Shown here: positions 1 through 64,000 of the stretch, piece by piece
Layout of the letters: every line of letters starts with the position of its first letter
Numbering within the stretch: position 1 is the stretch's first letter
Source: Vicugna vicugna
Taxonomy: Eukaryota
Assembly (NCBI GenBank): GCA_013265495.1
Contig: PNXW01001157.1
Coordinates: forward strand, 1 to 64,000
Direction of reading: 5' to 3'
Length of the DNA stretch: 64,000 nucleotides
Program-made: the position numbers and the translations under genes
The notes under the pieces: generated by a model
What the model saw: only the letters and a program-made list of their open reading frames with translations
Told to the model about the DNA's origin: nothing
Databases searched by the model: none

Positions 1-633
1 AGATATTGAACATAGTTCCCTGTGCTATACAGAAGAAACTTTTTTGAAATTTATTTATATATATAGTGGCTAACATTTATAAATATCGAGCTGCCAAATT
101 TATCCCTTCCCACCCCACTTTCCTGGTAACCATAAAATTGTTAGGTTGTTTACTATGTCTGTGAATCTGTTTCTGTTTTGCAGATGAGTTCATAGTGGCT
201 TTTTTTTTTTTTTAAGATTCCACATATGAGTGATATCATATGGTATATTTTTTCTCTTTCTGGATTACTTCACTTAGAATGACACTCTCCAGGGCTATCC
301 ATGTTACTGCAAATGGCATTATTTTATTCTTTTTTATGGCTGAGTAGTATTCCATTGTTAAATATGTCATATCTTCTTTATCCAGTCATCTGCTGGTGGA
401 CATTTAGGTTGCTTCCATGTCTTGGCTATTGTATGTAGTGCTGCTGTGAACATTAGGAAGTATGTATCTTTTTGAATTAGAATTCCCTCCAGATATACAC
501 CCAGAAGTGGGATTGCTGGGTCATATGGTGAATCTACTTTTAGTTGTTCGAGGAATCTCCATACTATTTTCCATAACAGCTGCACCAAACTACATTCCCA
601 CCAGCAGTGTGGGAGGGTTCCCTTTTCTCCACA
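1..633 (-). mobile_element. LINE-1 3' fragment (ORF2 C-terminus plus 3' UTR), runs off window start
   Basis: Minus-strand translation [14 protein letters not shown]...YDPAIPLLG...WKQPKCP is the L1 ORF2 Cys-rich C-terminus, followed by a typical L1 3' UTR. Confidence 0.95.
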
Positions 634-3600
634 AATAAGTGCTTGGTCTGGTTTGAGGTGGTGATGAGTTTGATGCTGAAATTGCTGGTGGTATTTGAAT
701 AGATCCCAGGAGCTGACCAGTTTAATGGTGGGACCTGGCCTCAAGGTTTCCCTTGTCTTTAGGTTGATGATCTCTAGACTTTCTAGTGTCTGAAGCTCAT
801 TCTCTGTTCTCTGGGAAAAACTCATGGGAACAATACCCCACAAATTCTTGCATTTCATAACAGGTTGTCTGAAGTTATGCTTAAAGATCAGCTTGGCCTG
901 GATATAAAACTTGTGGATTCTATTTTTATTTCCTCAGCGTTTAAAATGTGTTACTTCACTGACTTCTAGCAGATTTTCTAACTTATAGTATTATTTTATA
1001 GTTTCTACATTGCTTATTTTCTTTAAGCTGATTTTGATATAGTAAATTACAGTTTTTATTTCCTTTGTAAGCATGACTTACTGGCTGTCTTTCATTTTTT
1101 GTAGGGGCATTAAAATTATTTTGTGTAATTTACAAATGAATATTTGGAGTCTATACAATGCTTTTATCTTGCTCATTTTTAAAATAAAATTAGTACATTA
1201 ATGTACTTTCAGAAGAAAGTGTTGGATCATGATTTCTTTCCTAGCTCATGACTCCAAAGTTTCCTTTTCACAAAATGGTGGAAATATGTAGCTTTTTATT
1301 TCCTGTGAGTTTCTTATTGTTTTATTTTGCTTACAGAGAGGCCAAGTATCTTTTTATAGGCTTTCCTCTTCTGTATTTCCTTAATATACATTGAAATTTA
1401 TAGTATTTATTATTGTCTAGTTGTGTTATAAATATGAGTAAAATGTGGATTTATTTGTTCTTTGTATTGATCTTTAAGTGCTTTTTCAACTATGTATAAA
1501 ATCCATACATTTCTTCATAAATTTGCTTCACCAAAATTTATATTATCACCAGAAAGGATGATCTTAACTTTTAAACTAAATTTATAACAACATTCATAAT
1601 AACTTTACACATTTAAACTAAAACATAATGAACTTATAACATCTGTAGTGTTATTCCATGATTTTGTTGAAAAAAATCCAATGAATTTTGGAAGTAACCT
1701 GTATTTTACTTGAAGCATTTAATAACACATATACAAACAGGGACATTAAGCTGTGAATTTATTTTAATATTAGATCCAACCTGTTAACAGCACTTGCTTA
1801 ACTTTTCAATTAAGAATAAGAAAACTTGAATTTGAAGATGAGTGAATTTACTTTAAAAGAACAGTAATTTGATCTAAATGAAAAGTCATGCTTCCCAGGG
1901 AAGGATGAAAATATACTTCCTGTGGCTTCTTTTTAAAATAAACTGTAGTCTTCAACATGGTCTTAAGGTAATTTCAATTTGGTTCTTTGGCAAATTTGTG
2001 TATTTTAATTTTCATGTAGTCATGATATTCTTAGACCTCTATAGTGACTAACAAGCCATAAACATTTTGTGGAAATTTTATGTCCATCAACATTTTGGGA
2101 TCCACAAATTCTATATTTAATATTTTATTAAGTATAAGCATTCATATTTTTAGCTCATTGTCATCAAAAGGGCTTATCTGCAAAAAATAAAAGTTATTAC
2201 ATCTGTCACACAATTATTTAAATAAATGCATTCCAACTAATATCTACGGAGTCCACAATAAAACCTACCTCTGTATCTTATAAATACATCCCATGATTCC
2301 CCACAATATCCAAGGACCACATCAACAATCCGCTTTGCACATCTTTCAGGCCAAGGCATGATCCACCAACCAGTGGTCTGGCAGTCTGATGTATCTTGTA
2401 AGGCAAAGCCTAAGGCGTGGCGAAGCTGGCTGGTGTATTAAGTGTCTTGCATCCAGAATCAAGTGCTTCTCTTACCACCTCTGGAGACTGGAAAGAGCCT
2501 TTAGTTACTCCTCTCAAAGCACACATATCAGTAAATACCCTGCACATTTTCCTAGAATATTAGTGACATTGTATCTGGGAAGAGTTGGGCAAAGCCGCTT
2601 TAACTCAGTTCCTTACACATGTGTCTCACACAACATTGGACAGACCATGGGAGACTCTCGAAGTACAAGAGATGTCACAACCCTACTTAATTTAATGCAA
2701 CTGTTGGAAATTATCAAAGAATGAAATAAGCAAGCAAATGATACTCCTAAGCCAGACAAAGCACCGGGACAGCAGGTGTTCACTGGGACATTGGTTCCTG
2801 AATGAATGTGTGGGGTCATCACATCACATCACATACCCAGTTCCTCTGTATGCATGTGGCCCTGTTTCTGGGCTCCCCACTTCCTTTTGGACTATCCCCT
2901 GAGCTCATCACCTGGACAAAACCTGTCACTATGCCTGTTCATCCAGGACAGGAAGTCCTGGGCTTCTGTCCTGATTCCTCTTGGGACTCTGGATTACCGA
3001 AATACATATCTTAGTTTTGAGGCCTGGTGAATTTTGGGTTTTCTCTTTTTATATTTTATCAATCACTACTATGTTTTGGGGACACAGGGCCTATGTCAAA
3101 GTACATTTATTTGCCATCTTGAGTAGAACTCTCAAAGATTATTTTTCAGTGAAAATTCTATAATGCCATATACAGAAAACATCTATTTCCTATGTTAATG
3201 TAACTTCATTAAGTAGAACTTCTTACCAAATTCTCATCTTTAGTTATCTCTAGAGGTTCTAACATCATTAAAAATGAAATGCAATTTAAACAAAATTACT
3301 GATTTGAAAGAATTATACTAAAATGGAAATAAATTTGAATTTGATATTTTCCATGAGTATATTTATGAAAAAGTTATTTAGAATAGCAATAATTCAGGTT
3401 GTAGTAAAGTTAAATTGTGAATTTTCTTACCAGCATATAATTGAAAACTTAATTTCTCCTCTTACTTCATATCAAGCATTTATTTCTTCTATGTTCATAT
3501 TAAGCATATTAAAATATGAAAATATTATGTGAGCTAATGAATCCAGAGTTACATGAACAAAGTAATAATTGGAAATCTAATTGTTAACAAATTGTATTTT

Positions 3601-5591
3601 ACTCTTGGCTATAATTTTTTGAAGTATTTTGTTGTGGAAAATTTCAGAACAGAGTGATTATGAGTTTGAACAATTTATGCCATACAAAGAAGAATATATT
3701 AGATAGTTTAAAAGAATAAAATCCACATTCACACTTTTCTCCTATTAATAATGGAAATATCAAACTTGCAAATAATCATTCACTATGTGAATTTTTGACA
3801 ATATTATATTTCTGATATATCTTGGAGCTATTAAAGCAAGCTATAGGTTTTGAAGGATTTGAAAGTATATCATTGGGTCACAGGATATCAGTTCAGTCTC
3901 TTATTTCATATAGTACAATAAAAAGAGAAATTATTATGATTGAATAATGGAATTTGGATATACTAAGAAGGCATTCTCAGTGAGGAACCTGTGAGAGAAA
4001 TGTCATGAATTGAAAATGCTCAGGTTAATGGCAGTAATTTTATTTTGAAAATGGTATTCTGGGTATGATGAGCAGTAGGAAGCTAGGAAATAGAGATAAG
4101 AGATAATTATGAATGACCTTGAATGTCAGACAAAGGGCTTTGACCTTTGTTCTGTGGCCCAATGGAAGGAATAGAGATTTTTAGTTAAGGGGCTATAATG
4201 ATCAGATTTGTGCTTCAAGGAGACAAATATGCTGGAAAAACAAGTTGAAAGACATGTAGAAAGCCACTATTCTTAAAGAAGTAATAAGTGTCGTGTTTGT
4301 GGAAATGAAGAAAAGGGAACAGATAGAAAAATATGGTGGAGTTAAAATGAGAAAGTGAATGAGAGGCTTCCTAATGGGAATGTTTGAAAAAAAAAAAGAT
4401 TGATTTTTGAACCCGGGTGATGGAAAAGTGATTGTGTTAACCAAACAAAATTCAGCAGCACATACAAATAAGGGTAATTAGAGTATGAAGATGATGTGTT
4501 CAGTGTTGAACATGTTTAATTTGCGGTATTGGCAGGACATGCAGGTGTTTGCCATTTGGAAATATGGCTGCATATTTGTTTCTTCAGATGAACACTTGCA
4601 GAAGCAACCTAAGGTGTCCCTTGAAATGCAGAAGAAAATCACATTAGCATCACTGGTGGGAAACCTAATCAAGATGTAATTTACAAAATATATATTTTGC
4701 AATGTCCTTTGCATTCTTCTCTCAATTCTAATACCAGAGACTCACTATAGATTCAACAAGCATATGGACAAGCTTGGTGGTCTCGTTAGCACTGAGCATA
4801 TGCACCACCATAGCCTGGTTTCATTGTCAGGCCTGGGGACTGTTTACATCCTGGACCTATCACAATGGGATATGGGAGATCCCCATGGATAAGGATGAAA
4901 GGATCAGTGGATCAAGGGATCAGGAAGCACATTTTTGATTGTTGAATGCTTTGGAAGTCATTTGTGTTCCCTCTTTTGGTATAGTGTTGGAAGAATCTGA
5001 TAAGAATAGAAGAAAGTTTGAAAAATGTTACACTGCTTAAATACAGCTAAGGTACCCTTGGCTGGGGAGATTGAAGCATGGAAGACATTTATGATTATCT
5101 CCAGACTCATGAAACTATAATTCTAAAAAATTTCCTTATTACATAACTATTTGAAACCTAGAGAAACCAATGGTGCGTGCTATACAGTCCTTAGTAAAAT
5201 GTGAAACTGCAATTATCATTATTAGAATTAAGCATTTCCTCAAAATAACTGTCGATGTCATTCATGTCTATTCATATAGGGTAATTGTTTAGTTGCCAAT
5301 GACAACTGGAAAAATGCCAATTTATTTTTAAGATTATGTGATTTAGATACATTTCTGCCTGATTGCAGGAGGATGTCAGAAGAGACTGTAGTTAGTCCTT
5401 TGTATTCTTTGGGTCTCTGTTCCATCCTGCTTTTTCTAGTCATTAGAATTCATTTTTAATGCTTGAGTGTGGCATCAATAAAGCTGATTGTAAGCCTCAT
5501 GCTCTGAAAAGCAGTTTTAAGTCAAGAGAAGGGAATGGCAGTCATTTATAAGGCCTCATGCTTTACCAAGTACTTTCTAGTATTATGAGAG

Positions 5592-6055
5592 TGTTATGGG
5601 TTGAATCGTGTCCCCCTGCAAAAGGATCTGTTGAAGTCTGAACCCGCAGGACCACAGAATGTGACCTTATTTGGAAATAGGGTTGTTGCAGACATAATCA
5701 GTTAAAATGAGGATACACTGGAGTAGGAAGGGCTTCTAATCCAATATGAGTGGTGTCCTTACAAGGAGAAGGCCATGTGAAGACAGAGACACCCAAGGAG
5801 ATGCCACGTGATGATGAAGATGGAGATGGCAGGTATGCAGCTGCAAGCAAAGGAATGCCAATGATCACTGGCAAACCACCAGCAGCTAGTACGAGGTGAG
5901 GAAAGACTCCTCTATAGGTTTCAGAGAGAGCGTGGCCCTGCTGACACCTTGATCTTGGACTTCTAGCCTCTGGAACTGTGAGATGATACATTCCTGTTGT
6001 TTTAAGCCAACTGGTTTGTGGTGCTTTGTTCTGGAAGCCTCAGGAAACTAATACA
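5592..6055 (+). mobile_element. MaLR solo LTR, MLT1 family
   Basis: Termini TGTTATGGGTTGAA...GGAAACTAATACA, typical GAATGTGACCTTATTTGGAAATAGGGT core, 5-bp TSD GAGAG at 5587-5591 and 6056-6060. Confidence 0.92.
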
Positions 6056-8164
6056 GAGAGTAAAATACATTGTAGGGTACATCACACTCTTGTTTTTAGT
6101 ACCTTAATTGTCTCTATTTCATCTTCATGGAAGTGACAGCTGCTTACGGGTGGTCACAAACTTGTTTGTTCAGAATTCCCCGTATATGAGGAAACTGACT
6201 CAAATACCAAGTTAGAATTCTAATAATGCCCCTTGAAATTTATTTCCAGATATTTCTTGTCAGCTCCACCTTCTATTTGTTTTTAAAAGGTGCACCTACC
6301 ATTAAGAACTACATACCAAGTTATGATTTCTATGAATCATTTAATGCCATTGGAGACTTAGCCCAAGGAGGTGGCATATCAAATTTACTTTTGGTTTAAG
6401 CAGCTCATTGATAGTTTTTGAAAGGAATGGCTACATGAAGTTTTCTGGAATAATGAGAATCCATCATATATTATGAAAAATGACATATTTATAACACTGC
6501 ATATTCATTAGTTATTATGTAAAGTCTTTTAACCTGAAAAATCTGATCATTAATTATTCTTTGCTTGAATTTTGGGATATATTAATTAATTTTTATTTCC
6601 TTGAGCTTTGCAAGTTCAAGTATTTTTTTTTTGAAATTTTTAGGGGGTGAGATATTCTTATTGACCATCACACTATCCATTGAACATTTCCCTTGCATTT
6701 AATTTTATAAAAGTATATAAATATAAACCTTAATTTCACATATTTCTTATTGGGGATAGATGTAGTAAAGACTCACCAATAATCAACAACTAGTTAGTAA
6801 GCAATAAATATAGTTTATCCTTTTAACAACTTTTAACACCAGTTAGAACTGTTTTATGCAAGAGATTTCTATTTCCCTGTAACTGTTTTCCTATTCAGTG
6901 GCAGCTTTAGAAGAAAAGTAACTGTCTACTTCAAGATTTTCTGTAAGTAAACTGGAAATTTCTTACATCCTTATTCCACTGAAAATGTGCTCTTGCTTAC
7001 AATTATTTCAAACAGATATTTAATGTTATTACAGAGATGATAAAAAGCTAATTCCTTCAATTCCTCTATCTTTTGTGGATGACAGCTTTTAAAGAATTTG
7101 GGGACTTCTAAAGTTGTAGAAACTATGACACTGTGTACTGTTAAGACTGGTGACCACTCCTCTGTAAGAAAGAAAATGTTAAATAATGGTTCCTTTACAC
7201 ATTGTGTGTGTGTGTGTTTATGAATATCTGAGGTGTACAGCTTCTTGCTCACACAAAAGTACTGAATGAGACATTCTTTTTTTTTAGAAAGGAAAGTACT
7301 AATGATTTTGATAAATTTTTAAGGTCAGTAATGTTCAGCATAGAGCAATATGTGGAGAACAATAGCTCCTTTGAGAGTGGAAAACATGGTACACTCACTA
7401 TCCAGAATCTTGGCTGGTCACCATAGTAACAATTTTATTTTCCAAGATGTGAGCCTTTATAGTTCTGTAGAATCCACTTCCTAGGCCTCCAGACACATCA
7501 GCAGCATCTAGTGGCTGAGACCTCAGCTGAAATTTTTGTGCTTGACTGCCTGCTGTGTTACGTTGAAAAACTGATGGCCTGTACATGTGTTTAAGGATGC
7601 CTGCCTTTTCCCCTCATCCTCAAGGGTGATTCTAATTTTTCAGAGAAATATTTGCAGATTGTCTATGAAAAAGGGTGACAATATCAGCAAAAAGAAAGCT
7701 GTTTTACTAGTACTCATTTTAGAAAGAATTTTGTGAGGGAATTGGGGAGGTTAGGGGCACGTGTGTTCTCCAAATATAGAGGAAAATGGAAAGGGGCAGT
7801 TTCCAGATGAAATGGTTGCTCAGAGAATGTATAGGACTACTTTCTGGAATCCCTAGGGGATAGATTTGTTACAGATTCAGAGAGATTGCCAAGGAATTCT
7901 GAGAGTAATTAAAGCCTGTTTACCCACTTTCATTCTCTGATCACGTACCTGTCCTTTAATATGCAATTTTCAGAAACTTACATAATAGTGGTTATTATAT
8001 ATTTCAGGTAGCTACCAAGATCTAACTTAATCTGGAGAGAAAATGGGGCAATTCAGAAATTCTATGGCATCTCCAGAGAGGCAGCATGGGATTTTGGAAA
8101 AGGCACAGACACGGGATTGAGACCCAAGTGTGGTTCTGCTTCTGCCACTATAACAAAAGCTATA

Positions 8165-8510
8165 GCTGTGGTTCTCAATTTGGGCCACAGATTCAGAGAA
8201 GCAGGCAGTCAGTTCCCAGACTCCATTTCAGACCAGTTGAGACAGAATCTTTGGGACTAGAGCCTGACCACAACCTGAAAAAGAAATTAGAGTCTCCTGA
8301 AGAGCTCTGGAACAACTTACTGTCACTGGTCTGACTGGAAACCTGTTCCTCATATTGTGGGTCACTGACCACCAGCATCACCTGGGAACTTGTTAGAAAT
8401 GAATACACACTGAACTTGGAGAAGTCATGAAAACCCATAGAGATTCTAATTCAGAAATTCTGAAGTGAGCCTGGAAATCTGTGTTTTTTGAAAACGTAGA
8501 TGTTTCCAGG
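8165..8510. mobile_element. MER5-like hAT-Charlie DNA transposon remnants
   Basis: CAGCATCACCTGGGAACTTGTTAGAAATG motif and CTGTGGTTCTCAA terminus; boundaries approximate. Confidence 0.6.
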
Positions 8511-10530
8511 GTGCTTAGCTTCCTGTTGCATCTGAGGCTCTTACCCACTCGGAAGTTATTGGGAGAATTAAATAGGAAACTTAGGTAGACTGTTACTCAT
8601 TTATTCATGAAGTTAGCCAACATTTCCTGAGGACCTCGTGTGTTCCAAGTCCTCTAACAGGGATGCACGAGGGAGGTGATGTGGGTGACACAGATGGCTG
8701 AAATCAGCTTGGAAATAAATGCTTTTCTAAAATTACTAATTTGCTTATCTTAGGCATCTCACAGAGATGTTAACATAAAAGAACTTCAGAGAAATGATTT
8801 TTAAATTCATGAGAGTTAAGTATTTAAATTCATAACAGTAGCCAGATCTTTATTTATCTAAATGGATCTTTTTTAAAGAATATATTTCCTGCCTTTAAGA
8901 CATGTAGATGTTTATGTGGATACTTAAAGCATATTTAAATAGTAACCAAAGGAAAATACTAGAATAAAATTACATAGATGACTATTTATCTTTTTTTTTT
9001 TTTAGGAATGATGGACATTTTTGAGGAATGTGGTATTAGGTCAGATGTTTTGAAAACCGACACTGATAGGGAGAATTATGTGCAAGAAATTTATTGGGCA
9101 GCTCTCTTGGGAACAATAACCTATGAAGCAAGGAGGAAGGTAAGACTGAAGAGGGGGAGAAATCAAAATGAGGTGCATTGGTTTCAGATAGGACAGCCCT
9201 TCAGAGATGTCCCCCATGGAGGCCATGAGGCTAGAACTCTGGACCCTGCATCAACCAGTCCTGGTCATGAACTGCCTCCAAGAAGAGGGTGTGAACTTTT
9301 GTAAAGCAGCTCCCTTTGGTGACAGGTAACCCCTAAGGATGTTGTCATCTTGGAGGCACCATCAGCCTCAAGGTGCTGGAGCAAATGAGTTCAGTTCTGC
9401 AGGGTGGAGTCTGAATAGCAACTCACACTTTTTAGAAAAGCACTGGTCTACTTAAGCATCCTCAGTGGTTCCCTCAACCTAACTTTCCGGCCGTCCCTCA
9501 CACAGACCCGTCTTGCACATCAAGGCTTATCCTGTGGCACTCTCATTCAACTCTCTTCCCCCCACTACCTCGGCACACTGACGTCTTCCTGGAACACGCC
9601 TCACATCTCTCATGCTAAGCTTTTTCCACCTGCCTGTACTCTCCTGGCCCATTTCCTTCACTATTCGTGGCCAACTCATCAGTTTGTGACTGATTGAAGT
9701 ACCATTTTTCTTATGAAAACATCTAAACTGGTCTTCTCAGACTTGAATGTGTTTATAAATCACAAGCTCTGGGCATCTGCTGAAATACAGATACTGCTTC
9801 ACTGGGTCTCAAGTGGAGTCTGAGTTTTTGCATCTCTAACAATGTGACCCTGCTGATGGTCACTGCAGAGACCTACCTTATTTCGTAGACCTTTTAGCTG
9901 TAGCATCTCTTATTGTATATAACTGATCCTTTCATAGAGAGCCGTTATTTTGCATTAATAGAAATTAAATCACAGGCTCCTTTACATTATAGTCATTGCA
10001 TCTGATATTTTAGTATATGTTTCACAGCACTTCACATAGTGCCGGTGTGTATTAGGGATTCTGTTTATATCTTTTGGTTGATTTTATAAGAGACAGCTAA
10101 TAAGTAATTAGTGATTCTTCAAGATGACCTCGTAAGTTTTCAGGGTTTTGCAGTGTTAAGACCACTGGATAAGAAGAGCTGTTAGCAGTGACCTTTTTTG
10201 AAGATCAGTGAAGCCGTCTTGATTCTGCTCCTCCTGACCCTCTATATCCCTATTGAGGACCTTTGGAATGCTCGGTTGTCTTGTTGAGCTGACCATATAT
10301 TGCATCAGGTCAGGGAAAATATGTCACGTCTCTACTAATGCTCAAAGGTGTAGAAAATAAAAGTAATTGTAACTAAGACTCAGATGTTTTTAACTTTCCA
10401 TATTATAACCCCTAGCTTCCAAAGAACTGTGAGATAATATATCCAAGGATGCCTGTTAATGGCACTTTCTTCTTCTTGTTGAGAAGGAAACACATTACTT
10501 CTGCAAAGCATCAACTGAAGAATGGTTTCA

Positions 10531-10789
10531 CTTATGGTTTCCAAAGGGGCGGGGGGTGGGAAGGGATAGACTGGGATTTCGAAGTTGTAGTAGCACAGGG
10601 ATATATATACAAGATCTTATGGTAGCTCACAGAGAAAAAAAATGTGACAAGGAATTTATGTATGTTTATGTATAACTGGAAAAATTGTGCTCTACACTGG
10701 AACTTGGCACAATAATGTAAAATGATTATAAATCAATAAAAAATGTTAAAAAAATAAATTCCTAGAGGAACTGTAAAAAAAAAAAAAGG
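10531..10789 (+). mobile_element. 5'-truncated lineage-specific L1 3' end
   Basis: G-rich L1 3' UTR tract, A tail, TSD GAATGGTTTCA at 10520-10530 and 10790-10800. Confidence 0.88.
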
Positions 10790-10989
10790 GAATGGTTTCA
10801 AGTCTATTTCTAAGCAATACTTGACACCAATATTTGATTTATCACCATAACCAAGTGGCTATTTTAATTTTCTTACTCTGAATAACTCCATCTCCTTATT
10901 TAAGTCCTTAATTACTATCCATATACACTTATTATTTAATTGCCTTACTCTTGGTAAAAATGCAGACCAGGAACTGTAGTCAAAAGCAT

Positions 10990-11775
10990 TTGGCAAGTCT
11001 ATTTTTAGTCTTTTGAGGAATCTCCCTACTGTTTCCCACAGTGGCTGCACCAAAATGCATTCCCACCAGCAGTGTAGGAGTGTTCCCTTTTCTCTGCAGC
11101 CTCTCCAGCATTTCTCCTTTGTGGAGTTTTGAATGACGGCCTTTCTGACAGGTGTGAGGTGATATACTTTGTTATAGTTTTGACTTGCATTTCTCTGGTA
11201 ATTAATGATACTGAAGATTTTTTCATATGCCAATTGATCATTTGTATGTCTTCACTGGAGAAAGCTGTGTTGTATGAGCTGTTTATATATTCTGGAAATT
11301 AACCCCTTGTCAGTGTCATCTTTTGTCAATATTTTCTCCCACCTCGTAGGTTGTCCTTTTGTGTTGCTTATGGTTTCCTTTGCTGTGCAGAAAGCTGATA
11401 AATTCAGTTTGGTCCCATATGTTTGTGTATTTGTGCCTTCATGTCTGTTTGCTGGGGTAGACTGCCCTGGGAGAACGTTGCTGATGTGTGTGTCAGATGT
11501 TTTGCCTATGTGTTCTTCTAAGAGGTGTGTAGTGTCTTGTCATGTTAAAGTTCTTAAGCGATTTTGAATTTATTTTTGTGTACGGTGTGAGGGAGTAGTC
11601 TAACTTCATTGATTTCCATGCAGCTGTCCAGTTTCCCCTGCATCATTTGCTGAAGAGACTGTCTTTCCTCCACTGTATGTTGTTCCTGCCTCCTTTGTTG
11701 AAGATTAATTGACCAGAAGTTTGTGGGTTTTCTCTCTGGACGCTATTCTGTTCTCTTGATCCATATGTCTGTTCC
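10990..11775 (-). mobile_element. LINE-1 ORF2 3' portion
   Basis: Translation YHLTPVR...[19 protein letters not shown]...[10 protein letters not shown]. Confidence 0.92.
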
Positions 11776-11784
11776 CCCCCAACT

Positions 11785-12178
11785 TTTCCAGTTTTATTAG
11801 ATAGAAATTATTACAGTTTGACAGCACATACATGTTATATTGTATGTAGATATGTATATACAGTATACTGCACTTTTTTTTTTAGTTTCCATAAATTTAC
11901 TACTTACCATTTCTAAGAAGAAATTAGGTTTTTAAACTTACATAGTTATCAATGGAATAAAGCCAACTACAAAATAAGAATCAACAGAATGCTGTAATAT
12001 GATCATAAAGGACAGTTAGATGTGCTTACACACATTGAAGAAATCGAAATGAAAATTAGTCCATTTGTGGCCTTATTATTATTTTTTTTTTTTTAGATTC
12101 CTCATATAACTAATGTCACACAGCATTTTTCTTTCTCTTTCCAGCCCACTTCACTTAGAATGACAATCTTCAGGTCCA
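11785..12178 (-). mobile_element. Short L1 3' fragment with atypical tail
   Basis: L1 3' UTR segment 12086-12178 joined to a ~290-bp tail that recurs at 17680-17985. Confidence 0.75.
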
Positions 12179-12379
12179 GGTTTTGTTTCAGTGAGGGCTT
12201 AGAGGCAAGACTGGACCCTGGGGTTGTTCCTAGGAAACGGGTGAGAACGGACATGCTCACTGGGGTTCGTGTTCACCATTGATTCACCTAGAACCTTTAG
12301 TACGTTAATTTCTCCATTGAGCTACCTTGACATCTTAGTATATCTCTGGAGTTTTTTTCTGTTATGCTGATGTACATAT

Positions 12380-14167
12380 CTTTTCTTTTACCAATACTGT
12401 ACTGTGTTTGTAGCTTTATAATAAGTCTTGAAATCAGACATACATGTCTTCCAACTTAGTTCTTTTTAAAAATTCTTTGGACTATCCTAAGTCTAGCCTT
12501 TAATTTCTTCCAGCAATGTTTTATATGCTTCAGAGTAGAGATCTTACACATATTCTGTAGAATTGATTCCTAAGTACTTAATATTTTGATGCCATTGTAA
12601 ATGATATTTTCAAAATTACAGCTTCCAACTGTTTATTTCTAGGATATGGAACTACAGTTGATTTTTATACATTGACCTCTCTTGCAGCTTTGCAAAACTC
12701 ACATTATTTCTAATACCTTTTTTTAGGGTTCTTAGAATTTTCTACTTTGATCATATCTGTGAATGAAGAAAGTTTTACCTCGTCCTTTTATTCATATATG
12801 AGTATGTGTGTATGTGTGTATATGTGTGCATATATGTTTGTGTGTGTGTATATATCTGTATATCTTTTATTTCTCTTTTTGCTTTATTTCACTAGATGCG
12901 TTCTCTAGTACATTCTGAATGGAAGTACTGTGAGATCCTTGCTATGTTCTCAATCTTAAGGGCAAACATTCACTCTTTCTCTGTTAAGTATGATGTTAGT
13001 TATAAGTTTTTTATGTGTGCCCTTTATTAGATTGAGGAAATTTCTCTTGATCCTAGTTTGTTAAATTTTTTTCTTTTTTGAAGTCATGATTATATATTGA
13101 ATTTTATCTCATGCTTTTTCCACATTTATTGATAGGATCCTATGGTTTTTCTTTTAATATGAAATGCATTGATTGATTTTCAGTGTCAAACTTACAATCT
13201 TGTGTTCTTAAAGTAAAATCTTTGTCTGGTTTTGGTATTAGAGTAGTGGTAGTCTCACAAAATGAGTTGGAAATTGTTCCCTTTTCTGCTTTCTGGTAGA
13301 ATTTGTATTACCTCTTTCTCAAATGTTTGGTAAAATTCAACAGTGACTCCTTCAGAGCCTTGAGTTTTCTTTGTGAAGTTTTAAACTACTAATTTAATTC
13401 ATTTGCTAGACAGAGTGCTGTTACTGGCTTTTCTTATTTTTTCTTGAGTGAGTTTTGATATTTTGGGTCTTTTCAGAAACTTGTCCATTTCATCTAAGTT
13501 GTCAAGGTTATGAGCATAAAGGTGTTTTATTATTCTCTTATTATCTTTTTAATATATGTATGGTCTGTAGTGTGTTTGTTTTTCTTCCTAATGTTTATAA
13601 TTTGTCTCATTTCTTTTTTTTTCTTTGTTAGTCTGCCTATAGCTATATGATGTTATTGATTTCTCAAAAAATTAACATTGGGTATCACTGATTTTTCTTT
13701 GTTGCTTTTATGTTTTTAGTTCCATAATTTCTGCTATTTATTGTTTCTTTCTGATTGTTGTGGGTTTAATTTGCTCTTCTGTTAACTTAAGATGGAAGCT
13801 AACATCACTTATTTGAGACTTTTCTTCTTCCCTTATATAAACATTAAAAAAGAATAAATTTCCTGCAGACAACTGTTTTAGCTACATCCAACAGTTTTTG
13901 TTTTTACATTCCACTCAAAATACTTTTTATTTTACCTTGTGATTTCTTCTTTGACCTGCACAGTTTATTTAGAAGTGAATTATTTAATTTCCAAGTATTT
14001 GGGGGATTTTCCAGTTATTATTCTATTATTATTTTAACCTAATCCTTTTGTGGTCAGAAAACCTACTTGGTATGATTTCAGTTCTTTTTAAATTTATTAA
14101 GAGTTGTTTTATGGCCTAGAATATGATCTATCTTGGTGAATGTTTGAAGTGTACTTGAAAAGAATGT

Positions 14168-14212
<45 letters not shown>

Positions 14213-17040
14213 TTGATTTATAATCATTTTACAATGTTGTGTCAAATTCCAGTGTTCAGCACAATTTTTCAGTCATACATGGGCATATACACACTCATTG
14301 TCACATTTTTTTCTCTGTGATTTATCATAACATTTTGTGTATATTTCCCTGTGCTATACAGACTTGTGGTTACCAGGGAGGGTAGAGGGTGGGAAGAGAT
14401 AGATTGGGATTTCAAAATTGAAAAGAATGTTTATATGCGGTTTGGGGGTAGTGTGATCTGTAAATGCCCGTTAGATCAAGGTGGTCAGCTTCATTTTGTG
14501 ACCTCTTGTTCTGTCAAACATTGTGAAACAGATGTTGAGCTATCCAGCTGTAACTGTGAATTTGCCTCTTCAGTTCTGTTTTGCTTCCTGTCCTGACAGA
14601 CATTTAAGGTTGTCCTGTCATCCTGGTCCATTGACTCCTTTGTTAGTGTGGAATGTCTCTCTCCATCCTCAGTGCTTTCTGAGCTGATATTAGTGTAGTT
14701 ATCCCAGCTTTGTTCTGAGTAGTGTTTTTTGGGGATGTCTTTTTTCCTTCCTTGTACTTTTAACCTGTCTTTAATGTGTTGAATCTGTGTCTGTGTGTGT
14801 GTAGAAAGCATGGAGTTGGGTCTTGTTTTTGTTGTTGTTGCTGTTGCTTTGATCCAGTCTGCCCATCTCTGCCTTTTATTTGCAGATTTTTTTTGAAAAA
14901 AGCCATTTCATATAATGTGATTATGATTTGTTTGGGATTCAAGCTGCCCTTAGTGTGACTAGTTTTCTGTTTGTCCTGTGTGTTCTTTGTGTCTTTTCCC
15001 CTCTTCCCTGCCCTCTTTTGAGTTAAGTTGTTGTTGTTTAAATGAATTTCTTTTGTCTCCACTCTTGGCTTATTAGCTCTGCCTCTGTTGTTTTATAATA
15101 GTTGTTCTAGACTTTGCACATCTCTAACTAACCATAGCCAATCTTCAAATAATACACCAGTTTACCAAGAGTGAATGGTCCTTGAAACAATAAACTGCCA
15201 TTTCTCCCTTCCTATTTAGTCCTCCTTTACTTCTTCATATGTTATGATCCCCCACAATACATTATTGTTAGTGTGCTTTAAATCATCATTATCTTTTATA
15301 AATATTAAAAATGAGAAAAAAATCTTTATATTTACTCCAGTATTGATACTTTCCAGCTCACCATTCCTTTAAATTCACACACCCATCTAGATGGTGTCGT
15401 TTTCTTTTTGCTTGAACTTTCTTTTAACATGTCTTACAGTGCAGCCCTGCTGACAGTGAATCCTCTAAGCTTGTGTTTGCCTGGCATTATACCATCTTCA
15501 CTTGTACTTGGTGTGGAGTTCTAGGGTGCTAGCCTTCCCCTCCCTTGTTAAGGATGCCCCTCCATTGTCTCCTGTCTTACATAGTTTCTGAAAAGCAGTT
15601 TGCTTTCATTCTCTCTGTCTGTGTTCTTTTTAGTCTGTCTTTTTTTCTCTTACTTTTAAATTCAGTTCTTTATCACTAATTTTGATGTGATGTACCTTCA
15701 TGTGCTTTTATTTATATTTATTCTATTTAGGGTTTGTCAAGTTTTCTTGGATCTGTGGGATTACAGTTTTTATCATCCTTTTAAAAAATTTAGCCATTAC
15801 TTAAACAATATTTTTCCTGTTCTCTCCCTCTCTCCCATTCTTGACCCCAATGACATGTGTGTTATACAACTGAATATTGTCCCACCAGTAGCTGATACTT
15901 TGTTAATTTGTATTTCTGTCTTTCTCAGGTCTCTCTGCTTCATTTTGGATAGTTTTTATTGTTGTTTCTTAACATTTTCTGATCTTCTGCAGTGTCTAAT
16001 TTGCTATTAATCCCAACAGTGTGTTTTTTATTTCCAATCTTGTATTTTCCTTTGCTGGAAGTACCACTGGATTGGTTTATTTTGTATCTATCATTTCTCT
16101 GCTTCCTTTTGCTCTACCTTCTTACTACACAGAATATATAATAACTTATTAAAAGCTTGTTAAGACCTAATCACATAGGTGTATAATTTACCCACTTAAA
16201 GTGCATAAATGAATGTCTTTTAGTACATTAACAGAGTTGTGTAACTATACTCACAATCTAAATTTTAGATTATTTTCATCACCCCTCAGAGAAACTCTGT
16301 ACCCATTAGCAGTCACTCCCCATTCTGTCCTCTCCAAACCAAGCAACCACTAATCTACTTTCTGTCTCTATAGATTTGATTATTCAGGACACCGCATATA
16401 AATGGAAGCATATGTGTTCTTTTGTGACTGCTTTTTCTTTCCACTTAGCATAATGATTTCAAGGTTCATCCACATTGTAGCATGTTCAATACTTCATTCA
16501 TTTTCATTGCTGAATAGTATTCCACCATATGGATATACTACATTTTACTCATTTGTCAGTTGATAGACATTTGTACCAGTATAATATTGTTTAATGCTCT
16601 TGTCTCCTAATTCCATTATCTCTTGTCATTTCTGAGTCTGTTTCTATTGATTTTTTTTCCTGCTGGTTATGGGTCTGAATTTCTTCTTCCTTTGCCTGCC
16701 TGATGATTTTTGCTTGGATACCAGACATACATTGTTGGGTGCCAGATTTTGTTGTATTCCTTCAAATAGTGCTGGACTTTGTTCTGGCATGCAGTTAGAT
16801 TACTGGGACTTAGTCGTATCATTTTGAAGCTAGTTTTTAGGCTTTGTTAGGGCGGGTCCAGGACAGCTGTTAGTTTAGAGATGATTTAGCTCCATTCCTG
16901 AGGTGGTGCTCTTCTGAGGATTGTGTCTGATGCCATGTGTATTAGGAATCATTTCCATTCTTGCTGGTGGAGCCATGAACTAGTCCTGGCCCTGTTTGAG
17001 CTCTGGGCTTCTTAGACCAACTGTTCTCTGGTGCTGGTCT
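12380..17040 (-). mobile_element. Old degenerate L1 (L1M-type) tract with nested younger L1 inserts
   Basis: T-rich antisense L1 texture and endonuclease-region remnants such as QDPTPCFL...RLKVQGRKKDI; subfamily and boundaries approximate. Confidence 0.8.
14172..14417 (-). mobile_element. Young L1 3' end with 5' inversion and (TTTA)n tail
   Basis: 17-bp TSD TTGAAAAGAATGTTTAT at 14155-14171 and 14418-14434; minus-strand 3' UTR plus an inverted piece from ~14361. Confidence 0.88.
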
Positions 17041-17049
17041 CCCCAACTT

Positions 17050-17235
17050 AATTTTTTAAAACATCTTTTTATTGAAGTATAGTCAGTTTACAGTGCTGTG
17101 TCAATTTCTGGTGTACAGCACAATGTTTGTCATATAGGAACATGCATACATTCATTTTCATATTCTTTTTCACCATAAGTTACTACAAGATACTGAATAT
17201 ATCTCTCTGTGCTGTATAGTATAAACTTGTTGCTT
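17050..17235 (-). mobile_element. Short L1 3' end
   Basis: TTTTTATTGAAGTATAGTCAGTTTACA... L1 terminus; TSD TCCCCAACTT at 17040-17049 and 17236-17245. Confidence 0.85.
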
Positions 17236-17510
17236 TCCCCAACTTTAGATAGTCTCCTCTTACATGGATCAGGATTCAACCTGACTCTGGGGGACCTCTG
17301 TGCTGCCCTGCCCTCCCAGGGGTGCTGTCCTGCCAAATCTAGCCATCTTCGCCTCTGTGAATGTTGATCTCTACCCCTCAACTCAGTGAAACTGCTTTCC
17401 TCTGAGTTTCCCCTTCTCTGTGCTGTGGCTTGGAAACTGCCTCCTGGCACTAAGTTCAGGCAGTCATCGGGCTTGCTTCCTTTATTTCACTCTTCTCAGG
17501 AATTAAGTTC

Positions 17511-17667
17511 TATGCTCAGTGGTAGAGCATGTGCTTATCAACATGCACAGGTTCTGGGTTCAATCCTCAGTACCTCCATTAAAATAAATAAATAGATTAA
17601 CCTAATTCCCTCCACCCCCTCAAAAAACAAAACAAAACAAAACAACCCAGCAAAAGCCAAACAAAAA
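17511..17667 (+). mobile_element. tRNA-derived SINE (Vic-1-like)
   Basis: GCTCAGTGGTAGAG A-box, GGTTCAATCC B-box, A-rich tail. Confidence 0.85.
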
Positions 17668-17669
17668 CG

Positions 17670-18142
17670 TTTTTTTTTTCAGTTTTATTAGGTAGAATTG
17701 TGACAGTTTGACTGCATATATATAATATATTGCATGTAAATACATATATCAATATACTGCACATATTTTTTGTTAGTTTATGTACTGATTATTGTTTCTA
17801 AGAACAGATTAGAGCTTTAGCTTTTTAAACTCACATAATTATCAAAGGAATAGAGGCAACCATAAAATAAGAATCAACAGAATGGGGTAATCTGATCATA
17901 AAGGACAGTCAGATATGCTTATACACATATTCAAGAAATCAATCATCAAGGTTTAAATAATAAGTAGTTCATTTGTGTTAGCCCCTGTTTTTGGTTTTTT
18001 TTTTAAGATTTCACATATAAGTGATATCATATGGCATTTTTCTTTCTCTTTCTGGCTCACTTCACTGAGAATGATGATCTCAGGTCCATCCATGTTCCTG
18101 CAAGTGGCATAATTTTATCTTTTTTATGGCTGAGTAATATTC

Positions 18143-18182
<40 letters not shown>

Positions 18183-19447
18183 TAATATACCATATCTTCT
18201 TTATCCAGTCATCTGTTGGTAGACATTTGGGTTGTTTCAACGTCTTGGCTATTGTAAACAGTGCTGCTGTGAACATTGGGGTGCATGTGTCTTTTTGAAT
18301 TTTATTTGAATATTGGGGTACATGTGCCTTTTTGAATTTTATATTTCTCTGGGTATATGCCCAGGAGTGGGATTGCTGGATCATACGGTAAGTCTATTTT
18401 TAGTTTTTTAAGGAACATCCATACTGTCCTCCATAGTGGCTACACCAGTCTACACTCTCACCAACAGTGTAAGTGGGTCCCTTTTCTCCACACCCTCTCC
18501 AGCATCTATCATTTGTAGACTTTTTAATGATGGCCATTCTGGCTGGTGTGAGGTGATATCTCATTGTAGTTTTGATCTAATTTCTCTGACAATTAGCAAT
18601 GCTGAGCATTTTTCATGTGCCTATTCACCATTTGTATGTCTTCATTGGAGAATTGCTTGTTTAGGTCTTGTGCCCATTTTTAGATTGGGTTGCTTGTTTT
18701 TTTGATATTAAAATGTATGAGCTATTTGCATATTTTGGAATTTAGTCCCTTGTCGATCACATCATTTGCAAATACTTTCTCCCATTCTGTAGGTTGTCTT
18801 TTTGTTTTGTTGATGGTTTCCTTAGCTGTGCAAAAGCTTTTAAGTTTATTTAGATCCCATTTATTTATTATTGCTTTTATTTCAATTACTTCAGGAACTG
18901 GTTCAAAAAATATATTGCTGTGATTTATGTCTGAGAGTATTCTGCCTGTGTTTTTCTCTAGGAGTTTTATATTTTGTAGTATCTGGTCTTATATTTAAGT
19001 CTTTATCCATTTTGAGTTTATTTTTGTATATGATGTTAGAGAATGTTCTAATTTCTGTCTTTTACTGGTAGCTGTCCAGTTTTACAAGCACTACTTATAG
19101 AAGAGACTGTCTTTTCTCCATTGTATATTCTTGCCTTATCTGTCATAGATTAATTGATGTAAGAGTGTGGGTTTATTTCTGGACTTTCCATCCTGTTTTA
19201 TTGGTCTATGTGTTCTGTTTTTATGCCAGTACCCTACTGTTTGGATTACTGTAGCTTTGTAGTATAGTGTGAAGTCAGGGAGCATGGTTCCCCCAGCTCC
19301 ACTCTTCTTTTTCAAGATTGTTTTGACTATTTGAGGTCTTTTGTGTTTCCATACAAAGTTTAACATTTCTTGTTCCAGCTCTGTGAAGAATGCCATTGGT
19401 AATTTGGTAGGGACTGTATTGAATCTGTATATTGCCTTGTGCAGCAT
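17670..19447 (-). mobile_element. 5'-truncated LINE-1 (~1.8 kb) with internal (TG)n
   Basis: ORF2 peptides KAIYRFN.VPTKLPMAFFTELE and DTCTPMFTAALFTIAK; poly-T at 17670-17679. Confidence 0.95.
18145..18180. repeat. (TG)n microsatellite
   Basis: About 18 uninterrupted TG units. Confidence 0.95.
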
Positions 19448-20487
19448 GATATTGAGGCCATTATTTCTTCAAATATCTTATTTATTACCCCCTACTTTCT
19501 CCTGGTACTCCAGTTTTACATATGTTAGTCTGCTTGAAGTTATCACAGAGCTCACTGTTGTGCTGTTTAATTATTCAGTCTTTTTTCTTTTCTTGTGTTT
19601 CCTTTTGGATAGTTTCTATTATTGTGTCATCATGTTCATTAATCTTTTTTCTGCTGTTTCTAACCTGCTGTTAATACCATCCTGTGCATTTTTCATCTTA
19701 GGCACTGTATTTTTCACATCTAGAGGTTTGGTTTGAATCTTTCTTATATGTTCTGTGTGTTTACTTAGCATGTTTAATGTTCTACCATCATTTACATATG
19801 GAATGTGGTTATAATACCTGTTTGGTGTTCCTTTTGAATAATTCTGTCAAACTTGCTGTTTCTAGTTCAGTTCTTTTTTAGAGTAAAGGGTTTTTTTTTT
19901 AATTGCATAGCATAAGCAAAATTATTGAAGTCAATACATTTTTAAAGAATTTCAGATGTTCTGATTCCTTCTACGGCCCATCACCTAAGTGCAGCCAATA
20001 TTTGAGTCATAATCTTCAGATTAGCCCTTTCAAAGAATTTTTGTCAGCAGTTGTCATATCAGTCAGACCATAATTCTTTTAGTTTGGTTTCTTTATCTCC
20101 AGTGGAACATAGACACAATTCAAAAACTCCTCATCTGTAATCTTTGGGGTCCAGTTTCCTCAAGCAGTTTACTTTAGGACTATTACATGTTTGGGATCAG
20201 AGAAGATGGATCTGCCTGGTTCTGAATTTTAGACAGTCACTAAACATACATTAGGTTCAAATCATATTTACTCCTAAGCTTATCACACCCTGGAACAGTA
20301 CTGATCATTGGGATATGCCAATACCTAAAATAAAAAGTTTGTCAGGTTTTTCATAGTTTATTTAGCAGCTCTGTCTTGTAGTTCTTTCCCACAGATCTGA
20401 CATGTCGTTATGTGAGGACAGGAAACCACACAGTTACCCTGTGTGGCATTTGCAAGGATGTAGTTCTACAGAAAATGCCCCATCGGC

Positions 20488-20757
20488 TTTTCCTTTTTTA
20501 TTTTAAATTGTAGTCTGTTTACAATGTTGCATTGATGCCTGGTGTGCCACATAATAAGTCAGCCATCCATATACGCACATATGTTCATTTTCATATTCTT
20601 TTTCATCATAGGTCACTACAAGACATTGAGTATCATTCCCTCTGCTGTACAGTATAATCCTGTTTACTTTATATGTAAGAGTTAGTATCTGCAATCTTGA
20701 ACTCCCAGTTTATTCCTTCCCACCCCCTCCCCCCTCTGGTAACCATAAGTTTGTTTT
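20488..20757 (-). mobile_element. L1 3' end fragment
   Basis: Same 3' UTR motifs as the other young L1 ends (CCCTCTGGTAACCATAAGTTTGTT). Confidence 0.85.
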
Positions 20758-20799
20758 TAGTTCTGTTTCTATCGACTGATTTTTTGCTTATTTCAGACA

Positions 20800-21150
20800 T
20801 CTTAGCTCTACTGGCCCTAATAAAATAATGTTGAATGGGTGGCTTAAACAAAAGAAACTTACTTTCTCACCATTCTGGATGCTAGAAGTCCAGGTTAAAG
20901 TTCTGGCATAATTTGGTTTCACGTGGCCTTTCCTCAGACTGTGGCTGCAGGGAGAGACAGAGAGATAGAGAGAGCACACAAGTTCTAATGTGTCCTCATC
21001 CTCTTGGAAGGATTCCAGTTCCATCAGATTAGGGCCTTACCTTTAGGACCTCATTTAATACTAATTATTTCCCCAAAGGTCCCAATACTATCACGTTGGA
21101 GATTAAGGCTTTAACAGGAGTATTGGGGAGGCATAATCATTCAGCCCACA
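20800..21150 (-). mobile_element. MaLR LTR (MLT1A/MST-like)
   Basis: GGGTGGCTTAAACAA...TTCTGGATGCTAGAAGTCCAGG...ACCTCATTTAA...CATTCAGCCCACA. Confidence 0.75.
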
Positions 21151-22789
21151 GTATGGGTGCTATTTGTTTTCTTTCTTTGCATTCCTGGTAATTTTTATTA
21201 GAAGTCAGACAGTATGAGCTTTACTTTATTGGGTGCCAGCTATTTTATGTTCTTCACAATATCCTTAAGCTTTGTTCTGGGATGCCGTTAACTCATTTGG
21301 AGACAGTGTGATATTTTTGAAGCTTTCTTTTAAACTCTGTTAGTGCTAGACCAGAGAAACCTTTAGTTCAGGGCTCATTTTGCTCCCCTCCTGGGCAGTA
21401 ACCTGCTTAGTGCTTTATATAATGTTCTGGGGACTGTGAGGTGTTGTTCTCTGGCGAGGGGGAGCGTTTCTGTCCCTGCGTGAGCTCCAGGAATTGTTTC
21501 TTCTGCTCTGCTTAGGTGGCTCTTTCTTTGGTTTTTGGTTGTGTCTTCATTCCTGTGCCCTGATTAGTACCGGGTTCAAGACTCAAGGAGGACCCTTGTG
21601 CAGATTTTTTGGACTTTTTCTCTGTAACACCATCTCCTCTGCAAAACTTTGCTTGGTGAGTTCTGGGTGCCTTGGAGTCCACAGACTCACAAAACCACCT
21701 CCTCAATGAAGGGAGACCACCAGGGTCCATCTGGGTCCCCCCTCCCTGTACTGGGGCTGGGAACGCCCTCCAAGCAGTGAGTCAGGGCAGTGGTCAGGCT
21801 CATTCTCATTTGTTTCTCATCACTCAGGGTCCTAGTCCTGTGCTGCCTGATGTCCAGTGTCTGAAAAATGGTCATATATATATGTATTTTATTTTTTTAA
21901 TTTTTTGCAGGATTTTTTTTTATAGTTTTTTCAAGTGATCCTTGCCTGTTTGAGCATGAAAATTTCTTTTAGAATCAAGGCAAGCTCTTCGTAGTGTTTT
22001 CTTCAGCTTAGTCTCTCCCTATAGAAGATGCTTATGACCTTCGAATGCTGAGACGACTGAACTGAATGAAATACTCCTGCTTATAAGGTCTAATTATGTA
22101 TTAAAAAGGGATGTATTGGCTATTTGTGTATTTGGTCACCTGTTTCTGATAGTTATTAAAAGATAGCTTAATAAATAGTATGTTTGTATATTAATCAAGC
22201 ACTTTTTACATATAGTGCTTCCTAAAGCCACTCATCGTATACCAGTTCATCTCCAGAGCCCTTGAGATGATTTTCCGTGTCAGTTTCCTGTTCCTCTCTG
22301 TTGACAGCCTTACATGTTCATGGTAATCACAACAGATAGTGTTAACTTCAGACACTCATTTATGCATTGTATCACTTTTTAAAAGACTCAAGTAATGTTT
22401 CTGACCCTGTATTCATAATTTTTGGTATTCCCCACAGTGTGATTGCTACAGGAATTTTTTACAGATGGAAATATAATAGAAATTCTAAAAGCTTGTCTCC
22501 AGAAATGGATGTTTTCTTTACTAAAGTCTCTGGAATGCAAATAGGAAATCCTTGCAATGTGAACTTCCATTTCTCAGTTATTAGCCAGATAAAGAGAAAA
22601 TATCTTACTGTGATCTCACTGAGATTAGGCTCACACACCATCCTGAATTTATGAGAGATCACAATGCTAAGTAACAGGATAGTGTATGTATTTAAGAAAC
22701 CAGATAGTGTCTTTTTACATAAATGGGGGGTGGGCATAAACATTTTCTTTCACATGATGTGACAGTGTAATCTTCCTTTTATCTCACAG

Positions 22790-25700
22790 TCTCAGAAGAC
22801 TCAAAAACCTTGAAAGTGGCTGAAGAAACAGAAAATACAGTGAGAGTCACCTGGAAACCAGCACCTGGGAAAGTTGTCAGCTACCGTGTTGTGTATCACC
22901 GCCATGGGGGTGGGAAACACCTGTTGGCCAAAGTGCCACGCACAGTCACCTCCAGTGTTAAAGCGGCTTCAGCCCTGGGCCAAGTATGACATCACAGTTC
23001 TCCCAGTTTATAGGACAGGAGAGGGAAATCTTAGGCAAGGATCAGCTACAACATGTATGAGATGATAATTTTTTTTTGGAAAGTGTGTAATATTTTTAAG
23101 GGAGATTTTAATGCATCTACTTTCTTTGTAAATGTCTGAAATTGATTCTGCAATGAATTGTTATAATGGCTAGATAGGATGCCTAAATAGCACATGATTT
23201 TTACCTATCTAGTTACCTGCTAAAATGATTCCACGTATTAATGTCCTCACACTAATCTAACCTTCTGAGCTGGGAGTACCGTGTACACTCCCATTTGGGC
23301 AGCGCTCTGTTGTGATGATTTTTGTTGGCTATGATGGCCTCCACTTTCTCACTTATAACCCTTTTTATAAACGTGCCTCGAAGTGTTTTGTTTGTGATGA
23401 TTCCTGTGTATCTCACTTAGATATTTTGAATTCACCTTATTATTATAGGGGCTAATAAAAAAATGCCAAAGCCTAGACTTATGAAAAATATGTGAAAATC
23501 TTACTATCTTTACAGTTCCTCAATTTAAGTCACCCAGAATCCTCAGAACTTGTGACTTAACCATGTCAAGCTTCCGGGTGTCCTGGGAGCCTGCGCCCAG
23601 GGAAGTGAAGGGTTGCAAAGTCACATTCCACCCCCAGGGAAGTTGACCGAAGACTCGGGGAGTCAGTGGTTGGATGGAATGACAGCACAGTTGTTTTCAA
23701 AGAACTCAGGTAGGAATGCCTTATATTCAGTTTTGTCAAAGGACGGAATAACTGATGCAAATTAGCAGGCCTTGCACAGATGATCACTTATGTGTCTGTT
23801 TGCCCTTTAGATATTTAAAGTCAGCCACAGCTGCTTTCTCATGCTTGGTGCTGCTGAAGTTGGGGTTCAGAGACTCAAATTTAAGAGTTGTAATTTTTTA
23901 ATGATTTTTGTTGTTAAGTGATCAGGAATGATATGTTTTCTGTAACACCTTGCTTTTAAAAAATTAACATTCATATTGCACAATTTCAACAAAAGCAGCA
24001 TGTCCCCAGCCTTCCTGTGGGAACATGGGGCTTCCTGTGCCCTCTGGACAGGCCCCGGTGCCTGCTGCTGAGATGCCAGGGCGGGCCGCGGGAGAGAGCA
24101 GGCAGGCCTCTGTGCTCCGTGTCAGCTGGCGGGATGGGGGGCTGACGCGAGGTCTCACTTCAGGCTGAGCAGTGGGAAACAAGGAGGTTCGGGTCTGAGT
24201 GGCATCCTGCATTCACTGTGGTAAAAAGAATGGACTCGTCTGCACTGCCTGGTGCAGTTTATCTGTTTAAGCCATTCATTCAACAGTATTGAAATCTCAT
24301 AAATTTCACGTAAATGCTTGCTGCTTCCTTTAATCAGAATAGGGAGTATGGAATTTATTGAGCCTCCTATGGGCCGGCACTGTGCTGCATGCCTTCTGTT
24401 CCCAGGCAGTTACATCTGTATTGTTCTGTTAGAGCCCGTTGCTTAGGAGAAGTAAGAATGCCAGCCCGATGCTCCCCTGACATGCCCAGTGCCCGCTGGG
24501 GGCTCTGCATCTGATGGGAAGCCAGGCAGGGATTGGGCACTGACCCCCAGTTTTCTCCAAATGCCTGCAGGCTAGTCTCCCTTGATACCTCACAGTGTAA
24601 GCTTAGCTAGAACGTGATGGAAATTATTTTCTCCTCTTGCAGTGTTGTGTGCTGTAACTTCCTCTGAGTGAAAGTCTGTAAATCAAGACGAGTGTTTTGA
24701 GTGAAACAAAAAAGTGCTACCGCTCAAGCCTGTCATACGTACAGAAGTTGTATTTACCATTTCAGGGCAGGCCCCAACTATGAAGGAGACGTGTATGGAA
24801 TGTTTGATGGAGGAGAAAGTTTACCACTTATTGGACAAGAAAGTAATGCCAGTTTTATCCTCTGGTAAGAAACTGAGTTGCAATCCCCTAGGAAAACTCA
24901 TTATTATAAAGCTTTTTCAAATGTGAATTGTTAGGTTAACCGTACAGTGACAATCAACTATTAAAGTTTTACACTAAAATTTACTTAAATAATTTTATAT
25001 ACTTACACATTTTTTCAAACATCCAGCTAAGCACACTTTTGCCAACATTTTTAAGGCTTTTGTCAGCACTGCATTAGTTACATAGGACTATATGATTTAA
25101 AGTTGAGTGTTTACAAATGGTAAATAATGTAGATTTTCTCTCTTTGTAGTGACTAAAATGTGGTTTTATTTTGTTAAAGTGACTAGAAATGATTTACTTG
25201 GGCTGAGCAAGCAGCCTTGGGTTACAGAAATAGGGCAGCAGCTCTGACTTGGGATGCACAGTGGTAAAAAAATGGCGTAGACTTTTCTCCTTGTGCCACA
25301 ATTACAGCTGTGAAATACTTGAAGCTAGTTTTGAACAGTCTTAGAGGTGGGAGAGGTGAGTAGAGTTTCCTTCTAAATATTTTCCATCATTTGCTAATAA
25401 AGAGAAGATGTGGGCAGAGCCGGAGCAGACGTGGAAAGGTGCAGGTGCTGGGAATAGTGCTTGGGAAGCCTCACTCCTGCCTTACTGGCCAGGACATGAG
25501 TGACGCCTTTGCAGTGTGATGAGCATCACTGAATTTTCCTCAGTGAGGTTTTTTCTTTTCCTTTTTTTGTAATATAAAAATCAGATACTAATAACATGGC
25601 AAGAAGTTGAAAAATTCATAGCTGGTAACATAAGCTTCTGGAAAAGAGAGCATTTGAAAACATGGATGACATAAATGACAGTGTCAGCTTTCTACTTTTC

Positions 25701-28137
25701 ATGGTTGTTCTGTTGTTTCTCCTGTGAGACTAGCTGACTTACATGTTTATCTTGCGGCCTGTGTGCACTGAGGCCACTGGGCACTTTTGTTTCCCGAGTG
25801 CCCAGCTCTGTCTCAGCGCTTGTGTTCATCGTCCCTGTATCTGTCCACCCTCACACTTGTTTGCATCCTTTTTCTAGATTGTCTCTTTTCTCTCTTGATT
25901 TTTTAAGTGTGCAGACTTCATCATATATATTTACCTGACTGTCATACACAGTAGATGATTAAGTTAAGTAATGAATAACTGAATAATATAATAGCTATCA
26001 GGTTTTTAAATAATATATTTTTATTTCCTAAATGTCCAATTTTAAGAGTTATGTTCCTAATCCTTCTCAAGATAGGTAATACTTAACTAGGAGCTTTCAT
26101 TAATTTAAAAGATATTTTTGGCTCACTGGAATCTTTTGCAGCTTACACATTTTGATAGTTCATCTCATACTTGTCTGCTAATGACTGTTGAATGTTGAAA
26201 AAAATGCAGGGGCATGGTAGAGCTGCATGGTAGGGCATGGGCATAGCATGCACAAGGTCCTGGGTTCAGCCCCCGGTGCCTCCATTAAAAATAAAGCAAA
26301 TAAATAAACCTACTTACCCCCAAATAAAAATAAATACTAACCCCCCAGCAGCGTATAAAGGAAAGGAAGTATGTTTAAAAAATATTGAGAAAAAGGCAAC
26401 ATCTCATTTTTAGATCATATTAAACATTTTATTAAAATTATTATTGCCTTATATTTTAACGGCTGTACATTCCCACTTACATGTATCAGCTTTTGGGTTT
26501 GTGACTTCATTCAGATTTACATGACAGTTTGTAAGTCTCCATGTTCTACAGTTGTGGCTGAGAAATAGAGTCAGAGAAGAGGGAAAGCTTTTCCATTGAA
26601 ATAGTTATTACAGGAATTGATGATTCCTGTAATTCCTAATAAGGTTAATAAGTCATAGGGGTATATTTTTGAAGTCTTAAACTCCAAATCACCTGGCTAA
26701 GCCACAGAGCTGAGACAGTTACTCGACACTGAGCACCTGGGGGTGGCAGAGGCGTGGCTAGGAAGTCACCCTACAAAGGACTTGTTCCTGACTCTGTGCT
26801 GTCTCATGATTGCTGCGTCATGGATGGAGTATCTGACCAGGGCCAAAGCAGACGTGCTGCTGGTGGACGCATTGTGGAGCCCCTGCCGGGCAGGCTTGAG
26901 GACTGTGTGGCATTTCATTTCTCGTGCTGTGGAAGTCTTTGAGCTGGGCCCCGAAAGAGTGCAGATTGGTAGGTCTGACAATATTGAAGACATTTAGACA
27001 TTTCCGATATGCTCTTTGATATACGCGGACACCAATGGTGTCACTTTAACCCTTGCTTATGATACTGGGGACCCCAGAACAGGGCAGCAGTTAAATGCTC
27101 ACAGAGACAAGCTTGTTGCAGGCTGTGGTGAACTTACCTTACAAAGGAGGCAGGACCCTCACAGGTGAGTCAAAGTGGTCTGGTGCACTGGGAGCTCTTG
27201 CTTTTTAGTCAAAGCTTGTGGTGGAATAATGATGTGATAGATTCTCTTTTAAAAATCCCCATAGGCATGGCTTTCACCAACAGAGCTTCAAGACCCAAGG
27301 TGACATGAGGCCTGGGGCCCAAAAAATTGGTGCTCTCGTCAGTGATGGAAAATCCCAAGGTGATGTTGAGGCCCCGGCAAAGCAACTCAGGGATGAAGGC
27401 GTGGAGCTGTTTGTCATTGAGAAGACTGGCTATGCCCCTGGGGCTTGCAAGTATGCTGAGGATGGTTTTGTAGTTAAAAATACTTTCTGAAGCATGGACA
27501 AAGAGTCAAACACGTTTTTCCCTGTTACATAATTTATCAAAATGCTGTGCCAGGACGTTAATTAATTTCCTTCTTTTCTCCTTGCAACGGGCCGAAACTC
27601 TGTGGCTTCTTGAAAGAGAGTAATGGGTCAAGAGGACAAATGTACTATTACAAGGACTCAGGAAAAATTTGTTTGACTTTCCACAGCGCTGTGTTTGTTT
27701 TTGATATTTGTTATTTTACTTTCCAGAAAAAACATTGAAGAGACACTTTTTGGTGGGGAACTGGTGCTAGAAGCACTTAGGAGAATCTAAACAAAACAGA
27801 TTTCGGTTAATACAATTTTTTGTTCCTATTTTATAATTAGAGATATGTAGTCATTTGATTATTGAGGAAAATCATATCTATGTCCTAGTTAACATTGAAT
27901 ATACAGGGGAAGCCCATAAAATATTGGCTTTATTCGGTTGATTTTTTTCTGAGACTTGTTTTTTAATTTGTACGCATCCATTTTTCCAAGGTATGAAAAG
28001 TGCTGACAAAGCTGAGTTAAAAATAACTGCAGCAGATCCCGGTGATCCCCACGCATGCAACGTGGCAGATTTTGCGCCCCTCTCCAGGATCGTGGGTGGC
28101 CTCACCCTTAACTTGTGTAAGAGCATCAGAGGTCCGG
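22790..28137 (+). pseudogene. COL12A1: Unprocessed partial COL12A1 pseudogene: two FN3 domains plus VWA3, 7 exons (22790-23054, 23516-23709, 24766-24864, 26822-26968, 27050-27164, 27265-27419, 27991-28137)
   Basis: Peptides [36 protein letters not shown]...[56 protein letters not shown] and NVADF..LSRIV occur in collagen XII order. Frameshifts in several exons, acceptors mutated at 26821 (CAT) and 27049 (TAA), donor lost at 27420. Confidence 0.95.
26209..26340 (+). mobile_element. tRNA-derived SINE (Vic-1-like)
   Basis: AGCATGCACAAGGTCCTGGGTTCAGCCCCC core and A-rich tail. Confidence 0.85.
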
Positions 28138-28149
28138 GTAAGGTTAGCC

Positions 28150-28370
28150 CAGGGTTTGTCACCCAAGCACTGTTGATATTTTGGTCCAGAGAGTTATTTT
28201 TTGGATGGGGGGAGTGGATTCTTTTGTGCACTGCGAGATGTTTAGCAGCATCTCTGGAGTCTGCCCAGTGGATACTGGTAGAATCCCCTGAGTCGTGACA
28301 ACTAAAAATATCTTCAGAATTTGCCACATGTCTGCTGGGGAGAATACTGCCCCCAGTTGAGAATCATTGG
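28150..28370. mobile_element. MER20 DNA transposon
   Basis: GATGTTTAGCAGCATCTCTGG...GTGACAACTAAAAATATCT...CCCCAGTTGAGAATCATTG. Confidence 0.85.
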
Positions 28371-30579
28371 TTTAGTCCCTGCCTTTTTTTTTTCCCCTGG
28401 TAGCATCAAACTATAAATGACTTCTGGGTTATTTGAGGGTACATTTTGTTTGTATATGCCTGTACCACACACATACACACACACACACACAAATGAGATT
28501 GGGGAAGGAGAGACGCCCCCTCTCCTGGCGCGTGTCTCCTTTCTGGGCAAGCGCCTTCCCTCTGTGTGGCTCCTAAGTTAACTATGAAATAGTGGTTTCC
28601 AGGTGCTATTTTCTAAAGCGTGCTCCCTCCGCATTTGGTTAGGGCTGGAAGAGGGGTCTTACGTGTGATTTGCTTTGCCCCAGCTGCTGATGACCACATT
28701 TGATACTTTGCACTTGTAACCACAAAATACAAAGACAAATTAAAATATTAGAGCTTGGACTTTTAGAAAGGATGTCCTCTCTCTCTATCAGTGAAGAAAC
28801 AGATTTAGAGAAGTTAAATTACTTACTCAGGGTCAAATGGTTAAAGATGTTTATAGAGGTCCTTGAAAAAAGGTAGCTATTGATAAGGAATTAAGATTTA
28901 TAAATAAAACTATGGAAGTGAATTTTAGTAACAAAGGATGGTGCAAAATAGTTACTCTCTGTGTAAATCATTGGACAAAAATGGTAAGTACCAAATTGAA
29001 GGTTTTCTGAAAAGTAATGATAAAAATTATGGCTCTTATTATATGAGAAAAATTTCATTTAAATATATATAGATTATGTAAAGATTGTCTTTCACTATTT
29101 CGTTCTGGTTTTGGAAAGTTAGAATGAGTTTAACAAAGTGGCAGAAATGGGTCACGTGCTTTGGGTACTGAGGATACACCTATTTGAACGTTGCTTACTG
29201 TATTTCTCTGCCAATTTGGATTTTGAACAACAGATGGACCTTTCCCCTGGAGAAACAGACCAGCCAGGAAGGCAGATAGTGTAGGTTTCTGGCTCTGGAT
29301 TAGCTGAGAGAAGTGCAGTTTTATTTAGTTGGAGGGAACTTTGAGTATGGATGAAAGTGTCTTTTATCTTTTATTCTTTATTTTTAAAAAATACCTACTG
29401 TGTAATAGTTACATTCATTTAGTTTCCCAGACTGTAAAATTGCTTGATAATTTTTTACAATAATGGTCAGGATACCAAGAACGGAAGGGTTTTTTTTTCC
29501 CAGCTTTGGCTTACAAAGGAAGTAGAACAGGTTTACATGAGAATGAAAGACATGCTCATGGAGTCATTGGATCAATTCTCCTGTAATTATTATTTAGGAT
29601 ATCTTTCTAATGGTCATATTGAACTGAGTGTTTCTACTTTCATTAATATTTACTCTAAGTATTTTTCTGTATTAGTCATTTCACCTATACTGGTCTCCAC
29701 AGAGAAAACAATCACAGGCAGTAGAATCTTCTCAAGTTTTAGAAAATGTGGTGGTTCTTCCTCTGTCTTAATGAGAAAATGGTTAGCTGCTTTTATTACT
29801 GACTTACATCTTGACAGGGAACTAGACATGAGTAAGAAAGCAGTTCTGTCCTCACAGAGTGTAACTTAGAGTTAAGGGGATGAGACGTGAATATAAATGG
29901 TCAAAATGATAATGAGGGCAGTGAGCTTGGGTGGTGCCAGTAGCGACAGGGGCAGTGGGACTGTCAGGATCCCAGATGTCACTCACTGATGCATGTCCCA
30001 GGTTAGAGAGAGGAGAAAGTATTCAAGGGTGACTCAGAGGTTCTGAGCTCTAGGTGACTGATAAACTTCTGGTGCCATCTGGAAGATGGGGAGCAAGTTT
30101 TAATGAGAGACAGTGAGCTCAGGGTTGAGTCTTAAGAGGCTGAGGAACAACTCCTTTGATCGTCCATTCAGAGAGGACTTCTGGGCATTGGGCCTCTAAA
30201 CTGATTTACTGTAACTTAGTATGTTTGTAGTCCCTAAGATTTCCTGTGAACTTTTAGGCACATCCAAAATGCGTTCCTAATGGTTGGTTTGTTTTGCAGT
30301 TGTGCTTGTGAAAGCTGTACTAGTCTCTTGATCTCAGTGGGCCTTTTCATTGTAATGATTAGAAACAAATTTTTTGATGGCTCTGGGTTTTGTGTATTTG
30401 GCTTGGTTACCAGGAGATAGAGAAATAATTGACAGTGAAAGCTCCAAACTGCTGGCAGACATTCCAGATGGCTTGAGCTGCAAACTAACTAGACTGCTGG
30501 TCACAAAACTAACACGTTGGGTAAGTTAGTGAACATGTATTGCCTTTTTTTCTCTATGCTTAGAAGCTAGTTTCCTCTG

Positions 30580-30669
30580 TGGGAAGGTTATAGCTCAGTG
30601 GTAGATAGAATGCGTGCTTAGCATGCAGGGGTTCCTGGGTTCAATCCCCAGTACCTCCATTAAAAAAAA
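30580..30669 (+). mobile_element. tRNA-derived SINE (Vic-1-like)
   Basis: TATAGCTCAGTGGTAGA...CCTGGGTTCAATCCCCAGTACCTCC plus A tail. Confidence 0.9.
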
Positions 30670-33600
30670 CAGGTCACAGAATACTCTGAGTTGTCTAGAT
30701 TTAAATATTATATCCATTACTTTTTAAGTGTTTTACTCTTGCCACCTGTCTTCATATATATCCCAACCACACCCAGCTTTTCTTCCAGAAAATGCTCCAA
30801 CTTTCTGAAATTCTTTTCTGCTACTTTATTTTACAGAGATATCCATGAATGGCAATAGATGCATATGTGTATTTAAAATTTACATTGGTAAATATTCTCA
30901 TTCACGTATCTTTAACTTCATTTGATAGATGGCGTATCAGCTTTCAATTTAGGAGTAGAGGAAGATGCAGAATCCTCTTCTCATTTGGAGGTACTGTTCT
31001 ATCATTATCATTATTATTATTATTTAGAAGTATAAACTGTGAGTTATATTAACACATAAATGAAGGGATTCTCTGAGGTTAGTTACTCACCTTTGCACTT
31101 GCCCATCCAAACTTCCTCTTATGTTTTCTAGTCCACCATTACGAGCTTCATTGTATGCAGGGTGTCATGCCAGTGCCTAGTACACTCTGTGAGGTTTCCA
31201 GTCTCACCTAATGAAACCAGTGTATGTAGCACAAAAAGCAGTGTTGAGAAGTCCTATGGAATCAACTTGGCTTCTTGAGTTTTTTCTCTAAAAAGTAAAG
31301 AACTATTCTTTTTCAACCTGTGACCAATTGTGTGTTTCTTTTGTATAAATGGATGTGTCAGACTCCAGGCAGGTGTAGAGAAAAATAGGTTGGATTAAAA
31401 AGAAGAGTGTTTTCATGTTGTGTTTTGCTTTGTGTTTTTGCCATATTGACCTTGAAAAGCAAATGCCTGTGAAATGGAATTATTATAGTTTCCTTGTCAT
31501 AGATCTGCAGGGACTATTTCACGAGAACCAGAAGCATGGTGGAGGGTGATAAATATGTGGGGTCAGTGTACCAACAGTTTGGGTGAGTGATGTTTTAATG
31601 AAGAGAACCCCTTTTTGATAGTTTTTGTGGCCTGCATGTTGCACTTTGATAATGACCATAGTTGAAGTACTGTAAGTAACAGTGATGACATGTTCAAAGC
31701 TGATGGCTGTGGGGAGAGGTAAGGAGGCCCAGAGCTCTTGGATCTGGAGAACTGCTGCCTAGTGGCCCAGCAGTGTGTGTGAAGTCAACAGATACGTTGG
31801 CATGCACTAGCTGTGGGGTCTTGGAAAAACTTGTTGGAGCTAGTTTGAATGTCAGCAACCTTGTTGGTAAAATGGTACTGATACCTCTGAGATATGTGCA
31901 ATGAACAAACATGGTAACAAATGTGAAAACATGTTGTCGTGTGTAAGTGGTGCTGTAGGGGGTGAGACAGAATGATCACTGGCAATGCATGGCTATGTGT
32001 TTAGGACACTTTTTTGACACCTGAAAGACAATAAATGACACTGGAGTTAAGCATGGGAAAGTCAGAGCGAGCACATGGATTTCTCACTTGGGGTGTGTCA
32101 CGTTTCAGTGGACTTAATGCAGATCTCTGATAAGTACAGAGTGCTTTGGTACTTGAGGCCAACTTGAGATTTTAGATGTTTTGACCTTAAAGAAATTCCT
32201 TCTCCTGAACACCCACTGTGTGCCGGGCAGTTAGACACTGAACATACCAGGTGAGGGGTGAGGCTGTGGGGGTGGAAACAGAAGAACCAGTGAACAGGAA
32301 TTCTCTGTCAGTCACAGTGAGTCCTTCAGGTAAAGAAAATGGAAAAACTTCAGTTTTTTATGAAAGTTATGAAAGTGGGTGATTTTAGCTAGGATCGGGG
32401 TGGGGTAAGAGTGGAACTTACTAGTCGGCACAGATCAGAGTGTGACCACAGCTGCCAAGGAAAGGATGGGATGGAGCCACTCACATGATGGCCCAGGGGA
32501 GGGCTCTTCTGGACTGAGAACAGGGGGTCACATCTGTTTATCGTTGGACCCCAGCACCTTAGAGTGACCAGGAAGCAGCAAGTGGGTAACCGTCCTTACA
32601 ACCATTTTTATTGTTGTTGTTTGTAGGAAAGAAGACGTGCACAGTGAGGGCCTGGCATATGCGGGGGGTTAGGAAATAAATGTCCTCATCCTTCCCTTAT
32701 GGCAGTCCCTGTGCTTTTTTGAGGAATTGCGTATCTACATTTAAAGTTTTGCTGTTATTAAAACAGCATTTTTCTTACTACTTTGCTACTTTATTCAACT
32801 AGTTTTCCTAACTGTAAAAGTTTTATCAAATAATAGATTGTGCTAAGCTACTGCTTACTGAAATGAAGCAGCTTCTACAGTGTTCTGTCAGTACTCAGTG
32901 TGATAGACTCCAAGGTTTGTTTCATGCCAAGGATCTCATTTTAATACTAAATCCGTATCTGTCCTTAGAAATATTTTAAATTTATAGCAATATACTTACT
33001 AAAATATTTGTTTAAAAATAAGTGTATTTTAAATTTTACTTTTTTATTGAAGTATAGTCAGTTTACAATGTTAGTTTCATGTGTACAGCAAAGCAATTCA
33101 GCTTTACCTACAAAAATAGGTATTTTTAAAAATGTCTTCCTTTTTGTGGGGGAATTCAACATGAAGTTAGGTGTTTTGAAGTTAATTCTTTGTTGAAATG
33201 TGAATATAAGTCAGTGTTTTGCATGTGAAAATACTTGCTCTGGCTTTCCATGTTCAGTTTACTGAATCAAAAGCCAAATGAAGAAAAAAGATAGACTAGA
33301 TCTAGAAAATGTATATGAAATTTTCTATTTAAATGTTTGGTTTCCCAAGATATTCTTCTCTTATTTTAAGTCTAATTGCTTTTAAAATAGGAATTTTTTT
33401 TAAAAAGTTAGAAAATGCAGGGATTTTCTTAGCAAGGGATTAGGAAATCTTTATTCAACTCATTATTAATATTGATTTTAACAGAGTATCTCTGAGAGTC
33501 GACCACAGAGGTATGTGGATATTTCATCTGGAGCTGCAGGTCAAATGGAGGAAAATATATTAAGTGGACAAATAGAAGGTAAGAGCTGTATTTTATTAAA

Positions 33601-35417
33601 AAGTCTTTTGATAGGATGTTGATTTCAAACATGAATTCAGATATATTCTAAAAGCCAAAGAAAATCACCTGGTGAAGGTATAGTGAGGAAAAAGGTGAGA
33701 AATGGAGGCAAGTTACATAACTTAGGTGTCCACAGCGAATTAGACTGAGGGTGCCGTTTAAGGAGCTATGTTGTTAGTTTCACTTCAAGGTCCTCTGCCA
33801 CCTAAGGACAATCAGGAGGTAAGGAGGAGGGAAAGAGGGGAAGAAGAATGAGCGAGGCAGAGAGGACAGGCAGTAAGTGAAAGGAAGGGAGGGGCCTGTG
33901 GGGAATGGTGGGAAGGCAGAGCAGTTCTTTGGAAAGAGGAAGAGTGTCTGAAATGTGAGATGGATCTGAAGTGAGCTTCCAGCACCACAGCTTGTCCGAG
34001 AAACACGAATGTTCCCACTGTCCCCGTCCTCCTCATTGTTAGGAGGGCAGTGGGGGCTGAGGTGCCTGATCACGCAGAGCTGGGTTCTCCCTGCCGTGGT
34101 TGAACACAGGCAGGTGTGGGCAGCTGTAAATTTCTGGACCTTCATGTCATGTGGTGTGTTGCTGCCTTATAGGATGGTGTCACCTCGGCCAAGAGAAGAG
34201 AATAAGGAAGAGGAAGAGAGCAGGGTGTGTTACGGGGGAGGGGAGGGGCGGGGGGGGGGTCTGTGAAGCTGTTTCCTGATTAAGAGTCCGTTAGAATGTG
34301 TGCAACTTCTAGTGCAGTTTCAGGTTGGGGAAGCGTTACAGTGGGCACTTGAGGCTAGATTTCAGAAGGATCAATTATGTCAAGTAGACTTGGTATAGAC
34401 CAGAATTTCTCAAATTGTAATTAGTCACCCAGGGACTGGGTGAAAAATGCATGTTCTGATCAGCAGGCCTGAGATTTTGCATTTCTAAGAAGTTCTAAGG
34501 TGACACCCTTGTTACTGGTCTTGAGGCCATGCTCAGAGCAGCAAGAGGGTAGACGTGTGTTTAGAGAAATCTGGAAGAGCCCCTGGAGAGCTCACGATGT
34601 AACAGCATCAGGAAAAGTGTGGTTTTGTTTTCCTGTCTGAGCACGTTTATAGCCAGAGGGAGGCAAAGAGTTGAAGTAGAAATTACCCATGTAAGGTACT
34701 GTGATCAAGCAGAGAGGAAAAAGAAGTGGTGGGGGTCATCCATCCAAAGAATCCAGAAGGGGAAGAGTTACGACCACAGATCTAGGGATCCCTTTGAAGA
34801 GGGGAGGATGCAGTGAAAGGAAGGAAGGAGGAGAAGAAGCAGTAGGTAGCTGATGTAGGAATTGATGAGGAAACTTGAGAGAACTCCTTCTAGATGGCAT
34901 CATGTATTTGCACTGAAGCAAGATTAGGTCATTGACACTGCAGAGAATTCTGGAAGCAGGAAGGGGCTGGAACTAGGCAAACCACAGCCACTGCTCACAA
35001 CTATCAGGCATCAAGGATGTATGTTGCCTTGGTATTTGTTATTCAGATGAGATTAGTTTGAATATGGAAGCACTGGATGTTTGTTAGTTTTTTTTTTTTT
35101 TAGGATAGCTAATTTTTTGATACTATGGTTGTTTCACAGAAAGCCTTTTAAACATTAGCATTAGATACCAAACCAAACTAATTTTGAAAACAAAAGAAAT
35201 TAATAGGGTTCATTCCCTAAAAGCTCAAATTGTTTTCAGTAAATACTACAGTGGTTTTGAAGTATAAAAGACTTTTAATGTCTAATAATCCTGTGGCAAT
35301 TAAATTTATTTTTTTCCTTTTTTGATAATCATATTTCAATGTGGAAAATTTAATATACATTATTTCTTAGGTGTGTCTTATATATCTTCTTGCACGAGAG
35401 GATCAAGAAACTTTGAG

Positions 35418-37197
35418 ATGACAACCAAGACCACGTCCACCCCGACAGCATGGGCCGCTCTCTGCTCCACCTTTACCACCGGGCTGCACCACCACCAGTT
35501 TGCCATGGGTAATGACATTGCTGCGCTTGTGGTTGACAGTGGCTCCAGCATGTGCAAGGCTGGCTTTGCAGGCGATGATGCCCCCCGGGCCATCTTTCCC
35601 TCCATCATGGGACGCCCACGGTACCAGGGCGTCATGGTGGGCACGGGCCAGAAAGACTCCTACTTGGGTGATGAGGCCCAGAGCAAGAGAGGCATCCTGA
35701 CCCTCAAGTACCCCACTGAGCATGGCATTGTCACCAACTGGGACGACATGGAGAAGATCTGTCACCACACCTTCTATAATGAGCTACGTGTGGCCCCTGA
35801 GGAGCACCCCATGCTCCTGACTGAGGCCCCCCTGAGCCCCAAGGTGAACTGTGAGAAGATGACCCAGATCATGTCTGAGGCCTTCAACACCCCAGCCATG
35901 TACGTGGCCATCCAGGCCGTGCTGTCCCTGTACACCTCTGGCTGCACCACTGGCATTGTGGTGGACTCTGGTGATGGAGTCACTCACACTGTGCCCACCT
36001 ATGAAGGGTATGCTCTCCCCCACGTCATCCTGCATCTGGACCTGGCTGGCTGGGACCTGACAGACTACATCATGAAGATCCTCACGGAGCGTGGCTACAG
36101 GTTCACCACCACGGCCGAGTGGGAGATCGTGCATGACATCAAGGAGAAGCCCTGCTACATCGCCCTGGACTTGCAGGAGATGGCCGCCACCGCCTCCAGC
36201 TCCTGCCTGGAGAAGAGCTATGAGCTGCCCGATGGTCAGGTCATCACCGTCGGCAGCGAGCGCTTCTGCTGCCCCGAGGCTCTCTTCCAGCCCACCTTCC
36301 TGGGCCTGGAAGCCTGTGGCATCCACGAGACTACCCTCAACTCCATATGAAGTGTGATGTGGACATCCGCAAGGACCTCTACACCAACACGGTGCTGTCT
36401 GGCGGGACCACCATCTACCCCGGCATCACCAGCAGGATGCAGAAGGAGCTCACCGCCCTGGCCCCCAGCATGGTGAAGGTCAAGATCATCGTGACCCCCG
36501 AGCTCAAGTACTCCATGTAATGGGCGGCTCCATCCTGGCCTCGCTGCCCACCTTCCAGCAGATGTGGATCAGCAGGCAGGACTATGACGAGTCCAGCCCC
36601 TCCATCGTCCACTGCAAGTGCTTCTAGGCGGACTGAGTTACTGTCCATCGTTCTCTTGACAAAAACCTAACTTCAGTGGAAAAGGAGATGAGTGGCATAG
36701 CTTTATTTTGTTTTGTTTTTTAATTTTCTTTAATATTTTTTCTCTTTTTGGTACTTGACTCAGGATTTAAAAACAGTGAAGGTGATAGCAGTCAGTTGGA
36801 TTGAGCATCCCCAAAATTCTACCTTGTGGCCGAGGACTTTGTACATTCTTTTAAATAGTCATCACAAATATTGTGAGATGCATTGTTACCGGAATTCCCT
36901 TGCCTTTCCAAAACTACCCGACTTCTCTAAGGAGAAGGGCCAGTCCTCGCACAAGTCCACAAGGGAGGGTGGTAGCATTGCTTTTGTGTAAGTGATGTTC
37001 TCCAAATGAAAAAAGATTACCTTAATACTTGTTTTTGTTTTATTTGGAATGGTCAGACCCCCTTTTTTGTCCCCAAACTTGAGATGTATGAAGGCTTTTG
37101 GTTCTGGTGAGAGTGGGTTGAGGCATGGAGGCAGCCAGGGCTTATCTGTACACTGACTTGAGACCAGTTCAATAAAGTGCACACCTTAAAAAAAAAA
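35418..37197 (+). pseudogene. ACTB: Processed beta-actin retrocopy (5' UTR, CDS 35505-36627, 3' UTR, poly-A)
   Basis: Intronless actin CDS; ACTB-type 3' UTR (TAGGCGGACTG...GACTTGAGACCAGTT.AATAAAGTGCACACCTT); A tail; TSD AAACTTT(G/A)AG. A 1-nt deletion gives TGA at 36348-36350 and there is a second lesion near 36518. Confidence 0.97.
37171..37176 (+). terminator. AATAAA polyadenylation signal of the ACTB retrocopy
   Basis: AATAAA 11 nt upstream of the A tail starting at 37188. Confidence 0.85.
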
Positions 37198-37902
37198 GAA
37201 AAACTTTAAGTGGGTTAAGCTAGAGGATACAAGAAATGTAGGCACACCAGTAGCCCACATGGGTGTGGGAAAAAAATGAACATTTTAATGAACTATTCTC
37301 CAAGTGTGTCGCCAAGCTGATCAACTCATAGCACTCTCTCTGATGAGGAGTGAATTACATATTCAAATAAAGTGTCATCACAACTGTGGACTTCCTAAAT
37401 TACAGGGCGAATTGAAAAACCTGATGCATCCTTGTAGTCTGATGGTGTCAACTGCATTAAATATGTGCTGCTGCGTTAGTCTCCTTGGAGTCATGATTTA
37501 TTCTGATTAAAGCTCACTTTTCTCATCAATCAGCATGTTCCCATTGGTATATGTGCAATTTTCTATTTTATAAACTCATTTGGAACATAATCATACTTTT
37601 GAAATCTTAACTGCATGTTCTGTTAAACCTATATTCCTGTTTTTATTCATTATCTGTAATGGATTCATGTTTCTGTCTTGTTGCTGTCTTAACTGCCCCT
37701 CAAAAACAAAACACCAAAACCTAACGTGTTCATTTCCAAAGCAAGTGTGAGGGTTACACTCATTCCTAACTCTGCATGACTGTACAGTTGGCTTTTGTGT
37801 TTACATGTCATTGGTTATGTGTCCCTTTAGTCTTTCAGATTCTACTGGAGAATATCCTCACTTGAAGGTAAGAACTTTTATAATTTTACCTTGAATTTTT
37901 TA

Positions 37903-37961
37903 GTGGGGGTACTGGGAATTGAACCCAGGACCTCGTGCGTGCTAAGCAGGCACCCTCCCCC
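37903..37961 (-). mobile_element. tRNA-derived SINE, internally deleted
   Basis: GGTACTGGGAATTGAACCCAGGACCTCGTGCGTGCTAAGC. Confidence 0.85.
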
Positions 37962-38535
37962 CTTGAATTATTACTATAGATTATATCAAGTGTACATTAT
38001 TTATTACTCTTTGTTTCAAAACCCATTCAGCTACAGTTGGAGTGAGATTCTGTTCCTAATAAAACAGGAGGGGTGAAGGATTTACAAACATCCAGATCAG
38101 GTAAACTTTGCAATACAAATTTAACTCTGAAAAGAAGTGCACTAAAATATTTAAAATGTTCACTGTCTTCTCATTTCTAATTCCTTCTTTTTTTTTTCAA
38201 ATTTAATTGAAAGATTTGACATAAATAAGACACGTTATTGTTACTATCCATGTTTGGGAAAATATATTCATAAGCATAAGAAAAAGATTTTTAAAATATA
38301 AGCTTTAACTCAGAAGTTTCCATTTATGTTGGGATACACTAAAGTGCTCAGTTTGGAATCCCTACACTACTTAGGGATTCTGAGAGATTATTAGTCGCTA
38401 AGATTTTTTTCCAGTGTTTTAAAATGCTTAATTGAATTCTGAGCTTTATGTAGAGTAAAGCTTCACTTGCTAACATGTCGATTGTATTTCAACTTTAATT
38501 ATTTCATTTTAGTGTTATTACATTGATGATATATA

Positions 38536-38621
38536 TTTTTTATTTAATGGAGGTACTAGGGATTGAACCCAGGACCTTGTGCATGCTAAGCACATGCTTT
38601 ACCACTGAACTATACCCTCCC
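38536..38621 (-). mobile_element. tRNA-derived SINE (Vic-1-like)
   Basis: GGAGGTACTAGGGATTGAACCCAGGACC...CCACTGAACTATACCCTCCC. Confidence 0.9.
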
Positions 38622-41161
38622 TTCTCAAGGAGATTTTCTGAAATAAATGTTTTACTCATATACAGAGAGCAAAATGCATTTGTTTAATTTTTGCCAGTAG
38701 CATTTTTACAAGACATTACAACAGAAGCACTTTCTTCATTTTATGTATTTAAGATTCTGTGCTAAAAAATTATTAGCATAGAACAGACCTTAACATTTTA
38801 GTTTTATAAAAGCGCAAGAATGGAAACCTCATTTTAAGGAAAAATCCATTAAAGTTAAAAAAAAAAACTGACTAAACTTTTCTAAAGGGCAGTTTTTCTA
38901 AGAATTGCAAGATAATGCATTTAGTGTAAAATATGACTTGAATTGTTTAATCTATAAAATATGAAATTATATGTATTCAATAGGACAATATTTATTGTAC
39001 TTTTCATCAGATGAATCTAAATAGCATTATATATATATATATATATATTCTCTATTATCTAAAACCAAAATAAGTAGAAATTTATTTTATTTTATTCATG
39101 TGTTTTTTTTTTTCTATTTAAGCAGTCTCCAAGTTGGATCTAGTCTCTAAAAGTATTATTTAAAAGTCACATTTTATAAGCTAGCTCTCATTCCCATGAT
39201 ACTGTCTCTTGTTTAATTTAAACATTATAAATATTATTTGACTTATTTCAGATGCAGCAGGAGTTGGAAAAAATATAACTAGAGAACTAGAAGAAGATAC
39301 ATTGCCAAAATTTATGAATTACATTTAGACATTGATTTCTGAAATAAACTGTAAATAGTAAATAGCATCTCTTTCCATTGTTTGAATAACAGACACTATG
39401 TTACATTTTTTCTTATCCATACCTAATGAAAAATGTGAAAACAAAAGCATTCATAATGAAAAATATACTTATTCCTCATTTATTCATAATGACCCATAGC
39501 TTTAAAAAATAATCTCAAGAAGCCTGTGTTCTCTGTTCATTTCTGGCTGTATCCTCCCTCTCCTCCTGCTGTCCCTGTGGGGCTGTCACCCTACACACTG
39601 ACACTGTTCTCAGAAAACCTGGAGGTCATCAGCTTCTTGAGTTTCTGGTAGTGAAATGAGGCCAAAAACCCAGACTCAAGCAATCACAGTCTATGTAGCT
39701 GCCACTGGTGGGTGACAATTAAATTTCCTGTCATTGACTTTGTCATTGGTTAATCTTTTGCCCTCAGGGAAAATTCCAAATTCCTTAGTTTGGAATAAAA
39801 AACACATCAATTTGGTTCTTGCCAAAGTGTTCAGATGTATCTCTTTACTCCCCTGCTCTGCTGCTTTGCCCCAGCGTCTGGCCCAGCTAGACTGCTTCCG
39901 GTTCCACATGTGCCCTTCCCTGCCTCTAGCTTTTGTATTTGCTTCTTCCCTCTCCCTCCCACACTTTGTCCTCTTCCTTCAGGTATCTGCTTACATATCA
40001 CCGCCACCAAAAGGGGGCAATATTGGCACAAAGCTCGATGTCCCTTCTAAGTGTTCCCGTTGTGCCCCCTTTTATACCTGCTGTGGTGTTTATGACTCTG
40101 TATGGAAGTTGCCTGTTTTTCCAGTTTATGGTATGTGATTCTTCAGGGTGGACTTTGTCATCTTCATCTTGCAGTTCCAGTGCTTCACACAGTGTCTCAG
40201 CACATGGTTGTTGAGCCAATGAATAAAGAATGAGAAAACCAGCAGCTCCAATACTTAGCCACACGAGCAGGTAATGATTCAATGCGCAGCCCTGGGCAGA
40301 TTCTAGAATCGTCATCTTGCATTTTGTATTGTACTCATATATAGATACTTTTCATTCTTTTTAACACTTAGAAAGGTCTCAGCTTTTAAAAAAACTAACG
40401 TATATTTAGTTACCTATGAAGTATTTTAGATAAAGAATCTTAATTCTTTTTCTTTCCAGTTGCTGCTGAACTTGAATCTGGGTCCTGTAGAGCTTCTCCT
40501 GTAGGATCCACAGCAGCGCATGGGGAAGCCGCTCTGGACAGCTTTGTGTGGGGTCTGGAGGCTTCCTCTCTCAGCTCTGGGTGTCTCTGTTGCTAACCCT
40601 TCCTAGCTGTCTGGCCGCCGGAAACCCACTCCACATGTTGTGCCCTGAAGATGGGTTCTGTTTGTAACTCACTTCTACTCCTTGGAAAACAATTCCATAA
40701 AAATTCAATTGGTTTTCGCCCAGCTGTGGGCAGGGATGAGAAATAGCATATTATTAGTTTATAAAAGATATAAATAATAAAAGAAGTCATAGAACAGCCC
40801 TGGGCACAGCAGAGAGTCAGTGATGCCTCCCGGCCTAAAGCAGAAGTGATGGCTCAGTGTTCCGTGGCTCCCAGGCGTGCTGGGCTGCTTACTCCTTTCC
40901 TCCCTTACACTTTTTTCTTTTTTTACTAAGAAAGAAATATGTACATATGGTAAAAAATTCAAACAGAGCACAGAAATACACAAAGGAAAGGTTTCCTTCA
41001 TCCTCTGTTGTCTCAGCCCTCCCTGGAGGTGTCACTGTTTACAATCCTTTGTGTGTTTTTCCAAATAGGCTGTGCACATTCCAACCTATGCATGTAAGTT
41101 CCTTTAACATTTTACTTATTTTTAACCTAAAGGAATTTAAATCCTTAAGTGGCTTCTGCCC

Positions 41162-41600
41162 TGTGATAGAAAAGAACAAATCTGATTCTGTATTAGATCT
41201 GTTCCTTTGACTTTAACCCTGTGCCCTGTTTCCTAGGCTTAGATTGCCAGCTCTGCACCTTTTGTGAAACAATGTTGCCAACAGCCTGAACTACACAGGA
41301 GAGCCTGTTCTCAAGGCTCTGACCTTTAAGGATATTAGCACTTTTACATTCATAAAGATAACAAGTTGAAGAACAGAAAATAACTTTTGTTAGTTTTACA
41401 GGGGCACCATGACCTGACTCACATGGACAGCTAAAAGAAAGAAGGATTCCAAGAACAAAGAATTCCTACACCAAGAAGTTTGCAACAAGTGACCACATCC
41501 CTTCCCCTTTTCAGTATAAAAAGAGCTTGAATTCTGACTTGGGGAAGATGGTTCTCCAGGATATCCAGTCTGCCATCTTCTTGGTCTGCTGGCTTTCTGA
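41162..41600 (+). mobile_element. Probable ERV solo LTR
   Basis: TG start, TATAAA near 41516, AATAAA near 41600; 3' end not resolved. Confidence 0.6.
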
Positions 41601-42019
41601 ATAAAGTCTCTATTCCTTTTTGATTAATTCATTGTAGTTGTGTTCATCTTTCTCCAGTGACCCTTTCCTTTGTAATATGGAGGAAGATTCTTTTGAAAAA
41701 TCAGCATTATTTACATCAATTCCATTAGCTTGTCATCATTGTGCTTGTGTATTAGAACAGATAAACAACATAAAGAATAAAATAATTTCTATTTTACTTT
41801 AACAAAGGAAAATTAAAGGGATGCAAATAAATTTAGTATCAATTTTGATTTAATACTGACTCTTTACAGCTCAAAAAAAGTCAGGAAAAAAATACAATTG
41901 TTCTCTCCTTATCTTAAGCAAATTTGCCTAAATGTTGAAAATGATAATGATACCTAAATTCACCTTTTTCCCCACGTTGAGACAGTGATAGACCCTTTAT
42001 GTTTTGTTCTTTTGTTTAA

Positions 42020-42170
42020 TCTTCACAACATACAAGGGAGTGGTATTATTCATACCATTTTGAATATGAGGAAACTGAGAATCAGGAAGACAAGGTAACT
42101 TATTCAGCGTCACCAGGCCTGGAAGTGGAGGGGCTGGGATGAATCAAGGTCTGTCTGATGTCAGAGTTCA
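42020..42170. mobile_element. MIR SINE remnant
   Basis: CCATTTTGAATATGAGGAAACTGAG core; similar remnants near 50590-50770 and 62300-62500. Confidence 0.7.
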
Positions 42171-43950
42171 TACATCATATACATTCACTATTTTATACAG
42201 ATCTTTGTGTGGAGATTCTGTTTTATTTGATCTAAAATAACTTTTTTTTGGTGGTGGTGTAGAGTCCTCAGGCTGCCCAGAAGGAGGCTCAAATTAAAGT
42301 ACATGAAGATCTGCTTTAACAAACTGAAATAACCAGTGCTGCACAAAACCAGCTCTTATCCCACATGTCGAAAGAGAAAGCAGAATTACATCCTGAGCTA
42401 GATGCTCTACCCGGCCATGCTTTAGAAGGTAATTTGGATGAAGTTTTAGTTAAATAAATTGCATGGTAAATTTGCTCTTTGAGTTTTCTATACTGTTCCC
42501 TTGTCCCTTATAGCCCGACTGAATAGCCGCTGTATTTATTTATGCTTTTAATAATCGTTCCTTTAATTTGCATGCATAACTTTGGGGGGATGTAATTACT
42601 GTCATTGCGAAAAATGAGTGGCAACTTAAAAGAGCTTACTTAACATTATTAAACAACTAGTTTTTTATGAATAAAAAGATCAACCATGTTTCTGAATTGG
42701 TTATTTAAATTGTTTAAAGTATTAACCAATTTCATTACTTTGCATATCTAACTGCCTTAAAAATAAATTTATAAGCTTTTGCTGTGGCATCTGTTCCATA
42801 TACCTTACAAATGGGACATAATCTTGTTTTACGTGGGAGTTTTTAACATTGGATCTGTTTTGGTTGGAGTATTGCTTTTTGTTTCCCTTTTGCTGTTATT
42901 TACACAGATCTAGACAGCACACCATTAGGCAAGTATGTTTAGTTTTCTGTGTACCTACAGCTGCATGAGTTACTAATTGTTCATGTACACTAATTTTGGT
43001 TCATCTTATTTTAAAGATTTTTATTGATAGCCAGCTGGTTTCTGCATGATCTCTTTTTGAAATATACCTGTGACCACAAACATACTAAGTCTTTTGTCTT
43101 TCTTACACATTCCCATTTTTTAAAATTCTTAGGTATTTAAATAAGTATGTTTAGTTAACTTTCTGTTTCATTATTTGAACTCCAGTTTCAGGTCCAGTTT
43201 CATAAGCCCTTTTTTCTTATAGGCAAAAAATGAAACATATATTCCTTTTTAATTTTTAAATATATCTGTTAACTTGTATCTGTTCTTTTACACTCATAAG
43301 CAATTTTGTTATCTACCTTTGGCATATATTTGTCTTTGGCGTATATATGCTAGATTTTTAGCTGTTCTTAAGTTTTGTAAAATTAAGCACATATATTATT
43401 AACTGAATAAAACTATCCAAAGGACTTTATAGGAATAGATTGAAACAATATTTATAATCATAACATGGTATTTTCAGGTTGGAAAGAGCTTTAGATTTCA
43501 TTGAATATTGAGATTTTCAGTTTTTTCTCTTACCACTGTAATATTCATGTGAACCACACCCACCCTGAGAAGTATCTATGCTCCTCCTGGTGATTTATAT
43601 ACATGGAGGACCAAGGGTATCAGGGTAATTTCATTACTTGTGATTTTTCGGAATGATTATTTTGGAGCAGTCTTTATATAATTAAAATTATTTCAAAATC
43701 TTATCTTAACTTTTTTTTCTAATCACACAACTGTCAAAAGTTTTCTAAATACTTATAATTGAAGGAGAGGAATGTAACTGAAAGATTAAATGTAATTACC
43801 TTTCTAGGTCATTAAACATAATCTATGAATCTGAATTTATTTAAAATAAATTTATGTTAAATAAGGTGTTACACAAATAAAATATATGAGCTATTTAATT
43901 TTTTTTACATGTTTACACTGTGTATTAATCTCAAAATAGTATTTCCTTAG

Positions 43951-44085
43951 TGGGGAGGTGATAACTACAGTGGTAGAGCACACACGTAGCATGCACAAGG
44001 TCCTGGGTTCAATCCCCAGTACATCCACAGGAAAACCAAATAAACCTAATACCTACACCCTGAAAAAAAATAAAAAAATAAAAAG
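43951..44085 (+). mobile_element. tRNA-derived SINE (Vic-1-like)
   Basis: CAGTGGTAGAGC...AGCATGCACAAGGTCCTGGGTTCAATCCCCAGTAC plus A-rich tail; 16-bp TSD lies further out (see findings). Confidence 0.9.
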
Positions 44086-45289
44086 TTTCCCATCACAGAA
44101 TGTATGCACAGCACTAATAAAACAATTTTAAAAAAATGGTATTTCCTTGAGATCGACTCTGTAATATAGATATGGACAAGAAAATCTCAAAATATTAGTT
44201 CCTTGAGATCAGCCCTGTAGTGTAGATATGGACAGGCTACTCCTTTGAACCCGGGCAAGCTGTGACAAGGACGGGTGGAGAGCGGAACCGTGGTTGCATT
44301 GAGGAACCATGTTAGACTGCCCACGTCCCTGGATCATAACCAGAATTTTTACCATTCCACGTGTTATCAAGCACGTTTCTGCTCCTCTTCCTCCTTGTTC
44401 TTGTTCTGCTCTCCATCTTCCTCCTCTACCTTCTCTTTATTCTTCTTCATCTAAGTGGCTCCATTATCTCTTTTAATTTGGAAGAAAAAGTGCAACGCCC
44501 CCTTTGATGACCTTTTGTGCAGATAAATATTAAACTGCTATTTGATGAGTGCTGTTGCTTTTCACAACTTTCCAACATCTGTAGCTCAAAGAAGGGTCAT
44601 AAGCAGAGACAGGATACACATTTAGTTAATATGACCTGTGACTCATGGCAGAAATTTTCCCTGAGAACTGGGGCCATGATCTAGCCCACAGGTTCCTGAA
44701 AGAGCTGGAAGGAGAAAAACACAGATGTTTAATTCATAGAAGCTACGTAGTCATATATGCATTGCCTTGAAGAAATACTTATTTAGTTCCAATTTATCTC
44801 ATGTATTGGACTGGGTGCTGAAATTTGAAGATAAATAAGACACAAAATCTTGCACTCACTGACTGATGCCTTGCTGAGGGCAATGGACCATGAACAGATT
44901 GTGATATACTGCAGTGAGGGCAGAGACTGAAATTTGTACAGGGAGTTATGGAGGTAAAGAGTGGGGTTACCCAGCAAGAATGGAGGAGCTGGTGAAGGCT
45001 TTCTGGAGGGGGCAAAATTTGAGCTGAAACATAAAGGAAGAAAAAAGTAGTGAGGCAAAAGACAAGGTGGAAGTAGATGCAGAAAAGAGTCCCTCTGTGC
45101 AGTAAGTTAAAGTGTGGGCATTTAGCCACAGTATTACAGGCACGAGCCCTTCGAGCAGATTGGTGCCCGGGAGCAGCAAGGTTGTGGTGCTAGGTGATGG
45201 GATATGAGGCTGGAGGGGGAGCCGGGCCCGTCCCTCGTGCCTAATAGGCTTGTGTTGTAGCCTTTGAAGAACATTCTTATTTCTTTCTT

Positions 45290-45860
45290 CCCTATCTGCA
45301 TTAATGCTCCTAGGATGTTTCCCTGTCTTTGGAAATTTGCTAGAAGACTCATGGGGTTCAGCAGATAGTTGTCTTCATGGTGAAGATTCATAAGAGCGGT
45401 GCAGGAAGGATCCACAACAGGATTATAAGGGAAAAGATGCAGACAGAGTTGGGGAGAATCCATGTCCAGGCTTCCTTATGCGCTCTCCCTCCCATGAGAG
45501 GTCACACAGAGTGCACGCTTCCCCCGGAACAAAATGCAGCAACCTGTGTGCATTGTTTGTGCCCAGGGAAGTGTGTTAGGCACTCAGCACCTGACCTGAG
45601 GTTTTTACTGAGGACTGGCCACACAGATAACCTCTGTTTAGAACATACTGGAATTCTAGACCTTAGGTAGAAAGTTGGAGGTCAGCATAGGACATACTGT
45701 TGCACAGACATTCTAGGGAGAATGAACTGACCTCATTAGTTAACCGGTGACTAGGGGCACTCAGAGCCAAGTTTCCAGGGGCCAGATGAAGTCCGACCTT
45801 ACAAGCAAGCCAATCTAACGATAGTCGTCTCTGAGCTTTTGTGTTAACTCTTCCATACAC
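45290..45860. mobile_element. Old LTR remnant (MER21-like)
   Basis: Recognised by general motif similarity only; boundaries approximate. Confidence 0.5.
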
Positions 45861-48800
45861 TACTTATATATAAAACCTTTTTTACTTTTAAAAAGACTTT
45901 GAAGTAATAACTGGTTAATATCTAGTGCAGTGAGATCATGCAGCTTTATACTGATATGGATGAGCTTTAAGGCATTTGGGGGTTTTAAGTCTCTGCCTTT
46001 AGCTTTTGCTGCAATGATAAGAAAAGAAACTGGGGTTGAGTCGGAATAATGTTCTTAGAGTTGAGAGTAGAGCAGGGAGGTGGTGGCATGTCCTGCTGCC
46101 CAGATGGCCATCATGCTACAGACCAAGGGGTCTGCTGTGGTGAGCGTCTGGGTGAAGGTCTCCATCCTCTGGCTAGTTGGTTATTTCAGACCATAATTAT
46201 CTCTACATAAAGCATACGTGCATATGCAGGAGTTCAGTAGTTTTTACTAAGCACTCACATGATGTTTAACATACTAACCGGTTTCACCCCTCCCTACAAG
46301 AACATTAACTGATCAGTCTTAGTCTGCTTTTAAACATGGGAAAGTCAAGGCTGTGTTTGTCATCTTGACATTTCCTATATTACTAATTCAGTCACCTCAG
46401 CGCTCAAGTTTCCTGTCTGTGAAGCACTTCCATAGCCTCCACGTGTGGGCTTTGAGGTATATATGGCCTTCAAGAAAAACTTCTCATTTCAAAAAGTAAA
46501 CTCCCTCTGTGTGGGTCCCAGAAGGGCTCCACTTTAGAGAGTGCTCTCAGGTGGTATGACTTTCCATCCCAGTGGCTGCTGAACAGTGAAGAAGAAAGGA
46601 ATTCATTGACTCAAGGGCACAATCTAGAAGTTAAAGTTAAAGGGGGATGAATCCTATATAGTTCTCATTAACATATATAATCGATAATATTGTCTAGTTT
46701 TGTGGAATGACTTTATAATAAAATGCATAAGTTTTGAGAACTTGTACCTGTGTTGGGGGCTCTTTGACATTTTCAATAGTTTACTTTCAGCGGCTATTTT
46801 ATTTACTGACTTCCTACTAGGTTCACATGCTTGCTTTTCCCTCTCTTTTTTATTAATGTGCTGCTGCTGTTCTGCAATAGCAGTGGTTTGTTTGTATTTA
46901 TTTTCAAAACCTTTGCATGGAAACGTATGGTTTTTGTCTTTTGTGTACGTGTGAATGAGCCACATGCTGATGTGTGCTTCTGAGTACCTTCACACATGTA
47001 CTCTCTCTCTGCTTGCAAACAAAAATAAAGATAAGGGACAGTATTTATGTAAACTGGAATACTGATAAAGAATACATACCAAATATGTTTACACTTACAT
47101 AGTATTTAAAGTTGGCTCAGTACATTAGACGGAGCTCATGTAGCATTTACTTAAATCTTGTGTTTTACTCTGGTTTTTCAAATGTGGGATGAATGGATGA
47201 CATGGGATAAATATATACTCTGAAAAATATAAATAATTATACATACTCTGACAAATACATGATCTCATTACATCTCAAATTCATACTCTAATAAATACAT
47301 GATCACATTATATCTGATACATGACCATGAACTCTTTCCTATGTTTTATCATTCAAACTCATGGCTTTCCAGTTTTGAACTTTATTTTTTCCTCATCGTA
47401 GGACATATAATCAAAGTAGTTTCCTAGAAATATTTTTTACATTTCTATTTTGGATTCTATATTCTAAAACCAAAGTGCCCATATCGAGACCTCAGGCTGA
47501 TGTTTATTACAGCATAGTGATCACAGTCATCATTCAAGTTGTGCTTTGTGGATAATACACACATTATGGAGTTTTCTTTATAGAAAATGTGGAGGACAGC
47601 ATGATGTAGAGGATGTACCTTTACACAGGTAAAGCTCAGGGTCAGAAGGAAGGTAAGAGAGTCTTCAGAAACTTAATAGATTTGACTTATTTCTTTAATA
47701 TTTTAATATATTTAGCTGTTGCTTCAAACAATTACCTTAAGACAAATAATTTTGGAGTTTATGACTAAGTGAAGACACTAGAAACAGTAATAGGGAAACC
47801 AAACTGAGTAACGCTTAAAACTTCAAAACCTTTAAAAATAATGGAATATTTAAAGAAGGAAAATGAATTATTTTAATTCGCTTTGATTTTGCATATTGTC
47901 ATTCTGTGCTTTCCACAGGCATAGGAATTTTTTCCCCATATTTATACTGAGAGAGGACATATAGTTTTCTATAGTAACTTCCCTTTTCATCTTGTGGTTA
48001 ATTATTTGCTCATAGCTCACTGTCTTCAGACCTTATGAAGCTTTGTGGTGAAGTGAAACCTAAAAACAAGGTAAGGAGAACTGAAAACACCAGGTAACAT
48101 TTTTACTGCTGTTCTTTATGATTTCTATTGAACACGGAGGGCGCAGGCTCGGCTCTTCACAGGCTCACAGGTGGGCATGCTTTCACCGAAGCTTTCACGT
48201 GTGAGAAAGTGTTTATTATACTCCCCTTAGGAAAAAAGATATATTGAACAGTTTCTCCTTTATGGGGCTTGTGACCTACTCTATTCTTGCACTTTTCCCA
48301 CCAGATAAGATATGATTATGTAGAGCAATCTTTCAAAATAGTTAGATTGATAGGAGATTTTTGAAATTTAGCATTCTAATATGTTCTTCTGTGTTCCTTA
48401 TTTATTTTGCTTAATTGTATCCAGAGGTGGTTTGAATAGGCCAACTCTTAATCATCATTTTCTTTTAAAAACTGAGGCTATAATGGATACTTGTGAAGTT
48501 TAAAAAATATGAGTAATATACTGTTAAATGTGTAAGATGCACACGATATATTTCAGATTGCGTGTTGGCAGCTACTGGGTGAATTATAACCACCTTAAGA
48601 TGTTTTTCGGATTTTTGCAGTGCTTGGTAAATATCTGTTGAATGAATGGGTGGAATCAGGACCTGAAAGATCAGTACTGTGCTAGTGGACAGGATGGACT
48701 TGAGGCCCACAGTGGTCAGCCAGGTGATGCAAATGAATATTTCAGTTGGATGTAAGACAATTAGCAGGGGTCAGCATGATTACCTGAAGAGGACATGCCC

Positions 48801-49579
48801 CATCTAAAACAAGTGCCACCACTCCACTATTGCTCATTTTTGCCATGATGGAATATGGGCCTTAGAGAAGCCTTAAATATGGATTTCAATGGAGAATTTC
48901 TTTATCTTTGAAATACTGGGCTTGCCAATCAAAAAACATCTGCAGGCTTCATGTGTGGTCCTTGAGCTACTGGCTTGGTAACGTGTGGTTTGCGTCTTAT
49001 TATTCTAAGTGACTAAGCAGAAGGTACCCAGACTCAAAGAAAACATTCTAGTGTAGTTTGGATCCAGTCTTAAGTGGGGGAGAAAATCTCTTAAGGTGAC
49101 TTTGGGTCTCAGGCGCTGTGAAGGCCTCGCTATTCATGCCCTTGCAGGATGCCAGGGAGAGACGTGAAGGCGGGGCCTCAAGGCCGTCTCCTGAAAACAC
49201 CACTGTGGTTAGGAAGCCCGGGGAAAGATGGTTCCACTGGCAGCGGAGAGGACTGGCAGGATGAAAGGCTGGCCTGCAGGGCTTGTTCTTCTTTCTTTTT
49301 CTTTTTGGCAGTGAAGGGTCATCATCTTTATCTGCATTGGACACGATATTTAAAATATGAGTCTTGCCAGTTCTGAGAAGAGAAGTGCTCCCAAACCTGC
49401 ATATACCCAGCACTCTCTTCTCCAAACACAAAGGAGCCCACAGCATTTCTCAGAGGGATGCTCAGCTGACAGCGCTGAAGGCAGCCCCCGCCAGGGCCAG
49501 TGTGACAGTAATGAGAACCAGGAGACCCACAACGTCTTCTTCCTGTAGTTCTGGGCTCCGTGAGGTCTTGTTCAAGTGC

Positions 49580-49990
49580 TGCCTTCTAGCAAGCCTCGAC
49601 CCTCCAGCCCGCCGCCCAGCTGGCCGCCCTCGCTGCTCCGCAGCTGCCGCTCGTCCTCGGGCTGCGCGGCGCTCGCGGGGGAGCCCGGCCGGCCGGGCCG
49701 GGAGGCTGCCAAGGGCGCGTGGCCGCTGGCGGAGGCGGGCCCGCAGGGCCCGGGGTGGGGGGATGCGGCGCTCGCTGCCCAGCCGGCTCCACTGCGCGGG
49801 GCGGCGGATCCCGGCAGCGAAGATGAGCCCCGTCAGAAGTGCGAGGCCCAGCGGCTGGGAGCGAGTGGAGGGACGGACCGAGGGCGGGCGGGCGCCCGGA
49901 GCGGAGGTGCGGGCTGCAGGGGGAAGGAGGGGGTTGGTGCGCGTCTGCAGGACTTACTTTCCGGAAGTTTTCTCGGGCTCTCCGCCACTC
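49580..49990. promoter_or_regulatory. CpG island with GC boxes and an ETS motif
   Basis: Very GC- and CpG-rich ~400 bp in AT-rich surroundings; GGGCGG boxes; CCGGAAGT at 49961-49968. Confidence 0.75.
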
Positions 49991-52846
49991 CTTTTGAACA
50001 GCAAAGATGCCTAAAAGGATCTCAAATCATTTATTCTTCACTCATTGAATAAACAAAATTGACTACGTATTTTAAATAGGTCTGTACCAGCACTATGTTA
50101 AATGCAGAGCATGCGAAGTTGAATACAGCAGGGTGTCTGCGCTCTAAAGGTTTATAATCTGGTAAACACCTTGATTATCTGTTAATACATTAGTGATAAC
50201 AACCAACTGTAAGCATTAACAACAAGATAGTCCCTTGGTTTTCCAGGAGTATGGAAGGGAATGCTTATGGCGAACTTAGATTCTAGGGAAAATTAACCTT
50301 CTCCTGTCTCACCATGCTGCCAAAAGCTAGGATGGGCTGGCGCTGGCTATCCAGCAGGCAGATTAAACATCCAGTTAAGACATCAGGGGGCAGGGTCATG
50401 GAAATGGAGATACAAATATAAAAATTGATATTAAAATAAAATTTACATTAAATAAATCATCTAAGCATGGGAAAAATCAAAATTTAGTTGAAAGTCCTTG
50501 CAATTATCTTTTGGTTTAATTTCTTTCTTTCTTTTTTTAAATGAGACATCGAGGGAGCTGGCCATGAGTGTCAGGATAGCACAGTAATGTTAGAGGCAGA
50601 TTGCCTAGTTTTGAATCTGACTTTGCCACTTACTGTGTGTCTTTGGACATTTAGCTTCTGTGTGCCTCAGTTTTCTCATTCGTGAATTGGGATGATGATA
50701 GTATATGCTAATGTAATAAAGTGTTTAGAACAATTTCTGGCATCCAATAAGCATAATCCAAATGTTGGCTATGATTATGACCCCTGAAAGTCTTATCTGG
50801 CTGTAGCTCTGGCGTATCACTGTCTTACATGCTATGTTTGACACACTTGCTAGGAAAAGACATGCTAAATATTTTTACCTTCAGACACTAATGCAGGAGA
50901 TGCCTCCTTGCCTGGCCCTCTTACACCTGTTGTGGAAGGGCAAGAGATTGGAATGAATACTGAGACCAGCACTTCTAGGGAAAAAGAGCTCCCTCCCCTG
51001 TCTGGCCTCCCTTCTAAGGTAGGTAGCATGTAAGTCTGGCCCAGCTACACTAACTTCCTTTCTTTTGACTTTTTTTTAAAATATGCATGTTGCTAATTTC
51101 TTGCTTCTATTTTTTTTGATTATGTAAATAAGATCTTCAGTTTTCAAAGTAATTTCTGCTAGGTGTGGTGTCCCCTAATTTTTTGTATTCAGAATAATTT
51201 AAATGAGATGATTTTGTTGAAATTGCTTTGTCCTATTTCTAAGTTTTAGGGTCTTTCTTAAAGAGTATCATTTTTATTAAGGCTGAGATGTGAATTACAG
51301 ACAAAATTTATTAAGAAACAGATGTAGGTTAAAGTGACACCTATAAAGTCATTACATCAAACAGAACCTTGAAGACTCTTCAGTTTGCTCTAAATCATGG
51401 TACATCCTCATTCCAAGAGCCTGGGCAGGTGTGTAGACTTTTGCTGACACTGTTAAAGAAAAATGCAGATGTCGATTACCAGCTTAATACATTTTGAACT
51501 TTCCTAATTCTTTGTCTTGAAGACATTGCATGTCTGGATGTCTGGGATGAGTGTGTACACAAAGTAGTGTTATTGTGTTATTAAAGAGTTGAAGGAGGGA
51601 ACATTTCACATCTATGATAATCTTAACAAGAAACATTCTATTCAAAACAGATTTTATTTAGAAATTGTTCATAATTATCTTGAGAAGTAAGATTTTCCTA
51701 CACAGGCCAGTGTGTGTGTGTGTGTGTGTGTTTGTTGTTAGTTGTATTAAAACTAGATCAGTCATTCACTGGTAAAGATGTTTAATGACTTTTTTTCAAA
51801 CTAACTCTCACATATGATCTAGCAATTGATTTATTGGATGAACACATGACTGCACTGAGAAATAGTGCCAAAAAAGTGGCACACACTAGATGACTCTGCA
51901 GCTAATAAAATATAACAAACTCCCCACCCCTAGCTTGAATATCTCTTTCCCATAACTTTCTCCATCTTATGAAGGTATTTTCATTGTCTTCCATTCAGTA
52001 AGCCCATCTGCTACCTTTAGTTCTAAAATTAATTTTGATGGTGGCAGAACTTTCTCGCTGTGCTTGAGGTGGCCTGTGTGATTAACAATTGAATTTGCTG
52101 ATACAGATTGCTAACCAGTATGGCTTATGGCTTCAGTGCTTTTTTGATAAGATAACAGTAGAAGAAATGCTTTTGGTGAAGATAGTGATACAGAACTGAG
52201 ATCAGATTTTAGGAACTCCCAGGTGTTCAGCATTTAGTCTGTCAGATGAATAGAGACTTTTGGAACTTCAAGATTAAATCTATGACCTGGAATCCAGAAT
52301 TCAGGTAATACCTTCTTTTTGCCTTTTTCTTTTAAATAATGTTATCATTTGTGACAGGTTGTGGAAAATATCTTATACATACTGTCTCTTCACATGACTT
52401 ATTTTCAAGTTTTCATCAATTAAGATGCTTGTGTAATTCTGTACATATTTAAGAGATGGTCATGTGCTGGTGCAATGACTCTTATAACCCATTATTGCAG
52501 GACTTTGATTGCATAAAATAAAATAATTTACCTAAGTAGGCCTTATGATTTAAGTGATGCAGAACTTCTAAAATGTAATTTCCTCTGGTTAGAAAAATCA
52601 GGCACATGAAGTTTAGTTACATTTAGTTCTCACTTTCAAGTAGGAATCACTGTAAGCCCATTCTGAGCATCCTGCTTTCTAATTCTTTAGTGTTTTTTTC
52701 CTTATTAGTATAACTAGCCAAGGACAGCAAAATTTCATTTCTTTCCAATTAAAGTTTATTACCACTATACACAAAAATCAGTCTTAAATTGTTAGTTACA
52801 TAGCCATCATTCAAGAATATTTTTTAACCAAAATTTATATAGCTAA

Positions 52847-53339
52847 TGTTGACTGAAATAAACATGCAGCCTAAAAGTTAAAAGTTATGTTTTATTTGTC
52901 GGGTGGGCTCGAGCCGGGATGACAGCCTCTCAGATCGCTCTGAGGGACTGCTTCCAAGAGGTAGGGGAGGAGCTAGGATATATAGAAGCTTTACAACAAA
53001 GACCAGGTAGTTGGAACAATAAAGGATTGCTTGTTATCTAAAGAGAATCAGGCATCTCAAGTTAAAGAATTTAGTGCTTTTCTATTTATGGGAGGAAGCA
53101 AACATTTGGGCTCACTGAATTCATTCCTTTGACAAGCACCTAGCTATCTAGGGCCAGTATCCTGTCCTTTCTTATTCTGAGTCTGCTTAAAGGGCACCAT
53201 TGTGAGTGGCTGCAGGGGTGGGCTGCAGACCTGTCCCCACTAGGGGGTGGCGGCAGCCGCTGATGACTTGGTTTCAGCATTCTATGTTTACTGATATGTT
53301 TGCAGTATTTTCATTCACATTGCAGTATTTTCGTTCACA
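52847..53339 (-). mobile_element. ERV1-class solo LTR
   Basis: TG...CA termini, 4-bp TSD CTAA (52843-52846, 53340-53343), minus-strand TATA-like and AATAAA motifs. Confidence 0.85.
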
Positions 53340-55189
53340 CTAACTAATACTTAAATACTAGTTAAGTAAAATATTTTTGTGCTCACCTGTAGTATTTTTT
53401 TCTGACTCTGTAATAATAATTAATTAAATTTTCTTGTTTCTCATATTCTGATATTCTAATATTTTTGTTCTTGCAAAATTGTAAAGGCTATTTTTCTTCA
53501 ACTAAAGCAGTTTTAATCAAACTTAAGCACATTTAAAATTTAAAAATTCATGTTAGCCTTTTGGTCGTATAACATTGATGTTTATGTTCAAAGATAACAG
53601 GCTTATATATTTTTGATAAGATTGACAATTTAAAAATTAAATATAAAGTTGTCAAGCTCCCATTAATTAAAAATAACTTGTGTAATATTTTCCTATCCCA
53701 GTTCTATCTTTTATTCCCTAGTAACCTTTTTCAAGTTCTAGTTAGTAATCTATTAAAAATTTAGGTTGAATTGCCAAAGTTATATGTATATATTTAAAAT
53801 TAGATGACTACAGAATCTTTTTTTCTCTTAGTTCCAGACAGTCGTCTCTATCAGAAAAACCAACAGAGCCTCCCCCATAACAAGGAGAAGGGCATGTGAG
53901 AAAGCAGAAAACCCAAAGACCAAGGAACTAAGGCAGCCAGTTGCTAATGCTTTTTTACCTGATAGATTGTATAAAATGTCAGCTGCACTGAGATGCTAAA
54001 GGACAGCAGTGGGATGATTTTCCATATTCAGGCTGGCTCTGGGATTTCAACTTAAGACAGTCAAATCAGCTGTTGGCTTGTGGTCTTCTGATTTTCTTGG
54101 CCACACACATACCTGTAAATAAAATCAAGCAACTGTTCCTGATCATGTACTCTGATTTATTTTTCAATTATTTGTGTATGTCATTGTAGAGCTAATATAG
54201 CTTTGAGGAGAGGTTTATTAAAACTGTAATTCAAATAGTCTTCTAGAAAACTTTGAAATTAACTTTGACTGTTATCTGATAAAACAGATATTGATTTCAC
54301 CTCTTTAAATTGGTTGAAAAAAATCTAGTGTTAGAAGATGTGTGAGTTATGCTATTTTCTTGCTGTTCTCTCATATTTAAATGGATATTATCCTTAATTT
54401 TTTTTTTGTTGAAATCTTTTAAAAGCTATGTGTGTGTTTTCTGAGGGTTAACTTGTTTTGTGAGGCTTAGTCTGCCTAACAGTATATAATATAATCCGAT
54501 GGTCCACTTACCTGGGCATTTGTAAATTGCAACACCACAACATGCAGAAAGTTATAAATGGGTTAGAGCCACTGTACCTTTCTACCATGTGGCACACTCA
54601 CCTTTCCCTCAGGTCACCTAACGAACTGCATATGGCAGGTAGATCCCTGACATGGTCTTGAGTGAGAGCATCAATGGCAATCTCCTTTCAAATATTGGCA
54701 AAGCTAAGTCTTCAATATAAAATAAATATAAAAAGAAGTCTTGGGGTATTTTCTATACCCAAGTGAATAACCTTATACCATCCCCCTACCCGTACCATCA
54801 TGCACACTCTCTACTTTGACCACTGGTTTAGCTGCCTTGAATATCATGGAAATTATTCTAATCATCCTTGCTTCCTGTATTTAAAGATGTAATTTACCTT
54901 TTTTTTTACTGAATCAAATATCTCAAGAATAATTAGGAGATAAGGGATGGAGCAAATAAGTAATTTAAAAATAAATGAATTTATCAGTTGAATAAGCAAA
55001 TCCCTCTTAATCTCTCAGGGTCTGTTTCCTCATCTATAAAGTGAGCATCTTGGTCTCAATTGTAAAATTGTATAATTTTAAATTTGCCTTGCTTTATTCA
55101 TACCAAGTTTAGATTTCAGCAGACAGAACTTTTTCTTTAGTGCCATCTTGTGGCCAATGTAACACAATCCAATGGGAAATTTTTTTTTC

Positions 55190-55380
55190 TTTACTTTTTT
55201 TATTGAGATGTGTCCATTTCCAGTGTAGAGCACAATTTTTCAGTTGTACATGAACATACATATATGCATTGTCACATTCTTTTTCACTGTGACCTACCAC
55301 AAGATACATTTCCCTATGCTATGCAGCAGAATCTTGGTTATCTATTCTACAGATGCCTGTCAGTATCTACAAATTTGAAA
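55190..55380 (-). mobile_element. Short L1 3' end
   Basis: T tract followed by TTCCAGTGTAGAGCACAATTTTTCAGTT, same family as the 10531 and 14172 copies. Confidence 0.85.
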
Positions 55381-55526
55381 AAATTTTAATTAAATTGTTC
55401 AGAGTGCATTTTATCTTATGAGAAAGAAAGGAAAGAAAGAATTCTTTAATGAGAACCTTTTTTTTAAAAAAGCATATTTCTTATAACATTTCTAACAAGT
55501 AAAAGCCAACAAAGCCGCCTACTTAA

Positions 55527-55673
<147 letters not shown>

Positions 55674-58600
55674 TAAGTTATTATGTAAAAGAGTCCCAAC
55701 TATTGATTATAATATTCCTGAGCTTTTCAATACAATCTTGAGAGAACATTTAGCCCTCTCTCTGTGTGGGAGATGGAGTCTGACTTGTGAACTCGTGCTG
55801 TACTTTATGTGTTTTTCCAGTGGGGAATGAACCATATACACAAAATTAGATGAATTTATTTTCCTACTGAACATTATTCCCTGCTGTAGATTTGCAATGC
55901 TCCACTTCAGCACTTGCCTTGCCTTTTCCTTTTGCAGGTCAATTAGAATTGAAATATCTTTGCGATCACTTGAAGTTGAAATTTCTTGGGATTCTTCACC
56001 TTCGTTGAGCCCATAAAAGCCTCTAATCCGGCTAGCCTGTATTGAAGAGGCAAACTATTTTACCTTTGGTGGATATAACATCTTACAGAGACCGTGTCAC
56101 ATATGTGTAACATGTTACCATTTGGTTGTTCCACAAATCCACCACAAAACTTGAGTCATTTTGTTCTTGGAAAAAAAGAGTACCATTATGGGTGGAGGGG
56201 GTAGAACTCAGGGTGGACTGTTGGGGAAGAAAATTTGGAGGGCTATGGAAAATATAATTTTCATCAAATTTGAAGTGAAAAAATATTCCCACATTGAGCC
56301 AGAATCTCTCTTGTAAGAATTTCATAGTAACAGTGTTGCCATAAGGTATTTATTAACTCTGACTTGTCTGCTTTGATTTTGAATTATAACATTGTGGATG
56401 TATGTCCTTGATGTCCAGTCTCCCACACCAATTTGTTTTCTATGCTATGATTTTCATATATATATATGAATCGTTCATATATATATATATGAACGATTTT
56501 GAAATTTACAGAATACTGCCTGGTATGTTTAGATCATGCTAAATGGCTCTGTAGACTTAGAGAGATACAACATTATTTTGAAATAATCTTTAATCTACTT
56601 AATTTATGGGTAAAATTCTTGATTAGATTTTAATATAGTTTAATCAGTAGATGATATGTCCTTTAAAATGATCTAGTTAGGTGATGTTTTTAAATTTAAA
56701 AACAAATATTAAAAGATTCTTGAACATTGTTAAATCATACCTCTCAGTTAATTGAGAAAAGAGTAGAACATTAGGAATGTCTTTAGGAAGTCCATTTTCA
56801 CTAGTGATATGAAGAATTGCTAAATTTTGTCTACCTTGTATTTACAGTAGTAACATTTTGTCAGTCTTTTGGTAATCGTGACAGTCTAATCATAGTTCCA
56901 TGTTTTTTACTGAAATAGTTTATGAGCTGCCAATCATTTGACTGCATTACCATCTCTATAAAATAAAACTTAGAATGACTTACTACCCCAAACCCTCACC
57001 TACCTTTTGAATCAATTTCTTTGGGCCCCTTTTTGAGACTAGCATATTTCACCTGCTAGAAGTTAGGTCCCACACATTGTTTCTGATGACGTGACATGCG
57101 AGCACCCACTCTGTTCTCATCCTTCCCAAGCCTACTGTATGACACTACATGCTAAATATTCAGTATCATAATAACCAGCCTTACTGTCAGTCCTGGAGAA
57201 CTGAGGGTCAGGCTGACAGGAATGGCTCAGCTATTTTTAAAATCCCACCAAAACCTCCCCGCTGTTACTGAGGGACTGGCTAGGCAGAAGGCCACCATGT
57301 TTTTGAGATGAGTTAAATCAAAGTTTATTAAATTTTGACTGATTCGCTCCCCACGCATTCATGTATTTGTGTAACTTTCATATGAGACTCTACAGTAATT
57401 ATCAAGAGGAATGAAATTCATTAATGTTTAGTGAAGTGGGAAAAGTTTCCTGGTACTAGTCAGATTAAATAGCACCTTGAAGTGATGGACTTCAGTTACC
57501 TGACGGTGTTCCTCTTCAGGGCCTACATTTTAGAAAGCAAGGACAGATAGGTTCCATGAATCAGTAATAGACCCCCCCAAATCTTGGTAGAAAACATAAG
57601 AACAAAATATTTTAGCTAATTTAGGTGTCTATTGAACTTGCTGATATCCAGCTCAAAAAGGAAAGCAGGGCCCACTAAAGGAAATGTTTGCTGTGTTTCT
57701 ATTATTCATACCAATGCATCAGCTCAGCCTCAGTGTCCGCCTGTTACCATCTGTAGTCTTTCTCCTCACAATTCTGACTCTTTCCTTGTAGGTCTGATGA
57801 CAGTGACTCTTCTCTGTCGGAGGTACACGGGGACTTTCTCTCTTTCCTACTTTATGGCCTTTCAGTGATGTTTTAAAATGCCTTCCTAGAAACTTTAAGC
57901 AAGTCTCATTTTTGTTGCATTCATAAATGATAAATGTCAGTGCACTAATATTTTTAACCATAAATTTTAATATATATTAAATATATTTTTATGATCATAA
58001 CTCTCAAAGTAGTGGCAGATTTTTTTGTATAATAACATAAAAAATTGTGCTATTTGTTTTCTGTCTATAACCTAAAAGTTTTCTTTAAAAGAAATTAAGT
58101 TCTAAGAAAATTAATTTCCTCAATGAATATTGCCCCCTCAAAGTGTGGGAGATGAATAAGGTAGTTTTCGTGTTGGTTTATCGATCTTAAATAAGCAGTT
58201 TATGGCAGACTTTGTGATGAAAAAAAGATATGCAAAGGGAAAAATGATACTATGATACCTAAAATATAGAAAGAAATAGAAAGAAAAAGTTTTTAAAAAA
58301 TAATAAATATTTTAAACTAGTAAATGCTATTTTAGAAATAACAATGTTGCATTTTTTTCACATTATGGATTTTTTTGGACCCTTAATTTATTTTTCTTTC
58401 TATCATTTCCTCTTTCTACTAATCATTTTGTCTCCTTTCTCTTTGCACTTTTCCCCATGTTTTATGGCCATTTTCCTGATCATCAGTAGATCCTCCAGAA
58501 GGTAGGCAGGGGAAGGGAGAGGAAATTAATGTCATTCAAAGAATTCCAAGATTTTACTGGTTTTGCTTGGAACAAAAATAAGCATTATTTTTTCCTTCAG

Positions 58601-61600
58601 ATTAGATATATTGAGTAAGTTTGCAATATTTAACCTTAACTTAAACTATTTTAAAGTTGATTTACATATTTCAAAATGTGAATAGATTAATTTTACTAGA
58701 AAAGAAATACCATGGATGTATGTTTCCAATTTCTGTTTCTTTCTATTATCTTTGATATAAGGTAATCTCTATAAAATATTAACCCTAATATTCTGAATAT
58801 ATGAGAGTGTTTTTCAGTATCTAATGAATAAAATTCTCAATTTACTGTTGAAATTGTTTTTCTTCAAAGGTCTGAAAAAATAAAAGACGTAAGAATGAAA
58901 AAGAGACATCCTCTAGGGCTGCGCCATACATTAAATCACTGGAGGCAAATATTTACTTTTGTAATATTACAACCTTTGACATGACAGAATTGTGTTGGAT
59001 GTTATGTCATGAGGGGAACACTTAATAGACTCTTAGGATAAAGAGAGTAATCTGAATGAAGGCAATTTTTTGGAGACATAATATTATATAACTGAGGGTG
59101 CTGTTTAGTTTTTTCTCCCTTAGGATGACTTGAGTCATTAAATGCAGATCATGCAGCTCTTAGGCTGTTAACGTGAAGTTTTTTTCTTTATAATCAGCTT
59201 CTTAGATTATGCATACATACATACATATTCTGTTTTTGAAGTAACAGTAGCAGTTGACTGTGTATTAGATCATAGTTTTCAACATGTGAAGCAATAGTTA
59301 CAATTTGATGGCTTCAGTTCATAGCTTTTAAACCCCACATCAGTTAAGATTTTGAAATGGCAGATTCAGACTTTTGAGAAGGTTTTGCTCCCATTTCAGT
59401 TCTGGTTAAATTCTTAGATTACCAACAAGTTACTGAGCATTAGTTTCAAAAACCTCAAATTGATGCATGTATGCAAATAATACTTTGGATTTTGTCATTA
59501 CACGTCCATGTGATTACAGTTCCTGGTATTATTTCTAGTAATGAGGAACTTCCTTCATTTTTTGAAATCATTATAACTAAACCCTAAAAATAAAGGATTT
59601 TTAAAAATCCTGAGCCTAAATTTACTTCCGTTAAATTTCTGTTCATTGGCCTTTCATCAGCCTTCTTGAGCCATATTAGAATTAATCCAGTACATCTTTT
59701 TATAGGTATCTGACAGATCTTTTAAATATTCAGCCATTTAACTGTGCTTTTGTATGCTCTCTGTAATGAAAGCTCTCATATCATCTCAGAAGTTTTAGAT
59801 TCATCTGTTCCTAATAAGATATAGTCTAGGATCTGCTTCCACAGTTTTGGAAAATCTCCCATTTTTCAGAGTTCTTCTTAGAATGTGGCATCCGGAGCTC
59901 AACCTCACTCCAGATGTGGCCTCAGCAGAATATAGTAACTCTCTTGCTTTCTTCTGAAATATTTACCTCTATTGCACAAGTCATTGAAAATGTTGGTAGG
60001 GGAATCAAAAATTGTTAAGCCACTGATCTCATATCAATAAACAAGCTTCTTTAGCTTGTAAATTGAGTTAAGTCCCTTTCCTACTTGGGGCATTCTCTTC
60101 TCTCTTCAACTTAAATTTTATGTTTAAATTTTTTCCATTGAATATTTTAGTGCTAGGTATGTACTTAAATGACCTTTGTTTGTAATTTTTTCTAGGCAGT
60201 GCATTGCTTTAATATATCAATTTAATACACAGGCCATGTCTGTCTTTGTTTCTGAGGACAGATTGACTAGGCATTGAAGGCCTCTTTCCAGACTGGCAGG
60301 AACATGGACCCTTTAGGTGTGATTCCTCAACCACTGGTGGAACTACCTTCCTACAATAGGGTTTTACTTACTTCATCTGCAAGGATATCATTTGAAAAGC
60401 TTTTTGTATGGACCTTTTTGGAGTCAACATATGTTGTGAATATGACATTCCCCTAATATGCTGCCTGTTAATTCTACAAAGAACTTCCCCATGAGATTAG
60501 TGAGCTCATGTTATCTCTTATAGATGAACATCTAAGTGTTTATAATTATGTAATGTTTTCCTCTGTGAGACTCAACAAGAGTTACCCATCTGTAATCTCT
60601 GAAATCCACTATGTTTCTCCTTTCTAGAAAACTGGGTCTATGTGTTTTATCCCCTTTATTGATCCTTTTAGTGTCCCAACAATGATTTTGCCTCCACAAT
60701 GGTGTATACTTTCAAAACCTTGTGACATAATGTTTCAGAAACAGAAGTACTGGAACTCATTGAACAAGTCTTCATTATCAGTTCTAACTTATCTTGGGCT
60801 TATATTTCTTCTGAATTATCCCTGCCCCTTGCATCATGAAGGTTGTTCTCACTCATCAAGAAGAAGGAAACAGACAGCTTAGTTTCATGCCTGCACCTGC
60901 CCTCATATTATGCCACCTGTCTTAGATGATGGGCATATTTCAGCATAATTTTTCTTATGCTCTGAGCAAAGTTACATTCATCTTATATACTTATCATGTC
61001 TTAATTCACACTCATCTTTAGTCTTCCTCTTACATTTATTTCAGTTCAGATCCTGTCTTAAATTCCTTTAGGATAGGGACAGTGTTTTGATAAACTTTCT
61101 ATTTCCATAGTTCATAGTCCAATGGCATAAAGCAGAAACTTCAGAAATATTAAATTTATCAGAAAGCTCCCTAAAGAGCCTCACTGTTCTCTTAAAATTT
61201 TACTCTTAAAATTTTTTTCTTTTACACTTTTAAGAGTTTTTAAAGTTTTTGCTATTTTTGAGCCATTCTCCCTTTAGAATTTCTGTCTATGTAAATATTC
61301 ATATATTTCTTCAAATTGGTTTGAAATTTGCTTTCGTAGTATTTTAGGTGGTATGTGTTACGCTTTCTCCAGGATGTATTTTTGGACATAGAATTATATT
61401 CTAGCCTGATAGAGAGTCACATCTTCCAGTCAGCCATCATTTATACTTTCTTACCTGTCAGAATTCACTATACCTGAACAGCTCCCAATATTACTTCATG
61501 AAATTTGAACAAGATGAAATTACTAATAAGAAAATCCGGATGCAGCACTGGCTTTGCTCCTTGCAGAAGGCACCTGCTAACTGACACCTGATTAGTCGGT

Positions 61601-62734
61601 GCACGCCATCACTGCTTTTACTGTTTCACACTGTGTCCCTTTGCTTAAAAAATGAGACAAGGAGCAGTATGGATTTAATTACTATTACTTGGAAAGACTT
61701 CTTAAAGTCAGAGAAAAAAAATTAAAGTAGTTTCATGATACAGCTACTGAAGTAAAGCTTTGTTTTTTTTTTTCTCCCAGCTCAGAGGCATAATCAACCC
61801 ACTTCCAGCTTCAAAAGGAATTGGAATGCCCCACTTCGGTGTGTGCACGTAGCTGAAGGGCACACACAGCTGTGCTCTGTGTGAGGGCTACTGATGCTCT
61901 TCTCTTCACTGGATCAAAGGTACTGGTTGTTGTGTCATGTGGGTACATAACAGATCTTTTAAAAAATGATTACGTTGAGCTGGTTTTGAAAAAAATGTCA
62001 AACTGCTTAAGATTCATAGGAATCTGAGAGATAATCTGGTTCAATCCCTGAATTATATAAAATACAAAATCACTGCATGGTTGGTAAGAAAGTAAAACCT
62101 CTTTTGATGCACTGTGAGTAGAATGGCACGGGGATACATCTCTCTATGGTAATTGAGCATCTAATGCATGCAAAGCCCTGAGCTTAGTAATGCAGGCTGC
62201 GTAAAAATCTATGAAAGGCCATTGCAGAATACAGTGTGACAGAGAGAGTAAGGTGGGTAGCGGCCACCATTTCTTGAGCAGTCCCTGTATGTCAGAGGCT
62301 GTACTGGACAGTATGCAAATTACATCTCACTTATTTCTCACAACAACCCCAATGACGTACATATTGCATCCTCATTTTACAGATGAAAAAATTGAAAATT
62401 TAAGAAGTTAAATAATTTCCCCAGCTACACTTAGAAAGTGGAGGAGCCAGGATTGGAAACCTAGGTCTACTCGTCTCCAAACCTGCACTCTTAACCCCTT
62501 TGGTAAAATGGCAGGCAACTAAAAAAATCAACTATAAATGATTGGAAAATTTATAGACTAGGTTTTGGGGTTTCAGAAAAGGGAGAGATTATGCCAAGCT
62601 GTAAAAAATAAGGAAAGCTTTGATAAGGAGGTGTTTAAGATGAGTCTTACAGGATTGTTGCTATTGACAGGTAAGGACAGGCAACTAAGGTCAGAGAAGA
62701 GCAGAAGCAGAGACGTGGAGGCAGATGTGGATTT

Positions 62735-62846
62735 GGGGGGAGGGGGGTTGTATAGCGCAAGTGGTAGAGCGCGTGCTCAACATACACGATGTCCTGGGTC
62801 CAACCTCCAGTACTTCTCCTAAGCAGAAATAAATGAATAAATCTAA
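62735..62846 (+). mobile_element. tRNA-derived SINE (Vic-1-like)
   Basis: TATAGCGCAAGTGGTAGAGCG...GTCCTGGGTCCAACCTCCAGTAC plus A tail. Confidence 0.85.
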
Positions 62847-64000
62847 TCCTTAAAAAAAAAAAAAAAGGAATTTGGAAATTAAATCCTATTGAGTTGAAAT
62901 GTAGAATATACATGACAATGGGCAATGAGACTAGGAAGGTGAGAAGGAAGCATGTATAAGAATTTGGGGAGCTAGTTAAAGATTTTTAGCATTTAGGGAT
63001 GTTCCAAGACTCAGTTTAATCAGAAAAATTTTTGCTCATTTTCTATGAGGGAAATAAAAGAGTTTAGCTTATGCGTTGTTAATAATTGCAAGCAATTCCC
63101 CTATTAAAAAAAATTTACTCTACAAAAACATAATTTTCTAATGATTCAAGTTAAATTGATTTCTCCAGTATAATTACACATTCAGCATGTCAGAAAAACA
63201 AAATAAAATAGTTTTGTGATTATGTTTTTTGAGTCAAAGATAAAATCCATCCATAAGTGACTCCTGGAAAGAAACGTATGTGTATTTATGAGTATGGAGT
63301 GTTGTCAGGAGGTAAGAGCAGATTTTGAAATGGCTGATTTAGGATGGCTGTTTAAAATTCAGGGGCAATTTGGAGCAAGACTCTTTTCACATATCTATTT
63401 CAAAATTTTGTGTAATTACTTTTTTAATACCGTGTGATGCATCCCTAGCTTTCATCCAATCCTTTACACCTGCTTTGCCCTTGAACCTGTGGCAAGTTAG
63501 AAGTTAGGAGTTAGGATGCCTGTTTCAGGTTAATGGAATAATTACTGTTTCCTTATCTATTTTTTTCTCATAAAAGTCTAATTTAGTTCATATTGACAGT
63601 ATTGCCTCTTTTTTTTGTTTTAGATTGTACTTTTAAAGTATGGAATCTGGTGACTGGGCAGGAGATAATATCACTGAGGGGTCATCCCATCAATGTCATA
63701 TCTGTAAAATACTATAATTATACAAGTTTGGCCTTCACAGCATCAGCATCTTATATTAAGTTGTGGGATATCAGAGACTCAGCAAAGTGCATTCAAGTGC
63801 TAATGTAAGTAACTTAAAGAGAAGCAGCATAAGGGGCAAATAGCCCTTGTTTATAAATATGAGAAAAGATAGGTCTGTGAATGCATTTTTGTTTATTTAT
63901 ACCTGTCTACTTGCAAGTAACATTACAGTGTTTACAGTAAGAATGCCAATAAAGTAAGGTTTAAAAACCTTTTGAGAAAATAATATATAAAAGCTCAATA

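Follow-up and report, generated by a model that had tools for sequence, protein, structure and literature searches.

Introduction

According to the accessible text of the work describing them, the POTE genes descend from ANKRD26, and the in-frame fusion of a beta-actin retrogene took place in the ancestor of Old World monkeys and apes (PMC7073761). POTE-actin is usually regarded as a primate innovation. The available part of a broader survey places ANKRD26 on human 10p and reports that its homologs, which are over-expanded in primates and artiodactyls, cluster at breakpoints and centromeres (PMC4141111); for cattle, an ANKRD26 duplication block, block G, appears in the accessible text of PMC2796684. 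Segmental duplications are defined, in the sections available, as sequences of >1 kb with at least 90% DNA identity (PMC2935423), and core duplicons as the core common to different duplication blocks, exemplified by the human NPIP, GOLGA8, TBC1D3, and other families (PMC6920530).

Here we analyze a 64-kb stretch of DNA (hereafter, the window) that contains three truncated genes in succession. It is probable, in our assessment, that the window represents an old duplication block of camelids with an ANKRD26-actin sequence at its core, and it is this core, rather than the mosaic itself, that matters more.

Results

Three decayed gene fragments on one strand

The window contains three gene-derived modules, COL12A1, ANKRD26, and KIF21A, all on the + strand, all intron-bearing, and all decayed; its nearest protein matches come from Vicugna pacos and Camelus. 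Exon mapping of each module bore out the proposal of the initial annotation that three intron-containing fragments lie on this strand: in each of them, exon blocks bounded by AG/GT and separated by kilobase-long introns identify an unprocessed copy.

The COL12A1 module (22790..28137, +), delineated by Pfam fn3/VWA matches, named COL12A1 homologs, tblastn, and reading frames, is an internal fragment of seven exons (22790-23054, 23516-~23708, 24766-24842, ~26810-26968, ~27051-27164, ~27265-27420, and 27991-28137, +). It encodes two FN3 domains and one vWA domain, with frameshifts in exons 1, 2, 5, and 6, that is, in four of the seven. The exon blocks are colinear in tblastn with aa 942-~1320 of shark COL12A1 (P0004), and likewise with fish COL12A1, and the 65-aa frame of one exon retrieved COL12A1 representatives. 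Five COL12A1-type queries, compared with the whole window by tblastn, produced no matches outside 22.8-28.2 kb, and therefore, both ends of the gene are missing: the 5' truncation described initially stands, but the 3' end is gone, too.

The ANKRD26 module begins at 30,929, earlier than originally placed, with an exon at 30929..30990 (+; AG/GT, phase 1 to 0) that was identified by alignment to P0235 and ANKRD26 and is identical to the alpaca fusion model P0235 in 18 of 21 residues. Given the position of this exon, the junction with COL12A1, previously put at 28.4-33.4 kb, is narrowed to 28138..30900 (unstranded), between the last COL12A1 exon and the first ANKRD26 exon. The second exon (33485..33578, +) has an open frame and matches the region of ANKRD26 aa 423-459 at 62-65%. 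The third is interrupted. Its 5' half (35371..35424, +), recognized by ANKRD26 homology and its ORF, corresponds to ANKRD26 aa 456-472 (whale ANKRD26 aa 451-467) and ends in the left copy of a target site, from where the frame continues into a retrocopy; the right target-site copy and the 3' half follow at 37198..37261 (+; whale ANKRD26 aa 462-482), where the exon continues from ~37,199. Two more exons (37839..38100, +), located at 37839-37867 and, frameshifted, at ~38020-38100, match ANKRD26 aa 504-521, and altogether, the exons between 30,929 and 38,100 correspond to aa ~410-521 of alpaca ANKRD26 (P0211). The last two exons of the gene, identified by homology to alpaca and whale ANKRD26, lie at 39252..40513 (+): the penultimate one encodes aa ~1659-1667 at 39,269-39,295 and has one frameshift and a dead donor, and the last one, with whale aa 1658-1674 at 40,462-40,512, breaks off mid-exon near 40,513. 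The module, then, consists of two fragments, with a jump after aa ~521 to the last two exons and a loss of ~1,130 codons, and it contains an additional junction, at 38.1-39.2 kb, missing from the initial annotation. In a protein-to-window comparison, ANKRD26 aa 1-400 had no counterpart in the window.

The KIF21A module (42263..63804, +) is a 3' fragment of about nine exons that continues to the window end and was delineated from matches to 5YAY and 7KLJ, reading frames, and splice sites; its junction with ANKRD26 lies, to judge from the flanking exons, within 40514..42262 (unstranded). Three exons match human KIF21A structures: 48,030-48,070 matches chain 5YAY (E 1e-5), 61,781-61,919 matches 7KLJ aa 28-47, and 63,624-63,804 matches 7KLJ aa 50-107 in a single stretch (110.8 bits). 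Six others, called from splice sites and the expected protein sequence, are presumably KIF21A exons as well. The lesions include an in-frame stop in the first exon and frameshifts in later ones. One intron holds a CpG-rich insert (49465..50000, -), distinguished by composition: 49,560-50,000 is 74% GC, with a CpG o/e of 0.87, and is the sole CpG island noted. This insert may resemble the 5' part of TMEM163; it is blank in Pfam, and the CpG-island frame gave no usable match in ESM Atlas.

In human, these three genes are on chromosomes 6, 10, and 12. The anatomy of the locus rules out their native adjacency in the window: pieces that are truncated, frameshifted, and less than 3 kb apart are not the working genes. 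COL12A1 and KIF21A are conserved, single-copy genes in mammals, which speaks against the KIF21A (or COL12A1) piece being what a chromosome break left of the original gene, through gene loss rather than duplication. The extension of the KIF21A piece past the window end would fit such a remnant, as would the lack of intact camelid KIF21A and COL12A1 among the proteins retrieved, but a second decayed COL12A1 FN3-vWA fragment, found in dromedary (P0041), points to duplication, and we consider gene loss extremely improbable. Duplication is supported also for the core: intact ANKRD26 exists elsewhere in alpaca (P0211) and dromedary (P0212), and the window copy falls within a distinct clade of multiple camelid copies, so that, with the dromedary COL12A1 fragment, the idea of a duplication mosaic with an ANKRD26-family core holds up well. 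The identity between the window core and its nearest paralog is 87-88%, as measured on protein rather than DNA. By itself, the mosaic is one further ANKRD26-centred duplication block, of an already-known kind.

The order of the modules could, in principle, come from misjoined paralogous, repeat-rich contigs, all the more so because the core is multi-copy, a setting in which assemblers misjoin. Several observations make such a misassembly improbable. The window contains no N over its 64 kb; its actin copy differs from every retrieved paralog at no fewer than 42 of ~371 residues and is therefore distinguishable; and the last ANKRD26 exon, broken mid-exon, looks like an old breakpoint. Moreover, 20 DNA runs, which come from 8 studies and represent 3 organisms, each contain 63-73% of 1,063 words sampled from the junction-containing 10 kb at 28,001-38,000 (7 studies without that of the best holder; one study may be the source of the window); hence, the sequence exists in other animals, a statement on its presence and not on the adjacency of the modules. 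There are no RNA runs among the listed holders, which carries no information on expression. The mosaic is most likely real.

Apart from a short stretch near 29 kb, the repeat search recovered LINE/SINE-like copies at scattered positions, and none of the junctions is marked by a long repeat. Seven short tRNA-like SINE copies, together with the nearest protein matches, assign the window to a camelid. Upstream of the modules, Pfam had no match to any of 69 frames without stops, of which 63 (each at least 48 aa long) come from 1-10.8 kb and 6 from 20.8-22.7 kb. The 10.8-20.8 kb segment looks L1-rich by eye. A fourth module may lie upstream.

A beta-actin retrocopy inside an ANKRD26 exon

The sequence that splits the third ANKRD26 exon is a beta-actin processed retrocopy (35425..37197, +), with cytoplasmic actin 1 as the best PDB match and Pfam Actin in three frames. 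Its CDS (35505-36627) is intronless, with frameshifts near 36347 and 36518 and a one-codon deletion, and is followed by a 3' UTR, AATAAA at 37171, and an A10 poly(A) at 37188-37197; the counterpart of whale ANKRD26 aa 462-467 is present on both sides of the insert as a decayed target-site duplication. The absence of introns, the poly(A), and the target-site duplication define the insert as a processed retrocopy; with the CpG-rich insert in the KIF21A intron, it is one of two retrocopy-like inserts inside the modules.

The ORF at 35,304-36,350 (+) runs from the ANKRD26 half-exon through a leader-like linker into beta-actin: the untranslated leader of actin reads as a 27-codon linker, and actin remains in frame for 281 codons after ANKRD26 before being frameshifted. 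The changes in the window actin include G15S, R183W, and R206W, at positions of the actin nucleotide cleft. The ANKRD26-actin copy in the window is dead. The true chimera at this locus is ANKRD26-actin, and it originates from the retroinsertion, not from the junctions of the mosaic.

The co-orientation of the modules had been thought to allow chimeric splicing across them, which would yield a transcribed COL12A1-ANKRD26-(actin)-KIF21A read-through chimera. AG/GT is retained at most splice sites, and the final COL12A1 donor (28,137) and the first ANKRD26 acceptor (30,929) are both phase 1, as such a transcript would require; yet co-orientation itself is rejected as evidence, the chance of three modules sharing one strand being 1 in 4. 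Further downstream, the phase-1 ANKRD26 donor at 38,100 mismatches both candidate acceptors of KIF21A, which we read as phase 0 or 2, the donor of the penultimate ANKRD26 exon is inactivated, and the stop and AATAAA of actin precede KIF21A. Upstream, the CpG o/e over 1-22,700 is 0.13, with no CpG island; the only island is inside the KIF21A piece. Read-through splicing is thus unsupported for the window copy, and we regard the transcribed chimera as highly improbable. With four of the seven COL12A1 exons and, twice, actin frameshifted, a stop and frameshifts in KIF21A, the actin stop and poly(A) signal, the dead donor, and the low upstream CpG, it is very unlikely that the three modules encode a chimera. 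We read the window locus as a non-coding relic.

A camelid family of predicted ANKRD26-actin fusions

The exon at 33,485, used as a query, retrieved an alpaca protein model (P0151) with the same exon, the same junction, and a full actin. Its cluster of 8 members, which include 7 distinct recent alpaca models, comprises six sequences of 443 aa with 428-442 identical positions, one 3,126-aa model in which a 64-residue unit is repeated in a long array, and one older 404-aa model. A search with the junction region, covering proteins up to 1,718 aa, found 48 proteins: an actin domain is present in 6, all of them camelid clusters, and absent from the other 42, which are ANKRD26-type matches from whales, pigs, a deer, and camelids. 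The junction-peptide search of proteins of 610-2000 aa retained none of 25 candidates, a false negative given the 48-protein result. With the same peptide, a metagenome scan produced 596 pattern matches, of which 0 were confirmed, and P0151 aa 1-42 had no usable match in ESM Atlas.

Fusion models are present in alpaca, Camelus ferus, C. bactrianus, and C. dromedarius, with two lineages, A and B, in each Camelus species, on contigs of different size; overall, the models fall into two or three paralogous lineages. In the actin tree of 17 models and the window copy, lineage A unites alpaca and camels (100/100), lineage B consists of camels and alpaca P0233 (84/84, weak support for the pairing), and P0235 groups with the window copy (86/88). 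For their ANKRD26 parts, the window copy and the fusion models group together, to the exclusion of true ANKRD26 (100/99). Six of the seven recent alpaca models of lineage A are on a single 61-Mb contig. Some of these near-identical alpaca models might be haplotypes or duplicates created in assembly.

Compared with beta-actin, lineage A has 34 substitutions and one deletion, and lineage B has 35 substitutions over aa 3-375 (hand count); 18 substitutions are common to A and B, and 16 of these are found in the window copy (also counted by hand), which argues for a single insertion event. The inclusion of both alpaca and camel members in lineage A implies that this insertion predates the split of the camelid tribes, dated to 11-25 million years ago in the accessible text of PMC4884201.

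The ANKRD26 portion is readily recognizable in P0235, where aa 16-128 align with ANKRD26 aa 359-471 (54% identity, E 2e-28). In eight fusion models, Pfam identified Actin as the sole family above the cut-off, barring a low-complexity Galanin score in P0163, and no ankyrin family. Upstream, the intact fusion models have one more ANKRD26 exon as well as long N-termini, neither of which is in the window, and therefore, COL12A1 here occupies the place of other partners: at the protein level, the same ANKRD26-actin junction stands behind COL12A1 in the window and behind other N-termini in P0163, P0168, and P0169. These N-termini, which yielded weak coiled-coil matches alone in Pfam and PDB, may resemble MIA3/TANGO1. 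A short, diverged junction model is found in dromedary (P0214). The intact members are automatic gene models from protein databases, which take in open frames only, so that intactness is subject to ascertainment bias. To judge from these sequences, the camelid ANKRD26-actin proteins would constitute an independent, new fusion family, with the window locus as one of its copies, now dead. Among the listed results of the literature searches, which leave out most subscription papers, there was neither a camelid ANKRD26-actin fusion nor this mosaic, and the available parts of PMC6598621, PMC11797053, PMC7288448, and PMC9374477 contain nothing decisive for such a fusion. The tables of ANKRD26 homologs in the supplements of PMC4141111 could bear on its novelty.

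Probable partial constraint on the intact copies

At the protein level, the actin part of the window copy changed faster than that of intact relatives: with a lineage-A outgroup, relative-rate comparisons gave 33 changes in the window against 7 in P0233 (p=4e-5) and 29 against 10 in P0169 (p=0.003); the ratio to P0235 was 26:13, a borderline value (p=0.053), and 26:10 with the other outgroup (p=0.011). The 28 window-private changes, with a mean BLOSUM62 of -0.50, are also harsher than the 39 in five intact representatives (p=0.004). Between alpaca and camel, the actin part of lineage A differs at 19 of 374 positions, less than the ANKRD26 part with 9 of 70 (p=0.027); the same comparison of true ANKRD26 gives 1 of 70. 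The faster change in the window copy suggests that the intact paralogs are likely to be under partial constraint.

A neutral account would have it that the mosaic is real but that ANKRD26-actin is untranslated duplication debris, its open frames being chance survivors among many copies. Actin retrocopies are common, the databases are biased toward open frames, and dead relatives do exist (the window copy and dromedary P0214); furthermore, the intact copies have diverged from beta-actin by ~9-10%, and radical changes account for 5 of the 12 private ones in alpaca lineage A and for 4 of 13 in P0235. Nevertheless, the intact lineages change more slowly and more mildly, two lineages are open in both camelid tribes, and the models join several ANKRD26 exons to actin with the frame preserved. 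Weighing these points, we consider the neutral account possible but rather unlikely.

Discussion

The reading we favor, a camelid duplication block around an ANKRD26-actin core, allows a reconstruction of its history. A mid-gene piece of ANKRD26 was duplicated as DNA, as shown by its introns and by the intact parent elsewhere. Subsequently, a full copy of beta-actin mRNA was retroinserted within one ANKRD26 exon, in frame via the actin leader; the lack of introns, the poly(A), and the duplicated target codons are directly visible, and L1 was presumably the agent. The trees and the common substitutions suggest that the core had then spread to several loci by the time camels separated from South American camelids, 11-25 million years ago. 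At least two copies apparently stayed open, acquired other upstream exons, and evolved under partial purifying selection, with one lineage amplifying recently in alpaca; the gene models are at hand, and from them we infer selection and copy number. The window copy, conversely, would have acquired its neighbors, COL12A1 upstream and KIF21A downstream, through additional duplication or rearrangement, its junctions probably arising by template switching or homology-driven recombination in a region rich in duplications, followed by the decay that is plainly seen.

A stronger proposal, to which we give about an even chance, is that camelids independently evolved a working analogue of POTE-actin, a core duplicon older than the camel-llama split that acquired new upstream partners, is predicted to be translated (most likely in testis), and is amplifying in alpaca, whereas the window would be a dead block with COL12A1 and KIF21A flanks. 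If so, an ANKRD26 duplicate would have captured beta-actin in frame a second time, independently, and the same pair of parents would have given birth to a gene repeatedly; the camelid fusion would have been kept open in two tribes while hidden under the label 'actin, cytoplasmic 1-like', and it would provide a natural comparison for the roles of such fusions and for why ANKRD26 copies seed duplication hubs. On the practical side, camelid ANKRD26-actin copies can confound the mapping of actin reads and annotation.

The locus has precedents at three levels. Like the duplications in the accessible text of PMC4141111 and PMC2796684, it has ANKRD26 sequence within a duplication mosaic of an artiodactyl; those reports, in the parts available, concern cattle, goat, and other mammals, and the available text of PMC4141111 contains neither 'camel' nor 'actin' (0 occurrences each). 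As in the human core-duplicon families, a core is combined with different flanks and new domains, and alpaca lineage A appears to have amplified recently, with six of its seven recent models on one contig; unlike them, the family is non-primate, and the whole of it is spread over several contigs.

The closest resemblance is to primate POTE-actin (POTEE, POTEF, POTEI, and POTEJ), which, as described in the accessible text of PMC7073761, is likewise derived from ANKRD26 with a C-terminal in-frame beta-actin retrogene, likewise spread by segmental duplication, and likewise has copies that lost the actin frame. POTE-actin proteins, however, have N-terminal cysteine-rich repeats and 5-7 ankyrin repeats, whereas Pfam gives Actin only, and no ankyrin domain, for the camelid models; these keep ~70-115 ANKRD26 residues, with the actin leader predicted to be translated as a linker, and have N-termini from other sequence. 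The camelid insertion lies in the exon for ANKRD26 aa ~462-467, and all six actin-bearing matches among the 48 are camelid rather than primate. Membership in POTE is rejected on account of the missing ankyrin repeats, the other lineage, and the other insertion site; by analogy, the camelid family would be a counterpart of POTE-actin in architecture, and not one of its members.

The N-termini of the camelid fusion proteins and an intron of the window

Among the intact fusion models, the predicted alpaca protein P0163 (XP_072793893.1; 3,126 aa) carries, N-terminal to the ANKRD26-actin core (ANKRD26-derived exons with an in-frame beta-actin retrocopy), about 40 near-identical 64-residue units. 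Because the camel models of the same lineage, lineage A, have about one such unit, the repeats would constitute a young coding tandem array in this predicted model. The N-termini of four other predicted camelid fusion proteins, P0168, P0169, P0232 and P0236, contain coiled-coil and proline-rich segments that we take to resemble MIA3/TANGO1; if this likeness is true, the intact fusion genes are three-parent chimeras. The window intron around 32,625-32,645 is common to lineage B (camel models and alpaca P0233), given that seven intron-derived codons there exactly match a small exon predicted in dromedary P0236.

The KIF21A and COL12A1 modules

Inside a KIF21A intron, on the minus strand, lies a CpG-island-like insert (49,465-50,000; CpG o/e 0.87) whose reading frames presumably resemble the TMEM163 N-terminus, a likeness that seems to end past the first transmembrane segment. 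Since its CpGs are unusually well preserved, the insert could be an orphan promoter. Downstream of it, the KIF21A exon at about 50,884 apparently lacks its 5' part, which we assume to be the remainder of the KANK-binding peptide.

The upstream flank (1-22,700) is AT-rich with many LINE/LTR elements, and none of the 69 frames from 1-10.8 kb and 20.8-22.7 kb had a Pfam match. The COL12A1 block itself is multi-copy or old, because a second decayed fragment of the same FN3-vWA span, P0041, on a 0.98-Mb dromedary contig, is about 60-70% identical to it. COL12A1 is, we presume, within about 2 Mb of a bovid breakpoint at 13 Mb on cattle chromosome 9, and this proximity may hint at how COL12A1 and ANKRD26 met. 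According to its legend, a figure marking ANKRD26 homologs also shows that breakpoint (PMC4141111, Figure 7 legend).

Follow-up and report, generated by a model that had tools for sequence, protein, structure and literature searches.

An in-frame ANKRD26–beta-actin chimera family in camelids, with a decayed copy in a vicuña contig

POTE-actin, in which an ANKRD26-derived gene carries a retroposed beta-actin, is treated as a primate-specific oddity. Has the same pair of parents been joined elsewhere? The question is raised by a 64,000-nt stretch of Vicugna vicugna DNA (positions 1 to 64,000 of PNXW01001157.1, contig C586 here; below, the window), in which an earlier note had read an independent, convergent and POTE-actin-like fusion of an ANKRD26 exon to an ACTB retrocopy.

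A full-length processed ACTB retrocopy lies at 35421–37197 on the plus strand, with a poly-A tract and a target-site duplication (TSD) of about 13 nt, inside a single ANKRD26 exon. All six exons of the parent ACTB gene (C6266:2018392–2020947) are collinear with it in one intronless block and, together with a polyadenylation signal followed by poly-A and the flanking TSDs, this identifies an L1-mediated processed retrocopy. It consists of the ACTB 5′ UTR (35421–35504, matching exon 1 and the beginning of exon 2 of the parent), an actin coding part with 90.2% identity to the parent CDS (35505–36627, the original TAG at 36625–36627) and the 3′ UTR (36628–37197, AATAAA at 37171–37176, poly-A run at 37188–37197). 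The left half of the split host exon (35371–35420, plus strand) follows the acceptor ttAG (35369–35370); the right half (37201–37262, plus strand) encodes NFKWVKLEDTRNVGTPVAHM and ends at a GT donor (37263–37264), exactly the splice boundaries that the earlier note had proposed. The TSD copies first given, 35408–35417 and 37201–37210, are also correct and probably extend to 13 nt, AAACTTTRAGATG (35408–35420 and, in mutated form, 37201–37213), because the parent transcript begins ACAGCC about 25 nt past TATAAAA and the right flank of one paralogous copy, C6005, retains AAGATGG. With this length, the Met codon at 35418–35420 belongs to ANKRD26 itself.

That the flanks are two halves of one exon is clear from the true ANKRD26 locus of this genome (C3565) and from bat and marmot ANKRD26, in all of which they are contiguous. 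At the empty site in C3565 the left-flank alignment terminates at 2136607 and that of the right flank begins at 2136619, an overlap equal to the 13-nt TSD, and bat ANKRD26 residues 475–512 align there in one piece (C3565:2136657–2136547) and in the window in two (35379–35420 and 37220–37276). Both bat and marmot ANKRD26 run collinearly, exon by exon, along C3565 from MKKIF and the ankyrin exons as far as the counterpart of the split exon, and both match not only the two halves in the window but also an upstream exon, A (33485–33578, plus strand), of 94 nt or 31 codons plus 1 nt, which has a stop-free translation, retains its AG (33483–33484) and GT (33579–33580) and corresponds to bat ANKRD26 residues 443–474 and residues 268–298 of a camel gene model, P0004. 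The predicted N-terminal extension has 24 protein matches, among them ANKRD26-named proteins of bat, marmot, pangolin, cat, seal, muntjac and others; 7 of the 10 clusters looked up contain an ANKRD26 or ANKRD26-like member.

The host in the window is, however, a fragment rather than an ANKRD26 gene. Homology to ANKRD26 is confined to 30502–38611 (plus strand; blastn to C3565:2139926–2135149, collinear, 69–82% identity), about 5.5 kb of introns and 3–4 small mid-gene exons split by the retrocopy. The N-terminal ankyrin repeats and C-terminal CCDC144C coiled coil of ANKRD26-family members are not found at this locus: queries with bat ANKRD26 and an ankyrin-bearing model (P0011) detected no ankyrin exon in the window, as the earlier note had observed for the upstream region, and none of 58 CCDC144C (PF14915) matches across the genome falls on contig C586. 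These 58 matches, and the 18 places at which the exon-A region occurs in this genome, can be set beside the over-expansion of ANKRD26 homologues at rearrangement sites described for primates and artiodactyls (PMC4141111); that paper makes no use of the word ‘actin’ (0 occurrences), and its passages covered here do not name camelids. On the same strand upstream, the window also contains fn3 and VWA open reading frames, with fn3/VWA exon remnants at 22.8–27.5 kb.

Across the junction, the carried-over G sets a frame that runs from the host residues through 28 codons of ACTB 5′ UTR to the actin ATG at 35505. Because this UTR is 84 nt long and stop-free in the host frame, host exon, linker and actin form one reading frame, as the earlier note had claimed. 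The stop-to-stop open reading frame (35304–36350) encodes 348 aa, and joining exon A to the fused exon (94 + 977 nt) gives the 357 codons previously counted. The suspected frameshift at about 36347 is a 1-nt deletion at 36346/36347, which causes the fused frame to stop at TGA 36348–36350 and cuts the actin at residue 281; further deletions lie near 36518 (a second one of 1 nt) and near 36172 (3 nt).

The fusion is not confined to the window. The whole 190-nt junction query found matches at 76–88% identity on 7 other contigs, far more than chance sharing, and an eighth, C9881, has the 3′ junction and the copy itself but ends inside the start of actin. The family therefore amplified after the insertion, to at least 9 copies including that in the window. 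A duplicon common to the window (30501–44993, plus strand), C3083, C9881 and C6005 at 86–90% identity has its upstream edge at about 30.5 kb, adjoining a tRNA-like SINE (30583–30665).

Several paralogues have the intact actin frame that the window copy lacks. Among the eight copies with a readable actin CDS, three are fully open over 375–377 codons (C3083 and C149 with no indel or stop, C3551 changed only by an in-frame 6-nt insertion), three have one frameshift each (C9881, C9929 and C6494) and only C6005 has a stop codon; two unrelated ACTB retrocopies of this genome with similar divergence, used as neutral controls, show 5 and 12 indels, respectively, along with 2 and 5 stop codons. The fused stop-to-stop frames of the open copies span 456, 428 and 421 aa. 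In C9881, the best-conserved copy of this assembly, the frame is broken by a complex change at codons 38–40 that is absent from the alpaca model and could reflect either true decay or a fault in the assembly. C3083, C6005 and the Camelus models have GTG in place of the actin ATG with the frame open, so that translation there must begin upstream.

Gene models in other camelids extend the same junction to a complete product. Predicted RefSeq entries of 404–807 aa in three Camelus species and alpaca, named ‘actin, cytoplasmic 1’ or ‘actin, cytoplasmic 1-like’, combine exon A, the fused exon and full actin (C. ferus isoforms X1–X6, including XP_032350394/5; C. bactrianus, XP_010961755; C. dromedarius LOC105107140; and two Vicugna pacos models, XP_031529256 and XP_015095676), and they use the 33578-to-35371 splice predicted earlier. 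Exon A, the fused exon and the linker of the window align to them at 70–87% identity; the window copy is thus a member of the same family with the same junction, but a paralogue without the upstream exons and with frameshifts. Closer relationships are seen for C9881, which has 96.2% identity over 339 aa to a camel model and two derived residues common to that pair alone, and for C9881 and C3083, which differ from the two alpaca models by just 4 actin residues each out of 375. Pfam finds only Actin, and no ankyrin repeats, in the 719- and 610-aa camel models, with a predicted full-length domain in P0004 (PF00022, residues 347–719, E = 1.9e-136). The modelled N-terminus has no Pfam domain and appears to derive from a cTAGE/TANGO1-like multi-copy family: 10 of its 19 matches, all camelid paralogues, are named ‘transport and Golgi organization protein 1 homolog/-like’, and the first atlas match, a lead only, is ‘cTAGE family member 4’ at 0.91. 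The database names conceal this chimeric nature, and our literature search found no paper describing a camelid ANKRD26–actin chimera.

Is any of this maintained? Branch dN/dS values, which are a least-squares fit of Nei–Gojobori distances with only two neutral controls and not a codon-model likelihood, were 0.55 and 0.58 for the controls, 0.17 (0.11–0.27) for C149, 0.08 (0–0.21) for the stem of C3083, C9881 and the window, and 0.26 (0.11–0.54) for C9881. By contrast, the window (0.64, 0.34–1.25), C6005 (0.58) and C9929 (0.95) resemble the controls, and C3083 (0.46, 0.27–1.06) is indistinguishable from the neutral baseline. The dN/dS test suggested in the earlier note gives a divided answer, with the best paralogues below the controls and the window branch like them. 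A second yardstick, nonsynonymous change (pN) relative to intron or 3′ UTR divergence, gave 0.35 for C149–C9881 (39/865 sites, P = 5e-17), 0.38 for C149–C3083, 0.85 for the window against C3083 (intron), 0.95 for C6005–C3083 and 1.02 for C9929–C6494. The best copies lie at 0.35–0.5 on this scale and dead ones at about 1.0. These rates point to moderate purifying selection on the actin module in the C9881 type, in C149 and in the stem of the C3083/C9881/window group. The constraint is only moderate and falls far short of that on canonical actins; in the modelled camel module, 37 of 375 residues depart from ACTB.

As for the copy in the window, it is a dead pseudogene of the chimera family, a partial, broken and neutrally evolving duplicate, because it lacks the upstream exons, carries two frameshifts and evolves neutrally. 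Since the duplicon breaks off at about 30.5 kb, the upstream exons of the model and any promoter are missing from the window: with the camel model as query, exons for P0004 residues 1–267 were absent from all 64 kb. It is highly improbable that this copy is a working gene, either as a truncated 357-codon chimera or spliced to other exons of the window such as the fn3/VWA remnants. Exon A and the fused exon do retain intact splice sites, 357 codons are open and the fn3 and VWA frames lie upstream on the same strand, but the start-bearing exons are absent, the actin is cut at residue 281 with a second frameshift beyond, the substitution rates are those of the controls, and the exact open reading frame is not present in a collection of 15 billion proteins.

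Could the whole family be neutral coincidence, with both the retrocopy and its ANKRD26 fragment dead and passively duplicated, the open frames due to luck and the RefSeq models to actin-homology-driven prediction? A junction is in frame with a prior of 1 in 3, a single copy stays stop-free under neutrality with a simulated P of about 0.10–0.29, which is not rare, and the window, C6005 and C9929 do evolve neutrally. Yet pN in C149 against C9881 or C3083 is reduced far below flank divergence (P about 1e-17) whereas the dead pairs are at 0.95–1.02; C149 and C3083 have zero indels against the 5 and 12 of the controls; in three Camelus species and alpaca the frame stays open; and over the family tree about 1 stop is seen where about 8–10 are expected (Poisson P about 0.002), the expectation being estimated as the branch dN total × 0.03 stops per changed codon. 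We consider coincidence throughout quite improbable. It also seems unlikely that selection acts on no more than an actin retrogene with an N-terminal extension, a 404-aa form beginning at the ANKRD26 Met, to which the upstream ANKRD26 and cTAGE/TANGO1-like exons contributed at most a 5′ UTR or promoter. RefSeq does list 404-aa forms from that Met in C. ferus and alpaca, subgroup B copies entirely lack exon A, and 15 of the first ~80 residues before exon A differ between camel and alpaca models compared with 29 of 375 in actin. Against this, the host frame through exon A and the left half is stop-free in 4/4 subgroup-A copies, the stretch from exon start to actin start is open in 7 of 8 readable junctions, the acceptor AG of subgroup B is displaced by exactly 3 nt, and the longer spliced models of four species keep the frame. 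The rates of exon A and the left half speak on both sides, with pN/pS at 0.37 (Fisher P = 0.003), yet pN about 0.7 of intron divergence and so not clearly non-neutral.

The best overall explanation, which we regard as likely, combines in-frame capture, duplication, partial constraint of the actin module and death of the window copy. A full-length ACTB mRNA, beginning at its start site, was retroposed directly after a complete host codon in a small mid-gene exon, part of a gene fragment derived from ANKRD26. Segmental duplication then carried the fused exon to at least 9 places in the lamine (alpaca-like) genome, and shared derived residues suggest that the split between C9881-type and C3083-type copies is older than the camel–alpaca divergence. 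In the best lineages the actin module, to judge by its rates, was kept under moderate purifying selection, with a putative function. In the RefSeq models of 404–807 aa, an N-terminus of cTAGE/TANGO1-like type, coiled-coil and proline-rich, is followed by acidic exons from ANKRD26, the 28-aa linker and a complete actin domain. Its most likely action, as proposed for POTE-actin, would be that an N-terminally extended actin joins or binds the actin cytoskeleton, carrying a foreign N-terminal module.

How close, then, is the likeness to POTE? In the available text of PMC7073761, POTE is a primate family with cysteine-rich repeats, 5–7 ankyrin repeats and helices, and POTE-actin has an in-frame processed beta-actin retrocopy as the carboxyl terminus of an ANKRD26-derived host, spread by segmental duplication with some copies later frame-broken. 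The camelid family resembles POTEE/F/I/J, as described there, in each of these latter respects: ANKRD26-derived frame, in-frame beta-actin retrocopy, C-terminal actin, duplication and partial decay. It differs in lineage and architecture. The camelid insertion lies within an exon from the middle of the gene, before the coiled coil and after a Met aligning to residue 491 of the 1303-aa bat ANKRD26, whereas in POTE actin is joined at the carboxyl terminus; and the modelled product, with only a ~5.5-kb ANKRD26 fragment and a cTAGE/TANGO1-like N-terminus, lacks ankyrin and cysteine-rich repeats. Relative to POTE membership as described in that text, the in-frame fusion is present and the primate lineage and repeat architecture are not. 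The resemblance therefore lies in origin and logic, not architecture, and the camelid fusion is apparently independent of the primate event. Of the earlier proposal, the ANKRD26-derived frame, the in-frame actin and the independence from the primate fusion hold; the window copy itself, neutral, 5′-truncated and twice frameshifted, is not such a gene, no ankyrin repeats are modelled, and the fusion is a multi-copy family instead of one locus. Ordinary ACTB processed pseudogenes share the intronless structure, poly-A, TSD and CpG decay of the chimera copies, but the two controls lie outside exons and carry many indels and stops, unlike the open frames and reduced nonsynonymous change of the chimera family.

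An evenly balanced reading goes further: camelids may have independently re-invented the POTE-actin idea, through ANKRD26-exon capture of beta-actin and a cTAGE/TANGO1-like N-terminus, as an amplified, selected and putatively expressed lineage-specific family. If so, the same two parent genes would have fused twice in mammals, a rare case, and ANKRD26-derived duplicons would be suggested as a preferred cradle for actin chimeras. A practical problem for annotation is that models named ‘actin, cytoplasmic 1’ in at least four camelid species are three-part chimeras. A second independent capture in another mammalian order, again in an amplifying duplicon family, would make a one-off a repeatable outcome, and would offer a natural replicate for the role of N-terminally extended actin and for the reasons that such fusions survive.

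A reading of 33300–37500 bore out each structural statement that the earlier note had made about 33485..37262. The ANKRD26-derived exon at 33485–33578 (exon A; 94 nt, with a stop-free translation) is preceded by AG and followed by GT, and a second acceptor AG at 35369–70 opens the fused exon at 35371, the ANKRD26 exon that the ACTB retrocopy splits. With the carried-over G, the fused-exon frame runs, as claimed, through 84 nt of ACTB 5′ UTR (28 stop-free codons, hereafter the linker) into the actin ATG at 35505. From stop to stop, the open reading frame (ORF) at 35304..36350 spans 348 aa, and joining exon A to the fused-exon frame reproduces the 357 open codons reported before. The actin piece aligns to exons 1–6 of the parent ACTB gene (contig C6266) as a single intronless block and is followed 3′ by AATAAA, a run of 10 A and the target-site duplication (TSD). 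The duplication given as AAACTTT(G/A)AG stands, but it is probably 13 nt long (AAACTTTRAGATG) rather than 10, because the parent transcript starts with ACAGCC about 25 nt past TATAAAA and the right flank of the paralogous copy on contig C6005 keeps AAGATGG; with a 13-nt duplication, the Met codon at 35418–20 would therefore be that of ANKRD26, not of actin. Against the parent coding sequence (CDS), reconstructed from the splice sites on C6266, the window copy is 90.2% identical and has lost 3 nt at one site and 1 nt at two others. The first of the single-nucleotide losses, at 36346/47, is the frameshift previously placed near 36347 and produces the TGA at 36348–50. Within the family described below, the window copy is a pseudogene.

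The flanks of the insertion align to one exon, both at the true ANKRD26 locus (contig C3565) and in bat ANKRD26, in keeping with the proposed splitting of a single exon. The uninterrupted counterpart lies at C3565:2136547–2136657; the left flank of the window aligns to position 2136607 and the right flank from 2136619, the overlap being the TSD. Residues 475–512 of bat ANKRD26 fall on one exon in C3565 versus two pieces in the window, 35379–35420 and 37220–37276, and bat and marmot ANKRD26 map along C3565 exon by exon, starting with MKKIF and the ankyrin exons. The genome's best match to CCDC144C (569 bits) lies 24 kb downstream of this locus on the same strand, and a peptidase-M41 gene lies about 25 kb upstream; in human, ANKRD26 neighbours YME1L1. 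An exhaustive search with the 156-aa N-terminal extension of an alpaca model returned 24 matches among 1.84 billion representatives, and 7 of the 10 clusters looked up include ANKRD26 or ANKRD26-like members (bat, marmot, colugo, muntjac, seal, cat and pangolin). Among these representatives, a match extending into the linker was found for a dromedary protein alone. Against proteins of 1260–3595 aa, the ANKRD26-derived part gave no match among 78 candidates. Homology to ANKRD26 proper is confined to 30502–38611 in the window and continues for about 800 bp in better copies, to C3565:2140682, including one more exon; the family thus carries a fragment of about 5.5 kb with 3–4 small exons, not the whole gene.

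The genome also holds a large ANKRD26-like family without actin, with the exon-A region at 18 places. CCDC144C matches number 58 genome-wide, 12 of them covering the large coiled-coil exon. True ANKRD26 occupies about 2.110–2.158 Mb of C3565, and a second family locus lies on the same contig at 3.32–3.34 Mb. In the Vicugna pacos protein model P0035 (1198 aa), the ANKRD26-derived exon region is matched in 17 separate stretches, and the model appears to consist of an array of exons repeated in tandem.

The fusion is not confined to the window, whose contig (C586) is 65,240 bp long. Searching the genome (2.03 Gb, 12,405 contigs) recovered the 190-nt junction at full length on seven other contigs, with identities to the window of 88% (C3083), 84% (C149), 83% (C6005), 80% (C9929 and C6494) and 76% (C595 and C3551). 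The 3′ junction is also present on C9881, whose contig stops inside the actin start. The insertion therefore took place once and was copied later. The copies fall into two subgroups. Subgroup A comprises the window, C3083, C9881, C6005 and C149, and a duplicon over 30.5–45 kb of the window is common to the first four. Subgroup B (C9929, C6494, C595 and C3551) is without exon A, has only 34454–36857 in common with the window and has its acceptor AG displaced by exactly 3 nt. The C6494, C9929 and C149 copies were examined within 10 kb. The duplicon is bordered upstream by an A-tailed, tRNA-like SINE at 30583–30665. In C149, a G-run and sequence similar to a LINE-1 5′ end replace the right exon half from about position 3694 onward, directly past the poly-A; the fused ORF upstream is unaffected.

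The actin CDS is readable in the eight copies other than C595, which stops after 82 nt. Paralogues with an intact actin frame, which the earlier note had proposed to look for, exist: C3083 and C149 have neither indels nor stops, and C3551 is open with an in-frame insertion of 6 nt only. A single frameshift occurs in each of C9881, C9929 and C6494, two occur in the window copy, and C6005 combines one frameshift with the sole stop codon among the eight copies. For comparison, two unrelated ACTB retrocopies that have diverged to a similar degree carry 5 and 12 indels, along with 2 and 5 stops. Fused stop-to-stop ORFs reach 456 aa in C3083, 428 aa in C149 and 421 aa in C3551. In 7 of 8 readable junctions the frame stays open from the start of the exon up to that of actin, and GTG stands in place of the actin ATG in C3083 and C6005. 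A collection of 15 billion proteins contained no exact match (0 of 4) to the ORFs from the window, C3083, C149 or C3551.

Open frames can survive by chance. In a mutation simulation, one copy stayed stop-free with a probability of 0.10–0.29 for 70–90 substitutions; because such survival is not rare, the stop-codon argument is valid only family-wide. For any single copy the lack of stops is weak evidence; the only strong arguments are the stop count over the whole family and the contrast in indels. Across the family, about 1 stop is observed versus 8–10 expected by our own estimate (summed branch dN × 0.03 stops per changed codon; Poisson P ~0.002). We also estimated branch dN and dS by a fit to pairwise Nei–Gojobori distances, with 200 codon bootstraps, on a tree in which the family is monophyletic relative to the two control retrocopies (94% support). 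The neutral controls have dN/dS of 0.55 and 0.58, so the neutral baseline for such CpG- and GC3-rich sequence is 0.55–0.58, not 1. Clearly below it are C149 (0.17; 0.11–0.27), C9881 (0.26; 0.11–0.54) and the stem of C3083, C9881 and the window (0.08; 0–0.21). The branch of the window itself is neutral-like (0.64; 0.34–1.25), and C6005 (0.58), C9929 (0.95) and C3083 (0.46; 0.27–1.06) are likewise not distinguishable from the baseline.

Divergence of the neighbouring intron and 3′ UTR, used as a second and independent yardstick, agrees with this: the ratio of pN to flank divergence is 0.35 for C149–C9881 (39 changes in 865 sites, binomial P = 5 × 10−17), 0.38 for C149–C3083, 0.63 for C3083–C9881, 0.95 for C6005–C3083 and 1.02 for C9929–C6494. 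Over the 76-codon extension (exon A, left half and linker), C3083 versus C149 has a pN/pS of 0.37 (Fisher P = 0.003), yet pN is about 0.7 of intron divergence. Another actin retrocopy, at C9051:4382391–4383514 (L046), is of gamma-actin type (N-terminus VEEEIAAL), with one 3-nt deletion, one stop at codon 373 and a dN/dS of 0.15 versus ACTB; it was left out of the controls because its parent is a different gene.

The junction region matched Camelus proteins at 94% identity. The protein clusters looked up contain C. ferus ‘actin, cytoplasmic 1’ isoforms X1–X6 (734 to 404 aa), C. bactrianus forms and C. dromedarius LOC105107140 (807 aa), as well as two models from Vicugna pacos, of 531 and 404 aa. 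In the camelid model sequences, exon A is spliced to the fused exon, followed by the linker and a complete actin, so that the proposed 33578→35371 splice is exactly the join in RefSeq models, which are predictions. C9881 is 96.2% identical to the camel gene over 339 aa, and C196 and G237 are common to the camel gene and C9881 alone. On this evidence C9881 is the orthologue of the camel gene, which would make the C9881/C3083 split older than the camel–alpaca split. Relative to the two alpaca models, C9881 and C3083 each show only 4 differences in 375 actin residues. The four differences of C9881 fall in a frame-breaking complex change at codons 38–43 (net +1 nt), where the alpaca RefSeq model is intact; the break reflects either genuine decay or a fault in the assembly, and C9881 is otherwise the best-conserved copy. 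Among 11 sequencing runs, one RNA run labelled as a reproductive system metagenome contains a share of 0.06 of the sampled words, which is small and cannot be read as a sign of expression; in four runs that are probably DNA from one organism the share is 0.68–0.75.

Residues 1–204 of the modelled N-terminus resemble camelid proteins listed in RefSeq as ‘transport and Golgi organization protein 1 homolog’, and the first atlas look-alike, a lead only, is a cTAGE family cluster (0.91). Pfam found no domain in residues 1–204 and no ankyrin repeat in the modelled product. The model's upstream exons were not found within the window. The cTAGE/TANGO1-like 5′ exons are multi-copy, with 22 matches in the genome, including C11423:117727–121174, C6005:29557–31535, C5737, C5988 and C3778. 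RefSeq models also join such exons to ankyrin repeats (P0011), a KH domain (P0010) and fibronectin type III (fn3) domains (P0018/P0020). These combinations point to a mosaic system of duplicons in camelids.

Upstream of the duplicon and on the same strand, the window holds open frames matching fn3 at 22771–22989 (+; PF00041, E = 7.5 × 10−6) and von Willebrand A at 27233–27490 (+; PF00092, E = 8.5 × 10−8), which look like collagen-like exon remnants. The dromedary models joining fn3 to the cTAGE/TANGO1-like part (P0018, P0020) have no match in the window. Its GC-richest stretch, 48001–50000 (GC 0.50), may be a CpG island or the promoter of an adjacent gene; long GC-rich ORFs at 49361–50052, on both strands, have no Pfam match. 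A WD40/beta-propeller-like exon of some other gene lies at 63587–63808 (+; weak Pfam matches, best E = 2.2 × 10−7).

Flank divergence is about 0.06–0.07 within the window, C3083 and C9881 group and 0.20–0.24 between subgroups; the latter could exceed the age of camelids. We found no description of a camelid ANKRD26/actin chimera in the main texts of open-access papers and bioRxiv. ANKRD26 homologues are described as over-expanded in primates and artiodactyls in PMC4141111, which does not mention actin. According to PMC7073761, POTE genes descend from ANKRD26 and are specific to primates; one POTE paralogue gained an actin retrogene at its carboxyl terminus before Old World monkeys and apes split, and 8 of 14 human genes contain it, 4 of them in frame. 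The camelid fusion shares with POTE-actin both parent genes, the in-frame logic and later amplification with partial decay, but its lineage, insertion point, domain content and N-terminal partner are different. The difference in insertion point supports independence. Of the convergent fusion proposed in the earlier note, the ANKRD26/actin origin and the independence hold, with three corrections: the fusion forms a family, its modelled product bears no ankyrin repeats, and the copy in the window is a pseudogene. The camelid fusion is an analogue of POTE-actin and not a member of that family.
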